Source of the DNA: Cyclobacteriaceae bacterium | GTDB taxonomy: Bacteria; Bacteroidota; Bacteroidia; Cytophagales; Cyclobacteriaceae | DNA length: 64,000 bases | Direction of reading: 5' to 3' | Assembly (NCBI GenBank): GCA_044221195.1 | Contig: JBGAPO010000005.1 | Location: forward strand, 35,481-99,480 | Shown here: positions 1 through 64,000 of the stretch, in pieces | Position numbering within the stretch: position 1 is the first letter of the stretch | Layout: every line of letters begins with the position of its first letter | Program-made: the position numbers and the translations under genes | The notes under the pieces: generated by a model | Databases searched by the model: none | Told to the model about the DNA's origin: nothing | Seen by the model: the letters and a program-made list of their open reading frames with translations, nothing else

Positions 1-536
1 AGGCCCGGCTCAAGTTCCTTGATCCGCTCTGATTCAAGCAGCCGCTGAAGTGAAAGTGCGTAATCCCCTTTCCGATGGTACATCAGGGCCATATCATGAA
101 GGACCTGCAGTTGACCCTGATGGTTCTTCTGAAGTTCGTAGTGATGCAGGCTGCGGGAAAAGTAGACTTCGGCGGAGTCGTAATAGCCCTGGTAGTAATA
201 GACATTTGCCGCCACGTAGTAGCTGGCAGCGAGATTATCGTCATCATGGGCGTCGGCCGATTGTTGGAATGCCTTTCGCAGGCAGTACATGGAACTGTCG
301 TAATCACCGTTGACCCAGTAAACTTTTCCCAGGGCAGCCCACACTCTGCCTGCACAATGCGGCCCGGCGTTGCGGAAGTGAGCCAATGCGCTAAAGGCCA
401 ATTGGTGCACGCGTGGGTAATCAGACCAGAGGACAGATTCCACTTCGCGAATTGCGTTGTTGTTCGCGGTGGTGTCGCACTGACCTGCAGCGTGGCCAAT
501 GGATAGAACCCAAACGATAACGCTGAGTGTGCGCAT
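1..536 (-). CDS. TPR-like repeat protein with N-terminal signal peptide; the 3' end runs off the window and the ORF is absent from the supplied track
   Basis: Manual reverse-complement translation from ATG at 536-534 gives MRTLSVIVWVLSIGHAAGQCDTTANNNAIREVESVLWSDYPRVHQLAFSALAHFRNAGPHCAGRVWAALGKVYWVNGDYDSSMYCLRKAFQQSADAHDDDNLAASYYVAANVYYYQGYYDSAEVYFSRSLHHYELQKNHQGQLQVLHDMALMYHRKGDYALSLQRLLESERIKELEPG. The frame is open to position 1. The G-D/Y-Y-D/A-S-A/S helix-pair pattern recurs as in TPR repeats. Confidence 0.6.
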   Translation of the reverse strand, partial: MRTLSVIVWVLSIGHAAGQCDTTANNNAIREVESVLWSDYPRVHQLAFSALAHFRNAGPHCAGRVWAALGKVYWVNGDYDSSMYCLRKAFQQSADAHDDDNLAASYYVAANVYYYQGYYDSAEVYFSRSLHHYELQKNHQGQLQVLHDMALMYHRKGDYALSLQRLLESERIKELEPG

Positions 537-607
537 GTTTAGAAAGAAAAGAAAAACCCGCGGGGTTCGGCCCCACGGGTTGAAGGTAACCAATTTGGAT
601 GCGTTGA

Positions 608-1099
608 TCAGGGTTGTTTGGTAAACGTGAAGAACTTCTGGAAAGCGAGGTTACATCCGCAGCCGGCGTTCGCGCCGTAATCCTCCGTCAGCGGCTCACG
701 TTGATCCCATGACATGGTGGCTCCGGCGACAAAATTGGGGATGCTGTAGAACCCGAGCCCCGTGTTGCCGTTTCCAATGTCGATCGTCTTGTTGGCTTCA
801 TTCAGCGTGAAGCTGGTGGGGCCGAAGATCACTGCATTGGAAACATCCTTCACCGTCACGGTGGTGGACGAGAATACAAACTTCATCCCGATGAAGTCTG
901 TCGACACCGCGCGAGGTGTGATAATTCCCGCGCCCTCCTTCCACTCGGTACCCTCGGCGGTTGCCACGATCCAGGTGCCCTGGAGGTTGGCAGTTGTCAC
1001 GCCGGTACTGGGCGCCACGGTGTCCTCCTTCTTACAGGATGACAGGAGTGAGATAACCAGGGCAGCCATCACGCCGGCCCGGATGATTTGATTTTTCAT
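608..1099 (-). CDS. small lipoprotein, possibly a lipocalin-like beta-barrel
   Basis: ORF 608..1192 trimmed to the internal ATG at 1099. This gives MKNQIIRAGVMAALVISLLSSC, a signal peptide with a lipobox Cys. The remainder is beta-rich and contains a QGTWIV motif. Function is not established. Confidence 0.6.
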   Translation of the reverse strand: MKNQIIRAGVMAALVISLLSSCKKEDTVAPSTGVTTANLQGTWIVATAEGTEWKEGAGIITPRAVSTDFIGMKFVFSSTTVTVKDVSNAVIFGPTSFTLNEANKTIDIGNGNTGLGFYSIPNFVAGATMSWDQREPLTEDYGANAGCGCNLAFQKFFTFTKQP

Positions 1100-1231
1100 A
1101 GTTGTGCGGTTTTTACACTCAAATTGTATCTTGGCTCTCGGGTTTGCATACGCCGTTTTGCAGATCGCAACGTATTGTTTGCCAAGGCCCATTCTCCGTT
1201 TGCCAAGTCACTAACCGGTTCACGCCAATCT

Positions 1232-3034
1232 ATGAACGCCTACACCAACCTTGATCACCTGAAATTTCTTCTCCAGGAGGTTCATCCCGTCGAGTCGCTT
1301 TTGAAACTCCCCCGGTACGCGCACCTCGACTGGTCGCAGTGCTGGATGATGGTGGAGTCTGCCAAATCGCTGGCCGATCGTCATATGGCGCCGTACTTCA
1401 AGGAGATGGATGAACAAGGCGTACACTACGACGGCAATGGAGGTGTGAAATCGCATCCGCAGCTGAGGACCATCATGCTGCAGGCAGGCGAGCAAGGGTG
1501 GATCAATGGCGCGGCCTCGTTCGAGGTCGGCGGGCTGCAGTTGCCGTTGATGATCTACAATGCCGGACAGCACATCTTCCAGGCAGCCAATAATCTGTGC
1601 CAGGGATATTTCAGCCTGACCAGCGGCGCGGCCGCGTTGATCACGAGTTTCGGGTCGAAGCAACAGATCGACACGTTTGTGCCGCTGATGTTCGAAGGAA
1701 AATGGCAAGGCACGATGGCCCTCACCGAACCGCAGGCGGGCAGCTCATTGTCAGACATTACGTCAAGCGCCAAACCGATCGGCGGCGATCGCTACAAGAT
1801 CAGGGGGCAGAAGATTTTCATCTCCGGCGGACAGCACGAGGGCGCCGACAATTTTATACATCTCACCCTGGTGCGCATTGAAGGAGCTCCTGCAGGAACG
1901 AAAGGCATCTCGCTTTTTATTATTCCCAAGTTCAGGCCGGAAGCCGACGGCAGCCTGAAGTACAACGATGTGTTTTGTGCCGGCGACTTCCAGAAGATGG
2001 GACAGAAAGGGTACGTCACCACGCACCTCGTGTTTGGCGACAACGACGACTGCATCGGTTATCTCGTCGGTGAACCCAACAAGGGATTGTCCTACATGTT
2101 CCAGATGATGAATGAAGCGAGGATTGGTGTGGGGCAAACCGCCGCATCGGTGGCCATGGCCGCGTACCAGGCTTCGCTCCAATATGCCCAGGAGCGCAGC
2201 CAGGGTCGGCTCACCAGCGAAAAAGATCCGCTGAAGCCGCCGACGCTGATCATCCGGCACCCCGACGTACAGCGGATGCTGCTGACGCAGAAAGCCATCG
2301 CCGAAGGGTCGCTGTCGTTGGCGATGGAATGCAACCGGCTTTACGATTTTGCCCACGCAACAGAAGGTGATACACAACGTGGGCACTTGCTTTTGCTGGA
2401 GATCCTCACGCCCATTGTGAAGACCTATTCGTCAGAGCAAGGCAGCCGTTCAGCTGCGCTCGCTGTTCAAACACTGGGTGGTTACGGTTTCACCATGGAC
2501 TTCCCCGTGCAGCAACACTACCGCGACCTGAAGATCATGTCGATTTACGAAGGAACCACCGGCATACAGTCGCTCGACCTGTTGGGCCGCAAGGTGACGA
2601 TGGACAAAGGAAAGGCGCTCACACTTCTCGCCGAGGCGATACGAAGCGCCATCGCGGAGGCTTCTTCGGTTCCCGGGTTGGAGGTGTATGCAAAGCAGTT
2701 GGAAGCCGAGCTACAGCGCATTCAGACCGTCGTCAATCACCTCCTGAAGTTTGCCGGCAGCGACATTGACCGGTTCCTGGCCGATGCCACGGTATTCATG
2801 GAGCAGCTGAGTTATGTGGTTATCGGTTGGCAGTGGCTGAAGATGGCCACCCTGGCTGCCGGGCGTCTTGCGTCCAATGACCTGACCCGTCAGACTCGCG
2901 CTTTCTATGAGGGCAAGGTCCACACCATGAAATTCTTCTTCCGGTACGAGTTGCCCCATGCAGAGGCCTGCGCCAAGACCCTCCTAGATGAGGCCTACCT
3001 CACCAATCTGACGAATTGGGATCTACTTAAGTAG
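1232..3034 (+). CDS. acyl-CoA dehydrogenase family protein (long, about 600 aa form)
   Basis: ORF 1088..3034 trimmed to ATG 1232 (MNAYTNLDHLKF). ACAD-type motifs are present: LTEPQAGSSLSDI, KIFISGGQH and IYEGTTGIQSLDLLGRK. Confidence 0.85.
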   Translation: MNAYTNLDHLKFLLQEVHPVESLLKLPRYAHLDWSQCWMMVESAKSLADRHMAPYFKEMDEQGVHYDGNGGVKSHPQLRTIMLQAGEQGWINGAASFEVGGLQLPLMIYNAGQHIFQAANNLCQGYFSLTSGAAALITSFGSKQQIDTFVPLMFEGKWQGTMALTEPQAGSSLSDITSSAKPIGGDRYKIRGQKIFISGGQHEGADNFIHLTLVRIEGAPAGTKGISLFIIPKFRPEADGSLKYNDVFCAGDFQKMGQKGYVTTHLVFGDNDDCIGYLVGEPNKGLSYMFQMMNEARIGVGQTAASVAMAAYQASLQYAQERSQGRLTSEKDPLKPPTLIIRHPDVQRMLLTQKAIAEGSLSLAMECNRLYDFAHATEGDTQRGHLLLLEILTPIVKTYSSEQGSRSAALAVQTLGGYGFTMDFPVQQHYRDLKIMSIYEGTTGIQSLDLLGRKVTMDKGKALTLLAEAIRSAIAEASSVPGLEVYAKQLEAELQRIQTVVNHLLKFAGSDIDRFLADATVFMEQLSYVVIGWQWLKMATLAAGRLASNDLTRQTRAFYEGKVHTMKFFFRYELPHAEACAKTLLDEAYLTNLTNWDLLK

Positions 3035-3199
3035 GGCTCCCGCCTGTCTATTTACAGTCAATTTGTCCTCTTTTACTGTTTAGGCCCTTCAATTCCGGCC
3101 ATCCTGTCCGGATAATGGCCACTTTTTGGGTCGGCACGGATTTTCCTAAGGGTAGTGGAGAAACCAAAAACACATCGTTAACCACTAAACATTAACAGT

Positions 3200-3628
3200 A
3201 TGAGTCTCATCCGTTATAACACCGCCGATTACGCACCGGCTACCTTCAGCAGCCTGATTGATCGTTTCTTCAACGACACGATGACCCGTTCGGGCGGCAG
3301 TTCGTTCCAGCCCCGCGTTGACATTGTGGAGAACGACAATGCCTTCGAATTGCATGTCGCTGTTCCGGGTATGAACAAGGAAGACTTCCAAATTGAAATG
3401 AAGGACAACTTCCTGACGGTGAGTGGAGAGCGCAAGTTCACCAACGAGAAGAAAGATGCCAACTGGCATTCCATCGAGACCCAGTTCGGTTCATTCTCCC
3501 GTTCGTTCTCCCTGCCGGAAAATGTGGACGCCGGCAAGATCAATGCGAAATACAACAACGGCATCCTGGAGATCTCCATTCCGAAGGATGAAAAGAAAGC
3601 ACTGAAGACGACCATTAAGGTCAACTAA
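3200..3628 (+). CDS. Hsp20/alpha-crystallin family small heat-shock protein
   Basis: 142 aa. Alpha-crystallin core: PRVDIVENDNAFELHVAVPGMNKEDFQIEMKDNFLTVSGERK ... AKYNNGILEISIPK. Confidence 0.9.
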   Translation: MSLIRYNTADYAPATFSSLIDRFFNDTMTRSGGSSFQPRVDIVENDNAFELHVAVPGMNKEDFQIEMKDNFLTVSGERKFTNEKKDANWHSIETQFGSFSRSFSLPENVDAGKINAKYNNGILEISIPKDEKKALKTTIKVN

Positions 3629-3654
3629 GCGTACGTAGGTTGAGGGGTTGGTGA

Positions 3655-3693
3655 GAGGGCGCTCCGTCGAACGGCGGGCGCCCTCATTTTTTT
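3655..3693 (+). terminator. Rho-independent terminator after hsp20
   Basis: GAGGGCGC (3655-3662) pairs with GCGCCCTC (3678-3685). The loop has an inner CCGT/ACGG stem. A T7 run follows (ATTTTTTT, 3686-3693). Confidence 0.8.
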
Positions 3694-3852
3694 GAGCCGC
3701 GTGATGAATGCGGCTATTCCGCACAGGAAAGATTCATGCCCGGCGGTTAGTCGGAGCCAATGCAGACTCGTGGTGCACCTGGGTTTTCCGCCGGAAGAAT
3801 GCTCATTTTGAGCCCAAAATCCACTACCTTTCCGCTTCTCTTTGGGTTGGAT

Positions 3853-5280
3853 ATGCGCCGTTTTCTCTTCATCGCCGTCGTTCTGCTTGCCGCCTTTATC
3901 GGGGCGATTATCGGCTCGGTTTATACCCTGCGATACCTGGAAGAAATTCCGGACTACAAGTCCATTGCCGACCATCAAAAGGTGCGCTTACCGGCTGGAA
4001 AGCCAGCGCTTACCGGAACTGCCGCGGTTAATTTTGAAACCGCAGCCGAGCAGGTGATTCCGGCCGTCGTCAACATCAATACTGTGTTTGGCGCCGGCGA
4101 GTTCAGCCTGACCCCCATGGACCTCAACTTCGATCCGATGGCCCGGCCCAGCGGCTCCGGGGTGATCATCAGCGACGACGGTTATATCGTGACCAATGAG
4201 CACGTAATCGAAGACGCCACCGCCATTGAAGTTGTGCTGAATGACAACCAGCGCTATTACGCCAAGATCATCGGCAAGGATCCCAGTACCGACCTTGCCC
4301 TGTTAAAAATCAAAGCGAAGAACCTTCCCTATCTGCGCTACGGCAATTCGGACGACGTGTCCCCCGGCGAATGGGTGCTCGCCGTAGGGAATCCGTTCGA
4401 CCTGAATTCAACCATCACCGCGGGCATCGTCAGTGCCAAAGCGCGCAACATTGGTATCCTTCGCGACAAGAATAACCTGCAGGTGGAATCCTTCATTCAA
4501 ACCGACGCGGCCGTCAACCCCGGCAACAGCGGCGGCGCACTGGTTAATCTCAAAGGCGAGTTGATCGGAATTAACTCCGCCATCGCCACGGTTACCGGCA
4601 GTTACTCCGGCTACTCGTTTGCCATTCCCGTTAACCTGGTCCGCAAGATCATGGATGATCTTCTGGAGTTTGGCACCGTTCAGCGGGGACTGCTGGGTGT
4701 GGAGATACGGGATGTGACCGCACGGCTGGCCCAGGACCGCGACCTCGATGTTGTGCGCGGCGTGTTTATTGTCCGTGTCAACGCAGGCAGTGCGGCGGAT
4801 CAATCGGGCATGGAGGCCGGCGATGTGATCACTTCGATCGACGGCCAGGAAGTGGGCAGTGTTTCCGAATTGCAAGAGCTGGTCGCTCGTCATCGCCCCG
4901 GTCACACCATCCAGGTCACCTACCGCAGAGACGGCAAGGTGTCATCGGTGAAGACGACGTTACGAAATTTTGAAGGCCGGATGGCCATCACCCGACTGCC
5001 AGTCAACTACGAGATCCAGGGAGCCAAGTTTGAGGACATCCCCTATTCCGAACTTAACCGCCGCAACCTCGAAGGCGGCGTACTCATCCGTAACCTTGGC
5101 TCCGGCAAGTGGCACGATGCCGGCCTGCAGAAGGGATTTATCATCACGCACATCGACAAGGTCAGCGTTGAAAATGTCGAAGATCTCAACCGCATACTGG
5201 AATATAAATCCGGCGGCATCCTCGTCGAGGGAATCTATTCCTCCTCAGGGGCCAAAGCGGTATACGGCGTGAACTGGTGA
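3853..5280 (+). CDS. HtrA/DegP/DegQ-family periplasmic serine endoprotease with PDZ domain(s)
   Basis: ORF 3760..5280 trimmed to ATG 3853 (MRRFLFIAVVLLAAFIG membrane anchor). Catalytic triad contexts are TNEHVI, DLALLKI and GNSGGALVN. The C-terminal PDZ-like region contains GMEAGDVITSIDG. Confidence 0.85.
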   Translation: MRRFLFIAVVLLAAFIGAIIGSVYTLRYLEEIPDYKSIADHQKVRLPAGKPALTGTAAVNFETAAEQVIPAVVNINTVFGAGEFSLTPMDLNFDPMARPSGSGVIISDDGYIVTNEHVIEDATAIEVVLNDNQRYYAKIIGKDPSTDLALLKIKAKNLPYLRYGNSDDVSPGEWVLAVGNPFDLNSTITAGIVSAKARNIGILRDKNNLQVESFIQTDAAVNPGNSGGALVNLKGELIGINSAIATVTGSYSGYSFAIPVNLVRKIMDDLLEFGTVQRGLLGVEIRDVTARLAQDRDLDVVRGVFIVRVNAGSAADQSGMEAGDVITSIDGQEVGSVSELQELVARHRPGHTIQVTYRRDGKVSSVKTTLRNFEGRMAITRLPVNYEIQGAKFEDIPYSELNRRNLEGGVLIRNLGSGKWHDAGLQKGFIITHIDKVSVENVEDLNRILEYKSGGILVEGIYSSSGAKAVYGVNW

Positions 5281-5310
5281 CTTTTTCTATCCAACTACTT
5301 TAACCTTCTT

Positions 5311-6852
5311 ATGAATTCCGTCAGCATCCCTCATGTATTAAAAACCCTTGGCATCAAGAGCGCAAACCCTGGCGTATCAACCGGCAGCAAGTGGCTCCGG
5401 ACGAAAGGCCCGGTTCTGAAATCTTACTCCCCGGTCGACGGCAAGTTGATCGCGACCGTGCAAAGCACCGATGCCGCTTCGTTCAACAAGGTGGTGGCAA
5501 CGTCGCGCGCGGCGTTTGAGCAGTGGCGGCAGGTGCCGGCGCCGAAACGGGGCGAGGTGGTCCGCCAAATCGGCGAAGCTCTCCGGGCGAAGAAAGATGC
5601 GCTGGGTATGCTGGTATCCTATGAAATGGGCAAGTCGTACCAGGAAGGATTGGGCGAAGTACAGGAGATGATTGACATCTGCGACTTCGCGGTAGGACTT
5701 TCGCGTCAGCTTCACGGACTGACCATGCATTCAGAGCGGCCGCTTCACCGGATGTACGAACAATATCATCCCCTGGGGCTGGTCGGCATCATATCGGCAT
5801 TCAACTTTCCCGTGGCCGTCTGGTCGTGGAATGCCGCCCTTGCCTGGGTCTGCGGCGACACGTGCATCTGGAAGCCTTCGGAGAAGACACCCTTATGCAG
5901 CGTTGCCTGTCAGCACATCGTGAACGAAGTTTTTAAGAAGAACAACGTCCCCGAGGGCGTGTCCTGTATTGTAAACGGCGACTTCCGCGTGGGTCAATGG
6001 CTCGCCTCCAATGAGGATATTCCGCTGGTTTCCGCCACCGGTTCCGTGCGGATGGGCAAGGCGGTGGGCATCGCCGTCATGGAGCGACTGGGCCGACCCC
6101 TTCTTGAATTAGGCGGCAACAATGCGATCATCATTTCCGAGCATGCCAACCTGGACATTGCCATTCGCGGCGCGCTCTTTGGCGCAGTGGGAACGGCAGG
6201 GCAGCGCTGCACCACCACCCGGAGGCTGATCGTCCACGAGAAGGTTTACGCGACAGTCAAAGAAAAACTGCGGAAGGCCTACGGGCAGCTGAGCATCGGC
6301 AACCCGTTGGATCCGAAGAATCATGTTGGGCCGCTCATCGACAAACTGGCCGTTCAGCACTACCAAAACGCCCTGAAAGCAGTGAAGAAGCAAGGCGGCA
6401 AATTATTGGTTGAAGGCGGTGTGGTGACCGGAAAAGGATTTGAGTCAGGCTGCTATGTGAAACCGGCCATTGCCGAAGTGAAGAATGAATTCCCCATCGT
6501 GCAGCAGGAGACGTTCGCGCCCATACTCTATCTCATTAAGTACAAGAAGATCGAAGACGCCATCGCGATCCAGAATGGCGTAAAACAGGGGCTTTCCTCT
6601 GCGCTCATGACCACCAACATGATGGAAATGGAGCGCTTCCTGTCGGCCACGGGCAGCGACTGCGGCATTGCGAATGTGAACATCGGCACCTCCGGGGCTG
6701 AGATTGGCGGCGCTTTCGGGGGAGAGAAAGAAACCGGCGGCGGCCGGGAGTCCGGTTCCGACGCCTGGAAGGTCTACATGCGTCGTCAAACGAACACCAT
6801 CAACTACGGCACGAGTCTGCCGCTGGCGCAAGGAATCAAGTTTGATGTTTGA
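5311..6852 (+). CDS. aldehyde dehydrogenase, ALDH7-like (L-piperideine-6-carboxylate / alpha-aminoadipic semialdehyde dehydrogenase type)
   Basis: 513 aa. Contains ELGGNNAIII and the catalytic GQRCTTTRR. The N-terminal region has the layout I associate with the ALDH7/antiquitin family. Confidence 0.75.
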   Translation: MNSVSIPHVLKTLGIKSANPGVSTGSKWLRTKGPVLKSYSPVDGKLIATVQSTDAASFNKVVATSRAAFEQWRQVPAPKRGEVVRQIGEALRAKKDALGMLVSYEMGKSYQEGLGEVQEMIDICDFAVGLSRQLHGLTMHSERPLHRMYEQYHPLGLVGIISAFNFPVAVWSWNAALAWVCGDTCIWKPSEKTPLCSVACQHIVNEVFKKNNVPEGVSCIVNGDFRVGQWLASNEDIPLVSATGSVRMGKAVGIAVMERLGRPLLELGGNNAIIISEHANLDIAIRGALFGAVGTAGQRCTTTRRLIVHEKVYATVKEKLRKAYGQLSIGNPLDPKNHVGPLIDKLAVQHYQNALKAVKKQGGKLLVEGGVVTGKGFESGCYVKPAIAEVKNEFPIVQQETFAPILYLIKYKKIEDAIAIQNGVKQGLSSALMTTNMMEMERFLSATGSDCGIANVNIGTSGAEIGGAFGGEKETGGGRESGSDAWKVYMRRQTNTINYGTSLPLAQGIKFDV

Positions 6853-6855
6853 TCC

Positions 6856-6893
6856 CTTCCCGGGCGCCAGTCTTCATGCCGGCGCTCGGGAAG
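6856..6893 (+). terminator. hairpin after the aldehyde dehydrogenase (candidate terminator, no T-run)
   Basis: CTTCCCGGGCGCC (6856-6868) pairs with GGCGCTCGGGAAG (6881-6893) with one mismatch. No U-tract follows. Confidence 0.35.
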
Positions 6894-6953
6894 CGGAAGA
6901 TGAAGTCTTGCAATTGCTCCGGAGGGTCGTTACATTGTCCCTCCTTTTAACCC

Positions 6954-7361
6954 ATGGCACCCAAGCGTTATCGTTCTGTGATGCTCATTGATGACAATGA
7001 GATTGACAACCTCATCAATCAGAAGATGGTTGAGGCGGCGTCCATCACGGACCACATCTACATCCACACCGGCGCCCGCAGCGCCATCGAATTCCTCCGC
7101 AACATTGAAAAGCTGGAGATCGCGGACCAGGTGCTGCCCGATGTTATCTTTCTCGACATCGACATGCCCCTCATGGACGGATTTCAGTTCCTCGATGAAT
7201 TCGAAAAGTTGATGACCACCACCAAGAAGAAGTGTCGGATCGTCATGCTGACATCGTCCATCAACCCCCAGGATGTCAACCGGTCGAAGAAGTACAGCAA
7301 CGTGAAACTCTACCTCAACAAACCGTTGACCCACGAGAGTCTCATGGACCTCAGTCTCTAG
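6954..7361 (+). CDS. stand-alone response regulator receiver domain protein (CheY-like)
   Basis: 135 aa. Contains VMLIDDNEID, the phospho-acceptor context VIFLDIDMPLMDG, then IVMLTSS and YLNKPL. There is no output domain. Confidence 0.85.
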   Translation: MAPKRYRSVMLIDDNEIDNLINQKMVEAASITDHIYIHTGARSAIEFLRNIEKLEIADQVLPDVIFLDIDMPLMDGFQFLDEFEKLMTTTKKKCRIVMLTSSINPQDVNRSKKYSNVKLYLNKPLTHESLMDLSL

Positions 7362-8848
7362 ATATCGTCGTCGTTCTCATCGTAGCTTCCGCCGCCCTGG
7401 ATTTCGAGGGCGATGAGCCGCTCCACGAATTTGTCGTCCATGCGGATGTAGGACGTGGGGGCAAAATAATTTAGCGAGAGGGCCTTGAACCGGGGGATCA
7501 AAGCGGAAATCTTCTTCTGTTTTTCCTTCTTCGCCTCGCTGACGGCAATCTTCAGGATCTTCAGGAAGATCAGCACATTCTCGCAGGCGTCCTTACCGAT
7601 GATGCGGATATTTCGCTGAACGCTGTTGGAGAGCTGGTTGAAGAGGTCAATGTCTTTCAGCATACAGTACTGCAGGCAAAGGAGCGCCTTCACCTCCATC
7701 TGGGCCAACGGATATTTCTTCAGGCTGACGTCGTTGATGAGATTGTTCAACAGCCGCGCTGTCTCCTCATACCGGCCCACGTAATAACTGCCCATCGCGC
7801 AGTAGACCGTATAGATAATGTGCTGCGGAATATTGTTCAGGTCTGGCTCGTAGTCGGCGAACAGCTCCTTTTGCTCACCATAGAGATCCGATTCAGTTCC
7901 CATCCGTAGCGACCGTTCCAGCTTGGAAATCAGGAAGCGGATGGAAAAGGTGTAGTAGGGATAATTGACGAGCAGGTTGGATGCCGCGTCGTTGACCTCT
8001 TCAAAATACCGCTCGGCTTGCTTGTACACCTTGTAATGGTTGTAGTACTCCAGTTTGAGAAATTCAAACAGCAGGTTGAGGTGGTAGTAAACCGGATCGA
8101 GGTTGTAGCGGTCAAAGATATCCTGCACCCTGCCGAAAATATCCTCAATCGACTCCTCTTCGGACTGGAGGTTTTCCTCCCCTTCCACAAACAGCCGGTG
8201 GAAGACTACCATGCAGGACTTATACACATACAGGCGATGCGACTCATACAGGTTGGCCACACTATGGATCTCGCGGATCAGCAATTCCAGGCTGAGCTTC
8301 TCGGTCGGGTCGGCGGTGAGGAAATAGTTGCCGTACTTCTTGAAATAATCAGCCACCACATCTTCCGCCTTGTCGACGGCCAGCATGTAGGCGATATGGC
8401 GGTTATACAGCTGGGAAAACTGAAAGTATTCGGGGGAATGTAAATGGAGCTTTTTCAGGAGCTTGTAGATGGTCGGCAGTTCACCCACCAGGTCAGCTTC
8501 GATGAGTTCCTTTTCCAGTTTTCTGAGCGTGGCGATGGCGATCGTCTTCTTGTTGGTGAAGAAGACTTCGTTGATGTTCGCCACCTTGCGGAGCAGGTCC
8601 GTGCGGGGGCTTTCCATCTGCTGAATGAGGTACTCCTCAATCTTCTGGCTGAGGCGCGACCGCATGGTATAGTAGGCGTTCGCGTTGACTTCCAGTTCGG
8701 CCATCACCTTGTTCTCCGACAGTTGCCGCTCCCTCATGGCTTTGAGGAGGTAGGCCGACTTCTCCGCGTTTCCCGAAATCAGTGAATCATAGATGGCCTG
8801 GTAGTCCTTGTCGGACAACTGCTTGACGATGTTTTTAAGTTTAGCCAT
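7358..8848 (-). CDS. hypothetical all-helical protein with a possible N-terminal HTH and TPR-like body
   Basis: 496-aa clean ORF with an acidic C-terminus (GGGSYDENDDDI). The N-terminal segment LSENKVMAELEVNANAYYTMRSRLSQKIEEYL resembles a LuxR/sigma-r4-type HTH. No enzyme motifs are visible. Confidence 0.6.
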   Translation of the reverse strand: MAKLKNIVKQLSDKDYQAIYDSLISGNAEKSAYLLKAMRERQLSENKVMAELEVNANAYYTMRSRLSQKIEEYLIQQMESPRTDLLRKVANINEVFFTNKKTIAIATLRKLEKELIEADLVGELPTIYKLLKKLHLHSPEYFQFSQLYNRHIAYMLAVDKAEDVVADYFKKYGNYFLTADPTEKLSLELLIREIHSVANLYESHRLYVYKSCMVVFHRLFVEGEENLQSEEESIEDIFGRVQDIFDRYNLDPVYYHLNLLFEFLKLEYYNHYKVYKQAERYFEEVNDAASNLLVNYPYYTFSIRFLISKLERSLRMGTESDLYGEQKELFADYEPDLNNIPQHIIYTVYCAMGSYYVGRYEETARLLNNLINDVSLKKYPLAQMEVKALLCLQYCMLKDIDLFNQLSNSVQRNIRIIGKDACENVLIFLKILKIAVSEAKKEKQKKISALIPRFKALSLNYFAPTSYIRMDDKFVERLIALEIQGGGSYDENDDDI

Positions 8849-8968
8849 GTGGGTGAAACCCTTATCGAGGCCAAAAAATACAAAATACAGTAGTAAAACA
8901 CGCCGCCGGCCCGTGATTTTACAGTATTGGTACGCGGGAGATACGATATGAGGAAATCAGCGAACGGA

Positions 8969-10648
8969 CTATCGTCCCTTCTTCCACTTCTTTCCCTTAA
9001 ACGAGGTTTTCTTGAATGACTTCTTTCCCGGCTTTTCTCCGGCTTTCGAGTCCGGTCCGGCTACGTCAACGCGGATGGGACGGCCTTCGTACTCCGTGCC
9101 TTTGAAAGCCTGGATGATTCGGTCTTCCTGCCCTTTCTCTGTTTCGAAGAAGGAATAGACACCCTTGAGATCGATTTTGCCGATGCTTTTCTTTTCCAGA
9201 CCGGCAAATTCGTCGAGGATTTCAAGCACCTTCGATTTGTCGAGTCCGTCAACCTTTCCCAGGTTGATGAAGAACCGGGTGCCGGTGACATAACGGCCGC
9301 TTTCGCCTCCGCCTTTTCCGGACTCTTCATTCAAGTCGGGGGCATGACGGTAGTAATCGAGGAAGCGGTTGAATTCAATTGACGCGAAGCGCTTAATGAG
9401 TTCGTCCTTTGAGAGGCTGTTCAACTCCTCCTGGATGGCCGGAAGGAAGGCTGAGATTTCCTCTTCATTGATTTTGACCTCCCGCACCCGGTGCATGAGG
9501 GCGAGTAGTTGCTGCTGGCAAATCTCGGCGCCGGTCGGCACATTCATCCGCTTGACGGGTGACTTCAGTGTTTTCTCAATCTGCTTTAGTCGGCCTTGTT
9601 CGCTTCGGCTGACCAGTGCGATGGATATGCCCTTTTTACCGGCACGCGCGGTGCGGCCGCTGCGGTGGGTATAGAATTCCATTTCATCGGGCATGTTCAT
9701 GTGGATCACATGCGTGATGTCTTCCACGTCGATGCCGCGGGCCGCCACGTCGGTGGCCACGAGAATCTGCAGGGCGCGGTTGCGGAATTTCATCATCACG
9801 CGATCGCGCTGCTGTTGGGTGAGGTCGCCGTGAAGCGAGTCGGCGTTGTAGCCATCCTTCATCAGCATTTCGGCGACACGCTGGGTGTCGATGCGGGTGC
9901 GGCAGAAGATCAGGCCGAAGATGTCCGGGGTGAAATCGAGGATGCGTTTCAGGGCGAGGTATTTGTCCCTTTCCTGAACCTGCACGTACCGGTGTTCGAT
10001 GTTGGCGTTCCCCTTGTTTTGCTCTCCGACAGTAAGTTCGAAGGGATCGGCCATGTAGTTCTTCATGATCGTCCGGACCTCCCGGGGCATCGTGGCGGAG
10101 AACAGCCAGGTGTACTTCGTTTCGGGCGTGAAAGACAGAATCTTGTCGAGGTCTTCCTTGAAGCCCATGTTGAGCATCTCATCCGCTTCATCCAACACCA
10201 CGTAGCGGATAGTCTCGAGTCGTACTGCCTTGCGGTCGATCAAGTCGATCAGGCGGCCCGGGGTGGCCACGATGATTTGTGCGCCACGCTTCACTTTGCG
10301 TATTTGTTCGCCGATGCTGGCGCCGCCGTAGACAGCGACGATGTTAAACGGTTTGAACTTCTCCGAGAAGTTTTCCAGGTCGCCGGTGATCTGCAGCGTG
10401 AGTTCGCGGGTGGGCGCCAAAACCAGGGCCTGCGTTTCGCGCATATTGGCATCGACCAGTTCGAGGAGCGGGAGACCGAAGGCTGCCGTCTTGCCGGTGC
10501 CTGTTTGCGCCAGCCCGACAAAGTCCTTGTTGCCTTTCAAGAGGACGGGGATGGCCTTTTCCTGGATAGGGGTAGGTGTTTCAAATCCCAGGAGTTCTAC
10601 CGACTCGACCAGGCCCGGGGATAAGCCCAGCGATTCAAAATTCTTCAT
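8969..10648 (-). CDS. DEAD-box ATP-dependent RNA helicase with DbpA-type C-terminal RNA-binding domain and basic tail
   Basis: Motifs AQTGTGKTAAF, PTRELT, DEAD, SAT and HRSGRTARAG are present. The C-terminus ends in the Lys-rich tail KKSFKKTSFKGKKWKKGR. Confidence 0.9.
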   Translation of the reverse strand: MKNFESLGLSPGLVESVELLGFETPTPIQEKAIPVLLKGNKDFVGLAQTGTGKTAAFGLPLLELVDANMRETQALVLAPTRELTLQITGDLENFSEKFKPFNIVAVYGGASIGEQIRKVKRGAQIIVATPGRLIDLIDRKAVRLETIRYVVLDEADEMLNMGFKEDLDKILSFTPETKYTWLFSATMPREVRTIMKNYMADPFELTVGEQNKGNANIEHRYVQVQERDKYLALKRILDFTPDIFGLIFCRTRIDTQRVAEMLMKDGYNADSLHGDLTQQQRDRVMMKFRNRALQILVATDVAARGIDVEDITHVIHMNMPDEMEFYTHRSGRTARAGKKGISIALVSRSEQGRLKQIEKTLKSPVKRMNVPTGAEICQQQLLALMHRVREVKINEEEISAFLPAIQEELNSLSKDELIKRFASIEFNRFLDYYRHAPDLNEESGKGGGESGRYVTGTRFFINLGKVDGLDKSKVLEILDEFAGLEKKSIGKIDLKGVYSFFETEKGQEDRIIQAFKGTEYEGRPIRVDVAGPDSKAGEKPGKKSFKKTSFKGKKWKKGR

Positions 10649-11068
10649 GTAATGGGTTAGACTGCAAAGGTACTGCTTATTCTGCCGTCGGTGCCGGGAG
10701 ATTCATATTCGGAGGCAAAGGGAGGCCGACCGGGTGTTTCACCAAAGAAAAGAAAGTCGGCGGCACAGGAAGCCGAACAATGATGTGTGCGGAAGCCGGT
10801 CGCCGATACGGTGACAGATTTATGCAACGCTGAGTCACCCGATTCATCCTTCAAGCACCGCCACGTTGGCTTAGGCGGCTGTTTGCCATTGGACCTGGAA
10901 GTAGCACCATTTAACGCACATTAACATTAATTAACACCGACGTCATTTTGTGCTTTCAAGACCTGTTCTGCGCAGTAAGTGATGCAGTTTCCGAATGGAA
11001 GATGGCTCCAGCACCACACGGACAATTCAGTGCCGGAGATGACTTCGCCGTTCACGGAAATCCGCCGA

Positions 11069-11097
11069 TTGCCGGCGTCGCCGAGCCGTTACCTTTG
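11069..11097 (+). promoter_or_regulatory. candidate Bacteroidota-type promoter for the OMP gene
   Basis: TTG (11069-11071), then 18 nt, then TAccTTTG (11090-11097). This matches the established TTG / TAnnTTTG consensus and lies about 120 nt upstream of ATG 11216. Based on sequence pattern only. Confidence 0.3.
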
Positions 11098-11215
11098 TCG
11101 CCGCCTAAGCCTAAATAGGGCAAACGGCATCATAATTATATATGCGGGGTAACTATTGTGGGCCAAAACGGTTAAAGGCTCTAGTTATTCCGCCCACTGA
11201 ACCTACTGAAAAGAC

Positions 11216-14152
11216 ATGAAGAGAGGCCTATTTTTTGGATTGATGTTGTTGACAACCCTGACAGCCTTAGGTCAGGCACCGGCTGCCCCTGCGGGCAAAG
11301 GGAAGATCAGCGGGGTTGTTCTTGACGGCGCCAACGGTGCGCCGGTGGAGTTTGCGACGGTTGCCTTGACACTCCCCAACTCAGACAAACCCATCGACGG
11401 AGCCATCTGCGACGACAAGGGTCGCTTCACGATTCACAAGGTTCCCAACGGCACCTATCGGCTCATCATTTCCTTTATCGGCTACGATAATCTTGAAGTA
11501 CCCAATATTGTCATCTCTGACAAGCAGAGCAGCGTAGATATCCCCGCGGCGAAACTTGCCACCAGCAACCAGCAGCTGCAGGCGGTGACTGTCGAAGGGC
11601 AGCGTGCGCTGGTCGAAGAGAAGGTTGACCGCACGGTATACAATGCCGAGAATGATGCCACCACCAAAGGCGGCGATGCCACGGATGTGCTGCGTCGGGT
11701 GCCCATGCTCACGGTGGACATGGACGGCAACGTAACCCTGCGCGGCAATTCGAACCTGAGAGTACTCATCAACAACAAGCCGTCGACGATCACCGCATCG
11801 AGTGTGGCCGACGCGTTGAAGCAGATTCCGGCCGACCAGATCAAGTCGGTGGAAGTGATCACCTCTCCTTCCGCCAAGTATGATGCCGAAGGTTCCGGCG
11901 GGATCATCAACATCCTTACCAAGAAGAACACCTTGCAAGGGCTGACGTTGAATGTGGATGGCGGCGTTGGCTACCGGGCATCCAACCTGGGCGTCAACGG
12001 AAACTACCGGACCGGCAAGATGGGTTTTTCACTCGGCGGCTTTGCGCGTGGGGGATATAATGTGCTCGGCAAGTTTTCCAACAGCCAGCTTACCACCTCC
12101 GGCGCCAATCAATCGCTCACGCTCCAGAACGCCGACACCCGCCGCAACGACCTCTTCAGCAACCTGAACTTCGGGTGGGATTACGATATCGACGCGAACA
12201 ATTCATTGACGGCCGCGGTGCGCTATGGCAATAGAAACGGAACCGGCTACCAGGACAATCTCTTTTCGCAAAACTTCAGCAACAACGTGCTCACCAGTGC
12301 CAGCCTCCGCCAGGTGCAGACCGACAACAAGAACAACAACATCGACGCCAGCCTGACGTACAACCACCTCTTCAAAAAGCCGCAACAAGAGTTCAGCCTG
12401 TTGGGTCAATACAGCCGGAACAACGGCAACAACAACTTTTACAATTACATCCTTGATACCGGCACGTTGGCCATCAACCAACGCCTGCGCAACGACAACC
12501 TCAGTTACAACGAAGAGATCACGGCGCAGGCCGACTATCAAACCCCGATCGGCACCAACCAACTGATTGAGGTCGGCGGCAAAGCCATTGTCCGCAAAGT
12601 GTCGAGCGACTATTCTTCCTATTCGGCTACCGGGGAGAGCGGTCCCTACACCAAGACGCCCAACAGCAATTTGTCGAACGTATTCACGTACAATCAAAAT
12701 ATCGCCGCGACTTATCTTTCCTACACCTACACGTCGAAGTCGGGCTACAGCTTCAAGGCCGGGGGGCGCTATGAGTACACAACCATTGACGCCAATTTCA
12801 GCAATGAAAAAGGGCCGGTGACCATTCCCTCGTACAGCGTCATCGTTCCGAGTGCGAATATTTCCAAGCGGCTGCCAAACGGTACCATCAAGATGGCCTA
12901 CAACCGACGCATCCAGCGGCCCAGCATCCAGTTCCTGAACCCCAACATCCAATTCAGCAACCCATACAACATTACCGCCGGCAACCCCAACCTGGAGCCG
13001 GAGTACACCAACAACTACGAGTTGTCGTACAGCACCGCCATCAAGAGTGTCAATCTTAATTTTTCAGGCTTCGTGCGCAACACCGACAACGCCATCCAGG
13101 CCATCCGCGGCGTCATCGGTAATGTTCCGACGGACCCTGACACGCTGGCCACCAGCTACAAGAACATCGGCCGTGAGGACGCGTACGGCGGAAGTGTCTT
13201 CGGCAATGTGAATCTCTCCAGCAAACTCACCCTGAACGCCGGCACAGACTTTTACTATGCCGTGTTGAGGAACAACGATCCCAATCCGCTCTACACGGCT
13301 TCCAACCAGGGCTGGGTGGTGAACTTCCGGCTGTTCGGAAACTATACCATCAAGAACGGATGGGGACTTCAATTCTTCGCCTTCTACCGCGGCCCGCAGG
13401 TGTTACTGCAGGGATCCCAGGGTAATTTCTATATGTACAGCATGTCGGTACGCAAAGAGTTCGCGAACAAGAAAGCCAGCATCGGCCTCGCCGCTGACCA
13501 GTTCCTGACCTCGTCGATGCGTATTGAAAACTATACCAAGTCGCCCATCATCGAGCAGAAGAGTGTGAACGAGATGTATAACCTCAACTTCCGCGTAACC
13601 TTCAGCCTGCGCTTTGGAAAGATGAGTTTTGACGCCCCCCGTCGCCGGAAGAAGTCGATTAATAACGACGACCTGAAGGACGGTGGCGGCGATACCGGCG
13701 GTGGTGATGCCGGCGGTATGGGCGGTGGAGCAGCAGCAGGTGCCGCCGGTGCGGGTGGACAACGTCCCGCCGCAACTCCGGGCACACGTCCCGCAACAAC
13801 TCCCACAGCGCCCGCCAACACACCGCCAACAGATCCCAATGCGGTGGTGAAAGCGGAAGGAACCTGGAGCTATACCATTGAATCTCCGCAAGGAGGCGGC
13901 GGCACGCTGACCATCCGCAAGGAAGGCGACAAGTACACGGGTGTGATCGTGAGCTCCCGCAACAACAAGGAGACGCCGCTCAGCACGGTAGCGGTCAACG
14001 GCAATGAAATCACCTATACCTACGATGTGGCGTTTGGCCCCAATACGACCACCATCCAGGTGAAATCGGTTATCGTAGGCGATGAGATGACCGGATCGAT
14101 GGCCCTGGGCCAGTTTGGGACTTTCCCCGTTAAAGCTAAGCGCCAACCTTAG
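11216..14152 (+). CDS. outer-membrane beta-barrel protein (CarboxypepD_reg + plug + barrel, TonB-dependent-receptor-like) with a C-terminal low-complexity linker and extra domain
   Basis: Signal peptide MKRGLFFGLMLLTTLTALGQA. The N-terminal domain (GKISGVVLDG...GTYRLIISFIGYD) is followed by plug-like DVLRRVPMLTVDMDGNVTLRG. The barrel ends at ...FSLRFGKMSF. It is followed by a 173-aa tail (13631-14149). Confidence 0.85.
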   Translation: MKRGLFFGLMLLTTLTALGQAPAAPAGKGKISGVVLDGANGAPVEFATVALTLPNSDKPIDGAICDDKGRFTIHKVPNGTYRLIISFIGYDNLEVPNIVISDKQSSVDIPAAKLATSNQQLQAVTVEGQRALVEEKVDRTVYNAENDATTKGGDATDVLRRVPMLTVDMDGNVTLRGNSNLRVLINNKPSTITASSVADALKQIPADQIKSVEVITSPSAKYDAEGSGGIINILTKKNTLQGLTLNVDGGVGYRASNLGVNGNYRTGKMGFSLGGFARGGYNVLGKFSNSQLTTSGANQSLTLQNADTRRNDLFSNLNFGWDYDIDANNSLTAAVRYGNRNGTGYQDNLFSQNFSNNVLTSASLRQVQTDNKNNNIDASLTYNHLFKKPQQEFSLLGQYSRNNGNNNFYNYILDTGTLAINQRLRNDNLSYNEEITAQADYQTPIGTNQLIEVGGKAIVRKVSSDYSSYSATGESGPYTKTPNSNLSNVFTYNQNIAATYLSYTYTSKSGYSFKAGGRYEYTTIDANFSNEKGPVTIPSYSVIVPSANISKRLPNGTIKMAYNRRIQRPSIQFLNPNIQFSNPYNITAGNPNLEPEYTNNYELSYSTAIKSVNLNFSGFVRNTDNAIQAIRGVIGNVPTDPDTLATSYKNIGREDAYGGSVFGNVNLSSKLTLNAGTDFYYAVLRNNDPNPLYTASNQGWVVNFRLFGNYTIKNGWGLQFFAFYRGPQVLLQGSQGNFYMYSMSVRKEFANKKASIGLAADQFLTSSMRIENYTKSPIIEQKSVNEMYNLNFRVTFSLRFGKMSFDAPRRRKKSINNDDLKDGGGDTGGGDAGGMGGGAAAGAAGAGGQRPAATPGTRPATTPTAPANTPPTDPNAVVKAEGTWSYTIESPQGGGGTLTIRKEGDKYTGVIVSSRNNKETPLSTVAVNGNEITYTYDVAFGPNTTTIQVKSVIVGDEMTGSMALGQFGTFPVKAKRQP

Positions 14153-14257
14153 CTGTTGGCTGTTAGCCATTGGCCTTTGGCTGTTAGCTGTTGGCCGTTA
14201 GCTGTTGGCCTTTGGCTATTAGCAGTTAGCTGTTAGCTATTGACAGTTGAGTATTGG
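14153..14257. repeat. 15 in-phase heptads, consensus CNNTTRG (TTGGC/TTAGC core)
   Basis: Units read directly: CTGTTGG CTGTTAG CCATTGG CCTTTGG CTGTTAG CTGTTGG CCGTTAG CTGTTGG CCTTTGG CTATTAG CAGTTAG CTGTTAG CTATTGA CAGTTGA GTATTGG. The array starts one nt after the OMP stop codon. Confidence 0.95.
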
Positions 14258-14332
14258 TTGGGGGAGTTCCCCATGGTGAGGGGCTGAGTTCATCGTGTAA
14301 TGCAGAAACACAACTATTGGTTGTAAGCCCAG

Positions 14333-14443
14333 CCAAAGGCCAAGTGCCAAAGGCCAAGTGCCAAGAGCCAAGTGCCAAGAGCCAAGTGCCAAGAGCCAAG
14401 TGCCAAAGGCCAATAGCCAACCCTAGCCAACCACACAGCCAAC
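14333..14443. repeat. 12 in-phase heptads CCAARNG (reverse complement of the 14153 family) plus a degenerate tail
   Basis: Units read directly: CCAAAGG CCAAGTG CCAAAGG CCAAGTG CCAAGAG CCAAGTG CCAAGAG CCAAGTG CCAAGAG CCAAGTG CCAAAGG CCAATAG, then CCAACCCTAG CCAACCACACAG CCAAC. The array ends 28 nt before ATG 14472. Confidence 0.95.
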
Positions 14444-14471
14444 AATTTTTCCTAAATTCGCCACAACCCCT

Positions 14472-16763
14472 ATGGCGTCTATCTCCCGTGTCGCGGAAGC
14501 GATCTTCTACTCCTTCCCGGTTCAGCTGCTGATCAACAATTTCCGAAGAAACCACGTACTCATATTATGCTGGATCATCCTGTTTGCGATGATCACCGGC
14601 AACTTTGGGAAATACCTGGGCATCCCCTACTTGTTCCTTGACCCCGAATACCTGAACGAAGTCAACTTCACCAGCTTCCTGATCATGGGCGTGCTGGTCA
14701 GCGGTTTCACGGTGGCCTACAACATCACCAGCTATATCATCGACGGCCACCGCTTTTCGTTTGTGGCGGCCCTCTCCCATCCCTTCAACAAGTTCAGCCT
14801 GAACAACGCGACCATTCCCATTCTCTTCTTCCTTACCTACCTCTACGAAATCATCAGTTTCCAGATTAACAATGAATTCACGTCGGCCAGCGATCTCGCT
14901 CTCGATCTTGCCGGCTTCCTGACCGGCATCTTTCTCATGGGCGGATTGCTTCAGTTGTATTTCCGGTTCACCCAAAAGGATATTTTCAAGTACATGGTCT
15001 GCCGCATCGATGAGGCCGGCAAACGCGCCTGGACGATCACCCGGGCGAGCGTGATGAGGAAGACGGAGCTCGGAAAGAAGAAGCAGGTGCGCGTGGACAA
15101 CTATTTCAAGTTGCCCTTTCAATTCAAGAAGGTTCGCGACGAAAGCGAATTCTACGACAAGGCCGCCCTTCAAAAAGTCTTCGATCAGAATCAGTTCAAT
15201 CTCATCCTCGTTCAGCTCCTGATCTTTGCGCTCGTCCTTGTGCTCGGGATATTCAAAGACTATCCCGCCTTCCAGCTCCCCGCCGGGGCCAGCTTCATGA
15301 TTCTCCTCACCATACTGGTCATGATCTCCGGGGCCTTCAGTTACTGGTTCGGCGGCTGGTCCGTCACCACTGCACTGATCCTCTTCCTGGGCCTCAATTA
15401 CCTGGTCGGTGAAGGCTGGCTGACCAAGCGGTACCCCGCCTTCGGTCTCGACTACAATGCGGAGCCCGTGGACTACTCGGTAGAGAACCTGCAGCAACAC
15501 AGCGACAGCACCCACATCCTGATGTCGCGTCAACACACGCTGAGCATCCTCGAAAACTGGAGGAAGAAGTTTGACGGCCCGGGCAAACCGAAGATGGTTT
15601 TTGTCTGCGCCAGCGGCGGCGGAAAGCGGGCAGCGCTCTGGACGTTAAGCGCGCTGCAAACTGCCGATAGTCTCACCCGGGGTCAGCTGATCGAGCACAC
15701 GGCGCTCATCACCGGCGCTTCCGGCGGACTGATCGGCGCCAGCTACTTCCGTGAAACGGTGCTGCGAAAGAAGTTGGGCCAGACGATGAACCCGCACAGT
15801 GCCGAACACCGCGAGAAGATTGCCACGGACAACCTGAACCCGCTCATCTTCAGTCTTCTTGCCAACGACCTGTTCGTGGGCTTCACGCAGTTTGAATACG
15901 AAGGACATGCCTATCGACGTGACAGGGGTTTCACTTTTGAGGAACAGCTGAATATTGATACCGAAGGGCTCATGGACAAGACCATCGCCGATTACCACGA
16001 TGCCGAGGCGAGCGCGATGATTCCCATGATGATCATGTCACCCACCATTGTCAACGATGGCCGCAAGCTCTACATTTCTGCACAGCCGGTGGCGTACATG
16101 AACGCCGAGATTCTGAACTTCCCGGATTACACCAACAACAAACTCAGCGGTGTAGACTTCCAACTATTGTTTGAAAACCACGGGGGGCCCAGCCTGCGGT
16201 TTCTTTCCGCTTTGCGCATGAATGCCACCTTCCCCTACATCACTCCCAATACGACGCTTCCCACCGACCCTCCCATCCGCATTATGGATGCCGGTATCTC
16301 CGACAACTTCGGTATTATGGACGCGACCCGCTTTCTCTATTCCTTCCGGGAATGGATCGCGGCAAATACATCAGGCATCATCATCCTCTCCATCCGCGAC
16401 TCGCCCAAGCTCGCGCCCATCACGGAAGAAAAGGGCAACACCATCATCGACGATTTCACGCAGCCCATCGCCAGCGTATACAACAACTTTGAGAACTTCC
16501 AGGACATTACCGGCGATAACCTCATCGGCTATGCCAGAACGTGGTTTGCCGATACGCCCATCGAGCGGGTTGACATCGAATACACGCCGATGTCGTACGT
16601 TCCCATCCTCCAGCAGATGGACAGCATCCGTCAACGCAGCGCCAGAGCTTCGCTGAGCTGGCGACTGACAACCCGGGAGAAAAAAGGTGTGGTGGAGACG
16701 CTAAAACTGGACATCAACCAGCAAGCGATTCACAAATTGGAGATGCTCCTCCTCAAGCCATAA
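14472..16763 (+). CDS. patatin-like phospholipase with a large N-terminal multi-pass membrane domain
   Basis: 763 aa. Several hydrophobic helices lie in the first ~330 aa. Patatin motifs are the oxyanion ASGGGKRAA, the nucleophile elbow TGASGG (GxSxG) and the catalytic MDAGISDNFG (DxG). Confidence 0.8.
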   Translation: MASISRVAEAIFYSFPVQLLINNFRRNHVLILCWIILFAMITGNFGKYLGIPYLFLDPEYLNEVNFTSFLIMGVLVSGFTVAYNITSYIIDGHRFSFVAALSHPFNKFSLNNATIPILFFLTYLYEIISFQINNEFTSASDLALDLAGFLTGIFLMGGLLQLYFRFTQKDIFKYMVCRIDEAGKRAWTITRASVMRKTELGKKKQVRVDNYFKLPFQFKKVRDESEFYDKAALQKVFDQNQFNLILVQLLIFALVLVLGIFKDYPAFQLPAGASFMILLTILVMISGAFSYWFGGWSVTTALILFLGLNYLVGEGWLTKRYPAFGLDYNAEPVDYSVENLQQHSDSTHILMSRQHTLSILENWRKKFDGPGKPKMVFVCASGGGKRAALWTLSALQTADSLTRGQLIEHTALITGASGGLIGASYFRETVLRKKLGQTMNPHSAEHREKIATDNLNPLIFSLLANDLFVGFTQFEYEGHAYRRDRGFTFEEQLNIDTEGLMDKTIADYHDAEASAMIPMMIMSPTIVNDGRKLYISAQPVAYMNAEILNFPDYTNNKLSGVDFQLLFENHGGPSLRFLSALRMNATFPYITPNTTLPTDPPIRIMDAGISDNFGIMDATRFLYSFREWIAANTSGIIILSIRDSPKLAPITEEKGNTIIDDFTQPIASVYNNFENFQDITGDNLIGYARTWFADTPIERVDIEYTPMSYVPILQQMDSIRQRSARASLSWRLTTREKKGVVETLKLDINQQAIHKLEMLLLKP

Positions 16764-17646
16764 GCTGGCCAACGCCGAAGAGTATAACGAAAAGCAGCGT
16801 CCCCAACGCCATGCGCTTCAGGTACGGATCGAGTTGTTCAGAGGGTTTTTCATTGACCCCCCTGCCGATAGAAACAAACACCGGCGCCGACAGCATAAAT
16901 AGGAATTGTATCGGCGAGGTGTAGTTCAATACGGTATAAACGGTTGTTGCGAGCAGCCCGCCCAAAAGGAGAAACCAGTGGTAGAGCCCTGCCTTGACCT
17001 TGCCGATACGCACGGGGACAGAGAACTTTCCCGCCTGGCGATCGGACTCAATGTCGCGCATGTTATTGATGTTCAGTACGCCGACCGCAAACAGTCCGCA
17101 GGCCAGGGCCGGCAAAAAGCTAATGGGTGTCAATGTCTTCGTGAAGAGGAACAGCGCCCCGGACACGCCCACGCCGCCGAAGAAGATCAGCACGGACAAA
17201 TCACCAAGCCCCGCATAGCCATACGGCTTCCTGCCCACCGTGTACATGATGGCCGCCGCAATGCAAAGCAGGCCCAGTACCAGGAATGAACCCAGCAGTC
17301 GGTAGTCGTACCCGAACGCCGCGAGCAGCAAGGCCACACCGCTGGCTAAACACAATACCACAAACAGAATGATCGCATTGCGCATGCTGTGAGCGCTGAT
17401 GGTCCCCGACTGCACCGCGCGACTCGGTCCGCTGCGACCGGAATGATCGGCGCCATGGATGGTGTCGCCATAGTCGTTGGCCAGGTTGGAGAGGATTTGG
17501 AGGAAGACCGTCGTCAGGCAGCAAAGTGTAAAGACGAGCCCGTTGAATTTGTTTTCGACCGCCGCAAGAAAGCCGGCCATGCCGATGGACGACAGTGCCA
17601 ACGGCAGGGTGCGCAAGCGGAAAGCACTAATCCAGTGAGCAATCAT
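16753..17646 (-). CDS. menA: 1,4-dihydroxy-2-naphthoate polyprenyltransferase (UbiA family)
   Basis: ORF 16753..17715 trimmed to the internal Met (MIAHWISAFRLRTLPLA). Contains the UbiA motif NLANDYGDTIHGAD and the MenA-typical RSGPSRAVQSG. The protein is multi-pass membrane. Confidence 0.75.
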   Translation of the reverse strand: MIAHWISAFRLRTLPLALSSIGMAGFLAAVENKFNGLVFTLCCLTTVFLQILSNLANDYGDTIHGADHSGRSGPSRAVQSGTISAHSMRNAIILFVVLCLASGVALLLAAFGYDYRLLGSFLVLGLLCIAAAIMYTVGRKPYGYAGLGDLSVLIFFGGVGVSGALFLFTKTLTPISFLPALACGLFAVGVLNINNMRDIESDRQAGKFSVPVRIGKVKAGLYHWFLLLGGLLATTVYTVLNYTSPIQFLFMLSAPVFVSIGRGVNEKPSEQLDPYLKRMALGTLLFVILFGVGQLMA

Positions 17647-17774
17647 CGGGGCGAATTTCTGATTTATTGGAGATTGCAGCAAGTTGGCGGGACTGACTAA
17701 AGTCCTAACCTGCATTCCATCAACCCCGCCGTATCACCGTACAGTATTCATTATGCCCTCTCCAGACGGAAGCG

Positions 17775-18179
17775 CTATTTCTTCAATAATCGGTCCACCG
17801 AAATCGCTCCAGGTCCGGTGAAGAAAAGCGCCACATAGGGCACGAGATACAACAGCGCTTTCTCGCGGTCGCTGAACGGATCGCCTGCGTGAATGATGAC
17901 CACCGCCGTTCCCATGGCAATAATCAATGGCACCAGCGCAAGCCGGGTAAACAGCCCCAGCGCCAGCAGGATACTGCAGAAGAACTCCGCGAAGATCACC
18001 AAAGCCATGGATAAGGAAGGTCCTATACCAAACGGGTCGGAAAATACATCCGAGCGGTCGGCAAAATTCACCAGTTTGGAATAACCGTGCGGGATCATGA
18101 ACAACGCCACGGCAAGCCGCACCAGCAGCAGGCCGAAGTCCATGGAGACCGGCTTGACACTCAAGAGTCGATTAATCAT
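17775..18179 (-). CDS. DoxX family membrane protein
   Basis: 134 aa with four hydrophobic helices. The N-terminal FGLLLVRLAVALFMIPHGYSKL is typical of DoxX. Confidence 0.7.
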   Translation of the reverse strand: MINRLLSVKPVSMDFGLLLVRLAVALFMIPHGYSKLVNFADRSDVFSDPFGIGPSLSMALVIFAEFFCSILLALGLFTRLALVPLIIAMGTAVVIIHAGDPFSDREKALLYLVPYVALFFTGPGAISVDRLLKK

Positions 18180-18193
18180 GGAAGGGTTAGTGG

Positions 18194-18754
18194 TCAGTTG
18201 TTAATCTTGTCGAGCAACTGTTCATCGAGGGGCTGCACGCCCGACTTAAAGAATACCACGGTGTTACCGTCCTCGCTGACGAGGTACTTGGCAAAATTCC
18301 AGTCGGGCTTGTGGCCCGTCTTGCTTTGCAGCCACTGGTAGAGCGGATGCTGGTCGCCGCCTTTGACGGAAACCTTTTCGAACATCTGGAACTTCACGCC
18401 GTAGTTGCGCTCACAGAACTCAGCGATCTCCTCGTTCGTGCCTGGCTCCTGCCACAGGAAGTTGTTGGCGGGGAATCCCAGCACGATCACCTTCCCGCCG
18501 TACTGCTCATGCAGTTTTTCCAGGCCGGCATACTGCGGAGTCTTTCCGCATTTCGAGGCCGTATTGACGATAAGCAACTTATGTCCCTTGTACTGTGCGA
18601 AGTCGATCTCCTTGCCGTCGAGACTCTTGAGCTTGAAGTCGTAGATAGAGCCCGCCACGGGCCCTTTGGGAGAAGAGAAAGAGTCGGATAAAAATGCGCC
18701 GAGGCCCATGATGGTGATGATGAGTGCGAGAAAAAACAGTCGTTTAGATTTCAT
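18194..18754 (-). CDS. glutathione peroxidase family protein (Cys-type), membrane-anchored or secreted
   Basis: Contains NTASKCGKTPQY, LGFPANNF and WNFAKYLV. Has an N-terminal hydrophobic anchor. Confidence 0.85.
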   Translation of the reverse strand: MKSKRLFFLALIITIMGLGAFLSDSFSSPKGPVAGSIYDFKLKSLDGKEIDFAQYKGHKLLIVNTASKCGKTPQYAGLEKLHEQYGGKVIVLGFPANNFLWQEPGTNEEIAEFCERNYGVKFQMFEKVSVKGGDQHPLYQWLQSKTGHKPDWNFAKYLVSEDGNTVVFFKSGVQPLDEQLLDKINN

Positions 18755-19241
18755 CCAGAATTTCTTTCGACATCGGGCTCACCTTCTGGTTGAAGAATTT
18801 CACCGTGCCGTCGGGCTTGACGATATACTTGCAGAAGTTCCAGCTCGGTTCCTGGCCCGTCTTCTCTTTCAGCCAGGTGTAGAGCGGGTGTTGGTCATCG
18901 CCGATGACGGATATCTTTTCGAACATCTGGAACGTGACGCCGTACTCCTTGGAGCAGAACTCAGCGATCTCGGCATTGGTGCCGGGCTCCTGGCCGCGGA
19001 AATTGTTGGCCGGAAATCCGAGGATAACCACGCGTTTGCCGTACATCTCATGAAGTTTCTGCAGGTCGGCGTACTGGGGCGTGTAACCACACTTGGAGGC
19101 GACGTTGACGATCATCACCGTCTTGCCCTTGTACTGGCTCAGGTCGATCATCTTCCCGTCAATCGAGTTGACTTTCAGGTCATACATGGAACCCGCCCCG
19201 GTAGTCCAGGCGGCAAGAAACAGGAGGAGAATGGCTTTCAT
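18744..19241 (-). CDS. glutathione peroxidase family protein (Cys-type), secreted; tandem paralog
   Basis: ORF 18744..19292 trimmed to MKAILLLFLAAWTTGAGS. Contains NVASKCGYTPQY, LGFPANNF and WNFCKYIV. Its stop overlaps the downstream paralog start by 11 nt. Confidence 0.8.
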   Translation of the reverse strand: MKAILLLFLAAWTTGAGSMYDLKVNSIDGKMIDLSQYKGKTVMIVNVASKCGYTPQYADLQKLHEMYGKRVVILGFPANNFRGQEPGTNAEIAEFCSKEYGVTFQMFEKISVIGDDQHPLYTWLKEKTGQEPSWNFCKYIVKPDGTVKFFNQKVSPMSKEILDEI

Positions 19242-19401
19242 AAGGGTTTGAGGTTTTGAAGGAAACAAATATGAGGGGGAAAAGTTCTGCAAAAGATGAC
19301 CAAGGAAGGCACAGATTTACACCAATGGGCATGAAAGCCGCTTCGCCAGCCTTAAATGCAAGTCCCCCATTCCGCGCGAAGCGAGAAAAGGTACTCAAGT
19401 C

Positions 19402-20733
19402 TCAGGCTATCCCTTCCAACGCCTTAATCACCTCATCCACCTCCGCTTCATTGTTGACGATGGACGGAGTAAGGCGGGCATAAATGGCTTTGTATGGGGT
19501 CACTGATGCGGTGATATTCTTTGCCAGCAGTCGTTTAACGGTTTCTTCAGCCGATTGACCTTTAACAAGGAAGCAGTTGATGCCGGCGGAAAGCGATTCA
19601 TCGATCGGCGTCAGCAGCTGTATGTGGGCCATGGACTTCAACCCTTCCTTCAGTCGTTTGCTGAGGGCATGCGTACGTTCTTCAACACGGCTCTTCCCGA
19701 TAGTGAGCTGCCACTGGAATGCGTCAGCGAGTGACCACCGATGTTCAAAACTGTGGAAGCCGCCCGGGGTGCACAAATCCGCGAAAGAGAATTCCTTTTT
19801 TGAAGTATCTCCCATCCAGGCCGCCGCTACACCCATCCATGCACCATAGGGGCCGAACTCGAACGGCGGAATAATCGGCGCGATCATATCCCAGGCATCC
19901 TTGCGGGCAAAGAATACCCCGGTGCCCCGAGGTCCGAATATCCACTTGTGTGTGCCGGCAACGAAAAAATCGCAGCCAATATCCGCCAGGTTTGTATTCT
20001 CAACGCCGAATCCGTGAACGCCATCGACGCAAAAGTAGATGCGATCGGCGGCCGACCGGGTTCCGTTCGCCTCCTTAACCATCTTTGCAATCTCTTTGAT
20101 AGGCGTCTTCACCCCTGTCCAGGAGTGCACATGCGTGACGGCAACAATGCGCGTCTTTGCGGTGACCGCCTTCTTCAACACACCGACCATTTCATCCACA
20201 CTGGCGAGTGCAGGATCATCATACATACTCACGCGCTTCAGGACGGCGCCCGACCTTGCCGTAGCAAACTCCAGGGCTTTCTCTGTTGAATAGTGATCAT
20301 GTGTAGTCGTTAGGATCTCCTCACCGGGTTTCAGTTTCAGCCCGCTGTACATCATGGCAAGTCCCATGGTGGTGCTGTCGGTGAGTACAATCTCTTCCGG
20401 AAGGACACCCATATATTCGCCGGCCTTTGCCCGCACGGCATTCTCAAAGGCACCAACATTATTTTCATAATAATCGACCGGGTTGGCATCGAGTTCATTC
20501 CGGTGCTTCTCAATGGCGTCGCGTACCGGTTTGGGGTGCGACGCGAGCAGCATCTGGGTCATGTGGATGCGTCCGGGAGCGAGATTGAACTGCTTCCGTA
20601 TATCGTCCCATGTTTCAAATGAGACCGGCCCCGAGCCGGCCGCATCGGTTGCAGCGGCTGGCTTACTGCACTGCACGAGGAGCGTTCCTGCTCCTGCAAC
20701 GGCTGAATTGAAAAGGAATTTGCGGCGATCCAT
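19402..20733 (-). CDS. class V aminotransferase-fold PLP enzyme with a twin-arginine (Tat) signal
   Basis: ORF trimmed to ATG 20733, giving MDRRKFLFNSAVAGAGTLLV (RRxFL Tat motif). PLP-Lys context FVAGTHKWIFGPRG. Resembles the isopenicillin-N-epimerase / cysteine-desulfurase-like family. Confidence 0.75.
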   Translation of the reverse strand: MDRRKFLFNSAVAGAGTLLVQCSKPAAATDAAGSGPVSFETWDDIRKQFNLAPGRIHMTQMLLASHPKPVRDAIEKHRNELDANPVDYYENNVGAFENAVRAKAGEYMGVLPEEIVLTDSTTMGLAMMYSGLKLKPGEEILTTTHDHYSTEKALEFATARSGAVLKRVSMYDDPALASVDEMVGVLKKAVTAKTRIVAVTHVHSWTGVKTPIKEIAKMVKEANGTRSAADRIYFCVDGVHGFGVENTNLADIGCDFFVAGTHKWIFGPRGTGVFFARKDAWDMIAPIIPPFEFGPYGAWMGVAAAWMGDTSKKEFSFADLCTPGGFHSFEHRWSLADAFQWQLTIGKSRVEERTHALSKRLKEGLKSMAHIQLLTPIDESLSAGINCFLVKGQSAEETVKRLLAKNITASVTPYKAIYARLTPSIVNNEAEVDEVIKALEGIA

Positions 20734-20873
20734 ATTGATATTGTGGCTGGTGGTTATTGAGATTTTGAAGATAATAAAAATCGAGATAGCCATTTCAGGG
20801 TTTCGGTAGAACGCGGAGAGTGGCTACTTTTAATCCTTGCCGGCAGGCCAGGGTGCCATAAGACACGATAATC

Positions 20874-22172
20874 ATGAGACACGATCAGTTCACCTCTCGC
20901 ATGGCGGCGATTCTTACCCTGCTGGGTGTTGCGATCGGTCTGGGCAACGTGTGGCGATTTCCCTACATGATGGGAAAGTACGGCGGGAGCGCCTTTCTCA
21001 TCACCTACCTGATCCTCACCTTCATCTTCGCCTTCCCCGCCCTCATCGCCGAGATGAGCTTGGGGAGGATGAGCCGTCGCGGCACGATCGCGGCTTTCCA
21101 AACCGGATTCGGAAAAAGCGGCGGTCGGGTCGTGGGGTATTTCTTCACCATCGTTGTCACCATCGCAGGGTCTTACTACGCCGTGGTCGTGGCCAACGTT
21201 CTCTTCACGGCATGCTTCGCTCTCGCTCCGGGTTTTTCTCCCGCTGCAAACAAAAATTACAATGCGTTGCTGGCGAACCCGGCCCTCCAATATGGGCTTA
21301 CCCTGCTGCTCATCCTCCTCGCGGCGCTCATGATCCGCCAAGGCCTGGTGGCGGGCATCGAACGGTTCAGCAGGCGCTTCATGCCATTGTTCTTTCTCGC
21401 CCTGGTGTATATGATCATCCATGCGCTCACGCTGCCGGGGGCCGTGGACAAGTTTGCCGAGTTTCTCCGCCCTGATTTTAACCAATTGGGTGTGCGGGAG
21501 ATCTTCGCCGCGCTCGGGCAGGCTTTCTTCTCCGTGGGACTGGGCGGCACTTTCATTGTCGTATATGCCGGATACCTGGGAAGTCATGAGAAGATTCCCG
21601 GAGTCGCTTTCTTCACCGCTTTCGGCGATGCAGGAGCATCACTCCTTTTCAGCCTCTTCCTGATTCCTTCGATCCTCGTCTTTGGTCTTGACATGACACA
21701 GGGCCCGCGATTGATCTTTCACACATTCCCCGAACTCTTCTCCGCCATGCAGGGCGGCCGGGTTGTCGCCCCACTGTTTTTGTTTCCCATCGCCATTGTC
21801 GCTTTCCTTTCGCTGGTGGCCGCCTACCAGGTTCCCTATGCCACCTTGACCAGCGAGTGGCCGAAAGCCAGGCCTTCAACGTTGTTGACCGTCATTGCCG
21901 TCGTGCAAGTGGTACTCGCCATACCCAGCACGCTGTCGCCGTCGCTTATCGGCTACCTTGACCTGATCTTCGGTTCGGGCATGCAGGTACTGGGCAGCGC
22001 GTTCTGCGTCGTGTGCCTCACGTGGGGGTTGTCGCGCGCCACCGCACTTCGGGAGATGTTCAACACCGAACAATCGCCGTGGCACCACCGGCTCATTTAC
22101 TTCTGGATCCGCTGGATTCTGCCGCTGGCCTTGATCTCTGTGCTGGTGTCGTATATCCTTGATGTGGTTTAG
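20874..22172 (+). CDS. sodium-dependent transporter, neurotransmitter:sodium symporter (NSS/SNF) family
   Basis: Has the hallmark N-terminus LLGVAIGLGNVWRFPYMMGKYGGSAFL. About 11-12 hydrophobic segments. Confidence 0.85.
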   Translation: MRHDQFTSRMAAILTLLGVAIGLGNVWRFPYMMGKYGGSAFLITYLILTFIFAFPALIAEMSLGRMSRRGTIAAFQTGFGKSGGRVVGYFFTIVVTIAGSYYAVVVANVLFTACFALAPGFSPAANKNYNALLANPALQYGLTLLLILLAALMIRQGLVAGIERFSRRFMPLFFLALVYMIIHALTLPGAVDKFAEFLRPDFNQLGVREIFAALGQAFFSVGLGGTFIVVYAGYLGSHEKIPGVAFFTAFGDAGASLLFSLFLIPSILVFGLDMTQGPRLIFHTFPELFSAMQGGRVVAPLFLFPIAIVAFLSLVAAYQVPYATLTSEWPKARPSTLLTVIAVVQVVLAIPSTLSPSLIGYLDLIFGSGMQVLGSAFCVVCLTWGLSRATALREMFNTEQSPWHHRLIYFWIRWILPLALISVLVSYILDVV

Positions 22173-22211
22173 TGGAATTACATTAACTTTCTTTTCCAAC
22201 TTCATTCCGAT

Positions 22212-22676
22212 ATGAAAGATTTCAAGAAGCAAAGCGACAACATCCAGCTCAACGCGGTGGAAGATCATAACGGGATTACCACCATTCGGGGCGGCGGCGA
22301 CAAGCGCGATTGGAACGGTATCCACTATAAACAAGGAATGTCGTCGAAGAACGTTGGCTCGACAAACCTATCGGTTAACATCGCCACCATTCCTCCCGGC
22401 GGCGTGGCCTATGCACACATTCACGACGGATTTGAAGTGATGCTGTACATTTTGGAAGGCCGGGTCCGTCACGAATTTGGCCATCAACTCAAAGAAGTAC
22501 TTGAAAACAAAGCCGGCGACTTCATCTACATCAAACAGGGCGTGCCGCACGAAGTCTTCAATATGAGCGACACCGATCCCGTGGTCGCATTTGTGGCGAG
22601 ATCCAGCGCCGAAGAATGGGATAAGATCGTTCCCTATGACCGCGAAAAAGGTGAAGTACTCTGGCACCTTAAATAA
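22212..22676 (+). CDS. cupin domain protein
   Basis: 154 aa. Metal-site pattern AHIHDGFEV ... GVPHEVFN (HxH..E ... H). Confidence 0.7.
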   Translation: MKDFKKQSDNIQLNAVEDHNGITTIRGGGDKRDWNGIHYKQGMSSKNVGSTNLSVNIATIPPGGVAYAHIHDGFEVMLYILEGRVRHEFGHQLKEVLENKAGDFIYIKQGVPHEVFNMSDTDPVVAFVARSSAEEWDKIVPYDREKGEVLWHLK

Positions 22677-22719
22677 ACCAGCTAACACAGAAACTCGTCC
22701 AACACAACAATACATCTCC

Positions 22720-23799
22720 ATGGATCAGCAAGGCGGCATAGAAGCGCTCAACCAGGAATTCAAGCGCTACGAGCAGGTGACGAAAGATCAGTCGTACCAC
22801 TTGTCGGAGAAATCCGACGAGGACCTGTTTGACGACCAGTATGTCATCCGCACATGCGACATGAGTCTTTACTTCCACGGCGGCGAAGAGGGGAAGCGGC
22901 AATTTGCCCAGCAGTTGGGGGAAGCCATGCGCGGCATTGGCTTTGCCATCCTGACCAACCATGGCGTGGATCCGGCGTTGTATGAAGAGGCGGAAAAGAA
23001 AACCGCCGAACTGTTTGAGTCTACTACCCGTGAGGAGCGCATGAAATACCACGCTCAGCGGGTTGGTTCCGTAAACCAGGGTTACTTCCCGATCAAGGAA
23101 ACGACCATTATTCATCCCGATCTCGTGGAAGGCTGGGTGTTTTGCCGCCGGGCTTTCGACCTCGATGGTAAGACCGGCTATAAGGAGTCAGACTTCTGGC
23201 CGCGCCCCGGATACGAACCCTTCTTCCGCCAAGTGGTGATCGAGCACGAGAAACTTATCCTTCCCCTCATGCAGAGTATTCTCACGTACCTGGGATGCGA
23301 TGCACATTTGTACGACAAGAAGTTCACGCGCACCAACTTCGGCTTTCGCCTGAACTACTACCCCGCCCTCTCGGCCGATGACGAAGCTTCCGGCGGCGGA
23401 CGCATGCTGGGCCACGAAGACGTGGATTTCTTCACAATTCTTCCAGCCCAGTCAGTTGACGGCCTGCAGGTGCTTAACCGCGAGAACATGAAGTGGATAC
23501 GCCTCAACGCCCCGAAGGGAAGCATCGTTCTCAACACCGGCGATTATATGCAGCGCGTGACCAACGACCTCCTCCCTTCTACCACCCACCGCGTGAGCAA
23601 GCCCCGCAACAAATCGCTCTATGGGAAGCCCCGCATTAGTTTTCCCATGGCAGTTTACGTCTGGGAAGAGGAGATACTCGAAGTACTCCCCAACACCGGC
23701 ATCCCGAAGTATGAGCCCATCCGCGCTGAAACGTTCCATACAAGAATTACCAGCAAGTATTACGGCGATGATTATGCAAAGGAAGTAAAGGGGTCGTAA
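22720..23799 (+). CDS. 2-oxoglutarate/Fe(II)-dependent oxygenase (isopenicillin N synthase-like family)
   Basis: ORF 22591..23799 trimmed to ATG 22720 (MDQQGGIEAL). The facial triad is GHEDVDF (HxD) and STTHRVSKP (H plus RxS). Confidence 0.8.
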   Translation: MDQQGGIEALNQEFKRYEQVTKDQSYHLSEKSDEDLFDDQYVIRTCDMSLYFHGGEEGKRQFAQQLGEAMRGIGFAILTNHGVDPALYEEAEKKTAELFESTTREERMKYHAQRVGSVNQGYFPIKETTIIHPDLVEGWVFCRRAFDLDGKTGYKESDFWPRPGYEPFFRQVVIEHEKLILPLMQSILTYLGCDAHLYDKKFTRTNFGFRLNYYPALSADDEASGGGRMLGHEDVDFFTILPAQSVDGLQVLNRENMKWIRLNAPKGSIVLNTGDYMQRVTNDLLPSTTHRVSKPRNKSLYGKPRISFPMAVYVWEEEILEVLPNTGIPKYEPIRAETFHTRITSKYYGDDYAKEVKGS

Positions 23800-23859
23800 G
23801 GCTCCCGGACGATAAACTTCAAACCTGTTTCTTGACGACAACTAATTTCACCAATCCGC

Positions 23860-24807
23860 ATGACTAAGGTACTATCCCTATTCCTGTTCACATTATTGTG
23901 CTTGAGTTGTACCCAGAAGGAATCCTCATCGGATCCTGAAACCATTGTCAAAGACGATGCATTCCGGGCCGGGATAAAGACGGGTGCCTTTGTGAAGTTG
24001 AGTGCGGGCTATACCTATTATGAATTTGCCAATCCGAAGTCCGATACGGTTGTTGTGCTCGTCCATGGTTTTTCTGTTCCCTCCTACATTTGGGACTCCA
24101 CATTCAATGCCGCCGTGAAGCGGGGCTACGCGGCGCTGCGGTATGACACTTACGGCCGCGGGTACTCCGACAATCCGGATGTGGTGTATGACGTGGCGCT
24201 CTTCTCCCAGCAACTCAGCGAGCTGCTCGATGCGGTGCACATCGACAAGCCCATCAACCTCCTGGGACTGTCGGACGGGGGCCGCACCATTTCCGCCTTC
24301 GCCTTTCAGTACCCTGAACGCGTCCGTTACCTGGTCTACGTCGACGCAGCGGGATTTGAGACGCCCACACCGAGAGACAGCACCGCCTCCACGATGGTAT
24401 CGGAGGAAGATATCCGTGCCTTTAAGCAAAGCGAGCGCTACCAGCACATGGCGGCCGGCCAGCTGGGCGATTTCTACGATTCCACCCACTTTCGCGGCTG
24501 GGACAAAAAATACGCCGAGGTCATGAAGTACAAGGGATTTGTTCGCGCGTTGATATCAACCGGAAAGAACCGCACCTCACTGGAGAATGAACAGCGCCGC
24601 ATCGCTGCTTCGGGAATTCCCGTTTTCGCTTTTTGGGGTGAGTTTGATAATGTCGTCAAACTCAATGATGTGGCGGCCAACCTGAAGGATCGCTTTCCCA
24701 AGATCGAACTGTTCGTCATTCCGAAGGCGGGACATCTGCCGCACATGGAGCAGGCAGCCATGTTCAACTCGATCCTGTTTGATCAGGTTCTTTGTTGTAA
24801 GCGTTAG
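23860..24807 (+). CDS. alpha/beta hydrolase, lipoprotein
   Basis: Signal peptide and lipobox FTLLCLSC. Contains VVLVHGFSVPS, a nucleophile elbow LLGLSDGG and the C-terminal GHLPHMEQ. Confidence 0.75.
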   Translation: MTKVLSLFLFTLLCLSCTQKESSSDPETIVKDDAFRAGIKTGAFVKLSAGYTYYEFANPKSDTVVVLVHGFSVPSYIWDSTFNAAVKRGYAALRYDTYGRGYSDNPDVVYDVALFSQQLSELLDAVHIDKPINLLGLSDGGRTISAFAFQYPERVRYLVYVDAAGFETPTPRDSTASTMVSEEDIRAFKQSERYQHMAAGQLGDFYDSTHFRGWDKKYAEVMKYKGFVRALISTGKNRTSLENEQRRIAASGIPVFAFWGEFDNVVKLNDVAANLKDRFPKIELFVIPKAGHLPHMEQAAMFNSILFDQVLCCKR

Positions 24808-24858
24808 TGGCAGTACGCTTTGGTGATTTTCCGTTTACTACCACGTACTACTCACCAT

Positions 24859-25608
24859 TTACGGTTCCTTCAACCTCACCTCCACCCTCCGATTTCTCCT
24901 CCTGCCCTCCTCGGTCCGGTTATCGGCTATGGGCTGTGAGCTTCCAAAACCTTCGAAGTTGATGCGTTCGAATGCGACGCCATGGGCGGTGAGGTAGTCG
25001 GAGACTCCCTCCGCGCGACGGGTGGAAAGCGCTACGTTGTGGTGCTCCGCGCCGGTATTGTCAGTATGGCCGGTAATCGAAACCGTGATGGTGGGGTGCT
25101 TGACGAGAAACTCACTTAGCGTATCCAGGGTGGCGATATGTTGATTGTGGAGTTTGGCGCTGTTCACTTCGAACAGCAGGTCGCCCAGCACGATAAGGCT
25201 GTCGCCGGTAGACAAGACAGGTTGGGGCGGTGCCGGTGCGGGAGCTGACGGCGCGATCACTACTGTATCCTTGCGAATGACAACGGAATCCTTTTTTGCC
25301 GGCTTTGGGCGAGGCTGGGAAAGGTTCTTGTATTCACCCCGCTTGGCGTTCTTGCGGAGGCGCTTCTTAAAGTCCTCAAAACTGATGGCGCGCATGGCCT
25401 TTTTCTTGCCGGACTTCAACCGACACAAATAGTCGAAACAGAGGATGTTCTGAAGAACATAGTGCGGGCTGCCCTTGCCGATGTGCGAAACCATCAGGGG
25501 AACGGGGTCACCGTACTCCCGGCCGGCGTTGACAGGATGAACAACGCCGCGCGAACATGCGGCACAGGCAAAAGCAAGGAGGGCAATTGCCCGGAAGGCG
25601 AAACGCAT
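24859..25608 (-). CDS. OmpA-family (peptidoglycan-binding) lipoprotein
   Basis: ORF 24859..25833 trimmed to ATG 25608 (MRFAFRAIALLAFACAACS). The upstream 75 codons are an artefact of the repeat array (GGSVVGGSVVGRSVVGRSVVG). OmpA_C motif: ITGHTDNTGAEHHNVALSTRRAEGV...NRRVEV. Confidence 0.8.
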   Translation of the reverse strand: MRFAFRAIALLAFACAACSRGVVHPVNAGREYGDPVPLMVSHIGKGSPHYVLQNILCFDYLCRLKSGKKKAMRAISFEDFKKRLRKNAKRGEYKNLSQPRPKPAKKDSVVIRKDTVVIAPSAPAPAPPQPVLSTGDSLIVLGDLLFEVNSAKLHNQHIATLDTLSEFLVKHPTITVSITGHTDNTGAEHHNVALSTRRAEGVSDYLTAHGVAFERINFEGFGSSQPIADNRTEEGRRRNRRVEVRLKEP

Positions 25609-25723
25609 GAGGGGTGGTCGGTACGTCACTAAGAACGAGAGGGTAACCGGTCTGTATGTCCATTTTCCGTCGAGTGGCGGTTGTTGTCGGTGAACTGCCG
25701 GGGCGCACGTTGAACGGCGGTTT

Positions 25724-25868
25724 GTTGGCAATTGGCTGTTAGCTATTGGCGGCACACCGACTACCGACCTACCGACTACCGACCTACCGACCACCGATCC
25801 ACCGACCACCGATCCACCGATCCACCGATCCACTGACCACCGACTTACTGACTACCGACTCACCGATA
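25724..25868. repeat. 4 TTRGC heptads followed by 15 ACCGAY units alternating 7 and 8 nt (15-nt super-period)
   Basis: GTTGGCA ATTGGCT GTTAGCT ATTGGCG comes first. ACCGA/ACTGA then starts at 25756, 763, 771, 778, 786, 793, 801, 808, 816, 824, 832, 839, 847, 854 and 862. Confidence 0.95.
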
Positions 25869-25887
25869 ACCGTTACTATCTTTGCAC

Positions 25888-26904
25888 ATGCTCAACCCAT
25901 TCCCCACCAAAAGTTTTGCTGTCGACCTCGGAAACAACAATACGTTGGTGACCGACAGTCAACAGATACTCCTGGCACAGCCTTCCTATATCGTTTTCAA
26001 TCAGCGCGATAAGTCGGTGCGGGCGGTGGGTGACGAGGCCTACGATATCTTTGAAAAGACGCACGATCAACTCAAACCCGTGCGGCCCCTGCGGTGGGGC
26101 GTCATTGCCGACTATGCCTCCACCACGCTTATGCTTGACCGGATGGTGCGCCAGGTGTACAAGACCAGCGGGCTGTTTTCGCGGTTCGACCGGATTGTAT
26201 CGGGTGTGCCGTACAGCACCACCAACGTTGAGCGACGGGCACTCCGCGACGTGATGGAGCAGTTCCATTCCAGGCAAGTCAACCTGGTCTTTGAACCCCT
26301 CGCTGCCGCCGTCGGTATGGGACTAAACATCCGTGAGCCGGAAGGCAGACTGGTCATTGACATCGGCGGAGGCATCACAGAAATTGTCATTATCTCCCTC
26401 TCGGGCATAGCGGTGTTTGAATCCTTAAAAATAGCCGGCGACAACTTCACGGAGGCAGTTATTGATTACGTCAGGCGAGAACATCACGTCGTCCTGGGTT
26501 GGAAGACGGCCGAACAGGTGAAGATGAAACTCGGCGGCGCCATGCGGTCAACCGAGGGGCTTGCGGAACTCGTGGTCAAGGGCAAAGACCTCGCGGACGG
26601 TATCCCGGTACCGGTAACCTTGCGACACGAAGAGATGGTGGCAGCGCTCGACCCTGCCGTCCGCGCCATTGAAGATAAACTCATCCAGACGCTCGACACG
26701 GCACCCCCGGAACTTGCGGCCGACATTTTTGCCAACGGTATCCACCTCACGGGCGGCAGCGCTCTCCTCCGCGGCATGTCCGACCGACTCAGCCGCACAA
26801 CCGGCCTGACAGTTCACCGCGACCCCACGCCGCTGCTGTCTGTCAGCAAAGGTCTTTCAAAAGTGCTGATGAAGCCGAAAGAGTACGTTTCGGTATTGAG
26901 CTGA
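25888..26904 (+). CDS. MreB/Mbl-like actin-fold ATPase, divergent orphan paralog
   Basis: The track start 25882 is TTG; the first ATG is 25888. Actin-fold motifs are FAVDLGNNNTLV (phosphate 1), VIDIGGGITEIVIIS (phosphate 2) and IHLTGGSALLRG (adenosine). No mreC or mreD lies adjacent. Confidence 0.8.
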   Translation: MLNPFPTKSFAVDLGNNNTLVTDSQQILLAQPSYIVFNQRDKSVRAVGDEAYDIFEKTHDQLKPVRPLRWGVIADYASTTLMLDRMVRQVYKTSGLFSRFDRIVSGVPYSTTNVERRALRDVMEQFHSRQVNLVFEPLAAAVGMGLNIREPEGRLVIDIGGGITEIVIISLSGIAVFESLKIAGDNFTEAVIDYVRREHHVVLGWKTAEQVKMKLGGAMRSTEGLAELVVKGKDLADGIPVPVTLRHEEMVAALDPAVRAIEDKLIQTLDTAPPELAADIFANGIHLTGGSALLRGMSDRLSRTTGLTVHRDPTPLLSVSKGLSKVLMKPKEYVSVLS

Positions 26905-26946
26905 GTTGGGATTGGCTCATTGGCCTTTGGCTTTTGGCCGTTAACA
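26905..26946. repeat. about 6 TTGGC-core heptads between convergent mreB-like and argS
   Basis: GTTGGGA TTGGCTC ATTGGCC TTTGGCT TTTGGCC GTTAACA, starting immediately after the stop at 26904. Confidence 0.9.
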
Positions 26947-26956
26947 GTTCTGGGAA

Positions 26957-28732
26957 TTACATCCTTTCGGGTACGCCAATGCCCAACACCTTCATGCCGC
27001 TGCGGATCACATCGGCGGTGGCTTTGGTAAAGGAGAGGCGGAGTGCGCGCCTGGAGGCGTCGGTTTCGTTAAGAACCGGGATGGACTGGTAGAACTGGTT
27101 GTAGTCCTTGGCCAGCTCGTAGATATAGTTCGCTACAATGGAGGGCGAGTATTCGCGCGCCGCTTCCTGCAGTTTGGCAGGATATTGACTTAAGCGAATG
27201 ATAACGGCACGTTCGAGCGGATCCAGCTCACGAACCTGACCTTCCGGCCATCCGGCAACCGGGGCTCCCGCCTTCCTCAACATGCCGCGAATCCTCGCAT
27301 GGGTATATTGAATAAACGGACCAGTGTGCCCCTGCAGGGAAATGCTCTCATTGGGATCAAAGAGCATCCGCTTCTTCGGATCCACCTTCAGCAGAAAATA
27401 TTTTAACGCACCCAATCCAACCATCTCGGTGAGAGCAGCAATCTCCTGTTGGCTCATACCCTCGGTCTTGCCGAGTTCAAGTGTCTGCGCGCTGGCATCC
27501 TCCACCATTTGTGCCATGAGGTCGTCAGCATCCACGACCGTTCCCTCACGGCTCTTCATCTTACCGCTGGGGAGGTCGACCATGCCATATGAGAGGTGAT
27601 AGCACTTCTTAGCCCACGCGTAGCCGAGCTTGCCGAGGATGAGGAACAGCACCTTAAAATGATATTCCTGTTCGTTGCCTACTGTGTAAACCTGTCCTTC
27701 GATTTTAGGGAAATCGTGGAACCGGAGCATGGCCGTGCCGATGTCCTGGGTCATATAAACCGACGTTCCATCGGACCGGAGGAGTACTTTCTGATCCAGG
27801 CCGTCTGCGGTGAGGTCAACCCACACCGAGCCGTCGTCCTTCTTGAAGAACACACCGGCGTCGAGGCCTTTCAAAACTTCCTGCTTGCCGAGGAGGTACG
27901 TTTCGGATTCGTAGTACAATTTTTCAAAGTCGACACCCATCCATGTGTACGTAGCGTCGAAGCCGGCGTAGACCCAGCTGTTCATCTTCTTCCAGAGGGC
28001 CACCGTTGCGTCGTCCTTCGCCTCCCACTTCTGCAACAGGTCGACGGCCATTTTCATGATGGGCGCCTCTTTCTCCGCCTGCTCTTCCGTCTTACCTGCG
28101 GCCATCAGTTCTTTCACCTGCGCCTTGTAGTGCTTGTCGAATTCCACATAGTACTTGCCCACCAGCTTATCCCCTTTCATTCCGCTTCCTTCCGGGGTCT
28201 CACCGTTGCCGAACAGTTGCCATGCGGCCATGCTCTTGCAGATGTGGATGCCGCGGTCGTTGATGATCTGCACCTTGTGAACGGTGAAGCCGATGGCCTT
28301 GTAGATCTCCGCCACCGAATAGCCGAGGAAGTTGTTGCGCAGGTGGCCGAGGTGCAGGGGCTTGTTGGTATTGGGCGAACTGTATTCCACCATGATCTCG
28401 CGCCCCAAGGACGGCTGGAGGCCGTAGTTATCGTCTTCAACTACTTGCCGGAGCACAGCTATCCACGCTTCATCGGAGATCGAGAGATTGAGGAAGCCTT
28501 TGACCACGTTGAACTTCGACACGAGTTTACCCTGCGCGAGTTTTTCGCCAATAAGGCGCGCCGTTTCTTCGGGCCCCTTTTTGGACAGCTTGGTGAGCGG
28601 GAAGCAGACGAGTGTATGCGACCCCTCGAACTCCTGGTTGGTGGGCTGGAGTTGCAGCGCAGGAGCAGCCTGGCCGAATAGGGCGCTTACCGCAGTCTCA
28701 ATTTCTGAGCGAAGGAGTTGGTCGATTTCCAT
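26957..28732 (-). CDS. argS: arginine--tRNA ligase
   Basis: 591 aa. HIGH-type SSPNTNKPLHLGHLRN, KMSKS-like GKMKSREGTVV, and a C-terminal DALR-type anticodon-binding region. Confidence 0.92.
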   Translation of the reverse strand: MEIDQLLRSEIETAVSALFGQAAPALQLQPTNQEFEGSHTLVCFPLTKLSKKGPEETARLIGEKLAQGKLVSKFNVVKGFLNLSISDEAWIAVLRQVVEDDNYGLQPSLGREIMVEYSSPNTNKPLHLGHLRNNFLGYSVAEIYKAIGFTVHKVQIINDRGIHICKSMAAWQLFGNGETPEGSGMKGDKLVGKYYVEFDKHYKAQVKELMAAGKTEEQAEKEAPIMKMAVDLLQKWEAKDDATVALWKKMNSWVYAGFDATYTWMGVDFEKLYYESETYLLGKQEVLKGLDAGVFFKKDDGSVWVDLTADGLDQKVLLRSDGTSVYMTQDIGTAMLRFHDFPKIEGQVYTVGNEQEYHFKVLFLILGKLGYAWAKKCYHLSYGMVDLPSGKMKSREGTVVDADDLMAQMVEDASAQTLELGKTEGMSQQEIAALTEMVGLGALKYFLLKVDPKKRMLFDPNESISLQGHTGPFIQYTHARIRGMLRKAGAPVAGWPEGQVRELDPLERAVIIRLSQYPAKLQEAAREYSPSIVANYIYELAKDYNQFYQSIPVLNETDASRRALRLSFTKATADVIRSGMKVLGIGVPERM

Positions 28733-28741
28733 GGGTGCAAT

Positions 28742-28815
28742 TCTCTGCGTCTCCGCGCCTCTGCGGTAATGTATTCCGCGCGGAATTTAACCGCAGAGGC
28801 GCTGAGGCGCAGAGA
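28742..28815 (-). promoter_or_regulatory. 25-bp-stem hairpin with nested palindromic loop between the DHS-like stop and the argS start
   Basis: TCTCTGCGTCTCCGCGCCTCTGCGG (28742-28766) pairs with CCGCAGAGGCGCTGAGGCGCAGAGA (28791-28815), with 1 mismatch and 1 G-U pair. The loop contains the palindrome TTCCGCGCGGAA (28774-28785). Confidence 0.75.
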
Positions 28816-28817
28816 CT

Positions 28818-29795
28818 CTACATGTCAAGAATATAGGCGAACATCAGCGGTGCCACGATCGTTGCATCGCTTTCGACGATGAACTTGGGCGTATCGATGC
28901 TGAGTTTGCCCCAGGTGATTTTTTCGTTGGGCACAGCGCCTGAATAAGATCCGTAGCTCGTGGTGCTGTCGCTGATCTGGCAGAAGTAGCTCCAGAAAGG
29001 CACATTGTCGCGCTCCAGGTCCTGGTGCAGCATCGGCACTACGCAAATCGGGAAGTCGCCGGCAATGCCGCCGCCAATCTGGAAGAAGCCAATGCCGTCC
29101 TTGCCCGAGTTCTTCGTGTACCAGTCTGCCAGCCACACCATGTACTCGATACCCGACTTCATGGTGGACGCCTTCAATTCACCGGTCACCACATACGAGG
29201 CGAAGATGTTGCCCATGGTGGAATCTTCCCAGCCCGGCACCACCATCGGCATGTTCTTTTCCGCGGCGGCGATCATCCAGGAGTTCTTCGGGTCGATCTC
29301 ATAATACTGCTTCAAGTCGCCGCTGTTGATCATGCGGAACATGAATTCGTGGGGGAAAAGGCGTTCGCCCTTGTCTTCGGCGTCTTTCCACACTTTATAC
29401 AAGTGCTTCTGCAAACGGCGAAAGGCTTCCTCTTCCGGAATGCAGGTATCTGTAACACGGTTGAGGTGGTTTTGAAGAAGGTCCCACTCCTGTTCGGGGG
29501 TGAGGTCGCGGTAGTGAGGGATGCGGCGGTAGTGGCTGTGGGCCACGAGGTTCATGATGTCCTCCTCCAGGTTGGCTCCCGTACACGAGATGATATGCAC
29601 TTTGTTCTGCCGGATCATCTCGGCGAAGCTGATGCCCAATTCGCCGGTACTCATGGCGCCGGCCAATGACACCAGCATTTTCTTGCCGTCGGCGATGTGT
29701 TTTTTGTAGGCTTTGGCCGCATCGACCAGGGCGGCGGCGTTGAAGTGCAGGTAGTTCTTTTCGATGAAAGCGGAAATGGGGCGATTCGTGCTCAT
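28818..29795 (-). CDS. deoxyhypusine synthase-like protein (DHS/homospermidine-synthase-like family)
   Basis: 325 aa. The N-terminus FIEKNYLHFNAAALVDAAKAYKKHIADGKKMLVSLAGAMSTGELG and the overall length match my recollection of bacterial DHS-like proteins. Polyamine-related neighbours lie at 32694 and 33882. Confidence 0.6.
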   Translation of the reverse strand: MSTNRPISAFIEKNYLHFNAAALVDAAKAYKKHIADGKKMLVSLAGAMSTGELGISFAEMIRQNKVHIISCTGANLEEDIMNLVAHSHYRRIPHYRDLTPEQEWDLLQNHLNRVTDTCIPEEEAFRRLQKHLYKVWKDAEDKGERLFPHEFMFRMINSGDLKQYYEIDPKNSWMIAAAEKNMPMVVPGWEDSTMGNIFASYVVTGELKASTMKSGIEYMVWLADWYTKNSGKDGIGFFQIGGGIAGDFPICVVPMLHQDLERDNVPFWSYFCQISDSTTSYGSYSGAVPNEKITWGKLSIDTPKFIVESDATIVAPLMFAYILDM

Positions 29796-29827
29796 GCAGG
29801 GGTTAAAATTTGGGCGAATATACTTAC

Positions 29828-29915
29828 TAGGATTAGAAGGATTATAGGATTCATAGGATTATGGAGGAGATTATAGGATTCATAGGATCATGGAGATTGT
29901 AGGATTCATGGGACT
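29828..29915. repeat. AGGATT array (8-10 nt spacing) containing a 30-nt tandem duplication
   Basis: AGGATT/AGGATC starts at 29829, 838, 846, 855, 875, 884 and 901, with AGGAGATT/GAGATT variants at 29865 and 29893. GGATTATAGGATTCATAGGATTATGGAG (29839-66) compares with AGATTATAGGATTCATAGGATCATGGAG (29869-96). Confidence 0.9.
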
Positions 29916-30021
29916 ATAAGCGGGGATAAAGGTTTGGAAGTGGGTTGGGGGGTTTGGGGTGTGAGAAGTTTCATTGCCATCATCGCGAGATATTCACCAT
30001 CTTCGGCTATTCATTTCTACT

Positions 30022-31629
30022 ATGCGCAAAGCCTTCTGGATCACATCATTTTTGCTGGTAAATGCAATTGCCCATGCACAGCTTTCGGCTGACAGCGTGC
30101 AACGGATCGACCAGCTTTTTACCCGCTGGAATAATGCCACGCCGGGCGGGGTGATTACCGTCGAACGAAACGGGAAGGTGATCTACAGCAAGGCCTTTGG
30201 TTTGGCGGACCTGGAGCACAATGTGCCCAACACCACATCCTCGATTTTTGAATGCGGCTCCGTCTCCAAGCAGTTCACCGCAGCAGCTGTCCTCCTGCTG
30301 GCCCAGGAAGGCAAGCTGTCGCTGGACGACGACATCCGCAAGTACATTCCTGAACTGCCGGTCTACCAGGCGCCCATTACGCTTCGCCAGTGTATGAACC
30401 ATACGAGCGGGCTCAAAGACTGGGGCAGTATCGGGGCGTTGAGTGGATGGCCGCGAACGACACGGGTGTACACGTTGGACCTGGCACTGCAGATCTTGTG
30501 CCGTCAGCAGTCGATCAACTTCCGGCCGGGCACAGAGTATTCGTACAGCAACGCCGGGTATACGGTTCTGGTGATCATCGTGGAACGCGTGACGAAGCAG
30601 TCGCTGGCGGAATTTACGCGGACCCGGCTGTTCGAACCGGCCGGAATGAAGAACACCCAGTGGCGTGACAACTTCCGCAAGATCCTACCCAACCGCTCCG
30701 TCGCCTACCGGAAAACGGGCGGCGGCTATGAACAAGAGATGCCGTTTGAAAACATCCACGGCCACGGCGGCCTGCTCACCACCACGGAAGACCTGATCGC
30801 GTGGAACCACCAGCTGGCCAATCCCACCATTGGCGGGGAGAGCGTATTGAAAATGCGCACCCAGCAGGGCAAGCTCAGCAACGGCAACAGCATCGCGTAC
30901 TCCGGAGGAATAAACGTACAGAAGTTCAACGGCTACCGCGAGATTACACACACGGGCGCCACCGCCGGCTACCGGGCCGTGCTGTCGTATTATCCCGAGA
31001 AGAAATTGAGCATCGCCATGCTGAGCAACGACGGCAGCTTCAACCCAGGAGGATATAACAACCAGGTGGCAGAGATTTTTCTCGGCAAGCCGGCCACCGC
31101 TCCCGCACCGTCAAAATTTGTAACCGCCTCCAACGATCAGCTAAAGCGCTACGACGGCATCTACCGTAGTGTGCGCAACTTCGATGTCATTACCCTGAAG
31201 TATGACAATGGCCGTGTACTGACGAACGAGAAGGTCCTGAACGTCATTCATCCCGACACCCTTTACCTTGACCGCCTCTACTGGATCTTCAAAAAGCCGG
31301 GCCAGGTGCTGGTGAAAAGTGCAGGCGACACAAACACTTACGTCCGCGTCAATCCGCCGGTGACCGACCCCGCAACGTTGAAATCATTCGTTGGGAGTTA
31401 CCGCTCGGCGGAGGCAGACGCAACGTTCATGGTCGAACTGCGCGGATCTGAACTGTGGCTGAACAATCCTCCGCACGGAGCCTACAAACTCACTCCTTCC
31501 TTTCGCGACGGGTTTCGCTCCGACGATATGGACTTGTATGAATTCAAGCGGGACAAGAAGGGTGCCGTGCAGCGGCTGGAGGTCAGTGCAGGGCGCGCGG
31601 AACGGATCGTATTTGTAAAAACCAATTGA
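30022..31629 (+). CDS. serine hydrolase, class C beta-lactamase/penicillin-binding family, secreted
   Basis: ORF trimmed to ATG 30022 (MRKAFWITSFLLVNAIAHAQ). Contains the SxxK motif CGSVSKQF and the YxN motif YSYSNAGY. A C-terminal extra domain of about 180 aa follows. Confidence 0.8.
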   Translation: MRKAFWITSFLLVNAIAHAQLSADSVQRIDQLFTRWNNATPGGVITVERNGKVIYSKAFGLADLEHNVPNTTSSIFECGSVSKQFTAAAVLLLAQEGKLSLDDDIRKYIPELPVYQAPITLRQCMNHTSGLKDWGSIGALSGWPRTTRVYTLDLALQILCRQQSINFRPGTEYSYSNAGYTVLVIIVERVTKQSLAEFTRTRLFEPAGMKNTQWRDNFRKILPNRSVAYRKTGGGYEQEMPFENIHGHGGLLTTTEDLIAWNHQLANPTIGGESVLKMRTQQGKLSNGNSIAYSGGINVQKFNGYREITHTGATAGYRAVLSYYPEKKLSIAMLSNDGSFNPGGYNNQVAEIFLGKPATAPAPSKFVTASNDQLKRYDGIYRSVRNFDVITLKYDNGRVLTNEKVLNVIHPDTLYLDRLYWIFKKPGQVLVKSAGDTNTYVRVNPPVTDPATLKSFVGSYRSAEADATFMVELRGSELWLNNPPHGAYKLTPSFRDGFRSDDMDLYEFKRDKKGAVQRLEVSAGRAERIVFVKTN

Positions 31630-31631
31630 CA

Positions 31632-32651
31632 ATGAAAACGATCGGCTATGTCCTTTCGATGGGTGCAGTTTCTTTTCTGCTGTCCGGCTGCATGCTCAGT
31701 TTTGGCGACTCCTATCAGGTCCGGTCCCGGGTCAACGTCGACGGCTCGATCGAACGCACCCTATCGTTCTCATCTACCGACACACTGTCCCGCAAAGCCA
31801 TTCCCTTTGGCGCGGCAGACAGTACCGGCTGGAGTCAGTCGGCAGAAATCCAATCGGATACGGCCCGGTTTCCAAGCTATACGATTTATCTGCGCAAGCG
31901 ATATGGAAGCGCTGCAGAGGCGACCGCGGAAGCAAAAGCGCGCACAGAGGGTTACCGGATTTCAAGTGAATGGGAGACCCGGTATCGTTGGTTCTTCACG
32001 AAGGTTCACTACAGCGACACGTATGCCGCCGTGATGCAGTTTGATGGCGTTTCCGTAGACGATTTCCTGGATGACAACGACCTCGCCTGGTGTTTTTCCT
32101 CTTTCATTAGCGACACCACCGCCACGAAAGACACGGTCCGCGGCAAAATCATCGATCAAAAAATGCAGGCTTACATGGCGCTCGGTTACGCCACCAAACT
32201 GGTGAGCCTGCTGGGGCGGCGGATGGCCGACAAGGGTATTGATCAACGCTGGATCGATTCGCTGAAAGCACACACCCGCGACCTCGGTGAATTCAGCAGA
32301 ACCGACGTGGCGAATGAAGCCACGCTGCGATCCTACTTGCTGGATACCTTGCATCTCCCGCTTCGAGACCTCGCCCAGGAGCCGCTGCTGTTGCCCAATG
32401 ATTTCTTCGATAAGATCCCGATTTTTGACGACATCAAGCACACGATCGAGATGCCCGCGGCAATCACTTCCTCCAACGCGCTTGTCGTCCATGACAAAGA
32501 AGCAACGTGGAATCTCCTGCCCGCCGCCGGGGTGATGGACTTCACGCTCCACGCGGAGGCCCGCGTCCTGAATTATCCCGAAATCGTCGGAACGTTCATC
32601 GGCGTATTGGTTTTGATTTTCTTTGTTTGGAAGAGGAAGTCGGCCGGGTAG
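31632..32651 (+). CDS. hypothetical lipoprotein with C-terminal transmembrane helix
   Basis: The track start 31626 is TTG; an ATG lies at 31632. Lipobox VSFLLSGC. C-terminal TM IVGTFIGVLVLIFFVW. No recognisable motifs. Confidence 0.6.
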   Translation: MKTIGYVLSMGAVSFLLSGCMLSFGDSYQVRSRVNVDGSIERTLSFSSTDTLSRKAIPFGAADSTGWSQSAEIQSDTARFPSYTIYLRKRYGSAAEATAEAKARTEGYRISSEWETRYRWFFTKVHYSDTYAAVMQFDGVSVDDFLDDNDLAWCFSSFISDTTATKDTVRGKIIDQKMQAYMALGYATKLVSLLGRRMADKGIDQRWIDSLKAHTRDLGEFSRTDVANEATLRSYLLDTLHLPLRDLAQEPLLLPNDFFDKIPIFDDIKHTIEMPAAITSSNALVVHDKEATWNLLPAAGVMDFTLHAEARVLNYPEIVGTFIGVLVLIFFVWKRKSAG

Positions 32652-32693
32652 CTGCACCGCGTCAACGGACCGCACCGCTGCATACGGTCAACT

Positions 32694-33668
32694 TCAGACT
32701 TTCGAGTCTTCCAGCTGCTCCTGTGCCGCAAGGACCTTCGCGGTAGCCTCCATGATTTCGAAGGCGCTCTCCGCCATGCTGTTCTGGCTGTCGAGTGTGG
32801 GGTTCACTTCGGCAATCTCCCACGCGCATAGTTTCGGGCTTTTCGCCAGTTCGACATTTAATGCTTTTGCCTCGGCAACGGTCAACCCGTTGGGTACCGG
32901 CGTGCCCGTGCCCAGCGAGATCCGGCTGTCCATACTGTCGACGTCAAACGATACGTAGATTAAATCACAGTGGTCGAGGTATTTGAGCACCTCTTTCGCG
33001 ACGGCTTCGGGGCCCATGCGCTTGACTTCCTCCGCGGTGAAGTTCGGTATGCCGTATTTGTTGATCAGGTAGTTCTCCGGTTTCTCCATGTCGCGCATGG
33101 AGACGTAAACGAGGTCTTCGGGATAAATCTTGGCGCCGGGAATGCCCACGTTCATGATCTGTTCCCAGTATTCGATCGTCTCCCCTTTCGGGTCGTTGAT
33201 CTTGCACTCCAGGTTGTCGATGTCGCAGGCCATGGCCAGGGTCATGCCGTGCATGTTGCCGGAGGGTGTGGTATAGGGTGAATGGAGGTCGGCGTGGGCG
33301 TCGATCCACACAACCCCGAGGCGCTTCTTCGGGTGGGCCTTCTTGATTCCGGCGATGGTGCCGAAGGCGGTGCTGTGGTCGCCGGCCATGATGATGGGGA
33401 AGAAATCATCAAAAATCTGTTCGTAGACTTCCAGGCATACGCGCTCTTCCATGATCAATACGCCGTCGATGAACTTGGCGTAGGCGTGCTCGGCGCTGTT
33501 GAAGAGCAGCTCGTTGACGTTTTCCACCTCCACGGATTCATGCTGCCGGAAGAAATCCGATTTCATATCGAGGCTGGCAATCTTCATGGCTTCGACGCCC
33601 AGGCTCGCGCCCCGGGTGCCGGCACCGATCTCCGACTTGACTTGAATGATCTTGATTTTCTGGCTCAC
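32694..33668 (-). CDS. arginase-family ureohydrolase (arginase-like)
   Basis: Mn-site motifs are AGDHSTAFG, WIDAHADLHSP and SFDVDSMD. The SGNMHGM segment resembles the arginase SGNxHG loop more than the agmatinase loop. Confidence 0.75.
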   Translation of the reverse strand: MSQKIKIIQVKSEIGAGTRGASLGVEAMKIASLDMKSDFFRQHESVEVENVNELLFNSAEHAYAKFIDGVLIMEERVCLEVYEQIFDDFFPIIMAGDHSTAFGTIAGIKKAHPKKRLGVVWIDAHADLHSPYTTPSGNMHGMTLAMACDIDNLECKINDPKGETIEYWEQIMNVGIPGAKIYPEDLVYVSMRDMEKPENYLINKYGIPNFTAEEVKRMGPEAVAKEVLKYLDHCDLIYVSFDVDSMDSRISLGTGTPVPNGLTVAEAKALNVELAKSPKLCAWEIAEVNPTLDSQNSMAESAFEIMEATAKVLAAQEQLEDSKV

Positions 33669-33881
33669 AAAATGGGAATTATTACAACCAACAACACGGT
33701 ACAGAATCCCGACAGATACGCAGGACCCGACGCAAGGTCAGACGGGCCCTGCCTCAGAGGTCGGGCAGGGCATGCAGGGAGGCGAGCCGGGGGAGAAATT
33801 GGAGTCCTTGCATGCGGGAAGTGTATTGCAAAGATGGCAAATTTATTCCAATATTGCGCCCTTTACCCCTTTGGCCACGAG

Positions 33882-35330
33882 ATGAAGAGTTACCGCGAAC
33901 TCATTGAACAAACCTTCGAGTTTCCTCAGGAAGAGTTCAAGGTGTGGGAGCACGAACTGCTGTTCAATGACGTACCGCTGATGGACATCATCAAGGAGTA
34001 CGGCACGCCCCTCAAGCTCACCTACCTCCCCCGCATCAGCGAGAATATCCGGTTTGTCCAGGCGACTTTCAACAACGCCATGGAGCGGTTCAAGTACAAC
34101 GGCAAGTATACCTACTGCTACTGCACCAAATCTTCGCACTTCTCGTTCGTCCTGGAAGAGGCGCTCAAGAACAACGTCCACATTGAAACCAGTTCCGGGT
34201 TCGATATCAATATCGTGCGCTCCCTCTATGAGCGCGGGAAGATCACAAAAGACACCTACGTGGTCTGCAACGGCTTCAAGATGCCGGCGTACACCGACAA
34301 CATCTCGTCGCTCCTCAACGACGGGTTTCACAACTGCATACCGCTGCTCGATACCCTCAGTGAAATCGACGTCTACGAGCAAAAGGTAAATGTCCCGTAC
34401 AGCGTCGGCATTCGTGTCGCATCCGACGAAGAGCCCAAGTTTGAGTTCTATACCTCGCGTCTCGGCATCCGCTACAGCGATATCGTCACGCTTTATAAAG
34501 AGAAGATTGCGACAAGCCCGAAGGCCCAACTGAAAATGCTGCACTTCTTCATCAACACGGGCATCAAAGACACGGCCTACTACTGGAGCGAATTGAGCCG
34601 CTTTATTTTCAAATACTGCGAACTGCGCAAACTCTGCGATACGCTGGACTCCGTGGACATCGGCGGCGGATTCCCCATCAAGACGTCCCTCACGTTCACC
34701 TACGACTACAAGTACATGATCGAGCAGATCGTGGAGAACATCAAGTGGATCTGCGACAAGAATAACGTTCCCGTTCCCAACATCTTTACGGAGTTTGGGA
34801 GTTTCACGGTGGGCGAAAGCGGGGCCATCCTCTATTCTGTGGTCGACCAAAAGCTCCAGAACGACAAGGAGCTCTGGTACATGATCGACGGTTCCTTTAT
34901 CACCCAGATGCCCGACGCCTGGGGACTCAATCAGAAATACATTCTATTGGCTGTCAACAAATGGGATGACCCCTACCATAAGGTCAACCTGGGCGGGCTT
35001 ACGTGCGACAGCATGGATTATTACAACTCCGAAGCGCACATCGGCGAAGTGTTTCTTCCCATGATCAACGACGAGGAGCGGCTCTACATCGGGTTCTTTC
35101 ACACCGGGGCCTACCAGGAGTCGCTCGGCGGATACGGCGGCATTCAACATTGCCTGGTGCCTGCACCCAAGCACGTGCTCGTTTCGCGCAATGAGGACGG
35201 TGAAATCTTCACTAAGCTATTCTCTCCCGAGCAGAGCAGCGACAGCATGATGAAAGTGCTCGGTTATGCCAATGGCGACCGGGCTTCTGAAACTGCACCC
35301 AGCGAAGTCCAGACTTCCGCAAAAAATTAA
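33882..35330 (+). CDS. arginine/ornithine decarboxylase-type PLP enzyme (fold type III), probable arginine decarboxylase
   Basis: ORF 33282..35330 trimmed to ATG 33882 (MKSYRELIEQTF); the upstream part is antisense to the arginase gene. PLP-Lys context YCYCTKSSHF. Gly-rich DIGGGFPIK. Substrate-loop GGLTCDSMD. Confidence 0.7.
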   Translation: MKSYRELIEQTFEFPQEEFKVWEHELLFNDVPLMDIIKEYGTPLKLTYLPRISENIRFVQATFNNAMERFKYNGKYTYCYCTKSSHFSFVLEEALKNNVHIETSSGFDINIVRSLYERGKITKDTYVVCNGFKMPAYTDNISSLLNDGFHNCIPLLDTLSEIDVYEQKVNVPYSVGIRVASDEEPKFEFYTSRLGIRYSDIVTLYKEKIATSPKAQLKMLHFFINTGIKDTAYYWSELSRFIFKYCELRKLCDTLDSVDIGGGFPIKTSLTFTYDYKYMIEQIVENIKWICDKNNVPVPNIFTEFGSFTVGESGAILYSVVDQKLQNDKELWYMIDGSFITQMPDAWGLNQKYILLAVNKWDDPYHKVNLGGLTCDSMDYYNSEAHIGEVFLPMINDEERLYIGFFHTGAYQESLGGYGGIQHCLVPAPKHVLVSRNEDGEIFTKLFSPEQSSDSMMKVLGYANGDRASETAPSEVQTSAKN

Positions 35331-35367
35331 GGTCTAAGACGCCGGCATCAGCCGTACGTCTTAGACC
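35331..35367. terminator. bidirectional hairpin terminator between convergent genes
   Basis: GGTCTAAGACG (35331-41) pairs perfectly with CGTCTTAGACC (35357-67). An A-run (AAAAAATTAA) precedes it and TTA follows. Confidence 0.7.
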
Positions 35368-35390
35368 TTATGAGCCATGTCGGCCGGGTA

Positions 35391-36215
35391 CTAGTACGGT
35401 GATTTGACTTCTTTGAATCCAGCCGGAATGGCGAAGTCGGACTCGGAAAGTTTCTCCCGCTTAATCTCTTTTACCTCCATCACCATCTTCCCTTGCGGCA
35501 TCGTGGCTTCAATCTTGAGCGGTACGCCTTCAATTTTATCCGAGAACATCGGTTGCCCCTGGCTGTTGCGCTGGCGGGCGAGTGTCTTCATGTCGATGTC
35601 CTTGATATCGGTTGTTGCCCAGATGTTCTGCGTCATCGTGCGGCCGCCCTGGCTCATTTCTACCACATACTTGGTGCAGTTATAACCCATGACGGTTGCC
35701 GTCTCTGAGGTCTTGGTGACGGTGGGCGGAGACATGTTGCCGGGCTGTCCACCGGGAGGGCCATCCGGGATTGGGGAGTAGGTCTGGTCCTTGCGGTTTA
35801 TCCGAACGGCAGGTTTGCCAGCCGGATGCAGCACTTCCATTCCATCGGTCATCCCTCCTTCCATCAGGGTCAGCATACTTCCTCCCTTCATTTTCATGCT
35901 CATGCCTTTAGGCATCATGCTGTTCATACCGCCTCCCCCGCCCATGGACTTCATCGCGTTTTCCATGGCTGCTTTCATTTGCGGATTTTGCTCCATCATT
36001 TTCTTCATCTGCGGGTCGTTCATCTTGGCCTGCATCTCCTTCATCTGTTCCTGCGTCTTCGGATCGGCCATCTGCTTTTCGGCCTGGGCCATTTGGGCTT
36101 TCGTTTCCGGGTCAGTGATATCCATGGTCATCGACCAACGGATGGTTCCTTCAAATGTCTGCGCCCTCAGGCCTGCGGGGGCGATGAGGACCAATAGCAT
36201 CAGTATTCTTTTCAT
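35391..36215 (-). CDS. secreted Met-rich protein (DUF4412-like)
   Basis: ORF trimmed to MKRILMLLVLIAPAGLRAQ. There is a long Met/Lys/Gln-rich segment (QMAQAEKQMADPKTQEQMKEMQAKMNDPQMKKMMEQNPQMKAAMENAMKSMGGGGGMNSMMPKGMSMKMKGG), followed by a beta-rich C-terminal domain. Confidence 0.6.
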   Translation of the reverse strand: MKRILMLLVLIAPAGLRAQTFEGTIRWSMTMDITDPETKAQMAQAEKQMADPKTQEQMKEMQAKMNDPQMKKMMEQNPQMKAAMENAMKSMGGGGGMNSMMPKGMSMKMKGGSMLTLMEGGMTDGMEVLHPAGKPAVRINRKDQTYSPIPDGPPGGQPGNMSPPTVTKTSETATVMGYNCTKYVVEMSQGGRTMTQNIWATTDIKDIDMKTLARQRNSQGQPMFSDKIEGVPLKIEATMPQGKMVMEVKEIKREKLSESDFAIPAGFKEVKSPY

Positions 36216-36396
36216 TGGGGTGCGAGCCGGGGGGTTGAAAGAATCCGGCTTCGAATAATCAAATATCTCCAATTTGACCGACCGGAGCAAGATTAGGCGG
36301 CCGTCTGTCTTTTCTCACTTTCAAATGTCAGCGGTTTTCTTATCTTCATTTCATCAAGTTCAATCACTTTTAATTCACTTCTAATTCACCACTGCC

Positions 36397-38529
36397 ATGA
36401 AGATATACGACGAAAAACACATCAAAAATATCGCCCTGCTGGGAGCTCCTAAATCGGGAAAGACCCTCCTGGCGGAGGATATGCTGTTTGAAGCCGGCAT
36501 TATCCACCGCCGGGGAACCATCGAAGGCAAGAACACCGTCTCCGACTATCACGAAATCGAGCAAGAGCGCGGAAACTCCGTTTTCGCCACCAGCCTGCAC
36601 ACGGAGTGGAAAGATTACAAGATCAACATTATCGACACGCCGGGCTTCGACGACTTCGCCGGCGAAATGATCGCCTCCCTGCGTGTAGCTGACACCGCCG
36701 TGATGGTGATCAATGCCCAGTACGGCGTGGAAGTGGGTACGGAGTTGATCTGGAACTATGCCGAACAGTTCCGCAAGCCTGTCCTCTTCGCCGTCAACCA
36801 GGTCGACCATCCCAAATCAGATTTTGAGCATACACTGGCTTCGCTGAAAGAACGGTTCGGAAGCGCCGTCACACAAATGCAGTACCCCGTCAGCCAGGGT
36901 GACTCGTTCGACGCCATCATCGACCTGCTGAAGATGGTGATGTACAAATTCCCGGCCGGCGGCGGTAAGCCGGAAAAACTGCCCATCCCGGATTCCGAAA
37001 AGGAAAAAGCCAGCGCGCTGCACAATGCCCTGGTCGAAAAGGCCGCGGAGAATGACGAGAAGCTGATGGAGAAGTACTTTGCCGCCGGCACGCTCGATGA
37101 AGATGAAATGCGCGAAGGCCTTAAGCTCGGCATGATCCACCACGATGTCTTCCCCGTCTTCTGCATGAGCGCCAAGAAGAATATGGGCAGCGGCCGCATG
37201 ATGGGGTTCATCGACAACGTGGCCCCCAGCCCGCGCGAATCTCAACCCGAACGGACAGCGGAAGGCAAAGAAATCGGCTTTGACCCCAACGGCCCCACCG
37301 TGCTGTTCGTGTTCAAGTCGCATATCGAGCCCAACCTCGGCAAGCTCTCCTTCTTCAAGGTGATCTCCGGCACGGTAACGGCAGCCACGGAACTCATCAA
37401 CACGCAAACCGGCACGGCGGAGCGGTTCAACCAACTGTTCATCATGGACGGCAAGCAACGGCAGCCCGTGGAGAAACTGGTCGCCGGGGACATCGGCGCC
37501 ACGCTGAAGCTGAAGAACACGTTCACCAACCAGACCTTGGCGGAAAAAGGAAAAGAAATCACCATAGAACCCATCCGGTTTCCCGAGCCCCGCATTCGGA
37601 CGGCTGTCGTGGCCAAGAGCAAGAACGACGACGAGAAGATCGGCGAAGTGCTCAGCAAAATCCACCAGGAAGATCCGACGCTTGATGTGGCGTATTCCCG
37701 TGAACTGAAGCAGCTGATTATTTCCGGCCAGGGCGAGCTCCACCTCATGATGTGCAAATGGTTCCTGGAAAAGATGTACAACCTGCACGTCGATTTCGTT
37801 ACCCCGCGCATTTCTTACCGGGAGACGATCCGCAAGTCCGCCACGGCCAGTTACCGCCACAAGAAGCAATCCGGCGGCGCCGGGCAGTTCGGCGAGGTGC
37901 ACCTCAAAGTGGAGCCGTACTATGAAGGCATGCCCGAACCCACCGACTACAGCGTGCGCGGCAAGGAATTTATCGACCTCGAATGGGGCGGCAAACTGGC
38001 GTTCTACAACTGCATCGTAGGCGGCGTGATCGACACCCGCTTCATCCCGTCCATCCTGAAGGGCGTGATGGCCAAGATGGAAGAAGGACCCATCACAGGA
38101 TCATATGTCCGCGATGTGCGCGTCTGCGTCTACGACGGCAAAATGCACCCTGTGGACTCCAATGATATCTCCTTCAAGATCGCCGGCATGATGGCCTTCA
38201 AGGATGCGTTTATGCAGGCGCAACCCCAGTTGCTGGAGCCGATCTGCGACCTCGAAGTGATCGTTCCCGAAGAGATGGTGGGCGATGTGATGGGCGACCT
38301 ACAGACCCGCCGCTCGCTGATCATGGGCATCGACACCAAAGGGCGCTACCAGGTGATCAAGGCCCGCACACCGTTGGCCGAACTCGACCGCTATTCCACC
38401 ACGCTCCGTTCCCTTTCCCAGGGCCGAGGCACCTTCACGCAAACCTTCGCTGAGTTCGTGGCCGTTCCCATGGACTTGCAGACGAAGCTGGCGAAGGAGA
38501 CGAAGGTGAGTGAGTTGGAACTGGCTTAG
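36397..38529 (+). CDS. elongation factor G paralog with atypical G-domain motifs
   Basis: 710 aa with five-domain EF-G architecture. G1 is GAPKSGKT, G2 region EQERGNSV, G3 DTPGFDDF and G4 NQVD. Domain IV/V-like segments are also present (SYRHKKQSGGAGQFGEV, EPI...LEVIVPEEMVGDVMGDL). Confidence 0.85.
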   Translation: MKIYDEKHIKNIALLGAPKSGKTLLAEDMLFEAGIIHRRGTIEGKNTVSDYHEIEQERGNSVFATSLHTEWKDYKINIIDTPGFDDFAGEMIASLRVADTAVMVINAQYGVEVGTELIWNYAEQFRKPVLFAVNQVDHPKSDFEHTLASLKERFGSAVTQMQYPVSQGDSFDAIIDLLKMVMYKFPAGGGKPEKLPIPDSEKEKASALHNALVEKAAENDEKLMEKYFAAGTLDEDEMREGLKLGMIHHDVFPVFCMSAKKNMGSGRMMGFIDNVAPSPRESQPERTAEGKEIGFDPNGPTVLFVFKSHIEPNLGKLSFFKVISGTVTAATELINTQTGTAERFNQLFIMDGKQRQPVEKLVAGDIGATLKLKNTFTNQTLAEKGKEITIEPIRFPEPRIRTAVVAKSKNDDEKIGEVLSKIHQEDPTLDVAYSRELKQLIISGQGELHLMMCKWFLEKMYNLHVDFVTPRISYRETIRKSATASYRHKKQSGGAGQFGEVHLKVEPYYEGMPEPTDYSVRGKEFIDLEWGGKLAFYNCIVGGVIDTRFIPSILKGVMAKMEEGPITGSYVRDVRVCVYDGKMHPVDSNDISFKIAGMMAFKDAFMQAQPQLLEPICDLEVIVPEEMVGDVMGDLQTRRSLIMGIDTKGRYQVIKARTPLAELDRYSTTLRSLSQGRGTFTQTFAEFVAVPMDLQTKLAKETKVSELELA

Positions 38530-38578
38530 TCGGCTTGCCCAGACGTAGCTTAGTGAAGTCGGGGTGGGCAGTGGTGTC

Positions 38579-38641
38579 GTGAACAGTGAACTGTGAACAG
38601 TAAACGGTGAACTGTGAACTGTGAACAGTAAACGGTGAACT
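38579..38641. repeat. 9 in-phase heptads GTGAACN/GTAAACG
   Basis: GTGAACA GTGAACT GTGAACA GTAAACG GTGAACT GTGAACT GTGAACA GTAAACG GTGAACT. Confidence 0.95.
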
Positions 38642-38707
38642 GGACCACATATGGCGCGCGTTTGTAAGGCGCGGGATAAATATACTCGGAGGCAGCACCT
38701 CAATTCC

Positions 38708-38916
38708 CTCGAAGCTTCTCGAACAACTTTGGGACCTCTCTCGAAAAAGCCTCGAAGCCCTCTCGAACCGGCCTAGAAGCCGTCTCAAAGAAACAGCTCG
38801 TTTTCTCGAAGCCGTCTCGAAGCGCGCTCGAACAACGATAGAATTTTCTCGGAGAAACGCGCATCTGGTCGAAGGAATGCCTTCATTTTCTCGGCCCATA
38901 TTGTTTTTTCTCGGAT
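38708..38916. repeat. about 15 CTCGAAG-like motifs phased at 10-11 nt (or multiples of that)
   Basis: Motif starts at 38708, 718, 740, 751, 762, 773, 784, (797), 805, 816, 827, 848, 868, 890 and 910. Spacings are 10, 22, 11, 11, 11, 11, 21, 11, 11, 21, 20, 22 and 20. Confidence 0.85.
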
Positions 38917-38976
38917 AGGGGCCCGACGGCCATGTCCTAAGTCGGTGGGTCAATGGGTTGGTGATCAAGTGTGGTC

Positions 38977-39028
38977 GTGAACCGTGAACGGTAAACTACG
39001 GTTTACAGTTCACTGTTTACCGTTCACA
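38977..39028. repeat. hairpin built from GTGAAC-family heptads (3 direct + 4 inverted units)
   Basis: GTGAACC GTGAACG GTAAACT, then ACG, then GTTTACA GTTCACT GTTTACC GTTCACA. GTGAACGGTAAAC (38984-96) is perfectly complementary to GTTTACCGTTCAC (39015-27). Confidence 0.9.
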
Positions 39029-39030
39029 AT

Positions 39031-39046
39031 CGGCACATCGGCACAT
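39031..39046. repeat. 2 CGGCACAT octads
   Basis: CGGCACATCGGCACAT. Shares the 15-mer GGCACATCGGCACAT with 41533-41547. Confidence 0.9.
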
Positions 39047-39147
39047 CCCCGTGGGGGTTCCGGGTGGTCTTGTGAAGTTTACACCCACGCTGGCAAAAAA
39101 GCACTTCCGGGCACAACCCCTGCATCCGCGAATCCATTACCTTGGAT

Positions 39148-39813
39148 ATGCCAGCGATGATTCTTTACCAACGATCTAACATCCCGTTCCCACTCCGTGT
39201 ATTGGGAATTCTGTTCCACCCGGGGCTCCTGTTGGTGCCGATGCTTGCTGCCGGTCTCATCTACCTGGCGTCAAGAGATAAGGCGCTGGGTCAAGGACTG
39301 TATGTGGGGGCAGGATTAGTGATTCTGTTTTATGTGATCACGGTTGGTTTGCTGATCCGGAACACGCGCTGCATCATCGTCGCCATGGAAACAATAAACG
39401 GCAGTCTGCTGGTGAAACTATCGGATGTGAACGGCTCGCGCGAGTTCCTGATTCCCGCCGAGCGCCTGGCGGTGAATCTGGTTATCCGCTCGCCAAGAAC
39501 CACCCGCCGAAGGGGAAGGTCGGGACGTCCCAAGACCTTATACTTGCTTACCGTCAAGGACCAGAACAATGCGGATGCCAATGCGACATTATCTTCCTCC
39601 GCTCAAGTTGTCGGTTACATCCTCCATGGCCTTGAATCGGAGAAATTTAAACTTGGAACGAAGGAACGGGAGTTTGCAGAGCAATACCGGCAGGACGCAG
39701 CCGTGGAAAATCTGCCGCTTTGGAAATGGATGAAATACGCCGTTTGGCTGATGGCTTTGATCAGCATTGGCGTTGCCGCATACCGGTGCGGCGGAGCAAT
39801 CACGATGCAATAA
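39148..39813 (+). CDS. hypothetical membrane protein (2 N-terminal TM helices, soluble middle, C-terminal TM)
   Basis: The track start 39142 is TTG; the first ATG is 39148. TM segments are LLLVPMLAAGLIYLA, GLYVGAGLVILFYVITVGLLI and AVWLMALISIGVAAY. The middle has an Arg-rich loop, RSPRTTRRRGRSGRPK. No known motif. Confidence 0.6.
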   Translation: MPAMILYQRSNIPFPLRVLGILFHPGLLLVPMLAAGLIYLASRDKALGQGLYVGAGLVILFYVITVGLLIRNTRCIIVAMETINGSLLVKLSDVNGSREFLIPAERLAVNLVIRSPRTTRRRGRSGRPKTLYLLTVKDQNNADANATLSSSAQVVGYILHGLESEKFKLGTKEREFAEQYRQDAAVENLPLWKWMKYAVWLMALISIGVAAYRCGGAITMQ

Positions 39814-39849
39814 AATGGCCGGGTGTTGCAGCATGGAAACTCGTTAGAT

Positions 39850-40614
39850 ATGAATAGCTCACTTACCAGGAAATTTAATGACGCGCCGTATGCGATGGCC
39901 GCTATTCGCTGTCTCCCTGCGTGGCTGCTGGTATACCTGGCGGTCACAAGCAGCCTCGCCCAGGAAGAGCCTGCGCCCCTTTGCAAGGCGACGCCGGGCA
40001 TTAAGTCGCTCGTCAACCCCAAGACGGTGTTGAACGACTTCTTTGTGCGGGACTACGAAGGGCAAGAGAGTTTTTGCACGTCGATGCTAAAATCGGGCGG
40101 GGCACAACCGGCCAACAAAGCCGACGATATGGCCCAGCGCAACTGGAGCTGCAAGTACGGCACGCCCAAACTATTCGATGGCAATCCTGCCACGGCATGG
40201 GCGGAGGGAGTTAAAGGCAACGGCGCCGGCGAGATGGTGTTGATCACGGGCGCCGTGGACCCTTCCCGAAAAGTGGAAATCTGGGCTGGACTTGGCTCGT
40301 CGGAGGCACTGTTCAAGGCCAACAGTCGACCGAAAAATATCCGCGTACATATTGTCAAGGGGGCGCCAACCGGTGCGGCGCAGACAGGTTACAATCACGA
40401 GAACGTGAGTTGGGTTGCCTCCACGGATGTGACGTTGAACGACCTGAACGGCTACCAGCCCCTGCCGCTACCCGGGTTCAAAAAGGAAATCTTCAAACGC
40501 GATCCAAACGAGTGGGAATACAGCTACTGGATACTAATCGAACTCGTGGATTTTTATCCGGGGAGCAAATATGAGGACACGTGCATTGCTGAGGTGAGAA
40601 ATGTGCCGAATTAG
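39850..40614 (+). CDS. secreted protein with discoidin/NADase-type glycan-binding-like domain
   Basis: The track start 39823 is GTG; ATGs lie at 39850 and 39895, so the start is uncertain. Signal-like segment AAIRCLPAWLLVYLAVTSSLAQ. DGNPATAWAEGVKGNGAGEMV...IWAG...NSRPKNIRV...YEDTCIAEV resembles the galactose-binding-like fold family. Confidence 0.55.
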   Translation: MNSSLTRKFNDAPYAMAAIRCLPAWLLVYLAVTSSLAQEEPAPLCKATPGIKSLVNPKTVLNDFFVRDYEGQESFCTSMLKSGGAQPANKADDMAQRNWSCKYGTPKLFDGNPATAWAEGVKGNGAGEMVLITGAVDPSRKVEIWAGLGSSEALFKANSRPKNIRVHIVKGAPTGAAQTGYNHENVSWVASTDVTLNDLNGYQPLPLPGFKKEIFKRDPNEWEYSYWILIELVDFYPGSKYEDTCIAEVRNVPN

Positions 40615-40731
40615 ACGGACACCTGTCCTTCAATTACGATAGGGACGAACCGCGAAGACGCTAAGGCGCAAAGGGGAAATAGCAAAGGGTCCCGCCCACC
40701 CCTCATCTCTCAAGCATTACGCAGCCAGTTT

Positions 40732-41343
40732 TTACCTAACCCTTAGTTGGACATTATTCGATTTAACAGCACCTTGAAATACACTCACTCCATTTAGCTT
40801 TGAAAATTCACTAAGCCTTTCAGTGTTTATTACATATTTCAGGTTTCGGCCAATATAGTATATGGAGTATATGCTATAGATTCCTTTCTTAAGCTCAGAC
40901 TTGTGCAGTAACACCTCAACCGTCCTTGAAGTAGAACTGCCAGGAGGCAGAATAAGTCTGGTTGACTCCATATCAACCTCCAATGACTTGTAGTATGCCT
41001 TTAAAGAATCTGTCAATGGCCTTAATGTCCATCCAAGTGAAGGCATCTTCATAAGATAAACTGACTTGCCGCCCCGCTCAAAGAATAATGCGGTTGCGCA
41101 GGTGATATCTCCCTCATAATACTTGGCCACTGGTTTAACGCCAGGCTCCATAACCCCAAACCCATAAAGTATTACACCTTGAGATCCCTCATTAGTTATT
41201 GTGAGGTTCAATTGGATCTTTGACGCGTCAGATTGAATTTCAGTTTTTGCACTTTCCAACTTCAATACTAATTCCTGAGCCTGAAGTACCGTAGAAGTAA
41301 CTGTCAGAATCAAAAGAACTAAGGAATTAAGTTGAATTGCCAC
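40732..41343 (-). CDS. hypothetical secreted protein encoded in an AT-rich segment
   Basis: 203 aa. Signal peptide MAIQLNSLVLLILTVTSTVLQAQ. No recognisable motifs. Local GC is much lower than in the flanks (hand counts in findings). Confidence 0.6.
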   Translation of the reverse strand: MAIQLNSLVLLILTVTSTVLQAQELVLKLESAKTEIQSDASKIQLNLTITNEGSQGVILYGFGVMEPGVKPVAKYYEGDITCATALFFERGGKSVYLMKMPSLGWTLRPLTDSLKAYYKSLEVDMESTRLILPPGSSTSRTVEVLLHKSELKKGIYSIYSIYYIGRNLKYVINTERLSEFSKLNGVSVFQGAVKSNNVQLRVR

Positions 41344-41468
41344 GACTGGTCCTCTTTTATAAAGACTTTCTTCTGTAGTAATCTAAATATTAAATCGTAA
41401 AGGGTGAAGTAATAACGGCCTGTATTCCTTCGTGCCCCTGCCCGACCGAACTCCGTCTTGAAAGCAAT

Positions 41469-41563
41469 CGGTACATTCACCGCAATTTCATTCGCACATC
41501 TGCACATCGACCCATTGGCACGTTGACACATTGGCACATCGGCACATTGGCCAATCGACTAAT
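41469..41563. repeat. about 12 octads, NNGCACAT family
   Basis: CGGTACAT ... TCGCACAT CTGCACAT CGACCCAT TGGCACGT TGACACAT TGGCACAT CGGCACAT TGGCCAAT CGACTAAT. The last unit abuts or overlaps the gmhB-like stop codon (41563-65). Confidence 0.9.
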
Positions 41564-42072
41564 CATCTAACCATCACGGTCGCCGCTTCCAGCAGGTTCC
41601 GGACAATGAATTCTCCCCGGTGTTCCGGCTCCACCTCATCCCCGATTTGAATGGTGCGGATGCCAAGGGTGCGGGCGGGGATCAGGTCCCGGCCGCGGTC
41701 GCCCACCATCCACGACTGGCGGGCGTCGATGTCAAATTTTGCAATCGCCTTTTCAAACATCAGTGTGCCCGGCTTGGTGAGGAGTGAGTTGTTGACGGAC
41801 CGGTGGTAGGGCGAAAAGTAGAAGTGGTCGATGAGCCCGTTGCATACCTGCTGGAGGTAGGCATGACATTCTTTCATCTGGTCGACGGTGTAGATGCCCT
41901 TGTCGATGCCGGATTGATTGGTTACCACGACGAGCAGGAAGTCCGCCTTCTTTAACAGCTGCAGCGCCTCGACAACGCCCGGAAGGATCTCGAAGTTCTC
42001 GATGGTATAGGTGTAGTTCGGATTGTCTTTGTTCAAGACGCCATCCCGGTCCAGGAAAACGCAACGGCTCAT
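41563..42072 (-). CDS. gmhB: HAD-IIIA phosphatase, D,D-heptose 1,7-bisphosphate phosphatase-like
   Basis: Only the last 169 codons of track ORF 41563..43308 are used (ATG 42072). MSRCVFLDRDGVLN carries the DxDGxxN motif, followed by VVTNQSG and MVGDRGRD. The upstream part of that ORF is antisense to the GT2 and lolE-like genes. Confidence 0.75.
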   Translation of the reverse strand: MSRCVFLDRDGVLNKDNPNYTYTIENFEILPGVVEALQLLKKADFLLVVVTNQSGIDKGIYTVDQMKECHAYLQQVCNGLIDHFYFSPYHRSVNNSLLTKPGTLMFEKAIAKFDIDARQSWMVGDRGRDLIPARTLGIRTIQIGDEVEPEHRGEFIVRNLLEAATVMVR

Positions 42073-42123
42073 GGACCCAAATATCAAGCCTTTTTTGCTA
42101 AGTTTGTCGTCCACCCCTTTCCC

Positions 42124-42879
42124 GTGACCCGCGCCCTCGTCATCACGCCCACGTACAACGAGATCGAAAACATCGAGGCGATCATCGAGGCCGTCTTTGC
42201 GCAGCCCACACCCTTCCACATGCTTATCGTCGACGACGGCTCGCCCGACGGCACTGGTGAGGTGGTGAAGAAACTCCAGGGAAAATTCAATACGTCGGAA
42301 CAGCGCCTGCACCTCATGGAGCGCAAAGGAAAGCTGGGCCTGGGCACCGCGTATATTGATGGGTTCCGGTATGGACTCAACCAGGGCTACGACTACTTCC
42401 TCGAGATGGACGCCGACTTCTCCCATGATCCCAAAGACCTCAGCCGTCTGCTGGCCGCCTGTGAAAAAGAGGGCGCCGATCTCTCGATTGGCTCGCGCTA
42501 CGTCACGGGAGTCAACGTGGTGAACTGGCCGATGGGCCGCGTGCTGATGTCGTTCTGCGCCAGCATGTACGTTCGTTTCATCACAGGCATGAACATCCAG
42601 GATACCACGGCGGGATTCGTCTGCTACCGCCGCGAGGTACTGGAAACGCTGGAACTCGACAAGATTCACTTTGTCGGTTACGCTTTTCAGATCGAGATGA
42701 AATTCACGGTATGGAAGTTCGGCTTCAAGCTCGCGGAGGTGCCGATCATCTTTACCGACCGCACGCGCGGGCAGTCGAAAATGTCGACGCGGATTTTCCG
42801 CGAAGCGTTTCTCGGCGTCATCCAGATGAAGGTATGGAGCTGGTTCCGCAACTACGCGCGGAAGCCGAAGACCAGCTAA
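42124..42879 (+). CDS. GT2 family polyprenol-phosphate mannosyl/glycosyltransferase (Dpm1/Ppm1-like)
   Basis: GTG start. Contains LVITPTYNEIENI, LIVDDGSPDGT and EMDADFSHDP. Confidence 0.8.
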   Translation: MTRALVITPTYNEIENIEAIIEAVFAQPTPFHMLIVDDGSPDGTGEVVKKLQGKFNTSEQRLHLMERKGKLGLGTAYIDGFRYGLNQGYDYFLEMDADFSHDPKDLSRLLAACEKEGADLSIGSRYVTGVNVVNWPMGRVLMSFCASMYVRFITGMNIQDTTAGFVCYRREVLETLELDKIHFVGYAFQIEMKFTVWKFGFKLAEVPIIFTDRTRGQSKMSTRIFREAFLGVIQMKVWSWFRNYARKPKTS

Positions 42880-44096
42880 TCGAAGCGGATCGCCTTGATG
42901 GGGCTGATCCTGGAGATGATCGCCGTGGGCACCCACAGGACCAGGGCGACAACGACAAAAATCAAAACATTCAGGAAGATGACGATCGGCCAGTCCCAGG
43001 CGATAGGTACGTAGCTCATGTAGTAATCCTTCGGGTTCAGCGTGATGATCTTGAATTGATCCTGGATGAAGCAAATGCCCAGGCCGATGGCATTGCCCAG
43101 CAACAGTCCCCGCGCCACTAGGTTGATTCCCTGGTAAACAAACACCGACCGGATGGTGTGCCCGGCACTGCCTAACGCTTTGAGCATGCCGATCATTTGT
43201 GTGCGCTCCATCACCAGGATGAGAATGACGGAGATCATGTTGACACAGACTACAATGAGAATGACGCCCAGCAGGATATTGACCTGCCGGCTTACCAAGG
43301 CCAGCCATTCAAAAACCTGGACGAACCGGTCGCTGACGCGCTCCACGAGGAGATCGAAATCCATGGAGGCATTGATTTCGTCGTACGTATCATCCACCTT
43401 GTTCAAATCGTTGACGAAGACTTCCAGCCCGCCCGCGATGCTGTCGGGCCAGTCGTTGAGGCGCTGAACGAGGCGGAGGTCGGCGATGATAAACTTGTTG
43501 TCGAAATAATCAGATAAGTTTGTTTCATAGATTCCAGAAACACGCAGACGCCGGAAGCGCGGAGGGTCCTGGAAGAAGTGGATGGTAATGTCATCTCCTG
43601 TCTTCGCATGGATCTTGTCGGCAATGGACCGGCTGATGACGACTTCGCGGGAATAGCCCGAATCGGGGAACGCCAGGAACTTTCCATCCACCAGGTTGCC
43701 GGAGAAAGCCTGTTGGTCGAAATCGTGCCCGACACCCTTAATGATTACGCCCAATACCTCTTCCTCCGCCTTGACGAGTCCGGTCTTGTGACTGAAAGGC
43801 TGCACATGACGAATATTCGGGAATTGGCCGGGGTCGCGGTACAGGGGAATATTGATATCAATGGGCTGTTCCTCCACCGAATTGCTCAGGCTGAGTTTGG
43901 TGACGAGGATATTGGCACTAAAACTGTAGACCTTGTTCTTGACGGTGCTCTCAAAACCTTCCATGATGAGGAACGAAACAATGGATGCCGCCAGGCCGAT
44001 GGAAAGCGTGGCGATGGCAATCGTATAAATCGCCGAAGCCAGTCCCGACTTGTGGCCGGAGCTGATTCGCCGGGCGAGGAAATAGGAAAGGTTCAA
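42876..44096 (-). CDS. FtsX-like ABC transporter permease (LolC/LolE family)
   Basis: Track ORF 42876..44135 starts at a TTG only 1 nt from the divergent namZ-like ATG. I prefer the in-frame TTG at 44096, which gives MNLSYFLARRISSG, the usual N-terminus of this family. Four TM helices with a large periplasmic loop. The start is uncertain. Confidence 0.7.
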   Translation of the reverse strand: MNLSYFLARRISSGHKSGLASAIYTIAIATLSIGLAASIVSFLIMEGFESTVKNKVYSFSANILVTKLSLSNSVEEQPIDINIPLYRDPGQFPNIRHVQPFSHKTGLVKAEEEVLGVIIKGVGHDFDQQAFSGNLVDGKFLAFPDSGYSREVVISRSIADKIHAKTGDDITIHFFQDPPRFRRLRVSGIYETNLSDYFDNKFIIADLRLVQRLNDWPDSIAGGLEVFVNDLNKVDDTYDEINASMDFDLLVERVSDRFVQVFEWLALVSRQVNILLGVILIVVCVNMISVILILVMERTQMIGMLKALGSAGHTIRSVFVYQGINLVARGLLLGNAIGLGICFIQDQFKIITLNPKDYYMSYVPIAWDWPIVIFLNVLIFVVVALVLWVPTAIISRISPIKAIRFD

Positions 44097-44136
44097 GATT
44101 GCCGTATTTTTGAACTGGGCCTGTAAAGAACGCAAA

Positions 44137-45282
44137 ATGAAAAGACTTTTTCTCCTGTTGCTGATCCTTCCCTTGTGGGCCAGCGGTCAAAAGAGCAAAC
44201 TCCTCACCGGCGCCGATCAACTCGATGTGCTGCTGCCGAAATTGGCCGGCCAGCGCGTGGCCATGATGGTGAATCACACAGCAGTAGTGGGCAAACGCCA
44301 CCTGGCCGATACGCTGAAAGCGCGGGGCGTCAACCTGGTGAAGATCTTCGCGCCCGAACACGGGTTCCGCGGCACGGCGGACGCCGGCGAAACCATTCGC
44401 GACGGTGTAGACACGAATACCGGGGTTCCTGTCGTATCGCTCTACGGCAGAAATTATAAGGCGACACCGGAACAGGTTGCCGACATCGACGTCGTGGTAT
44501 TCGACATACAGGATGTCGGAGCGCGCTTCTTTACGTACATCAGTTCCCTGCACTACCTGATGGAAGCCTGCGCGGAGAACAACAAGAAGCTGATCATCCT
44601 CGACCGACCCAACCCCAACGGGAGTTATGTGGACGGCCCGGTCCGGAAACCAGAACAGAAGTCCTTTGTCGGCATGCACCCCATACCCATCACGCACGGG
44701 ATGACGATCGGCGAATATGCAAGGATGGTGAATGGTGAGGGCTGGCTCAAGGATAAGGAGGTTTGTTCACTGGAAGTGGTTCAGCTGAAGGGATGGAACC
44801 ATAAGGATTCCTATCACATTGCGCAGAAGCCGTCGCCGAACCTGCCCAGCGACCACGCGATCGGCATGTATCCGTCCACCTGCCTTTTTGAAGGCACCGT
44901 ACTGAGCATCGGCCGGGGTACGCAAAATCCCTTTGAAGTGGTGGGTGATCCCTATTTGAAGAATCAGCCTTACACCTTCACACCGGTGAGCATAGACGGA
45001 ATGTCGAAGGAGCCGCCATTGCAAGACCAGGTGTGCTATGGCCTGGATCTCCGGAACGAGAAGCTGCCGAAGGAGGTGACGTTGAAATATCTTATCAAGT
45101 TGTACAACGAGTATCCCAACAAGGAAAAGTTCTTCATTTCCTACTTCGACAAACTGGCCGGCAATACCACGCTGAAAGAGCAGATCAAGTCGGGCATGTC
45201 GGAGAAAGCAATCAAGGCCACCTGGAAAGCAGAGCTGGACGCGTTCAAAGCCATCCGCGCCAAGTACTTGTTATATCCGTAG
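44137..45282 (+). CDS. DUF1343 family protein (exo-beta-N-acetylmuramidase NamZ-like), secreted
   Basis: ORF trimmed to MKRLFLLLLILPLWASGQ. Contains GQRVAMMVNHTAVVG and IFAPEHGFRGTADAGE, typical of DUF1343. Confidence 0.75.
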   Translation: MKRLFLLLLILPLWASGQKSKLLTGADQLDVLLPKLAGQRVAMMVNHTAVVGKRHLADTLKARGVNLVKIFAPEHGFRGTADAGETIRDGVDTNTGVPVVSLYGRNYKATPEQVADIDVVVFDIQDVGARFFTYISSLHYLMEACAENNKKLIILDRPNPNGSYVDGPVRKPEQKSFVGMHPIPITHGMTIGEYARMVNGEGWLKDKEVCSLEVVQLKGWNHKDSYHIAQKPSPNLPSDHAIGMYPSTCLFEGTVLSIGRGTQNPFEVVGDPYLKNQPYTFTPVSIDGMSKEPPLQDQVCYGLDLRNEKLPKEVTLKYLIKLYNEYPNKEKFFISYFDKLAGNTTLKEQIKSGMSEKAIKATWKAELDAFKAIRAKYLLYP

Positions 45283-45285
45283 GCG

Positions 45286-45927
45286 ATGACCAAAGCCGAG
45301 AAGGTTAAGGACATCCTCGCCATCCTGGACAAGCACTTCCCGGACGTCAAGGTGCCCTTGGAGCATTACGACGCCTACACGTTGTTGATATCCGTGCTCT
45401 TGTCCGCCCAATGCACCGATGAGCGCGTGAACAAGATTGCGCCGTTGCTCTTCGCCAAAGCCGACAACCCCTACGACATGCTCAAGCTGAGCGTGGATGA
45501 AATTCGGGAGATCATCAAGCCGTGCGGGCTGTCGCCGATGAAGTCGAAGGGCATTTACGGCCTGTCGAAGATACTGGTGGAGAAATATGACGGGAAGGTG
45601 CCCGACACTTTTGAAGCGTTGGAGGAACTGCCGTCGATAGGGCACAAGACCGCTTCCGTCGTGATGACGCAGTGGTTTGGCAAGCCTGCCTTTCCCGTGG
45701 ACACCCACATTCACCGGTTGGCTCACCGGTGGGGTTTATCCAGCGGAAAGAGCGTAGAGCAGACAGAAAAGGATCTGAAGCGGCTGATCCCTGAAGAAAA
45801 GTGGGCAAAGGCACACCTGCAGATCATCTATTTTGGCAGAACCTTTTGTCCGGCCCGCGGGCACGATTGGAAGAAATGTCCGGTGTGCAGCAAGTATCTT
45901 CGCAAAGAATTAAGGGCGGGAGGTTGA
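45286..45927 (+). CDS. nth: endonuclease III
   Basis: Aligns by eye to E. coli Nth: LLISVLLSAQCTD, the HhH plus catalytic Lys in LPSIGHKTASVVM, and VDTHIHR. The C-terminal Cys loop is atypical (see finding). Confidence 0.85.
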   Translation: MTKAEKVKDILAILDKHFPDVKVPLEHYDAYTLLISVLLSAQCTDERVNKIAPLLFAKADNPYDMLKLSVDEIREIIKPCGLSPMKSKGIYGLSKILVEKYDGKVPDTFEALEELPSIGHKTASVVMTQWFGKPAFPVDTHIHRLAHRWGLSSGKSVEQTEKDLKRLIPEEKWAKAHLQIIYFGRTFCPARGHDWKKCPVCSKYLRKELRAGG

Positions 45928-45933
45928 GAAAGC

Positions 45934-46024
45934 GTGAACTGTGAACCGTGAACAGCATCCTCGGAACTCGAAACTCGAAACTCGAAACTCGGAACTCGAA
46001 ACTTTGAACCTTGAACTTTGAACT
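45934..46024. repeat. 13 in-phase heptads with an RAAC core filling the nth-fmt spacer
   Basis: GTGAACT GTGAACC GTGAACA GCATCCT CGGAACT CGAAACT CGAAACT CGAAACT CGGAACT CGAAACT TTGAACC TTGAACT TTGAACT. Confidence 0.95.
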
Positions 46025-46033
46025 GGTAAGTGA

Positions 46034-46951
46034 ATGAATTCCCTCCGCATCATTTTCATGGGAACCCCCGAGTTTGCTGTTGCCAGCCTGGAAGCGCTCG
46101 TGCAGGCAGGATGTGAGGTCGTGGGCGTTATCACCGCACCCGATAAGCCCCAGGGCCGGGGACAGGAACTGAAAGGCTCGCCGGTGAAGGAATGTGCAGT
46201 CAAACACGGGATTCCCGTCCTGCAGCCCGTCAACCTGAAGTCGCCGGAATTTATTGATGAGTTGAAGAGCTACCGTGCCGACCTGCAGGTGGTCGTTGCC
46301 TTCCGGATGCTTCCTGAAGTGGTGTGGAACATGCCGCGGCTGGGAACTTTCAACCTCCATGCTTCCCTGCTGCCGCAGTACCGCGGTGCCGCGCCCATCA
46401 ACTGGGCCATCATCAACGGAGAAAAAGAGACCGGCGTGACCACCTTCTTCCTTCGTCACGAAATCGATACCGGCAGCATCATCTTCCAGGAGCGCGAACC
46501 CATTCACGACGATGATGACGTCGGCCGACTGTACGAGCGCCTGATGAATAAAGGGGCGCAGTTGGTTGTAAAAACAGTCAAGGCCATTGAGTCGGGCAGT
46601 TATCCAGCCATCGAACAGAAGCCGGCGGGCGAGCTGAAATCAGCTCCCAAGATTTTTAAAGACACCTGTGCCGTCAACTGGCATCACGGGTCGGAAGCCG
46701 TCCGCAACTTTGTCCGGGGTCTAAGCCCGTATCCGGCTGCGTGGACGAGAATTCATGAGAAGGTCTTCAAGATCTATCGTGTGGAAGTTCTGCCGCCATC
46801 TGCCGGCAACCGCGCTCATGCCTGGGAAACCGACAACAAGACTTACCTTCGCTTCCGCACCGGCGACGGTTGGGTAGCTGTAAAAGAATTCCAACCCGAA
46901 GGCAAGAAGCGGATGATGGTGGAAGATTATTTTAAAGGCAACAAGATTTAG
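46034..46951 (+). CDS. fmt: methionyl-tRNA formyltransferase
   Basis: Contains [22 protein letters not shown] and [20 protein letters not shown]. Confidence 0.92.
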
Positions 46952-46964
46952 CCGGCACCAAGGC

Positions 46965-47465
46965 ATGAAGATTTCATTAATCGCAGCGCTCACCCGCAAC
47001 CGCGTCATCGGCAAAGACAACGACCTGCCCTGGCATTTGCCCGACGACATGAAATACTTCATGCAGACCACGAAGGGGCATCACGTCATCATGGGCCGCA
47101 AGAATTACGATTCCATCCCGGAGAAGTTCCGTCCCCTCCCCAACCGGACCAATATCGTCGTGAGCCGGCAGAAAGATCTTACGCTACCCGGCTGCCAGGT
47201 AGTGAATTCCCTGGACGCTGCGGTGGATATCGCCCGCAAGGCCGGCGAACCTGAACTGTTCATCATCGGGGGCGCCACCATTTACCGGCTGGGGCTTCCC
47301 ATCGCCAACCGGCTTTACCTTACCGAAATTGAAGCGGATCTGGACGGCGACACCCATTTTCCGGCCTGGAACAAGTCCGAATGGAAAGAGGCTTCACGAA
47401 AGCATCATCCGGCGGACGAGCGTCATGCATATGGTTTTGACTTTGTAATTTACGATCACATCTGA
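46965..47465 (+). CDS. folA: dihydrofolate reductase
   Basis: Contains [30 protein letters not shown] and [11 protein letters not shown]. Confidence 0.9.
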
Positions 47466-47469
47466 CACA

Positions 47470-47850
47470 ATGGACTCACATAAACGCATTCTCGGCATCA
47501 TCTTCATCGTTTCGGGGATTTTGCTCGTCATGGCCATGATGATCCTGGCGATGGTTTTCTCCTTGTTCATCCCATGGATTGCCGATGCCGCGGGCGAAGA
47601 CCAGCAGTGGGTATTCTCCTGGCTGATCCCGTTCATTCGGTTTATTGCCATCCTGGTCTGCGTCGTCATTGCACTGCCTTCTCTCATCGCCGGGTGGGGC
47701 CTTTTGAACAATAAGTCGTGGGCCATGCTACTGGCACTCATCGTGGGCTGCCTGCGCCTGTTCTCCTTCCCCATCGGAACGGCCATCGGCATTTACACCA
47801 TCTGGGTTTACGTGGAAGACAACCGCATTAAAAGCGAGCGGCCGATATGA
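47470..47850 (+). CDS. small integral membrane protein (4 TM), unknown function
   Basis: 126 aa with four hydrophobic segments. Its stop overlaps the next start (ATGA at 47847-50). Confidence 0.6.
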   Translation: MDSHKRILGIIFIVSGILLVMAMMILAMVFSLFIPWIADAAGEDQQWVFSWLIPFIRFIAILVCVVIALPSLIAGWGLLNNKSWAMLLALIVGCLRLFSFPIGTAIGIYTIWVYVEDNRIKSERPI

Positions 47851-48653
47851 GTCTACAGGGAAAGGTGATCTGGCTGACCGGCGCTTCATCGGGTATCGGT
47901 GAGTCGTTGGCTTATGAACTGGCCCGCAAGAAAGTGAAGCTGATTCTCTCCGCCCGTCGGAAGGAAGAATTGGAGCGCGTCAAGGGCAATTGCCATCCGC
48001 TGGCACAGCCCGACATCAAGCTGCTCCCGTTTGATCTGGCGGAAGCCGCCAACCTGCAGTTGATTACGGAAGCGGCCATTCACTTATTCGGACATATTGA
48101 TATCCTCATCAACAACGGCGGAATCAGTCAACGAAGCCTGGCCAAGGACACGCTTGTCAATGTCGACCGCAAGATCATGGAGGTCGATTACTTCGGAACG
48201 CTGACCATTACCAAGTATTTGCTGCCGCACTTCCTCAAGCGCAAGAGCGGACACTATGTCGTGGTGACCAGCGCCATGGGACTCATCGGCACACCGTACC
48301 GTTCGGGCTATGCGGCGGCCAAGCACGCCCTGCATGGTTTCTTCGATTCACTTCGGGCGGAACTTTGGAAGGAGAGTAAGTACATTTACGTCACGCTGGT
48401 TTGCCCCGGATGGGTGCACACCAGCATTTCTGTCAACGCGATGACGGGCGACGGATCGAAGCTCAACAAAATGGACGCGACGACGCACCATGGGCTTGAC
48501 CCGAAAGTGTTTGCCAAAAAAATGGTGCGAGCCATCGAGCAGCGCAAGAATGAGGTATATATCGGCGGACTGAAAGAAGTTTCGGCGATCTACCTGAAGC
48601 GGTTTCTCCCCGATCTTTTCGCGCGTCTCGTGCGCACCGCCAAAGTTCGCTGA
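47847..48653 (+). CDS. short-chain dehydrogenase/reductase (SDR)
   Basis: Contains TGASSGIGESLA (TGxxxGxG), NNGG and the catalytic YAAAKHAL (YxxxK). Confidence 0.85.
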   Translation: MSLQGKVIWLTGASSGIGESLAYELARKKVKLILSARRKEELERVKGNCHPLAQPDIKLLPFDLAEAANLQLITEAAIHLFGHIDILINNGGISQRSLAKDTLVNVDRKIMEVDYFGTLTITKYLLPHFLKRKSGHYVVVTSAMGLIGTPYRSGYAAAKHALHGFFDSLRAELWKESKYIYVTLVCPGWVHTSISVNAMTGDGSKLNKMDATTHHGLDPKVFAKKMVRAIEQRKNEVYIGGLKEVSAIYLKRFLPDLFARLVRTAKVR

Positions 48654-49402
48654 TGGCCTGGTACGAATACATCCTCATCACCTTTGTCGGATTTCTCGCG
48701 GCGTTCATGAACACGGTCGGGGGCGGCGGGTCCTTGTTCTCCGTACCGATCCTAACCTTCCTCGGCCTGCCCATCACCATGGCCAATGCCACAAGCCGGG
48801 TGGCGATCCTCTTTCAGAACGTCTTTGCGGTCATCGGCTTCAAGAGCAAAGGCGTTAAACTTCCCTGGCCCTACAGTATTTACCTCGGACTGGCGTCGCT
48901 GGGCGGCGGCATCCTGGGTTCGTTCCTCGCGTCGCGCATCGCCGACGAAGTCTTTTCAAAAATCTTTGTAGGCATCATGTTCCTTTCCGTCATCCTGATC
49001 ATCTACGATCCGTTCAAATCAAAAGGAGAAGAAAAGTTGGACACCCGCAGCCAGATTATCGGCAGCCTGTTCTTTGTCCTGCTGGGTGTCTACGGCGGGT
49101 TTGTTCAGGCCGGCATTGGGTTCATGGTCATTGCCGTACTGAGCCTGGTGAACAACCTGAACCTGGTTACCGCGAACTATGTTAAAGTGTTTGCGGCCAT
49201 TGTGTACACCGGCGTCTCTGTTCTTGTTTTCGGAATCCAAGGCAAGATCCAGTGGTCAACCGGGTTGGTCCTTGCCGTCGGTCATGCCCTGGGAGGCTGG
49301 TATGCCAGCCGCTGGTCGGTTTCCGCCGGTGAAGCGTGGATCAAGCGGGTGATGGTGGTGTCGATTATTGCGATGGCGGTGAAGTTGTGGTTCTGGGGGT
49401 GA
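48653..49402 (+). CDS. TauE/SafE family sulfite/anion exporter membrane protein
   Basis: 249 aa with about 8 TM segments. The N-terminal FMNTVGGGGSLFSVPILTFLGLP is typical of the family. Confidence 0.7.
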   Translation: MAWYEYILITFVGFLAAFMNTVGGGGSLFSVPILTFLGLPITMANATSRVAILFQNVFAVIGFKSKGVKLPWPYSIYLGLASLGGGILGSFLASRIADEVFSKIFVGIMFLSVILIIYDPFKSKGEEKLDTRSQIIGSLFFVLLGVYGGFVQAGIGFMVIAVLSLVNNLNLVTANYVKVFAAIVYTGVSVLVFGIQGKIQWSTGLVLAVGHALGGWYASRWSVSAGEAWIKRVMVVSIIAMAVKLWFWG

Positions 49403-49432
49403 GCTGTGAACGAAGGCCGTTGGACCTGGCGT

Positions 49433-49571
49433 CCGTCAGGCTTCGGCTTCGCTCAGCCTGACGGTGTACCCAAATTTGAACCTGGTTCCGTCACCCTGAG
49501 CGGAGCCGAAGGGCCGTCACCCTGAGCGGAGCCGAAGTGCCGTCACCCTGAGCGGAGCCGAAGGGTGACGC
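49433..49571. repeat. REP/BIME-like cluster: one inverted hairpin unit plus three 26-nt tandem units
   Basis: The inverted unit is CCGTCAGGC-TTCGGCTTCGCTCA-GCCTGACGG (49433-64). CCGTCACCCTGAGCGGAGCCGAAG[G/T]G then repeats at 49488, 49514 and 49540. The last copy closes as the hairpin CGTCACCC...GGGTGACG. Confidence 0.9.
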
Positions 49572-49618
49572 CGCACGTTAACGGATGTATGCTCATCGGC
49601 AGTAGGGGATTAGTTGAA

Positions 49619-50077
49619 ATGAATAGCACTATGCTCAAATGGATTGACGTTTTGAACTATGCCAGGAATGGCAACCCGGTGGCGCCGCGGCGCGTGGAGA
49701 AGAGCGACGAGGAGTGGAAGAAGCTCTTGCCGGCAGATGTATTTCAGATTGCCCGCCAAAAAGGAACAGAGCGGGCATTTACCGGGGAATATTGCGAGGC
49801 GCATGAGCCGGGCAAGTACGCCTGCCGCTGCTGTGGCACACCCCTGTTTGACTCAACTTTGAAATTCGAATCGGGTACCGGCTGGCCGAGCTTCACGCAG
49901 CCGATAGCGGAAAATGCCATCGCCTACCACAAAGACAGCAGCTACGGGATGGTTCGCGTGGAAGTTCTTTGTAATGTTTGTGACGGTCACCTGGGCCATG
50001 TGTTCCCGGACGGACCGGAACCCAGCGGCTTGCGGTATTGCATCAATTCAGCATCGATCCAACTGATCGGAGATTAA
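49619..50077 (+). CDS. msrB: peptide-methionine (R)-S-oxide reductase
   Basis: ORF trimmed to ATG 49619; the start is uncertain. Contains GTERAFTGEY, the Zn Cys pairs CRCCGTPLF and CNVCDGHLGHVF, and the catalytic RYCINS. Confidence 0.88.
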   Translation: MNSTMLKWIDVLNYARNGNPVAPRRVEKSDEEWKKLLPADVFQIARQKGTERAFTGEYCEAHEPGKYACRCCGTPLFDSTLKFESGTGWPSFTQPIAENAIAYHKDSSYGMVRVEVLCNVCDGHLGHVFPDGPEPSGLRYCINSASIQLIGD

Positions 50078-50113
50078 TCACACTGCGCGGGCATTAATGC
50101 CGGCGCAGTGTGA
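50078..50113. terminator. bidirectional hairpin between convergent msrB and cutC
   Basis: TCACACTGCGC (50078-88) pairs perfectly with GCGCAGTGTGA (50103-13). The loop extends the stem with the inner palindrome GGCATTAATGCC. Confidence 0.7.
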
Positions 50114-50146
50114 TAAATGCCTGGCCAGAAGTCAAGTTTGCTGGGC

Positions 50147-50893
50147 TTATTTCATCGCCCCTTCCGCCAACTCCCGCATTTTCCTGACCCGGGCGGGGTC
50201 GACAGTCCGCAACATAAACTCTGAACTCCCCTGCTCGCCCATTGCCGCGATCGATTCGTTGCGGAATGTCATCAGGCTTTCTTTTTGGGTGGTGGAACTG
50301 AAATGAATTTCTTTAGCGCCTGTCTTTGAAACAATCGCCTGTACGGTCTGCTCATTCACGCCGGAGCCGGGCATGATCTTGATCCGGTCGCCGGCCGACT
50401 CGATCAGCTGACGAATCAAATCAAGGCCTTCCGACGCTTTGGGGCGCTGACCAGCTGTCAGGATCCGTTCAAAGCCGACTTCGATGCAATCGTCGAGTGC
50501 TTCAAAGGGATCCCTGGTCATATCGAACGCCCGGTGGCATGTACACTTGAGCGGCTTTGCCTTCTCGATGAGTTCTTTGCAGCGGACTTTGTCCAACGTA
50601 CCATCCGGATTCAAGATGCCGAATACAAATCCGTCAACACCGAGCTTTTGAAACTGGAAGATATCGCGCTTCATCGCGTGAAACTCGTAGCGGTTGTAGC
50701 AGAAGTCGCCGCCGCGGGGGCGTATCATTACGTAAACGTCCATTGAAACATTCTGACGGACGACCTCGACCGTTCCCGGTGAAGGCGTGGTTCCCCCTTC
50801 TGCAGGATTGTCGCACAATTCAATTCGGTCGGCGCCGCCCTCCTGCGCTTTGAGGGCGGATTCAATGTTGTAGACGACAACTTCGCAGATCAT
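50147..50893 (-). CDS. cutC: copper homeostasis protein CutC family
   Basis: Contains EVVVYNIESALKAQEGGADRIELCDNPAEGGTTPS and HRAFD, typical of CutC. Confidence 0.85.
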   Translation of the reverse strand: MICEVVVYNIESALKAQEGGADRIELCDNPAEGGTTPSPGTVEVVRQNVSMDVYVMIRPRGGDFCYNRYEFHAMKRDIFQFQKLGVDGFVFGILNPDGTLDKVRCKELIEKAKPLKCTCHRAFDMTRDPFEALDDCIEVGFERILTAGQRPKASEGLDLIRQLIESAGDRIKIMPGSGVNEQTVQAIVSKTGAKEIHFSSTTQKESLMTFRNESIAAMGEQGSSEFMLRTVDPARVRKMRELAEGAMK

Positions 50894-50916
50894 AACAGCT
50901 ATTTAGTATATTTATT

Positions 50917-51369
50917 TTGAAACTCCGCACACTGAGACTCACACTCATCATAGGGATCATCTTACTATCTCTTACCGCATCCGGACAAGAAATCGATAGC
51001 GCCGCCTATCGCCAATACTACAACGAGCACGCACTTTTTTGGAATGGTAGCAGCTGGAACAAATACTCCCAAAATGGAAAACTGTATTCTTTCAAGCAGA
51101 TGGAAGATGTCGTTCGCTTCAGTCCGGACGCTACCCGCTCATACCATCAATTCATGAAAGATCGAACCGCATCGGCAATACTCTTGGGATTAAGTACTGG
51201 TCTGATCGCGAGCAGTATTCTCGTCAAATCTCCTGAATTGAAAGGAGGGCTTGCCATTGGTGGCTTAACTATTGCCTGCATTGCAATACCGCTCTCCAAA
51301 AGATGGACATTCCAACTCAATAGGACAATCTGGATCTATAACCGGGAGATCATGTTGCAACGTAATTGA
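50917..51369 (+). CDS. hypothetical membrane protein (signal peptide + 2 TM), lower GC than flanks
   Basis: TTG start. 150 aa. LTLIIGIILLSLTASGQ, then a soluble segment, then two hydrophobic helices. No motif recognised. Confidence 0.5.
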   Translation: MKLRTLRLTLIIGIILLSLTASGQEIDSAAYRQYYNEHALFWNGSSWNKYSQNGKLYSFKQMEDVVRFSPDATRSYHQFMKDRTASAILLGLSTGLIASSILVKSPELKGGLAIGGLTIACIAIPLSKRWTFQLNRTIWIYNREIMLQRN

Positions 51370-51379
51370 TGGTCACTGG

Positions 51380-52351
51380 TTACTTGTCGGCGTAGTAACT
51401 CGCGGCCTTGAAGATCGTATTAGGAATTTCCGTTGAATACACGGCATAAGTAAACCCCGGCTGAAGCGCATAGGCACCGTATTCGCCGTTCTTGCCCAGG
51501 GCCAGGAAGCCCACCTGGATCTCCTTCGACTTCTGCGGCTGGTTCTTCACAATCCGCTTCACCGCTTTCTCACAGGCTTCTTGCGGCGAATTTCCCTGGC
51601 GCATGAGTTCCACTACCAGGTGCGAGCCGCAAATACGGATGACCTCCTCGCCGAGCCCGGTAGAGGTTGCCGCACCTACTTCATTGTCCACGAAAAGACC
51701 GGCGCCGATGATGGGTGAATCGCCGATGCGGCCGCGCAATTTGTAGGCCATCCCACTTGTCGTGCAGGCGCCGGAAAGATTATTGGAACTGTCCAGGGCC
51801 AGCATCCCGATCGTATCGTGGTTCTCGATGTTGGCGACAGGCTTGTACTTCGCTTCTTTCAGCCAGGCCTTCCATGCCTTCTCCGATTCCGGTGTGAGCA
51901 GGTTTTCTTTTTTGAATCCGTTGGCGAGCGCAAATTGCAAGGCCCCGTCGCCAGCGAGCATGACGTGGGGTGTTTTCTCCATCACCTTGCGCGCCACGGA
52001 AACCGGGTGGACGATGTGTTCAAGGCAGAGGACGGCGCCGCAATTCGCGTTCTCGTCCATGATGCAGGCGTCGAGGGTGACGCGTCCGTCGCGGTCGGGC
52101 AGACCGCCAAGTCCTACGCTTTGTTCCTTGGGATCACCCTCCGGTACCCACACACCGTGTTCAACCGCATCGAGGGCCCGGCCCCGGGCGGCAAGAATTT
52201 TCCAGGCTTCCGCGTTGGCTTCCTTGCCGAAGTTCCAGGTGGAAATCACCGTCGGCGAAGATGCCGGCGCAGCGCCTCGGGCTATCGATTTCAATGAAAA
52301 CAAAGACGCCAGGGCGGCGGTGGTCTTAAGGAAGCGGCGGCGGTTGGACAT
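51380..52351 (-). CDS. N4-(beta-N-acetylglucosaminyl)-L-asparaginase / isoaspartyl peptidase (Ntn asparaginase_2 family) with Tat signal
   Basis: Tat motif MSNRRRFLKTTAALASL. The autoprocessing and nucleophile context is HDTIGMLALD. Also contains GAGLFVDNEVGAATSTGLGE. Confidence 0.8.
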   Translation of the reverse strand: MSNRRRFLKTTAALASLFSLKSIARGAAPASSPTVISTWNFGKEANAEAWKILAARGRALDAVEHGVWVPEGDPKEQSVGLGGLPDRDGRVTLDACIMDENANCGAVLCLEHIVHPVSVARKVMEKTPHVMLAGDGALQFALANGFKKENLLTPESEKAWKAWLKEAKYKPVANIENHDTIGMLALDSSNNLSGACTTSGMAYKLRGRIGDSPIIGAGLFVDNEVGAATSTGLGEEVIRICGSHLVVELMRQGNSPQEACEKAVKRIVKNQPQKSKEIQVGFLALGKNGEYGAYALQPGFTYAVYSTEIPNTIFKAASYYADK

Positions 52352-52437
52352 GGCGAAGTATTTGGTAGATCAGAAAGTTAGAAAAGATTATGACACCGTG
52401 CCGCGGCGGCCTCTTGCGCGGTGAATTGATTCCGGAA

Positions 52438-52950
52438 TCAAGGCTGATCAAGGATGCGGCGGGCGACGCGGAAGCGTTTCTTGTAGTAATCGGAGTAGAA
52501 GTTGGTCTCCACAACGCCAAGCGACGTTGACGCATGGATGAACTTCACGTTGTCTTTGGCTTTTCGGTCAGTCACGAGTCCCACGTGCGTGATCTCGCGC
52601 TTCTTTTTGCCCGTGGCAAAGAAAACCAAATCGCCGGGCTGCAAATCTTTTGGTTTGATTTTCTTGCCCATCGCCGCCTGGTCGCCCGTTTGCCGGGGAA
52701 GCTTGACATCAATGGAACGGTATGCGGTGGATGTGAGCGCACTGCAGTCCATGCCGGAGCGGGTGGTGCCTCCCCATTTGTAGGGTGTGCCGTAATAGGA
52801 TCGGGCCGTTTCAATCACGGTGCCGACTTTCTTTTCGTACGCACGCGCTTTCTTCGCACTGCTGCAGGCAGCGGAAACGACCGCCAAAAGAAGGAGGAAA
52901 ACGGCGGGTTGAAAAAATCGGTTTTGCGTACCTTTGCTCGCCAACCGCAT
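52438..52950 (-). CDS. NlpC/P60 (C40) peptidoglycan endopeptidase lipoprotein
   Basis: ORF trimmed to ATG 52950 (MRLASK...LLLLAVVSAACSS lipobox). Contains YGTPYKWGGTTRSGMDCSALT (catalytic Cys) and ITHVGLV (His). Confidence 0.8.
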   Translation of the reverse strand: MRLASKGTQNRFFQPAVFLLLLAVVSAACSSAKKARAYEKKVGTVIETARSYYGTPYKWGGTTRSGMDCSALTSTAYRSIDVKLPRQTGDQAAMGKKIKPKDLQPGDLVFFATGKKKREITHVGLVTDRKAKDNVKFIHASTSLGVVETNFYSDYYKKRFRVARRILDQP

Positions 52951-52989
52951 AGACCTGAAGTTTAAAAAGTAAGTAAAAGTAGCGCATTC

Positions 52990-54423
52990 ATGGCAGAAAC
53001 GAAAACCAAAACGGCCGGCCGCCTTACCGGTGAAGTGATTGAACAGTTCAGGCAAATAGTGGGTGATGCGCATATCCTGCTCGACGAGAAACGAAAAGAA
53101 GACTACGGGCATGATAAGACCGAAGATTACTTCTTTCCTCCCGATGTGGTTCTCAAACCGGGAACACCGCAAGAAATAAGCCAGATTCTGAAACTCTGTT
53201 CTTCCAACGAAATTCCCGTTACACCGCGCGGAGCGGGTACCGGTCTCAGCGGCGGGGCATTGCCGGTGAAGAATGGTGTCGTGTTGTCCATGGAGCGGTT
53301 CAACAAGATTCTCGCCATCGACGAACTCAACCTCCAGGCCACAGTTGAGCCGGGCGTGATCACCGAAGTCTTCCAGAATGCGGTTAAAGAAAAAGGACTT
53401 TTCTACCCTCCTGATCCCGCCAGCCGTGGTTCCTGCTTTCTCGGCGGCAACCTGGCCAACAACTCAGGGGGCCCCAAGGCGGTGAAATACGGCGTTACCC
53501 GCGACTATGTCATCAACATGGAAGTGGTGCTGCCTACCGGTGAGATTATCTGGACGGCGGCCAACGTGCTCAAGAACTCAACCGGGTACAATCTCACGCA
53601 GCTGATGTGCGGCAGCGAAGGCACGCTGGGTGTGATTACGAAGATCGTGTTCAAACTGCGCGGTTTTCCGCAGAAGAATGTGCTCATGATGATTCCGTTT
53701 GTGAGCAACGAAGAAGCCTGCGAGGCCATCGCCGCCATTTTCGTAGCCGGTATCCAGCCCTCGGGCATGGAGTTTTTTGAAAAGGAGGCAGCTGCGAAGA
53801 CTTTCGAATACTGTGAAAAGGTTCTCCACAGTCCGGTCACCACAAAATTGACGGACGGCATGAACGCCTACTTGTTGTGTGAACTCGACGGCAACGACGA
53901 AGAAGTGCTGATGCGGGATGCGGAGCGGGTGATGAACGTGGTGGAGAAATTCCAATCGGGCGAAGTGCTTTTTGCAGAAAGTAATGCCCAAAAAGAGGAG
54001 CTCTGGAAGATTCGCAAAAACATATCTCCTGCCGTAAACTGGTACACACTCACCAAGAGCGATGATGTGGTTGTGCCGCGCGGCAACCTTCCCAAACTGA
54101 TTAAAGGGATCAAAGAGATCGGCAAGAACTATGGCTTCAATACGGTCTGCTTCGGTCACCTTGGCGACGGCAATCTCCATGTGAACATCCTGAAAGAAGA
54201 CATCAGCGACGAGGACTGGGAAACCACAATCCCGGAAGGCATTGGAGAAATATTCAAACTGACCGTTTCACTGGGCGGGACATTGTCCGGAGAGCACGGC
54301 ATCGGTATAGCCAAACGCCCTTACATGTCCATTGCCATGAGCGAAGTCAACCTCAACCTCATGCGGGGAATTAAGAAGGTTTTTGATCCGAAGGGAATAC
54401 TCAACCCCGGCAAGATCTTCTGA
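52990..54423 (+). CDS. FAD-linked oxidase (GlcD / D-lactate dehydrogenase-like)
   Basis: PCMH-type FAD-binding segment PVTPRGAGTGLSGGALP. C-terminal SGEHGIGIAKRPYM and LMRGIKKVFDPKGILNPGKI. Confidence 0.85.
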   Translation: MAETKTKTAGRLTGEVIEQFRQIVGDAHILLDEKRKEDYGHDKTEDYFFPPDVVLKPGTPQEISQILKLCSSNEIPVTPRGAGTGLSGGALPVKNGVVLSMERFNKILAIDELNLQATVEPGVITEVFQNAVKEKGLFYPPDPASRGSCFLGGNLANNSGGPKAVKYGVTRDYVINMEVVLPTGEIIWTAANVLKNSTGYNLTQLMCGSEGTLGVITKIVFKLRGFPQKNVLMMIPFVSNEEACEAIAAIFVAGIQPSGMEFFEKEAAAKTFEYCEKVLHSPVTTKLTDGMNAYLLCELDGNDEEVLMRDAERVMNVVEKFQSGEVLFAESNAQKEELWKIRKNISPAVNWYTLTKSDDVVVPRGNLPKLIKGIKEIGKNYGFNTVCFGHLGDGNLHVNILKEDISDEDWETTIPEGIGEIFKLTVSLGGTLSGEHGIGIAKRPYMSIAMSEVNLNLMRGIKKVFDPKGILNPGKIF

Positions 54424-54465
54424 TTATCCGTGCACATCCGTGTAATCCGTGGCTATCTTTGATTC

Positions 54466-56358
54466 ATGTGCGGCATAACCGGGGTCTTCGCGTTTAATCT
54501 GGTCGGGAAATTCAGCAAGATAAACGTCGCCGCTGCCACCGCATCCCTCGCCCACCGCGGTCCCGACTTCCATGACGTGTATGTTGATGAATGGGTTTGC
54601 CTGGGGCACAGGCGCCTGAGCATCATTGACACCCGGGAAATTGCCCACCAACCCATGTGGGACGAGACCGGGCGGTGGTGCATCGTGTACAATGGGGAGA
54701 TTTTCAATTTCAAGGATCTTAGAGCCGATCTGCTCGCGCGGGGCTTTACGTTCCGCACCGAGTCCGACACGGAGGTGTTGATCAAACTCTTCATCCGTGA
54801 AGGCGAGTCGTGCCTCAACAAGCTCAATGGCTTCTTCGCGTTGTGTATCTACGACAAGCAGGAGCAATCGTTGTTTGTTGCCCGCGACCGTTTCGGCGTG
54901 AAGCCGCTCTATTACTTACATGACGACGATAAATTTCTGTTCGGCAGTGAACTGCAATCGATCGTCGCTTATGGAATCAAGAAAGACATCAACTACGATT
55001 CGCTGTACACCTACCTTCAACTCAACTACGTGCCGGCGCCGCACACCATCTTCCGGCACGTTCACAAGCTGATGCCCGGGCACTGGATGCGGGTGAAGAA
55101 TGGTCAATTGAAGATTCAGTCTTACTACACCATTCCCTTCGATCGTGATCACCTGAGCACGATGTCTTATGAGGAGGCGCAGGGCCGGTTTCGCACTTTG
55201 CTGGAGGAAGCCGTGCAGCGGAGACTGGTGGCGGATGTTCCCCTCGGCTCATTTCTCAGCGGCGGGATCGACTCATCCGTAGTTACCGGGCTTGCCCGGC
55301 GTCACAAGCCCGACCTGCACACATTTTCCATCGGGTTTAAAGACGAAAAGTTCTTCGACGAGACACCCTACGCACAACTTGTATCCAGGCACTTCGGCAC
55401 AGCGCACACGGTCTTCCAACTGAGCAATGCCGAGATGTCGTCGCATTTGCACAACATCCTTGACAGCCTGGACGAACCTTTTGCCGACAGTTCAGCCATT
55501 GCCGTATACATGCTGAGCCGTGAGACGCGCAAGCATGCAACCGTTGCGCTTTCCGGCGACGGGGCTGACGAACTATTGGGAGGATACAACAAACACGCGG
55601 CGTTTTTCCGCTCGCTTCATCCCGGCATGCCGGAACACCTGGTCACGGCACTCAAACCAGTATGGTCCATTCTTCCGAAGTCGCGGCATGCTCCATTTGC
55701 CAACCGGTTCCGACAACTGAACCGCTATGCACAAGGCGCGACGCTTAGCTCCCGGGACCGCTACTGGCGCTGGGCATCCTTCGCCAACGATCGGGAGGCA
55801 AGTCGCCTGATCCGAAAGGAGTGGATGACTGACAGTCAGGTTGCGATACGCAGGAACGAATGGCTCGGCACGTTGCCCGATAAGGAATCCATCAATGACA
55901 TTTTGCTCACCGACATGCGCCTGGTACTTCCCAACGACATGCTGACCAAGGTAGACCGGATGAGCATGGCGCACGCATTGGAGGTGCGCAACCCCTTCCT
56001 GGATGTCGATGTGGTCAATTTCCTCTTCACCCTCCCCGATCATTTCAAGATCGACGGGAAGATGCGAAAGAAACTCCTGCAAGATAGCTTTCGTGAAATG
56101 CTTCCGGCTGAATTGTACAACCGGCCGAAGAAAGGATTTGAAGTGCCTTTGCTGAAATGGATGCGGAAGGATCTAAAAGGCGTTATCCGCGACGAACTGC
56201 TATCGAAACGATTTATTGAGGAGCAGGGGATTTTCAATTACGCAGAAATCCGAAAACTGAAGAGCCGTTTGTTTGCCCTCAGCCCGGGCGACATTCACGC
56301 CCGGATGTGGGGGCTGGTGGTGTTCCAGTGGTGGTGGCGGAAGACGGTGGGGAAATAA
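54466..56358 (+). CDS. asnB: asparagine synthase (glutamine-hydrolysing)
   Basis: N-terminal nucleophile MCGITGVF. The PP-loop FLSGGIDSSVV is present. Confidence 0.88.
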   Translation: MCGITGVFAFNLVGKFSKINVAAATASLAHRGPDFHDVYVDEWVCLGHRRLSIIDTREIAHQPMWDETGRWCIVYNGEIFNFKDLRADLLARGFTFRTESDTEVLIKLFIREGESCLNKLNGFFALCIYDKQEQSLFVARDRFGVKPLYYLHDDDKFLFGSELQSIVAYGIKKDINYDSLYTYLQLNYVPAPHTIFRHVHKLMPGHWMRVKNGQLKIQSYYTIPFDRDHLSTMSYEEAQGRFRTLLEEAVQRRLVADVPLGSFLSGGIDSSVVTGLARRHKPDLHTFSIGFKDEKFFDETPYAQLVSRHFGTAHTVFQLSNAEMSSHLHNILDSLDEPFADSSAIAVYMLSRETRKHATVALSGDGADELLGGYNKHAAFFRSLHPGMPEHLVTALKPVWSILPKSRHAPFANRFRQLNRYAQGATLSSRDRYWRWASFANDREASRLIRKEWMTDSQVAIRRNEWLGTLPDKESINDILLTDMRLVLPNDMLTKVDRMSMAHALEVRNPFLDVDVVNFLFTLPDHFKIDGKMRKKLLQDSFREMLPAELYNRPKKGFEVPLLKWMRKDLKGVIRDELLSKRFIEEQGIFNYAEIRKLKSRLFALSPGDIHARMWGLVVFQWWWRKTVGK

Positions 56359-56422
56359 GCTGTTTAGCGGGTGGCCTGAGGAAGTAAGCCCAATAGAATT
56401 TCGCTGCAATTTGATAACTTCC

Positions 56423-56815
56423 ATGATGAAGGTTTGTGCCGGCTTCATATGCCTGGTCCTTGTTTTGGGGTGTTCAACCCATTACGAACCTGCTTTTACG
56501 ACAATAGAATTCGGATCAGGCGGCGGGTTTACAGGGGAATACATCGCGTATAACCTCAGGCACGACGGAGCACTCTCGAAATATGAGAATGGTTTACTGG
56601 TGCAGATCAAAACGGTTGATGCCTCGACGATCAGCCAGATTGAAATGCTGATCAACGCGCTTGGCGGCTATTCGTACAACCATCCAAGCAATATGACAGA
56701 ATACATCTATATCAGGGGGCTTTCCGATCGATACTATGCATGGCCAATGCACAGTATGAATATCGATGCAAGGCTATTGACGCTCAACCAGAAACTCAAT
56801 AGCCTGATTGATTAA
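56423..56815 (+). CDS. hypothetical small lipoprotein
   Basis: ORF 56273..56815 trimmed to ATG 56423 (MMKVCAGFICLVLVLGCS lipobox). No motif recognised. Confidence 0.55.
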   Translation: MMKVCAGFICLVLVLGCSTHYEPAFTTIEFGSGGGFTGEYIAYNLRHDGALSKYENGLLVQIKTVDASTISQIEMLINALGGYSYNHPSNMTEYIYIRGLSDRYYAWPMHSMNIDARLLTLNQKLNSLID

Positions 56816-56826
56816 GTTCGGACAGC

Positions 56827-57324
56827 ATGCCAAAATCTCACGCCAAGTTCCTCCTCCCTTTACTGAAGCCCTTTCCCAGGGAAATCAAGGAAACAGTTCT
56901 CGCGTTGAGAGAATTTATCTGGGATTTGTACCCCACCGCCAATGAGTTAATCTATGACAATTACAACGCCGTGGCCGTGGGTTGGTCTCCGACGGATCGG
57001 GTTGGTCACACATTTTGTTCGCTGGCCGTGGGACGCACCAGCCACAACGTTCATTTTGGATTCTATTGGGGCGCCGAGTTGTCGGATCCGGGGAAGTTGC
57101 TCATCGGTGAAGGCAATCAATACCGATATCTCCTCGTACCCGACCTGGACAAATTCCCTAGGAAATACATCACCCAACTTGTCAAAGAGGCATACGCCAA
57201 TTCGCTGATGAAAGTCAAGGGTAAGGGGCTCATGCTCGAAGGTCAAACAATCGTCAAATCGGTTTCAAAGAAAAAACGAACCGTAAAACCGAAGGCGGCC
57301 AAGGCGGTGAAAAGGAAGAAGTAG
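56827..57324 (+). CDS. DUF1801-like (YdhG-like) protein with Lys-rich tail
   Basis: 165 aa. The pattern ELIYDNYNAVAVGW...HNVHFGFYWGAEL resembles DUF1801. The tail is KKKRTVKPKAAKAVKRKK. The family assignment is tentative. Confidence 0.5.
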   Translation: MPKSHAKFLLPLLKPFPREIKETVLALREFIWDLYPTANELIYDNYNAVAVGWSPTDRVGHTFCSLAVGRTSHNVHFGFYWGAELSDPGKLLIGEGNQYRYLLVPDLDKFPRKYITQLVKEAYANSLMKVKGKGLMLEGQTIVKSVSKKKRTVKPKAAKAVKRKK

Positions 57325-57350
57325 ACCCTTCAAATTCGTTATCTTCGGGG

Positions 57351-57734
57351 ATGCTCTACCTCGCCGGAGTTGGACTGGCCTTGTTTCTTTCCCTGCTGCT
57401 CGTCACCAAGCGGAACAAGACGACGGCAGACACCCTTCTATCGGCCTGGTTGATCTTAACAACCCTGCACCTCCTCTTCTTCTATCTCCAGACGGCGCGT
57501 CTCTATCCAGTTTTGCTGGGAGCGGCGATGTCGTTGCCGCTGGTACACGGGCCTTTGCTTTACGCCTATACCCGCGCGCTGACCAACCGCGCATTGCCGT
57601 GGAAGCTGCTGTTGTTGCATCTTCTCCCGCCTTTCGGCACCCTGGTTTGGTCACTCCCCTTTCTGCTTCTTCCCGCGGAGCAAAAACAGGCCATCTTCGA
57701 TAATCACGAGTTGGGTACGAAACATTCAACATGA
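57351..57734 (+). CDS. membrane N-terminal fragment of an AraC-type regulator (split ORF 1 of 2)
   Basis: 127 aa with about 4 TM helices. Ends at the TGA that overlaps the ATG of the next ORF (ATGA at 57731-34). Confidence 0.5.
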   Translation: MLYLAGVGLALFLSLLLVTKRNKTTADTLLSAWLILTTLHLLFFYLQTARLYPVLLGAAMSLPLVHGPLLYAYTRALTNRALPWKLLLLHLLPPFGTLVWSLPFLLLPAEQKQAIFDNHELGTKHST

Positions 57735-58423
57735 TCCACCGGGTTTCGGTTGTTGCTTCCGGAATTGTATACGTCGTTCTTTCCTCCCTCGTGCTGCGCC
57801 AGCATCGACAGGCCATTGCAGAGGAATATTCGAATACCGATAAGATCAACCTTGCCTGGCTCCAATACCTCATCTATTGGATTGGCGCCATTTGGATCGG
57901 CGTCCTGGTCCGCAATGACACCGTTATCTTCACCACAGCGACACTCTTTGTTGTCTTTATCGGCTATTTTGGGATGCGGCAGGTGGGCATCTTTCACACG
58001 CTTCCCGCGCCGGAAGCTGTCACAACGGAAGAGAATCCGGAAAAAAAGAAGTACCAGAAATCGGGGCTAACCGCAGAAGCTGCTGAACGCCTGCATCGCG
58101 ATCTCACCGCCCTGATGGTTCAGACGAAGGCCTATCGCGAAAGCGAACTTTCGCTCAACGAACTCGCCGGTCGGCTCAACTCGCCGGCCAACTACCTGTC
58201 GCAGGTGATCAATGAGCGGGAAGGCAAGACTTTCTACGATTACATCAACACACTGCGCGTCGAGGAGTTCAAGCGATTGGCCACCAGTCCGGAAAGCAGG
58301 AAGTACACGTTACTGGGCCTCGCGCAGGAATGCGGATTCAATTCCAAATCTTCCTTTAACCGGTACTTCAAGAAGGTTACGGGCAAGAGCCCCTCCCAAT
58401 TCGTTCCTGAAATGCAGGAATGA
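57731..58423 (+). CDS. AraC/XylS-family HTH regulator with additional TM helices (split ORF 2 of 2)
   Basis: Two or three TM helices precede the AraC HTH: LSLNELAGRLNSPANYLSQVINEREGKTFYDYINTLRVEEFKRL...LLGLAQECGFNSKSSFNRYFKKVTGKSPSQF. Confidence 0.7.
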   Translation: MIHRVSVVASGIVYVVLSSLVLRQHRQAIAEEYSNTDKINLAWLQYLIYWIGAIWIGVLVRNDTVIFTTATLFVVFIGYFGMRQVGIFHTLPAPEAVTTEENPEKKKYQKSGLTAEAAERLHRDLTALMVQTKAYRESELSLNELAGRLNSPANYLSQVINEREGKTFYDYINTLRVEEFKRLATSPESRKYTLLGLAQECGFNSKSSFNRYFKKVTGKSPSQFVPEMQE

Positions 58424-58563
58424 GGTGCCAGCCTTCACGGAAGGCCTTTTCCAGTCCAATTTTGATGGTTAGCGCCCAACCCGGCCCGTTAGCGTGCTCA
58501 GGTGTCCCGTCGACCGGTACCTCGGCGGCCACTCCATTTACAAACACAAACCATCAGCACGTT

Positions 58564-59538
58564 ATGAAAAATCTGATTCCCATTATCGTCGGTCTGTTCC
58601 TCGCCGCTTGCCAGGAACTCGACCCCCGCGAACCCGGGTTACTGGTTCCACGCACTGTCGACCAGGACGCCTCGCTTCCGTCGATCCTGGTGAATAACAC
58701 ACAACTGCACGCGCAGACCTTCGGGAACTCCAGCGATCCCATGCTGGTGATTCTCCATGGCGGGCCTGGCTCGGACTACCGATACCTGCTCAACTGCAAA
58801 GCGTTCGCCAATGAAGGGTTTTACGTCGTGTTCTATGATCAGCGCGGCTCAGGGCTTTCGAAGCGAGAACCGAAATCGTCCTACACGACCCACATCATGA
58901 TCGAAGACCTAAGTGCCGTCATTGCCTACTTCCGCACGTCTCCCGGTCAGAAAGTTTTCCTGCTGGGTCAGTCTTGGGGCGGTATTCTGGCGACGTCGTA
59001 CGTCAATGAAAATCCGGGGACCATTGCCGGCCTCGTACTGACAGAGCCCGCAGGCTTTGTTTGGTCGGACATCAAGGACTGCATTCGTCGTTCGCGCCAG
59101 TACGGCACAACCAGCGAAACCCTGAATGACGTCACTTATATGGACCAGTTCTTCACGGGTGACACTAACGACCACGCCGTTCTCGACTACAAAATGGATT
59201 TGCAGTCCGGAAATGGCAGCAACAAGCCAACCGGTGATGAAGCTGCGGTTCCCTTCTGGAGATATGGTGCCGTCGTCAACGCTGCGTTCATGGAACTTGG
59301 TGACCGCGAACAGCCCGACTGGCGGGCAAACCTGGATCAGTACACGACGAAAGTTTTGTTCTGCTACAGCGAACACAACAAATCGTATGGTCGGGACTAT
59401 GCCATTCATGTCTCCTCGGCCTACCCGAGCGTTCAGTTAGAGCTCATCCAGGGAGCCGGCCATGACATGCTGACGTTCCCTACCGGCTGGAACAATTTCT
59501 TTCCGATCGCCTTGAACTACTTAAATGAAATCAAATGA
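58564..59538 (+). CDS. alpha/beta hydrolase, prolyl aminopeptidase (S33)-like lipoprotein
   Basis: ORF trimmed to ATG 58564 (MKNLIPIIVGLFLAAC lipobox). Contains ILHGGPGS, the nucleophile elbow LLGQSWGG and the C-terminal GAGHDM. Confidence 0.75.
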   Translation: MKNLIPIIVGLFLAACQELDPREPGLLVPRTVDQDASLPSILVNNTQLHAQTFGNSSDPMLVILHGGPGSDYRYLLNCKAFANEGFYVVFYDQRGSGLSKREPKSSYTTHIMIEDLSAVIAYFRTSPGQKVFLLGQSWGGILATSYVNENPGTIAGLVLTEPAGFVWSDIKDCIRRSRQYGTTSETLNDVTYMDQFFTGDTNDHAVLDYKMDLQSGNGSNKPTGDEAAVPFWRYGAVVNAAFMELGDREQPDWRANLDQYTTKVLFCYSEHNKSYGRDYAIHVSSAYPSVQLELIQGAGHDMLTFPTGWNNFFPIALNYLNEIK

Positions 59539-60200
59539 TCATGAAACACATCATCTGCATATCTCTATTAGCCTTCGCCGGGTTTACGGCCCGAGCGCAA
59601 GCGATCAACTGGAGCAGCTTCGCTGAAAACCAGAAGCATATTGCCAACCTCAGCACGAGCTGGGACTACGCGGCCACGCTAGGACTCGGTTATGCCTACC
59701 GGATGGAGACCAAGGTGCCGGCGGTCATCAATGCGCAGTTTTCATTGCCTGCCGGTGAAAATTTCCTGGATGACTTCAAAGCCAAATTGGGCTTTCAGGT
59801 TCGCGTATTCAAGGCGGGAAACTTCCAGGGGACTGTCTCACTCTTTGGAATCTACCGCCAGTTTCAATCGGACCTGGCACGGTTTCAGAATTTTGGAAGC
59901 GAGTTCAGCGGGACCATCGGATTCTATAAGTCCAGGTGGTTTGTCGCCACGGAAATCGGGTTTGACAAAGCCATTGTCACGCGTGTAAAGAACAGCGACC
60001 AGATGCGACAGAACTATCCGGGTGTCCGCGACGGTTGGTACGTGCCTACCGGCGGGAATTTCATGTTCACGCTGCAGGCCGGGTACTCTTTCAAGGTTTT
60101 TGACCTGTATGTGAAGGTCGGAAAGGTCATCGACCAGAACCTCAAATCAAGCGCGACGGTACCACTTACTGGTCAGCTCGGGATTAACGTGCGGTTCTGA
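59535..60200 (+). CDS. hypothetical outer-membrane beta-barrel protein
   Basis: Signal peptide MIMKHIICISLLAFAGFTARAQ. Alternating beta-strand pattern with a terminal ...GINVRF aromatic residue. Confidence 0.6.
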   Translation: MIMKHIICISLLAFAGFTARAQAINWSSFAENQKHIANLSTSWDYAATLGLGYAYRMETKVPAVINAQFSLPAGENFLDDFKAKLGFQVRVFKAGNFQGTVSLFGIYRQFQSDLARFQNFGSEFSGTIGFYKSRWFVATEIGFDKAIVTRVKNSDQMRQNYPGVRDGWYVPTGGNFMFTLQAGYSFKVFDLYVKVGKVIDQNLKSSATVPLTGQLGINVRF

Positions 60201-60258
60201 CGGTGAGGGCGTGGGATTTGAAGCGGGGTTGATTTACTCCGGCTTCACTTCTCACGCC

Positions 60259-60822
60259 TTATTTTTTGAATCGGAAGTGATAGGCGCCGACCAGCTGGAT
60301 AGAATATCCGTAGTCCTCCGTTTTACCAAAGTTCAGAAACTTGACTTCACCCCCTATGTCGAAGCGATCGTTGATCTTCTTGCGGTACATGGCGGACACA
60401 TGCAGGTTGGCCAGGGAAAGGAAGCTGCTGGTGGAGGTGCTGTTGAGTACCGAAACATCGGAGTACATAATTGTCATCCCGGGACCGCCGGCGAGGTAAA
60501 GTTCGGGGAGAAGGCGGATTCGAAATGATAGCAACAGGGGAATGGCGGAGAGCTTGGCCGTACCCGCAGGGCGCTCCAGGGAATAGATGGTATAGTACCC
60601 TGATTCAATGCCCATGGACAGCCGGTGTTCAGGCTCCCACATAAAACGGAAGGTGTATCCAACCTGGTTTGTCTTCGCGAGGTCCTTGCCAATATCGAGG
60701 GTGTTGATGTAGTGAAACCAACCCACCCCGGCGCCTATGGACCAGTTGTTTGGTTTCCGGTCCTGGCCGTTGACAACGAGTGCGGCCAACAACAAAATGA
60801 ATATGGAGATTGACTTCTTCAT
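60259..60822 (-). CDS. small outer-membrane beta-barrel (porin-family) protein
   Basis: Signal peptide MKKSISIFILLLAALVVNGQ. Alternating strands with a terminal ...GAYHFRFKK. Confidence 0.6.
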   Translation of the reverse strand: MKKSISIFILLLAALVVNGQDRKPNNWSIGAGVGWFHYINTLDIGKDLAKTNQVGYTFRFMWEPEHRLSMGIESGYYTIYSLERPAGTAKLSAIPLLLSFRIRLLPELYLAGGPGMTIMYSDVSVLNSTSTSSFLSLANLHVSAMYRKKINDRFDIGGEVKFLNFGKTEDYGYSIQLVGAYHFRFKK

Positions 60823-60826
60823 GTGG

Positions 60827-62065
60827 TCAGGGACGGATGTAATGGTAATAGGCCACGTAAGAAGGATAGTTTGTCAACAGCCCGTCGAACCTGCCTTGGT
60901 TGATAAACTGGTTGATATAAGCGGGGACATCGATTGTCCAGCAAATGGCTATGCGGCCTTCGGCTTGCACGCCGGCGACCAAGTCGTTCTGGGTTCCCAG
61001 GGTCCAGCGTGGGCCCCAGGCGCGGGAATTCAGTTCACGTGCCACATCGGGGCTTATCTCACAGAGGGTGGGTATGCTGGTGTATCCCGATTCAGCCTTC
61101 AACGCCGCTTCAACGTCATCGGCTGGCACGCCCATCAGGATCTCGATTGTACGACCCTTGCTGGCGGCATGGTCATACGCCGCTTCCTGGATGGGACGAA
61201 TGATGGATATAACCTTTGGATCCTTGATGTCGAGCCAAACAAACTCGATGGAAGTGCTGTCGATGGCATACGTGAGCACATCGGCCAGCTTGGGGATTCG
61301 TTCGCCGCGAATGAGGTAAACGAACGTATTTAATTGATCCCAGGTGAAGTTATCGATCGGCCCGTTGATGGGGCTCTTCTGGGTCAACCGGATATTGATA
61401 TCGTCATCATGATAGAGCACCGGCACGTTGTCCTTGGTTAGGCGCACGTCAATTTCAATCCCATTGGCCCCGAACCTTCCGGCATAGCCCACCATCGCAA
61501 TACTGTTTTCCGAGATCGGCAGGCGGTCGCTGGTCCGTCCTCCACCCCGGTGACCCACGACATAGAATTTCTTTGCCGTTACATTCGTACTGAAAGGGCG
61601 ACTGTAAGTGAATACCACATTCGCTGAAACGGCATTATTACCTCCGCCGAACTTCCCCTTGATGATCAAAGTCGATGGCATGATCCCCTTCAAGAGACTG
61701 GCGGCCCCTTCATTTTTGGCGATCATCATGTCCACCAGGCCGAAGGCGTCGCTGGTAGGTACGCGCCAATAACCCCTCAGGTAAATGACAGAATCCAGGG
61801 TACCTGTCTCGAAAGTGAGATAGTTCGTGCGCGTGAATATCGACAGGTATTTGCCGGACCATTTCACCACCGCGTCACTGCCAAAGTTTTCCTGGCCCGA
61901 AGTGACGCTGAAGACACCTTCCATCAGGGGCTTTGCCAGATCCGGAACGGCAGTTGCCCCGGGCGGGATGGAAGGCAGCACAGGAACATCAATAGGGTAT
62001 TCCGTTTGGCATGTCCATGAAACTGCGGCTACTAAACCCGTCAATATCCAACCTGAGAATCTCAT
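60827..62065 (-). CDS. glycerophosphodiester phosphodiesterase family protein with N-terminal extra domain
   Basis: GDPD motifs VVGHRGGG, ENSIAMV and IEIDVRLTKDNVPVLYHD lie in the C-terminal half. The N-terminal ~170 aa are of unknown fold. Confidence 0.75.
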   Translation of the reverse strand: MRFSGWILTGLVAAVSWTCQTEYPIDVPVLPSIPPGATAVPDLAKPLMEGVFSVTSGQENFGSDAVVKWSGKYLSIFTRTNYLTFETGTLDSVIYLRGYWRVPTSDAFGLVDMMIAKNEGAASLLKGIMPSTLIIKGKFGGGNNAVSANVVFTYSRPFSTNVTAKKFYVVGHRGGGRTSDRLPISENSIAMVGYAGRFGANGIEIDVRLTKDNVPVLYHDDDINIRLTQKSPINGPIDNFTWDQLNTFVYLIRGERIPKLADVLTYAIDSTSIEFVWLDIKDPKVISIIRPIQEAAYDHAASKGRTIEILMGVPADDVEAALKAESGYTSIPTLCEISPDVARELNSRAWGPRWTLGTQNDLVAGVQAEGRIAICWTIDVPAYINQFINQGRFDGLLTNYPSYVAYYHYIRP

Positions 62066-62808
62066 AGAATCAATCCGATATAGAACTCGGGAATATTATA
62101 ATAGCGGTTGAAGGTGGAAAAGGCTGGCCACGCCACGAAGTGATATTTCGCATAGCTGTTCTTCAGTCCCAGCACAAGCACCTTGTTCTTATGGATGCGC
62201 TGTTCCATATAAAGTGCTATGGTGTACCCGTTGTTGAAATTGCGGTCCGTGCTAATTTCGTTATCTCCCTGCTTGGTGCTGAAATAAGTAACGACCACCC
62301 ATTCGCCTTTCAGCGTGAAGGCCACATCCTTGAACCTCCATCCCACCGACGCATTGGGGTAATTGATCCAAGACTGTGCGCTGCTGGCAAATCCGAATTG
62401 GTTAAGGAAACCAAACGTATAGGCGACGTCATAGCCGAGGTTGAATGAAATGTTGTCTTTTTGATAATTCCACCGGGGGCCAACGGAAATCTGGTTGGAC
62501 ACAAACAGGCTTGAAAACCGGCTGTCGAGAACGAACCCTTTCGGTAGTCCGTAGTTGACGTGAAACTGGAACAGCGGCGCCTGCACGGCCGTTTCCAGCC
62601 AGTCGAACGGAAGTTTGACTTGTGACATCGCCAACTCCATCCGGAATTCTCTTGGTTGGAAACGGTGAGGAAAGTAGACGGATGACCGGGCGATATCGAA
62701 CGTATCCTTCTCCTGGGCGGTGGTAACAAACGGGGCCCCTGTGAAAAAGAGGATAATCAGTATTTTTGCCAGCGATTTCTCCGGCATGGAAGTTGGATAA
62801 CCGCTCAA
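62062..62808 (-). CDS. hypothetical outer-membrane beta-barrel protein
   Basis: Signal-like LAKILIILFFTGAPFVTTAQ. An internal Met at 62787 is a possible true start. Beta-rich, Y/F/N-rich. In an operon with the GDPD gene (4-nt overlap). Confidence 0.55.
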   Translation of the reverse strand: MSGYPTSMPEKSLAKILIILFFTGAPFVTTAQEKDTFDIARSSVYFPHRFQPREFRMELAMSQVKLPFDWLETAVQAPLFQFHVNYGLPKGFVLDSRFSSLFVSNQISVGPRWNYQKDNISFNLGYDVAYTFGFLNQFGFASSAQSWINYPNASVGWRFKDVAFTLKGEWVVVTYFSTKQGDNEISTDRNFNNGYTIALYMEQRIHKNKVLVLGLKNSYAKYHFVAWPAFSTFNRYYNIPEFYIGLIL

Positions 62809-62814
62809 AGGTAT

Positions 62815-63744
62815 ATGGCGCTGCAGGTTAGTCGAAATGATTTACGTCAGGTATGCGTCCTGTCAATGGGATTGCTGGCGGGAATATTCACGGCTAACGG
62901 TCAAACCGAAATTGGCTTTGTCAGCGATACCCAGGCCCCGATGTGGGTGGAAACGATTGTCCTTAAGACCAATCACAATGAAAAGGCCACCGGAAAAGTT
63001 TTCCATGACATTATTAAAACAAAGCCATCGTCACTATTTATACTGGGTGATGTGGTCAACCTCAGTTGCAAGGAAAAGCGGTGGCAGAACATGGACCGCT
63101 ACCTCGACAGCTGCCGGCAGGCGGGTATTCCCGTTTCCGCTTTGTTGGGCAATCATGACGTGATGAGCAACGCCCGTAAGGGGGAATCCAATTTTCAACG
63201 ACGGTTTCCCGACCACAACCGGACCGGTTACTACAAAATACTCGACTCCACAGCCTTTATCTTCCTGAATTCCAATTTTAAGAAATTAAGCCCGGTGGAT
63301 TTTGAAGCCCAGCAGCAATGGTATCAAAGCACCCTTTCATCCCTTGACGCCGACCCATCCGTTGCCGTAATTATCGTCGCCTGCCATCACGCGCCCTATT
63401 CAAACAGTACGATCGTGGGGTCTTCAGAATCCGTACAAAAGAACTTTGTCCCGGCTTACCTGAAGTCCCGGAAGGCCAAGCTCTTCATCACCGGCCACTC
63501 GCACAACTTTGAGCATTTCAGCATCCAGAGTAAAGACTTCCTGGTGGTTGGCGGCGGCGGCGGCCTCCACCAGCCGCTGTCGACCAAACCGGATCGTTTG
63601 CCCGACCTCGACACCACGTACAAGCCTCAGTTTCACTACCTCCTCATGCGGCGCACGCGCGGCTCGCTGCAGTTTACGTCACGGTATCTCGCAGATGATT
63701 TCTCGGGGTTTCAGGATGGGAAGACCTTCTCAATCGCCTATTAG
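62815..63744 (+). CDS. metallophosphoesterase (calcineurin-like)
   Basis: Contains FVSDTQ, ILGDVVN, LLGNHD, ACHHAP and TGHSHNF. The start is uncertain (alternative Met at 62866). Confidence 0.75.
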   Translation: MALQVSRNDLRQVCVLSMGLLAGIFTANGQTEIGFVSDTQAPMWVETIVLKTNHNEKATGKVFHDIIKTKPSSLFILGDVVNLSCKEKRWQNMDRYLDSCRQAGIPVSALLGNHDVMSNARKGESNFQRRFPDHNRTGYYKILDSTAFIFLNSNFKKLSPVDFEAQQQWYQSTLSSLDADPSVAVIIVACHHAPYSNSTIVGSSESVQKNFVPAYLKSRKAKLFITGHSHNFEHFSIQSKDFLVVGGGGGLHQPLSTKPDRLPDLDTTYKPQFHYLLMRRTRGSLQFTSRYLADDFSGFQDGKTFSIAY

Positions 63745-63745
63745 C

Positions 63746-64000
63746 ATGAAATTCCCTTGCTTGCTTTTGTTGCTTCTTCCTGTGCTTGCCCATGGCCAGT
63801 CCGACTGCAGCCTCGAATTGGATAAGGATAGTATCAAGGTTTACACCTGCATACGGCCCGATTCCCGTTACAAAACCGTTCAATCCTCTTTTACGGTGAA
63901 TGCCTCCTTGGGCGAACTCGCCGCGGCCATCCTTGACGTGGAGCGCTACGGAGCCTGGCAGTACAAGACACTGACCGCAAAAGTGCTCAAACAAGTAAGC
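63746..64000 (+). CDS. secreted START/SRPBCC-like lipid-binding domain protein (5' part; runs off window)
   Basis: Manual translation: MKFPCLLLLLLPVLAHGQSDCSLELDKDSIKVYTCIRPDSRYKTVQSSFTVNASLGELAAAILDVERYGAWQYKTLTAKVLKQVS. Open to the window end and not in the ORF track. The family call is tentative. Confidence 0.5.
   Translation, partial: MKFPCLLLLLLPVLAHGQSDCSLELDKDSIKVYTCIRPDSRYKTVQSSFTVNASLGELAAAILDVERYGAWQYKTLTAKVLKQVS

Follow-up and report, generated by a model that had tools for sequence, protein, structure and literature searches.

Heptamer-class tandem arrays and long stem-loops in the intergenic spacers of a Cytophagales bacterium

The phased tandem arrays that occupy intergenic spacers in a stretch of 64,000 nucleotides (the window) from a Cytophagales bacterium are heptamer-class long simple-sequence repeats, a kind already described elsewhere and found here in Cytophagales spacers. 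They gain and lose whole units by replication slippage, as seen directly between closely related strains. With moderate confidence, we regard them as best explained as intercistronic or 3′-end RNA stem-loops with arms that grow by slippage, a role that we infer from the features presented below.

Occurrence and placement of the arrays

Thirteen arrays were located in the window with Tandem Repeats Finder and by direct reading, and cover 819 bp of ~5,600 bp of spacer DNA (~15%), whereas 50 dinucleotide shuffles of the same spacers averaged 0.12 arrays and 3.7 bp. The tandem repeats within the elements described below include 14149-14242, 25723-25750, 25755-25867, 26911-26939, 38738-38832, 39001-39047, and 41489-41559. 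Essentially all arrays listed in a first-pass annotation of this DNA were recovered, and its statement that they are nonrandom and intergenic was upheld, every array scoring 60 or more being intergenic once the start of the OmpA-like gene was reset to ~25608. The excess in noncoding DNA was also found in the clade (1.45 Mb), where arrays cover 2.0% of intergenic and 0.15% of coding DNA. As in long simple-sequence repeats, a class with units of 5-11 nt and mostly 7 nt, the units are arranged head to tail in longer-than-chance runs and are polymorphic in number; periods of 7 and 14 predominate, and periods of 8, 9, and 10-11 nt are also present. Housekeeping genes flank the arrays (argS, EF-G, fmt, nth, and an MreB-like gene). 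The host is a soil or freshwater Cytophagales (Bacteroidota) bacterium, and a cyanobacterial origin was rejected.

Three recurring cores had been named by the annotation, and all were borne out, TTRGC (in at least 3 tandem units) and GTRAAC at four sites each and GGCACAT with an 8-nt period at two, all of these being unlinked places within the 64 kb. A further core, CTCGRA, is common to positions 45960-46003 and the 10-11-nt array at 38700-38916.

Several other repeat classes were considered and rejected. The arrays are not CRISPR, as previously stated, since the units are contiguous and without spacers; a search for Rfam matches gave no known RNA families, and no tRNAs were found. A reading as coding repeats was rejected because the open reading frame (ORF) through 25755-25833 results from an incorrectly assigned GTG start (the lipoprotein actually starts at ~25608), and the ORFs over 38530-39141 run through arrays with no Pfam hit. 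Phase-variable contingency repeats were rejected because the flanks are housekeeping genes, unit lengths are not divisible by 3, and the arrays are located outside ORFs; integron attC sites were ruled out in view of the synteny of the flanking housekeeping genes.

Paired arrays and stem-loops

A giant stem-loop lies between a TonB-dependent-receptor-like gene (11216-14152) and the gene with its ATG at 14472. Its 5′ arm (14149-14257, plus strand) begins inside the TAG stop of the former gene and is built from ~15 G/T-rich heptamers TTRGCYN with a period of 7, and its 3′ arm (14331-14450, plus strand) contains ~13 C/A-rich heptamers GCCAARN (period 7, 14331-14432), then the outer stem ACAGCCAACA, and then T5 at 14446-14450; a TAAATTCG box is present at 14453-14460. 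The two arms pair over 88 nt with 73% complementarity (MFE -126.7 kcal/mol, z -4.2). The stem is followed by AUUUUU, the sole stem with a T-run, and folds better as antisense than as sense RNA. Arm lengths vary together across lineages (4+4, 15+9, and 15+13 units), strain L210 having 4 units in each arm, and strain L212 having a 5′ arm identical to that of the window and a 3′ arm of 9 units.

A second stem-loop (28742-28815, minus strand), an inverted pair of CTCTGCGN 8-mers missed by the first-pass annotation, lies between the stop of the dhs-like gene and the start of argS. Each arm consists of ~3 tandem 8-mers (CTCTGCGN / NCGCAGAG), and the 26-nt arms are 92% complementary (MFE -52.5 kcal/mol, z -8.6). 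Across 8 strains, no change was seen in the stems and 2 were seen in the loop. Hairpins with z ≤ -3.3 occupy the dhs-argS junction in ~25 of 36 syntenic relatives, against a background of strong hairpins in 22% of tandem spacers (55% of convergent and 3% of divergent ones, a distribution that ties strong hairpins to gene 3′ ends); the dhs-argS hairpins are built from at least 7 unrelated motif families, begin 0-8 nt past the stop, and end 3-17 nt ahead of the ATG.

Downstream of EF-G, a REP-like hairpin (38533-38569) precedes an array of 9 GTRAACN heptamers (38579-38642, plus strand) that begins 50 nt past the EF-G stop; the distances to stops and starts given by the first-pass annotation were correct apart from that of this array. 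The array is complementary to 38998-39028, within a self-contained hairpin of GTRAAC units and their complement (38977-39028, plus strand), directly after which 2.4 copies of ATCGGCAC were found (39029-39047, plus strand). Between the two GTRAAC arms sits a loose array with a CTCRRA / TCTCGAA core (38700-38916, plus strand; 10-11-nt or doubled spacing, with a period of 11/22 at 38738-38832), in which 11 cores were counted in 241 nt vs. 0.2 expected, at spacings of 10, 11, 21, or 22 nt. The ORFs across 38700-38916 gave no Pfam hit. A ParR-type centromere was considered for this array; no partition genes are nearby. The z values of the three computed folds were -4.2, -8.6, and -3.6. The 28.7-kb and 39.0-kb stems and most dhs-argS stems have no U-tract, and stems other than that at 14.1 kb therefore do not look like canonical intrinsic terminators.

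The 49.4-kb element (49434-49570, plus strand) is another kind of repeat, comprising three copies of a 26-nt unit CCGTCACCCTGAGCGGAGCCGAAGGG (49488-49565) and one inverted copy upstream. The REP form, an imperfect palindromic unit of ~20-40 nt, was found in this element and in 38533-38569 and not in the heptamer arrays. The earlier statement that only the 49.4-kb element resembles classical REP hairpins was right as to that element and has to be amended otherwise, since many arrays are inverted pairs forming hairpins. The arrays share with REP elements an intergenic location downstream of genes and an imperfectly palindromic form of a kind that can stabilize upstream mRNA, and differ from them in having no fixed 20-40-nt consensus, their stems being composed of tandem 7-mers with a length that shifts by slippage. 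An origin of the arrays by insertion of foldback, MITE, or REP-type elements, mobile or recombinogenic, is regarded as highly improbable. Such insertion would agree with the two REP-like elements, with the duplication of the hairpin-plus-array module in strain L081 (GTGATC x7, then GTGAAC x4), with the end of synteny with L081 at 38624, within the GTRAAC array, with the absence of the array-flanked MreB-like gene from L001-L004, and with the different hairpin families at the dhs-argS junction of different genomes. However, L003 and L210 carry the TTGGC/GCCAA pair of the 14.1-kb locus, with fewer units, in their orthologous spacer, and the pair is therefore old and resident; moreover, loci with the same core share neither flanks nor target duplications, and no transposase is nearby.

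Solitary arrays

In the 280-nt divergent spacer of the OmpA-like gene, a TTGGC-type heptamer array (25723-25751, plus strand) lies on the OmpA-like side, is C/A-rich on the sense strand of that gene, and has 3 extra units in strains L081 and L082. It is followed by a C/A-rich ACCGAYY array of alternating 7/8-nt units with a period of 15 (25755-25868, plus strand), which stops ~20 nt short of the MreB-like ATG with a TATCTTTG box in between, and which shows unit gains and losses in the same two strains. Another TTGGC-type heptamer array (26905-26946, plus strand) fills the convergent spacer from the MreB-like stop to the argS stop and differs in close strains by point changes and one extra unit. 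The AGGATT-core array (29828-29917, plus strand) is composed of 8-9-nt units, lies 32 nt upstream of the dhs-like start, and is G-poor (AATCCTA) on the sense strand of that gene. Its super-unit, previously given as 30 nt, is 26 nt long according to Tandem Repeats Finder and to a 26-nt indel between strains, the window containing one additional super-unit relative to each of the 9 other strain contigs. A CsrB-like GGA sponge was considered at this site; the array is antisense to the adjacent gene.

The GGCACAT-type 8-nt array (41489-41563, minus strand, period 8/16) abuts the stop of the minus-strand gene 41563-43308, is G/T-rich on the sense strand of that gene, and has no partner arm. The array at 45933-46024 (plus strand) separates the nth stop from the start of fmt, leaving 10 nt to the ATG, and combines three heptamer motifs in one register (GTGAACN x3, CGRAACT x6, and TTGAACY x3-4), all of which share an RAAC core. 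The CGRAACT block consists of 6 units in the window and in strains L220 and L229, and of 18 in L226. Because the array triples directly upstream of fmt between strains with an identical nth (endonuclease III) protein, this suggests that its length is under weak constraint.

Pairing and polarity

Among 86 arrays of the clade, 27 (~1/3) have a partner in the same spacer that is complementary at 17/21 positions or more, and ~2/3 have no partner arm, including those at 25.7, 29.8, 41.5, and 45.9 kb. In the paired layout, the G/T-rich arm begins at or just past the stop and the C/A-rich one stops a few to ~30 nt short of the next start, so that the spacer folds as a single long stem, interrupted every 7 nt by a 2-nt mismatch. 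Read 5′ to 3′, the G-rich (mostly G/T-rich) strand leads away from the nearest gene, irrespective of gene orientation (Fisher p = 1.5e-5; 0.003 without orthologous loci). The same polarity was found in an independent metagenome sample (22:9, with the partner arm 5′ in 8/8 cases) and in solitary arrays of divergent and convergent spacers. G exceeds C in the 5′ arm of hairpins generally (71:25), and also of hairpins without arrays (53:23). The sense RNA was the more stable in 17 cases and the antisense RNA in 9, which is not significant (p = 0.10), and the 14.1-kb stem folds better as antisense; the comparison thus gives no significant sign of selection on the sense transcript.

The polarity bears on a reading that we consider very unlikely, in which the arrays would be polar Rho-related insulators, with RNA entering a gene rich in C over G, unstructured, and rut-like, RNA leaving a gene rich in G over C, and the rut site masked within operons by arm pairing. 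At starts and stops alike, it is always the C-rich strand that reads toward the neighboring gene, and transcription from either side reaches the G-rich arm first. Scans for σ70 promoter and short-terminator consensus sequences, which do not cover Bacteroidota promoter types, gave only chance levels; this agrees with Rho-related insulators as far as classical terminators are concerned, and with the claim of the first-pass annotation that little room is left for conventional promoters or terminators. Nevertheless, the idea is purely compositional, rut sites are not known to be spaced at 7 nt, and C/A-rich arrays lie 10-30 nt upstream of the essential fmt and argS, where Rho loading would be harmful. 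Putative -7 boxes (TAnnTTYG) are present between some arrays and the start; because of these boxes, such arrays may be located upstream of a promoter rather than in the mRNA.

Strain variation and slippage

Whole-unit indels were found at five spacers (14.1, 25.7, 26.9, 29.8, and 45.9 kb) between strains that are 97-98% identical, so that replication slippage, one of the options offered by the first-pass annotation, is directly supported. Motifs turn over completely between genera, and the position of an array outlasts its motif at the dhs-argS junction, upstream of the orthologue of the gene at 14472, and downstream of EF-G; the arms remain complementary while the motif changes. The earlier proposal that freely varying arrays would be neutral thus receives a divided answer: unit number varies freely between strains and looks neutral, whereas position and hairpin architecture are conserved across the whole family and do not.

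A possible but less probable explanation is that the arrays are neutral by-products of a polymerase with a 7-nt slippage preference, surviving only in harmless spacers, and that the hairpins and polarity reflect pre-existing terminator-like palindromes that were extended, not a function of the arrays. The free variation of unit number between near-identical strains (6 vs. 18 and 4+4 vs. 15+13), the complete motif turnover, the two-thirds of arrays that are unpaired, the ordinary housekeeping genes at the flanks, and the 5′-G-rich polarity of array-free hairpins all point in this direction, as does the polymerase-contact slippage proposed for the heptamer excess by Mrazek in 2007, as cited in PMC4679880. 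Against neutrality, array position far outlasts the motif, the arms stay complementary despite motif change, and solitary arrays obey the orientation rule, which a gene-blind mutational process does not predict.

Comparison with known heptamer repeats

Cyanobacteria have been known to contain heptamer repeats since 1990, and such repeats were later recognized in Xanthomonas, Burkholderia, and Beggiatoaceae; we know of no established function or agreed cause for them in bacteria. The remark of the first-pass annotation that no function has been described was therefore fair as to function, but the class itself has been described, as cyanobacterial STRR, long simple-sequence repeats, TAACTGA repeats, and the Xanthomonas and Nostoc heptamers.

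The GGGAATC heptamers of Xanthomonas and GGGGAYT heptamers of Nostoc are in excess in intergenic DNA with 2-26 units per array, frequently form convergent inverted pairs capable of a stem-loop, are mostly transcribed in Xanthomonas, and have the G-rich strand <50 bp after a stop (sense) or <50 bp upstream of an ORF (antisense) (Rehm et al. 2015, PMC4692102). The heptamers, inverted pairs, and orientation rule are the same as in the window arrays. The differences are that the Xanthomonas and Nostoc hosts are not Bacteroidota, that Rehm et al. found stabler gene neighborhoods near repeats (PMC4692102), whereas one array of the window is at a synteny break, and that their units carry G-tracts and form G-quadruplexes in vitro, whereas the window arrays are essentially without GGG/CCC runs. 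G-quadruplexes were accordingly rejected here (0-1 GGG runs per array, no tandem GGGNATC), and because the orientation rule holds for motifs unable to form them, the G-quadruplex explanation for Xanthomonas is not general.

Cyanobacterial STRR are 7-bp tandem units, often forming hairpins between adjacent cistrons (hupS-hupL), with a proposed role in transcript stability or translational coupling and a function given as unknown (PMC2670836). They resemble the window arrays as intergenic 7-bp units that form intercistronic hairpins; in contrast, the classical CCCCAGT, TTGGTCA, and CAACAGT motifs were not found in the window, the host is one of the Bacteroidota with Cytophagales relatives, and HIP1 is not enriched. 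TAACTGA repeats occur in Beggiatoaceae, cyanobacteria, and a few Bacteroidetes, among them Flexibacter litoralis, and directly precede start codons in the "forward" orientation, with a reverse-orientation set just past the stop codon in a Cytophagales genome (MacGregor 2015, PMC4679880). Arrays of the window have similar placements; the window differs in having no tandem copy of TAACTGA (three single copies, all on the minus strand), many coexisting cores, and frequent stem pairing. In the survey of Mrazek, Guo and Shah (2007), as cited in PMC4679880, repeats of 5-11-nt units are longer than expected by chance and heptanucleotides are the most abundant; insofar as described there, these repeats match the window in their heptamer-dominated, longer-than-chance arrays and proposed slippage origin, and Bacteroidota are not listed among the richest genomes. 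The window adds a Bacteroidota lineage in which ~15% of the spacer DNA consists of heptamer-type arrays. Any explanation has to accommodate a position and a stem-loop that far outlast the motif, a unit number that shifts between near-identical strains, and an orientation rule obeyed by motifs without G-quadruplex potential.

Proposed role of the stem-loops

In the explanation that we favor, the functional unit would be the stem-loop rather than the motif. On a transcript, it would act as a 3′-end or intercistronic structure that protects or terminates the upstream message. By clamping the stop to the next start, the base of the stem would conceal the region where translation of the downstream gene begins, and a terminating ribosome could open the stem and so allow downstream initiation, resulting in translational coupling. 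Slippage, by changing arm length, would cause a heritable change in stem length. Solitary arrays may be one-armed derivatives, or G-poor unstructured stretches that are tolerated upstream of starts in a lineage said to lack Shine-Dalgarno pairing. Several observations given above weigh against this explanation, namely the nonsignificant difference between sense and antisense stability, the lack of a U-tract after stems other than that at 14.1 kb, the large share of arrays with no partner arm, the tripling of the 45.9-kb array next to fmt, and the putative -7 boxes.

It is also conceivable, though improbable in our estimation, that the arrays are landing platforms for a putative single-strand nucleic-acid-binding protein (cold-shock-domain or S1-like) with a footprint of ~7 nt, one protein per unit, and that its binding to the first-transcribed G/U-rich arm decides whether the stem forms. 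The strict 7-nt register despite motif drift, the reuse of a few cores at unlinked loci in one genome, and a polarity set by the 5′-to-3′ order on either strand are consistent with such a protein, as are the binding of CspB to heptamer repeats with one protein per heptamer and the proposal of Csp, S1, and CsrA as binders of TAACTGA repeats (PMC4679880). On the other hand, TTRGC, GTRAAC, ACCGA, CTCGAA, AGGATT, GGCACAT, and CTCTGCG coexist in 64 kb, and a single sequence-specific binder is hard to reconcile with so many unrelated cores in one window; periods of 8, 9, and 10-11 nt occur as well. Should the register nevertheless be the footprint of a protein of this type, loaded per unit on the G/U-rich arm and deciding the closure of the stop-to-start stem, which we similarly doubt, the arrays would act as a general switch controlling termination, mRNA stability, and translational coupling in bacteria without Shine-Dalgarno pairing. 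Such a switch could respond to temperature or growth state, with a gain heritably tuned by unit number, and the orientation rule shared by Xanthomonas, Nostoc, and Cytophagales, with no G-quadruplex in the last, would point to one mechanism for all bacterial heptamer repeats.

Effect on assemblies

At 14.1 and 45.9 kb, short-read contigs terminate within the arrays, 4/10 strain contigs ending inside 14331-14450 and 7/10 inside 45933-46024. In practice, the arrays disrupt short-read assemblies of this group.

Occurrence of arrays and shared cores

The short-period arrays are real and intergenic. Tandem Repeats Finder (TRF) and direct reading bore out essentially all of those located by the first-pass annotation, and in the window all arrays scoring at least 60 were intergenic, the coding DNA containing a few weak two-copy matches only. 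The spacer set comprised the 32 spacers of at least 30 nt in the window (~5,600 bp in total) after one start was corrected, that of the OmpA-like lipoprotein gene being set near 25608 in place of the GTG at 25833. Thirteen arrays covered 819 bp of these spacers, whereas dinucleotide-preserving shuffling of the same set left 0.12 arrays and 3.7 bp on average.

The three cores said to recur at unlinked loci were all found again by motif search of the window: TTRGC at four sites, as runs of three or more heptamers, GTRAAC at four sites and GGCACAT, with an 8-nt period, at two sites. A fourth shared core, CTCGRA, is added here; it forms heptamers at 45960-46003, and at 38700-38916 its 11 copies (0.2 expected) are spaced by 10-11 nt or twice that. 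The super-unit at 29.8 kb, previously given as 30 nt, was measured by TRF and strain comparison as 26 nt. An element of like kind that had been passed over, an inverted pair of 8-mers, was located at 28742-28815.

Genomic context

Ordinary genes flank the arrays, encoding a TonB-dependent-receptor-like outer-membrane protein, an OmpA-family lipoprotein, an MreB-like protein, ArgS, a deoxyhypusine/homospermidine-synthase-like protein (dhs), EF-G, endonuclease III (nth), Fmt and MsrB. Relatives of ArgS were 100% Bacteroidota of the order Cytophagales ('Cyclobacteriaceae' MAGs of the Ohtaekwangia/Chryseolinea group), the closest being 87% identical at the protein level. The window gave no match to known RNA families or tRNAs (Rfam, ARAGORN) and no HIP1 enrichment.

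The MreB-family gene (25882-26904) is bordered by arrays on both sides (25723-25868 and 26905-26946). In the window and close strains it separates the OmpA-like gene from argS; the next relatives, L001-L004, lack it there, so it represents an insertion or a loss. A polyamine-type neighbourhood (dhs-like gene, arginase-family gene, Orn/Arg decarboxylase) occupies 28818-35330 and is also found in strain L081; identity across genera is 94-98% for the dhs-like protein and only 76-87% for ArgS. The G-rich tract GGGTTGGGGGGTTTGGGG (29943-29960), in the divergent spacer upstream of a beta-lactamase-family gene, is the sole G-run-rich stretch near any array.

Stem-loop structures

Arrays are often paired as stop-to-start stems. 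The arrays outside 49.4 kb had been set apart from classical REP hairpins; several proved to be the paired arms of one stem-loop, a feature overlooked at first pass, and others were partnerless. Between the TonB-dependent-receptor-like gene and the gene starting at 14472, 14149-14257 (TTRGCYN) and 14331-14450 (GCCAARN) are reverse complements with arms of 88 nt (73% complementary). They fold into a ~90-bp stem with a small internal loop per 7 nt (MFE -126.7 kcal/mol, z -4.2), in which the outermost pairs are TGTTGGCTGT and ACAGCCAACA, followed by T5 (14446-14450). Downstream of EF-G, 38579-38642 is complementary to 38998-39028, and 38977-39028 is a self-contained hairpin. The stem-loop at 28.7 kb, in the dhs-argS junction (28733-28817 folded), gave -52.5 kcal/mol and z -8.6. 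In such pairs the 5' arm begins at or just past the stop codon and the 3' arm stops shortly before the next start. An inverted-arm search found no partner arm for the arrays at 25.7, 26.9, 29.8, 41.5 and 45.9 kb.

TAnnTTYG boxes (TAAATTCG, TATCTTTG, TATATTCG), similar to the Bacteroidota -7 promoter element, were observed at 14453-14460, 25877-25884 and ~29816-29823 (minus strand), 3-20 nt upstream of start codons and immediately downstream of arrays. If these boxes are real, the arrays before them are promoter-upstream DNA and not 5'UTR.

Comparison with close strains

Exact-protein look-ups yielded independent assemblies sharing 97-98% identity with the window. The arrays were the main sites of length change between them, and whole-unit differences upheld the earlier suggestion of slippage as origin. 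At 29.8 kb the window is one 26-nt super-unit longer than 9/9 other contigs; at 25.7 kb units were gained or lost in both arrays, and at 26.9 kb point changes and one unit differed. At 14.1 kb the arms of the stem count 4+4 units around a 12-nt loop in one strain (L210), 15+9 units in another (L212) and 15+13 in the window. The CGRAACT block at 45.9 kb, between the nth stop and the fmt start, has 6 units in three strains vs 18 in another, with identical nth proteins, which suggests that its length is unconstrained. Phase variation is a minor alternative reading of the arrays. The 28.7-kb stem, unlike the arrays, is invariant, its sole two changes falling in the loop.

Slippage and local duplication both act on the arrays. 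Downstream of EF-G in L081 (reverse complement of 1-1200), a module of REP-like hairpin and heptamer array (GTGATC x7, then GTGAAC x4) is duplicated, and within the GTRAAC array, at 38624, the strain loses synteny with the window. The REP-like palindromes at 38533-38569 and 49434-49570 belong to one family (…GACG-N-AGC…GAAGTCGGGG… / CCGTCACCCTGAGCGGAGCCGAAGGGTGACG). That the arrays are mobile foldback or REP-like elements is a minor alternative, suiting only the 49.4-kb and 38.53-kb units.

Contigs ended inside an array in 7/10 cases carrying nth and 4/10 carrying the 14.1-kb neighbourhood (near 14.4 kb), including short-read metagenome contigs of this species (L221-L228, L211, L214, L216, L217). 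Arrays therefore fragment assemblies and will be undercounted in MAG-based surveys. L220 (GCA_041912235.1) and L001 belong to one assembly, in which ArgS is only 87% identical to that of the window, the nth protein is 100% identical and the 45.9-kb array nearly identical; this mismatch suggests that the bin is chimeric or that the nth segment was recently exchanged.

Relation to known heptamer repeats

Among the long simple-sequence repeats of prokaryotes, heptanucleotides form the most frequent class, and polymerase-contact slippage has been put forward to explain them (Mrazek 2007, as summarised in PMC4679880). In cyanobacteria, STRRs have 7-bp units and are commonly found as intercistronic hairpins (PMC2670836). 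TAACTGA repeats precede start codons in Beggiatoaceae, in cyanobacteria and in five Bacteroidetes, among them Flexibacter litoralis (Cytophagales), which also carries a reverse-oriented set just past the stop (PMC4679880). Rehm et al. described an intergenic excess of GGGAATC in Xanthomonas and GGGGAYT in Nostoc, with 2-26 units per array and 70-75 convergent inverted pairs per genome, lying on the sense strand <=50 bp after a stop or antisense <=50 bp upstream of an ORF, and mostly transcribed (PMC4692102). This anatomy is that of the window's arrays. G-runs and all those published motifs were absent from the window's arrays by motif search, so the shared anatomy cannot depend on G-quadruplexes. 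The arrays are heptamer-class simple-sequence repeats of STRR type in a Cytophagales lineage, not a new class.

Comparison across related genera

In the window plus 80 loci of related genera (1.45 Mb total), arrays of period 5-40 made up 2.0% of intergenic vs 0.15% of coding DNA. The commonest periods were 7 and 14. A platform for a protein with a 7-nt footprint is a minor alternative reading of the arrays. Array position is conserved and sequence fluid: arrays persist in orthologous spacers with shifted motif and copy number. In the spacer preceding the 14472 orthologue, one related genome (L003) has TTGGC...GCCAA arms with 3-4 units and another (L002) three GCCAA units, and both have tandem-arm hairpins of GTRATC and CACAGATTA units downstream of EF-G.

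The dhs-argS junction is the clearest case and well defined for experimental tests. Hairpins with z <= -3.3 occurred in ~25/36 syntenic relatives, in at least seven unrelated motif families (for example TTGTTSG/CSAACAA, GAGATGT/ACATCTC, ACGTAAGAC/GTCTTACGT, AGTATTGAG/CTCAATACT and CTCTGCG/CGCAGAG), many with tandem-repeat arms; the hairpin is thus retained despite complete sequence turnover. The stems start 0-8 nt past the stop and end 3-17 nt short of the ATG. Equally strong folding was found in 22% of tandem, 55% of convergent and 3% of divergent spacers, so hairpins of this clade accompany gene 3' ends.

Judged from predicted folds and spacer comparison, there is about an even chance that the stem-loop is the functional unit, acting on RNA. 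As a 3'-end or intercistronic structure it would stabilise the message, terminate transcription or couple translation; its arms would be supplied and resized by slippage, and solitary arrays would derive from it with one arm only. The lack of a U-tract in most stems, the two thirds of arrays that are unpaired, the possible -7 boxes and the apparently unconstrained 45.9-kb length count against this reading. The main rival, that arrays are neutral by-products extending pre-existing palindromes, appears possible but rather unlikely, and Rho-related polar insulators are a minor alternative. The first-pass observation is confirmed, and its interpretation backed in part.

Long spacers of 600-750 nt (window, 38700-38916; L027, 5446-6202) house several arrays whose 10-11-nt units combine a 7-nt core with 3-4 variable bases and follow one another at roughly helical spacing, with complementary heptamer arrays on both sides. 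L027, from a relative with ArgS only 71% identical, shows the same composite arrangement at another locus than the window.

Orientation of arrays

Read on the sense strand of the gene, stop-adjacent arrays were rich in G+T (25:7) and start-adjacent arrays in A+C (28:8), with almost no skew in array-free spacer ends. Array orientation follows a geometric rule, G>C in the left half of the spacer and C>G in the right half on the plus strand, valid in tandem, divergent and convergent spacers (Fisher p = 1.5e-5; p = 0.003 without orthologous argS flanks). Reverse complementation leaves the rule unchanged; it therefore reflects a 5'->3' directional process on single strands and not coding-strand choice. 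An independent metagenome scan for (GCCAANN)x4, with matches from very diverse taxa (GC 28-72%), supports the rule: read on the GCCAA strand, the array was nearer the downstream gene in 22 vs 9 cases, whatever the gene orientation, and a TTGGC partner array lay 5' of the GCCAA array in 8/8 cases. The value of the arrays is comparative, the orientation rule and inverted-pair architecture being extended to non-G4 motifs and a new phylum.

The 5' arm was G>C in strongly folding spacers overall (71:25) and in those without arrays (53:23). In a test for selection on the sense transcript, sense RNA was stabler than antisense in 17/26 cases, a non-significant excess (p = 0.10); at the 14.1-kb stem, the antisense folds better than the sense.

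Follow-up and report, generated by a model that had tools for sequence, protein, structure and literature searches.

The window, a stretch of 64,000 nucleotides, belongs to a 3.79-Mb genome (44 contigs, 53% G+C) of a Cytophagales relative of Ohtaekwangia and Chryseolinea, and the feature considered here fills the spacer between two of its co-oriented genes (Table 1). The upstream gene encodes an outer membrane protein (OMP) whose C-terminus is conserved among syntenic relatives, while orthologues of the downstream gene are found across the order. The downstream protein has no Pfam or NCBIfam match at default thresholds, and the label "patatin" given to it in a preliminary description of this DNA, which had been made from the sequence alone, corresponds to a Pfam match below threshold only (E 0.004, 17.8 bits vs. 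a cut-off of 27.7).

Table 1. Features in and around the spacer, with positions in the window.
Feature	Positions	Strand	Remarks
Upstream gene, TonB-dependent-receptor-like outer membrane protein, 978 aa	11216..14152	+	Pfam OMP_b-brl_3 (E 4.8e-88), Plug, CarboxypepD_reg
Left (5') arm	14149-14257 (complete units 14149-14253)	+	15 in-phase TTRGCNN heptads and a partial TTGG
Unique core (loop)	14258..14330		73 nt, non-periodic, small local hairpins, no ORF
Right (3') arm	14332-14422 (arm 14331..14422)	+	13 in-phase GCCAANN heptads
Degenerate outer end of the right arm	14423..14443	+	Two extra GCCAAC copies (14426, 14438), out of phase
Putative promoter	14444..14471	+	T-run 14446-14450, TAnnTTG-type motif TAAATTCG 14453-14460, 11-nt leader
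Downstream gene, conserved 763-aa membrane protein	14472..16763	+	Sub-threshold patatin-like domain
Spurious ORF through the repeats	14226..14555	−	
Second spurious ORF through the repeats	14254-14532	+	

Two opposed heptad arrays, as described earlier, are indeed present in the spacer, and the sequence itself, Tandem Repeats Finder, an inverted-repeat search and the expectation from shuffles agree on this point. The inverted-repeat search returned arms of 88 nt that are 73% complementary and lie 84 nt apart, and the window contains 25 occurrences of the pattern TTRGCNN x3, where 0.01 would be expected from shuffles. The left arm is G-rich, with a GC skew of +0.24 (right arm, −0.04). Both arrays were detected by Tandem Repeats Finder with a higher-order period, namely 35 nt on the left and 14 nt (94% matches) on the right; as these periods differ, the arms grew independently of each other, and the 14-nt period of the right arm indicates a block duplication in which the left arm had no part. 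The core has no copies elsewhere, since a search of the genome with blastn-short returned the self match only. A search for contigs of the same species, in which copy-number polymorphism might be seen, found none, the best metagenome relative being 73% identical.

Some details of the preliminary description have to be adjusted. It had read the left array as 15 CNNTTRG heptads from 14153, starting 1 nt after the OMP stop codon; 12 of the 15 fit this pattern exactly while the last three are degenerate, and the array starts earlier, at 14149, with a first unit (TTAGCTG) that contains the TAG at 14150-14152. The 12 CCAARNG units assigned to the right arm are present at 14333-14416, one of them as CCAATAG, but the phase that was said to run to 14443 is lost after 14422. 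CCAAAGG is the reverse complement of CCTTTGG and the right arm ends 28 nt upstream of the ATG (14472), both as had been stated, and the two ORFs running through the arrays were rightly regarded as by-products of the repeats, as they are open only because the repeat units have no stop codons in those frames.

The arms are able to pair as a long mismatched hairpin in RNA, which had likewise been proposed: the plus-strand RNA of 14140-14460 has a predicted folding energy of −126.7 kcal/mol vs. −102.7 ± 5.0 for dinucleotide shuffles (z −4.8), and its predicted fold contains 64 inter-arm pairs. The minus-strand RNA of the same interval is more stable (−138.5), because the TTAGC units then form G-U pairs. 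Shuffling the order of the heptads within each arm, the control that the preliminary description had asked for, gave a mean of −123.2 ± 4.2, with 43 of 200 shuffles folding as stably as the native sequence or more so; the native order is thus no better than a shuffled one in fold energy, and therefore carries no register-specific or compensatory signal. Pairing is generic to two arrays of one unit family rather than a tuned register. The dominant units are not complementary to each other (TTGGCTG in the left arm; in the right arm, those complementary to TTGGCAC and TTGGCTC), regular inter-arm pairing is confined to the 5-nt core of each unit, and the stem is broken in almost every heptad, the longest uninterrupted helices being 13 bp. 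The DNA cruciform that had been suggested along with the RNA hairpin is unlikely to form from arms of 73% complementarity that are 73 nt apart, as a centre of this length and 27% mismatches disfavour extrusion.

The downstream gene very probably has its own promoter just past the right arm. A T-run and a TAnnTTG motif are found 11-14 nt 5' of the ATG in all relatives compared, even in those in which the upstream neighbour is a divergent helicase-like gene. By the Bacteroidota consensus, the TAnnTTG motif, here TAAATTCG, is a putative −7 box. A scan of the plus strand of the spacer found neither a terminator-like site nor a sigma-70 promoter.

Synteny of the OMP gene with the downstream gene is retained in 11 related genomes, and their spacers are described here with the whole-protein identity of the downstream protein in parentheses. 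The simplest form of the spacer is that of L016 (77%), where a perfect 15-bp hairpin, followed by TTTT, has a single TTAGCAC unit on its 5' side that is matched by the complementary unit on its 3' side. In L013 (87%) the hairpin has a short loop and about four units each of TTRGC and GCCAA, L093 (73%) has three left and seven right units around a 55-nt core, and L034 (78%) has opposed TTGGC and GCCAA units. The right arm stands alone in L015 (79%), units of 8 nt are found in L017 (78%) and L019 (76%), and L014 (79%) has no periodic sequence. In L018 (77%), the OMP stop codon is followed by (ATCGGTG)n and the promoter is preceded by (CACCGAT)n, and between the two lies a 124-aa ORF on the minus strand that matches PF05635 (E 1.3e-29). 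Both arms are kept at the orthologous spacer in at least three relatives, the closest syntenic genome among them, in keeping with the preliminary description, and the paired array type is present at this spacer in at least four species. As TTRGC-type hairpins occur in the spacers of several relatives, this type of hairpin is old at the site. The units and their copy number change fast between species (1, 4, 3+7, 15+13 or none), with between 1 and 15 units in an arm; the version in the window is the largest.

The structure is no isolated occurrence between these two genes; it belongs to a family of arrays of fixed polarity that extends over the whole genome. Tandem Repeats Finder, applied to all contigs, detected 292 distinct heptad arrays with periods of 7, 14 or 21, which are the dominant ones. 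While about 90% of the genome is coding, about 90% or more of the arrays are intergenic; 27 of the 292 lie deep inside crude ORFs, many of which look spurious. The main unit families are TTRGCNN, GTRAACN, CGRAACT, TTGAACY, CTGGGNN, ACCGAYC and CCCCGGN. Convergent gene pairs have more than their share of arrays (80 of 262, vs. a background of 19%), and arrays are present in every context and are equally frequent beside stops and starts. TTGGC arrays are lineage-specific: TTGGC x3 matches number 129 in this genome, most of the 80 congeners have none, one subclade has 4-39, and sporadic bursts occur across the rest of the order.

The polarity of the arrays follows a simple rule. In the left part of a spacer, arrays are G-rich on the plus strand in a ratio of 100:25, and in the right part they are C-rich (87:30), with a monotonic trend across the spacer and independently of the strand of the neighbouring gene; array-free spacers have no such left/right skew. 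Expressed relative to the genes, arrays are G-rich in the sense direction after stop codons (113:28) and C-rich in the sense direction before starts (74:27). The G-rich strand accordingly points away from the nearer gene, running 5' to 3' into the spacer, and two arrays in one spacer therefore converge: among adjacent arrays, the order G-rich to C-rich was found 47 times vs. 6 times for the reverse, and the G-rich arm is the 5' one in 19 of the 20 adjacent complementary pairs, the lone exception lying within a triple. The same order holds within single unit families, as all 13 close opposed pairs of TTRGCNN arrays (at least three units) have TTRGC first (13:0) and all 12 opposed pairs of GTRAACN arrays have GTRAAC first (12:0), and it is also that of the pairs in two relatives, G269 (8 pairs) and G230 (1 pair; together 9:0).

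Complementarity goes little beyond what this polarity brings with it. Among the 47 G-to-C pairs, 15 are complementary, compared with 10.1 ± 2.6 upon random re-pairing of left and right arrays (P about 0.05); as this is only marginally above expectation, selection for pairing as such is weak, and most of the hairpin potential follows from polarity together with a small repertoire of units. Several possible causes of the polarity were considered. Transcription direction was rejected because the rule is identical beside plus- and minus-strand genes, and AT skew because the unit families differ in it. The provision of backup stop codons or the avoidance of start codons is not a general cause, as TTGGCNN and CTGGGNN contain no stop codons.

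A further regularity concerns genes of the PF05635 family (23S_rRNA_IVP; S23p/Avd-like), which encode four-helix-bundle proteins homologous to Avd (PMC10053308). Avd forms a basic pentamer with affinity for both DNA and RNA, and showed no sequence specificity in vitro (PMC5758913). Of eight such genes in this genome, one of which is located at C20:129427-129822, at least six are enclosed by opposed arrays of 7 or 8 nt and the other two by composite repeats, while only 37 of 3243 genes overall (1.1%) have heptad arrays on both sides. Where ordinary genes have two flanking arrays, the left one is C-rich and the right one G-rich, never the reverse, so that these genes are located outside the stems; around PF05635 genes the order is reversed and the genes are located inside. 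Among 30 PF05635 loci sampled across the order from 29 genomes (28 besides this one), arrays were found on both sides of 20, on one side of nine and at neither side of one; array coverage was 12.7% within 350 nt of the gene vs. 1.8% farther away, and the skew ran from G to C in 13 of 18 cases and never from C to G. A sample of 30 loci from other orders and classes of Bacteroidota gave a similar picture, with arrays on both sides of 16, on one side of 11 and at none of three, period 7 being dominant, a coverage of 10.1% vs. 1.9%, and G-to-C order in 12 of 16. PF05635 genes thus lie between arrays at 36 of the 60 sampled Bacteroidota loci, and two congeners, G022 and G235, have TTGGC/GCCAA arrays, the unit family of the spacer in the window, as the arms on either side of such genes.

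At the level of whole genomes, PF05635 copy number and TTGGC array load within the genus are only weakly correlated, with a rho of 0.23 (p 0.04; the genomes are not independent of each other). At 2889 nt, the 23S gene here is of normal length and not interrupted by an IVS, and an RNase III gene is present at C43:17763-18134. No RVT_1 domain, and hence no reverse transcriptase, was found in the assembly, so that the PF05635 genes here are not accessory genes of a DGR. A resemblance by eye of the core to a remnant of a PF05635 cassette received no support, as its similarity to these cassettes is not significant (z < 2.2), and a tblastn search of 71 inter-array cores found no PF05635 pseudogene remnants.

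Several classes of known elements were compared with the spacer. It has the features of heptameric simple-sequence arrays (LSSR- or STRR-like), namely in-phase units, many intergenic arrays and rapid turnover, and that of the convergent heptamer pairs of the Xanthomonas type, one array per strand with the G-rich one first. It shares the stable inverted-repeat stem of an ORF-bearing 23S rRNA IVS, but neither the insertion in 23S nor the PF05635 ORF in the loop. A MITE was rejected because the core is unique in the genome. REP/BIME elements with a RAYT were likewise rejected, as the one clear Y1_Tnp gene of the genome (C24:3186-3524) has hairpins of another kind beside it and is more than 3 kb away from any heptad array. 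An Rfam family was rejected too, since the only match was to a plant miRNA-precursor hairpin model, at 36.8 bits for a gathering score of 144. The spacer can be classified with high confidence as a gene-less heptad stem-loop of the genome-wide family that has the architecture of an IVS-like cassette. The structure is real and far beyond chance, and it is not a device specific to this locus.

The explanation that we favor, at a probability of roughly 55% for classification and role taken together, is that the OMP gene ends in an IVS-like stem-loop that holds no gene and was expanded by slippage, and that would probably serve as a hairpin for RNA processing or termination; the RNA-level function of the stem taken by itself has somewhat less than even odds. 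The starting point would have been a small hairpin of the TTAGC type at the 3' end of this gene, which slipped-strand mispairing enlarged in each arm separately. Upon read-through from the OMP gene, the arms may then fold into an imperfect stem with about 100 nt per arm, which could end the OMP transcript, process it (by RNase III, as in 23S IVS stems) or stabilize it, and would thereby insulate the downstream gene, whose own putative promoter lies 10-30 nt beyond the right arm. The heptad-order shuffles, the marginal complementarity, the broken stem and the lack of a canonical U-tract terminator on the plus strand are points against this explanation, and the G-to-C polarity is left unexplained by it.

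The main rival, which we consider possible but rather doubtful, holds that the arrays are a neutral or selfish by-product of slippage, expanded where tolerated, and that the hairpin is incidental and has no role in expression. Heptad-order shuffles that fold as well as the native sequence agree with this, as do an arm complementarity that is barely above expectation genome-wide, the expansion of the two arms by different block sizes, the fast turnover of units and copy numbers, with some syntenic spacers being array-free (L014), and the lineage-specific load of arrays (129 TTGGC x3 matches vs. none in most congeners). Slippage alone, however, would not be expected to produce a strict orientation rule at gene boundaries, nor does a mere by-product sit well with the persistence of the paired type at this spacer in at least four species or with the hairpin that L016 has at the orthologous position even without arrays. 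The orthologous spacer also bears on the unlikely reading that the structure is the empty scar or a derivative of a mobile PF05635 cassette, from which the gene was lost and the arms were left behind. L018 has a PF05635 gene between opposed arrays at this very site, such arrays bracket PF05635 genes across the phylum, and the arms in congeners can be of the TTGGC type; yet the arms of L018 use another unit (TCGGTGA), the core of the window resembles no PF05635 cassette, none of the 71 inter-array cores holds a remnant of the gene, and the 292 arrays of the genome compare with only eight genes. Moreover, gene-less TTRGC hairpins occupy the spacer in L013, L034 and L093, and minimally in L016, so that the gene-less form looks ancestral here.

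Roles at the level of DNA appear improbable as well. The arrays might be tandem binding sites for a protein, such as the basic PF05635 pentamer or a nucleoid protein, or the right arm might tune the promoter by its copy number (phase variation), and it would be well placed to do so, as it ends 9 nt before the −7-like box and spans −20 to −140. Conservation of only the 5-nt core of each unit and the co-occurrence of arrays with a nucleic-acid-binding family (Avd binds both DNA and RNA; PMC5758913) are in line with binding sites, but Avd lacks sequence specificity in vitro (PMC5758913), PF05635 copy number is only weakly correlated with TTGGC load, and arrays are as frequent beside stops as beside starts and are enriched between convergent genes. 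Least probable, to the point of being nearly dismissed, are two further readings of the spacer, as a canonical intrinsic (Rho-independent) terminator that serves the OMP gene and as a DNA cruciform. The orthologous position in L016 has a near-canonical hairpin with TTTT, and a run of five T (14446-14450) follows the right arm in the window; this run begins 7-8 nt past the last paired base, however, the scan found no terminator-like site on the plus strand, and a T-run is missing from most of the other paired arrays of the genome, while the cruciform is disfavoured by the same long centre and mismatches as above.

Beyond the processing or termination hairpin favored for this spacer, a wider reading can be put forward tentatively, as one that is more probably wrong than right. 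Heptad arrays and S23p/PF05635 genes could be forms of one element, a convergent G-rich-to-C-rich stem in which the loop gene is optional, and this could extend to the STRRs and to the GGGAATC repeats of Xanthomonas; the PF05635 protein might bind, process or propagate the stems and be supplied in trans to the gene-less ones. If so, the polarity would reflect how the element is made or recognized, and not the needs of the flanking genes. S23p/PF05635 has been without a function for 30 years, save for the Avd relatives in diversity-generating retroelements, and heptamer repeats, on record for cyanobacteria since 1990 and for Xanthomonas since 2015, have been assigned neither a function nor a partner protein. 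The three STRR units, as reportedly described by Mazel et al. 1990, would resemble the three main unit families of this genome, which is no more than a lead. What makes the present finding valuable is the comparative series together with the quantitative rules: one orthologous spacer runs from a plain hairpin via a short heptad hairpin and the 15+13-unit hairpin to a gene-bearing cassette, and a quantitative orientation rule is added, by which the G-rich strand leaves the flanking gene and ordinary genes lie outside the stems while PF05635 genes lie inside. The hairpin reading itself is limited by the negative results, as there is no register-specific pairing and complementarity barely exceeds expectation.

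Among known systems, direct repeats of the heptamer TAACTGA, which are found in Beggiatoaceae, Cyanobacteria and some Bacteroidetes (MacGregor 2015, PMC4679880), are similar in being intergenic, in their orientation bias relative to the downstream start codon, in their sporadic phylogeny and in forming long arrays in some Bacteroidetes. They differ in that they are mostly short direct sets directly 5' of starts and of a single unit type, with inverted pairs in 1 of 170. The cyanobacterial STRR heptamers, which according to work cited in PMC2670836 form hairpins between hupS and hupL and near hoxW, are intergenic 7-bp tandem repeats as well, hairpin-capable and located between co-oriented genes, and that source lists transcript stability, coupling or termination as proposed roles. 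They belong to a different phylum, and in the literature searched no polarity rule or link to PF05635 was found for them.

Also to be compared are the convergent inverted pairs of GGGAATC heptamers in Xanthomonas campestris and X. axonopodis, to which GGGGAYT in Nostoc may be added (Rehm et al. 2015, PMC4692102). Like the arrays described here, they are tandem units of 7 nt that strongly favor intergenic positions and form hundreds of arrays in each genome, and their pairs, 70-75 per genome and of a length that varies between species (PMC4692102), always consist of one convergent array per strand. In both systems length and sequence vary between relatives while the single or paired type is retained. 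In contrast to Xanthomonas, the genome of the window belongs to another phylum (Bacteroidota, Cytophagales), arms reach 15 units, and there are several unit families (TTRGCNN, GTRAACN, CTGGGNN and others), none of which has G-runs, so that they have no G-quadruplex potential. The arrays here are also linked to PF05635 genes, of which PMC4692102 makes no mention; S23p, IVS and RNase III are unmentioned in either of the two heptamer-repeat papers compared.

The link to PF05635 leads to the 23S rRNA IVS of Coxiella burnetii and Leptospira (Warrier et al. 2016, PMC4990558). In C. burnetii, the IVS has an S23p ORF in its loop and a stem of terminal inverted repeats that RNase III cleaves, and the cut site carries heptameric GACAGAT repeats whose number varies between strains (PMC4990558). 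The element in the window differs from it in being placed between two protein genes, in having no ORF in its loop and in its arms, which are 100-nt arrays rather than a 28-bp stem; cleavage by RNase III is putative here. What the two have in common is a long stem formed from terminal inverted repeats and, at the sister loci of this genome and in the L018 spacer, a PF05635 gene in the loop.

In the related locus L018, which keeps the synteny between the OMP gene and the downstream gene, the orthologous spacer (L018:2292-3000) is 709 nt long and contains an ORF of PF05635, the S23p/Avd-like four-helix-bundle family (see table). The PF05635 genes of the window's own genome (G000) are flanked on the left by a G-rich array and on the right by a complementary C-rich array, as in one cassette with a 131-aa ORF bracketed by (GTTCCGG)n and (CGGAACT)n, and the unit family differs from cassette to cassette.

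Loci of PF05635 genes located between opposed arrays
Location	Strand	Setting
G000 C20:129263-129928		opposed arrays; outside the window
G000 C18:143704-144476		opposed arrays
G000 C18:145821-146513		opposed arrays
G000 C28:11900-12650		opposed arrays
G000 C37:22116-22750		opposed arrays
L018:2370-2744	minus	between (ATCGGTG)n and (CACCGAT)n, inside the spacer

The gene downstream of the spacer in the window (14472-16763) encodes a 763-aa membrane protein that is conserved throughout the order; it has no Pfam or NCBIfam assignment, and its only family match is to patatin, full-length but sub-threshold, over residues 379-618.

Heptads also occur elsewhere in the window. Another opposed pair (38579-39028) sets GTRAACN heptads (38579-38642) against GTTYAC heptads (38977-39028), and the gap of ~335 nt between these arms includes a CTCGAAG array with an 11-nt period and holds no convincing ORF. 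Two more stretches, 25724-25868 and 26905-26946, carry heptads: the divergent OmpA/MreB-like control region is filled by an alternating 7/8-nt ACCGAYC array together with TTRGC heptads, and downstream of the MreB-like gene TTGGC heptads recur, here as direct repeats and not as an opposed pair. In the nth-fmt spacer (45934-46024), three abutting heptad blocks (GTGAACN, CGRAACT and TTGAACY) share one orientation and the partner arm is absent. As a control pattern, the query was read backward (CGGTTNN x4), which gave 288 matches in G060 alone, a genome from another family of the same order; other lineages in the order therefore possess large heptad families of their own.

A repeat class distinct from the heptads is found at 49488-49565 of the window, where three tandem units of 26 nt each are 96% identical and have hairpin potential. 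At C24:2850-3950 of G000, a Y1_Tnp (RAYT-like) gene has several short hairpins rich in G+C on its flanks, along with copies of a GACTAAAGTCCATCCAAAA motif, and this gene with its surrounding hairpins may represent a separate REP-like system, unconnected with the heptads.
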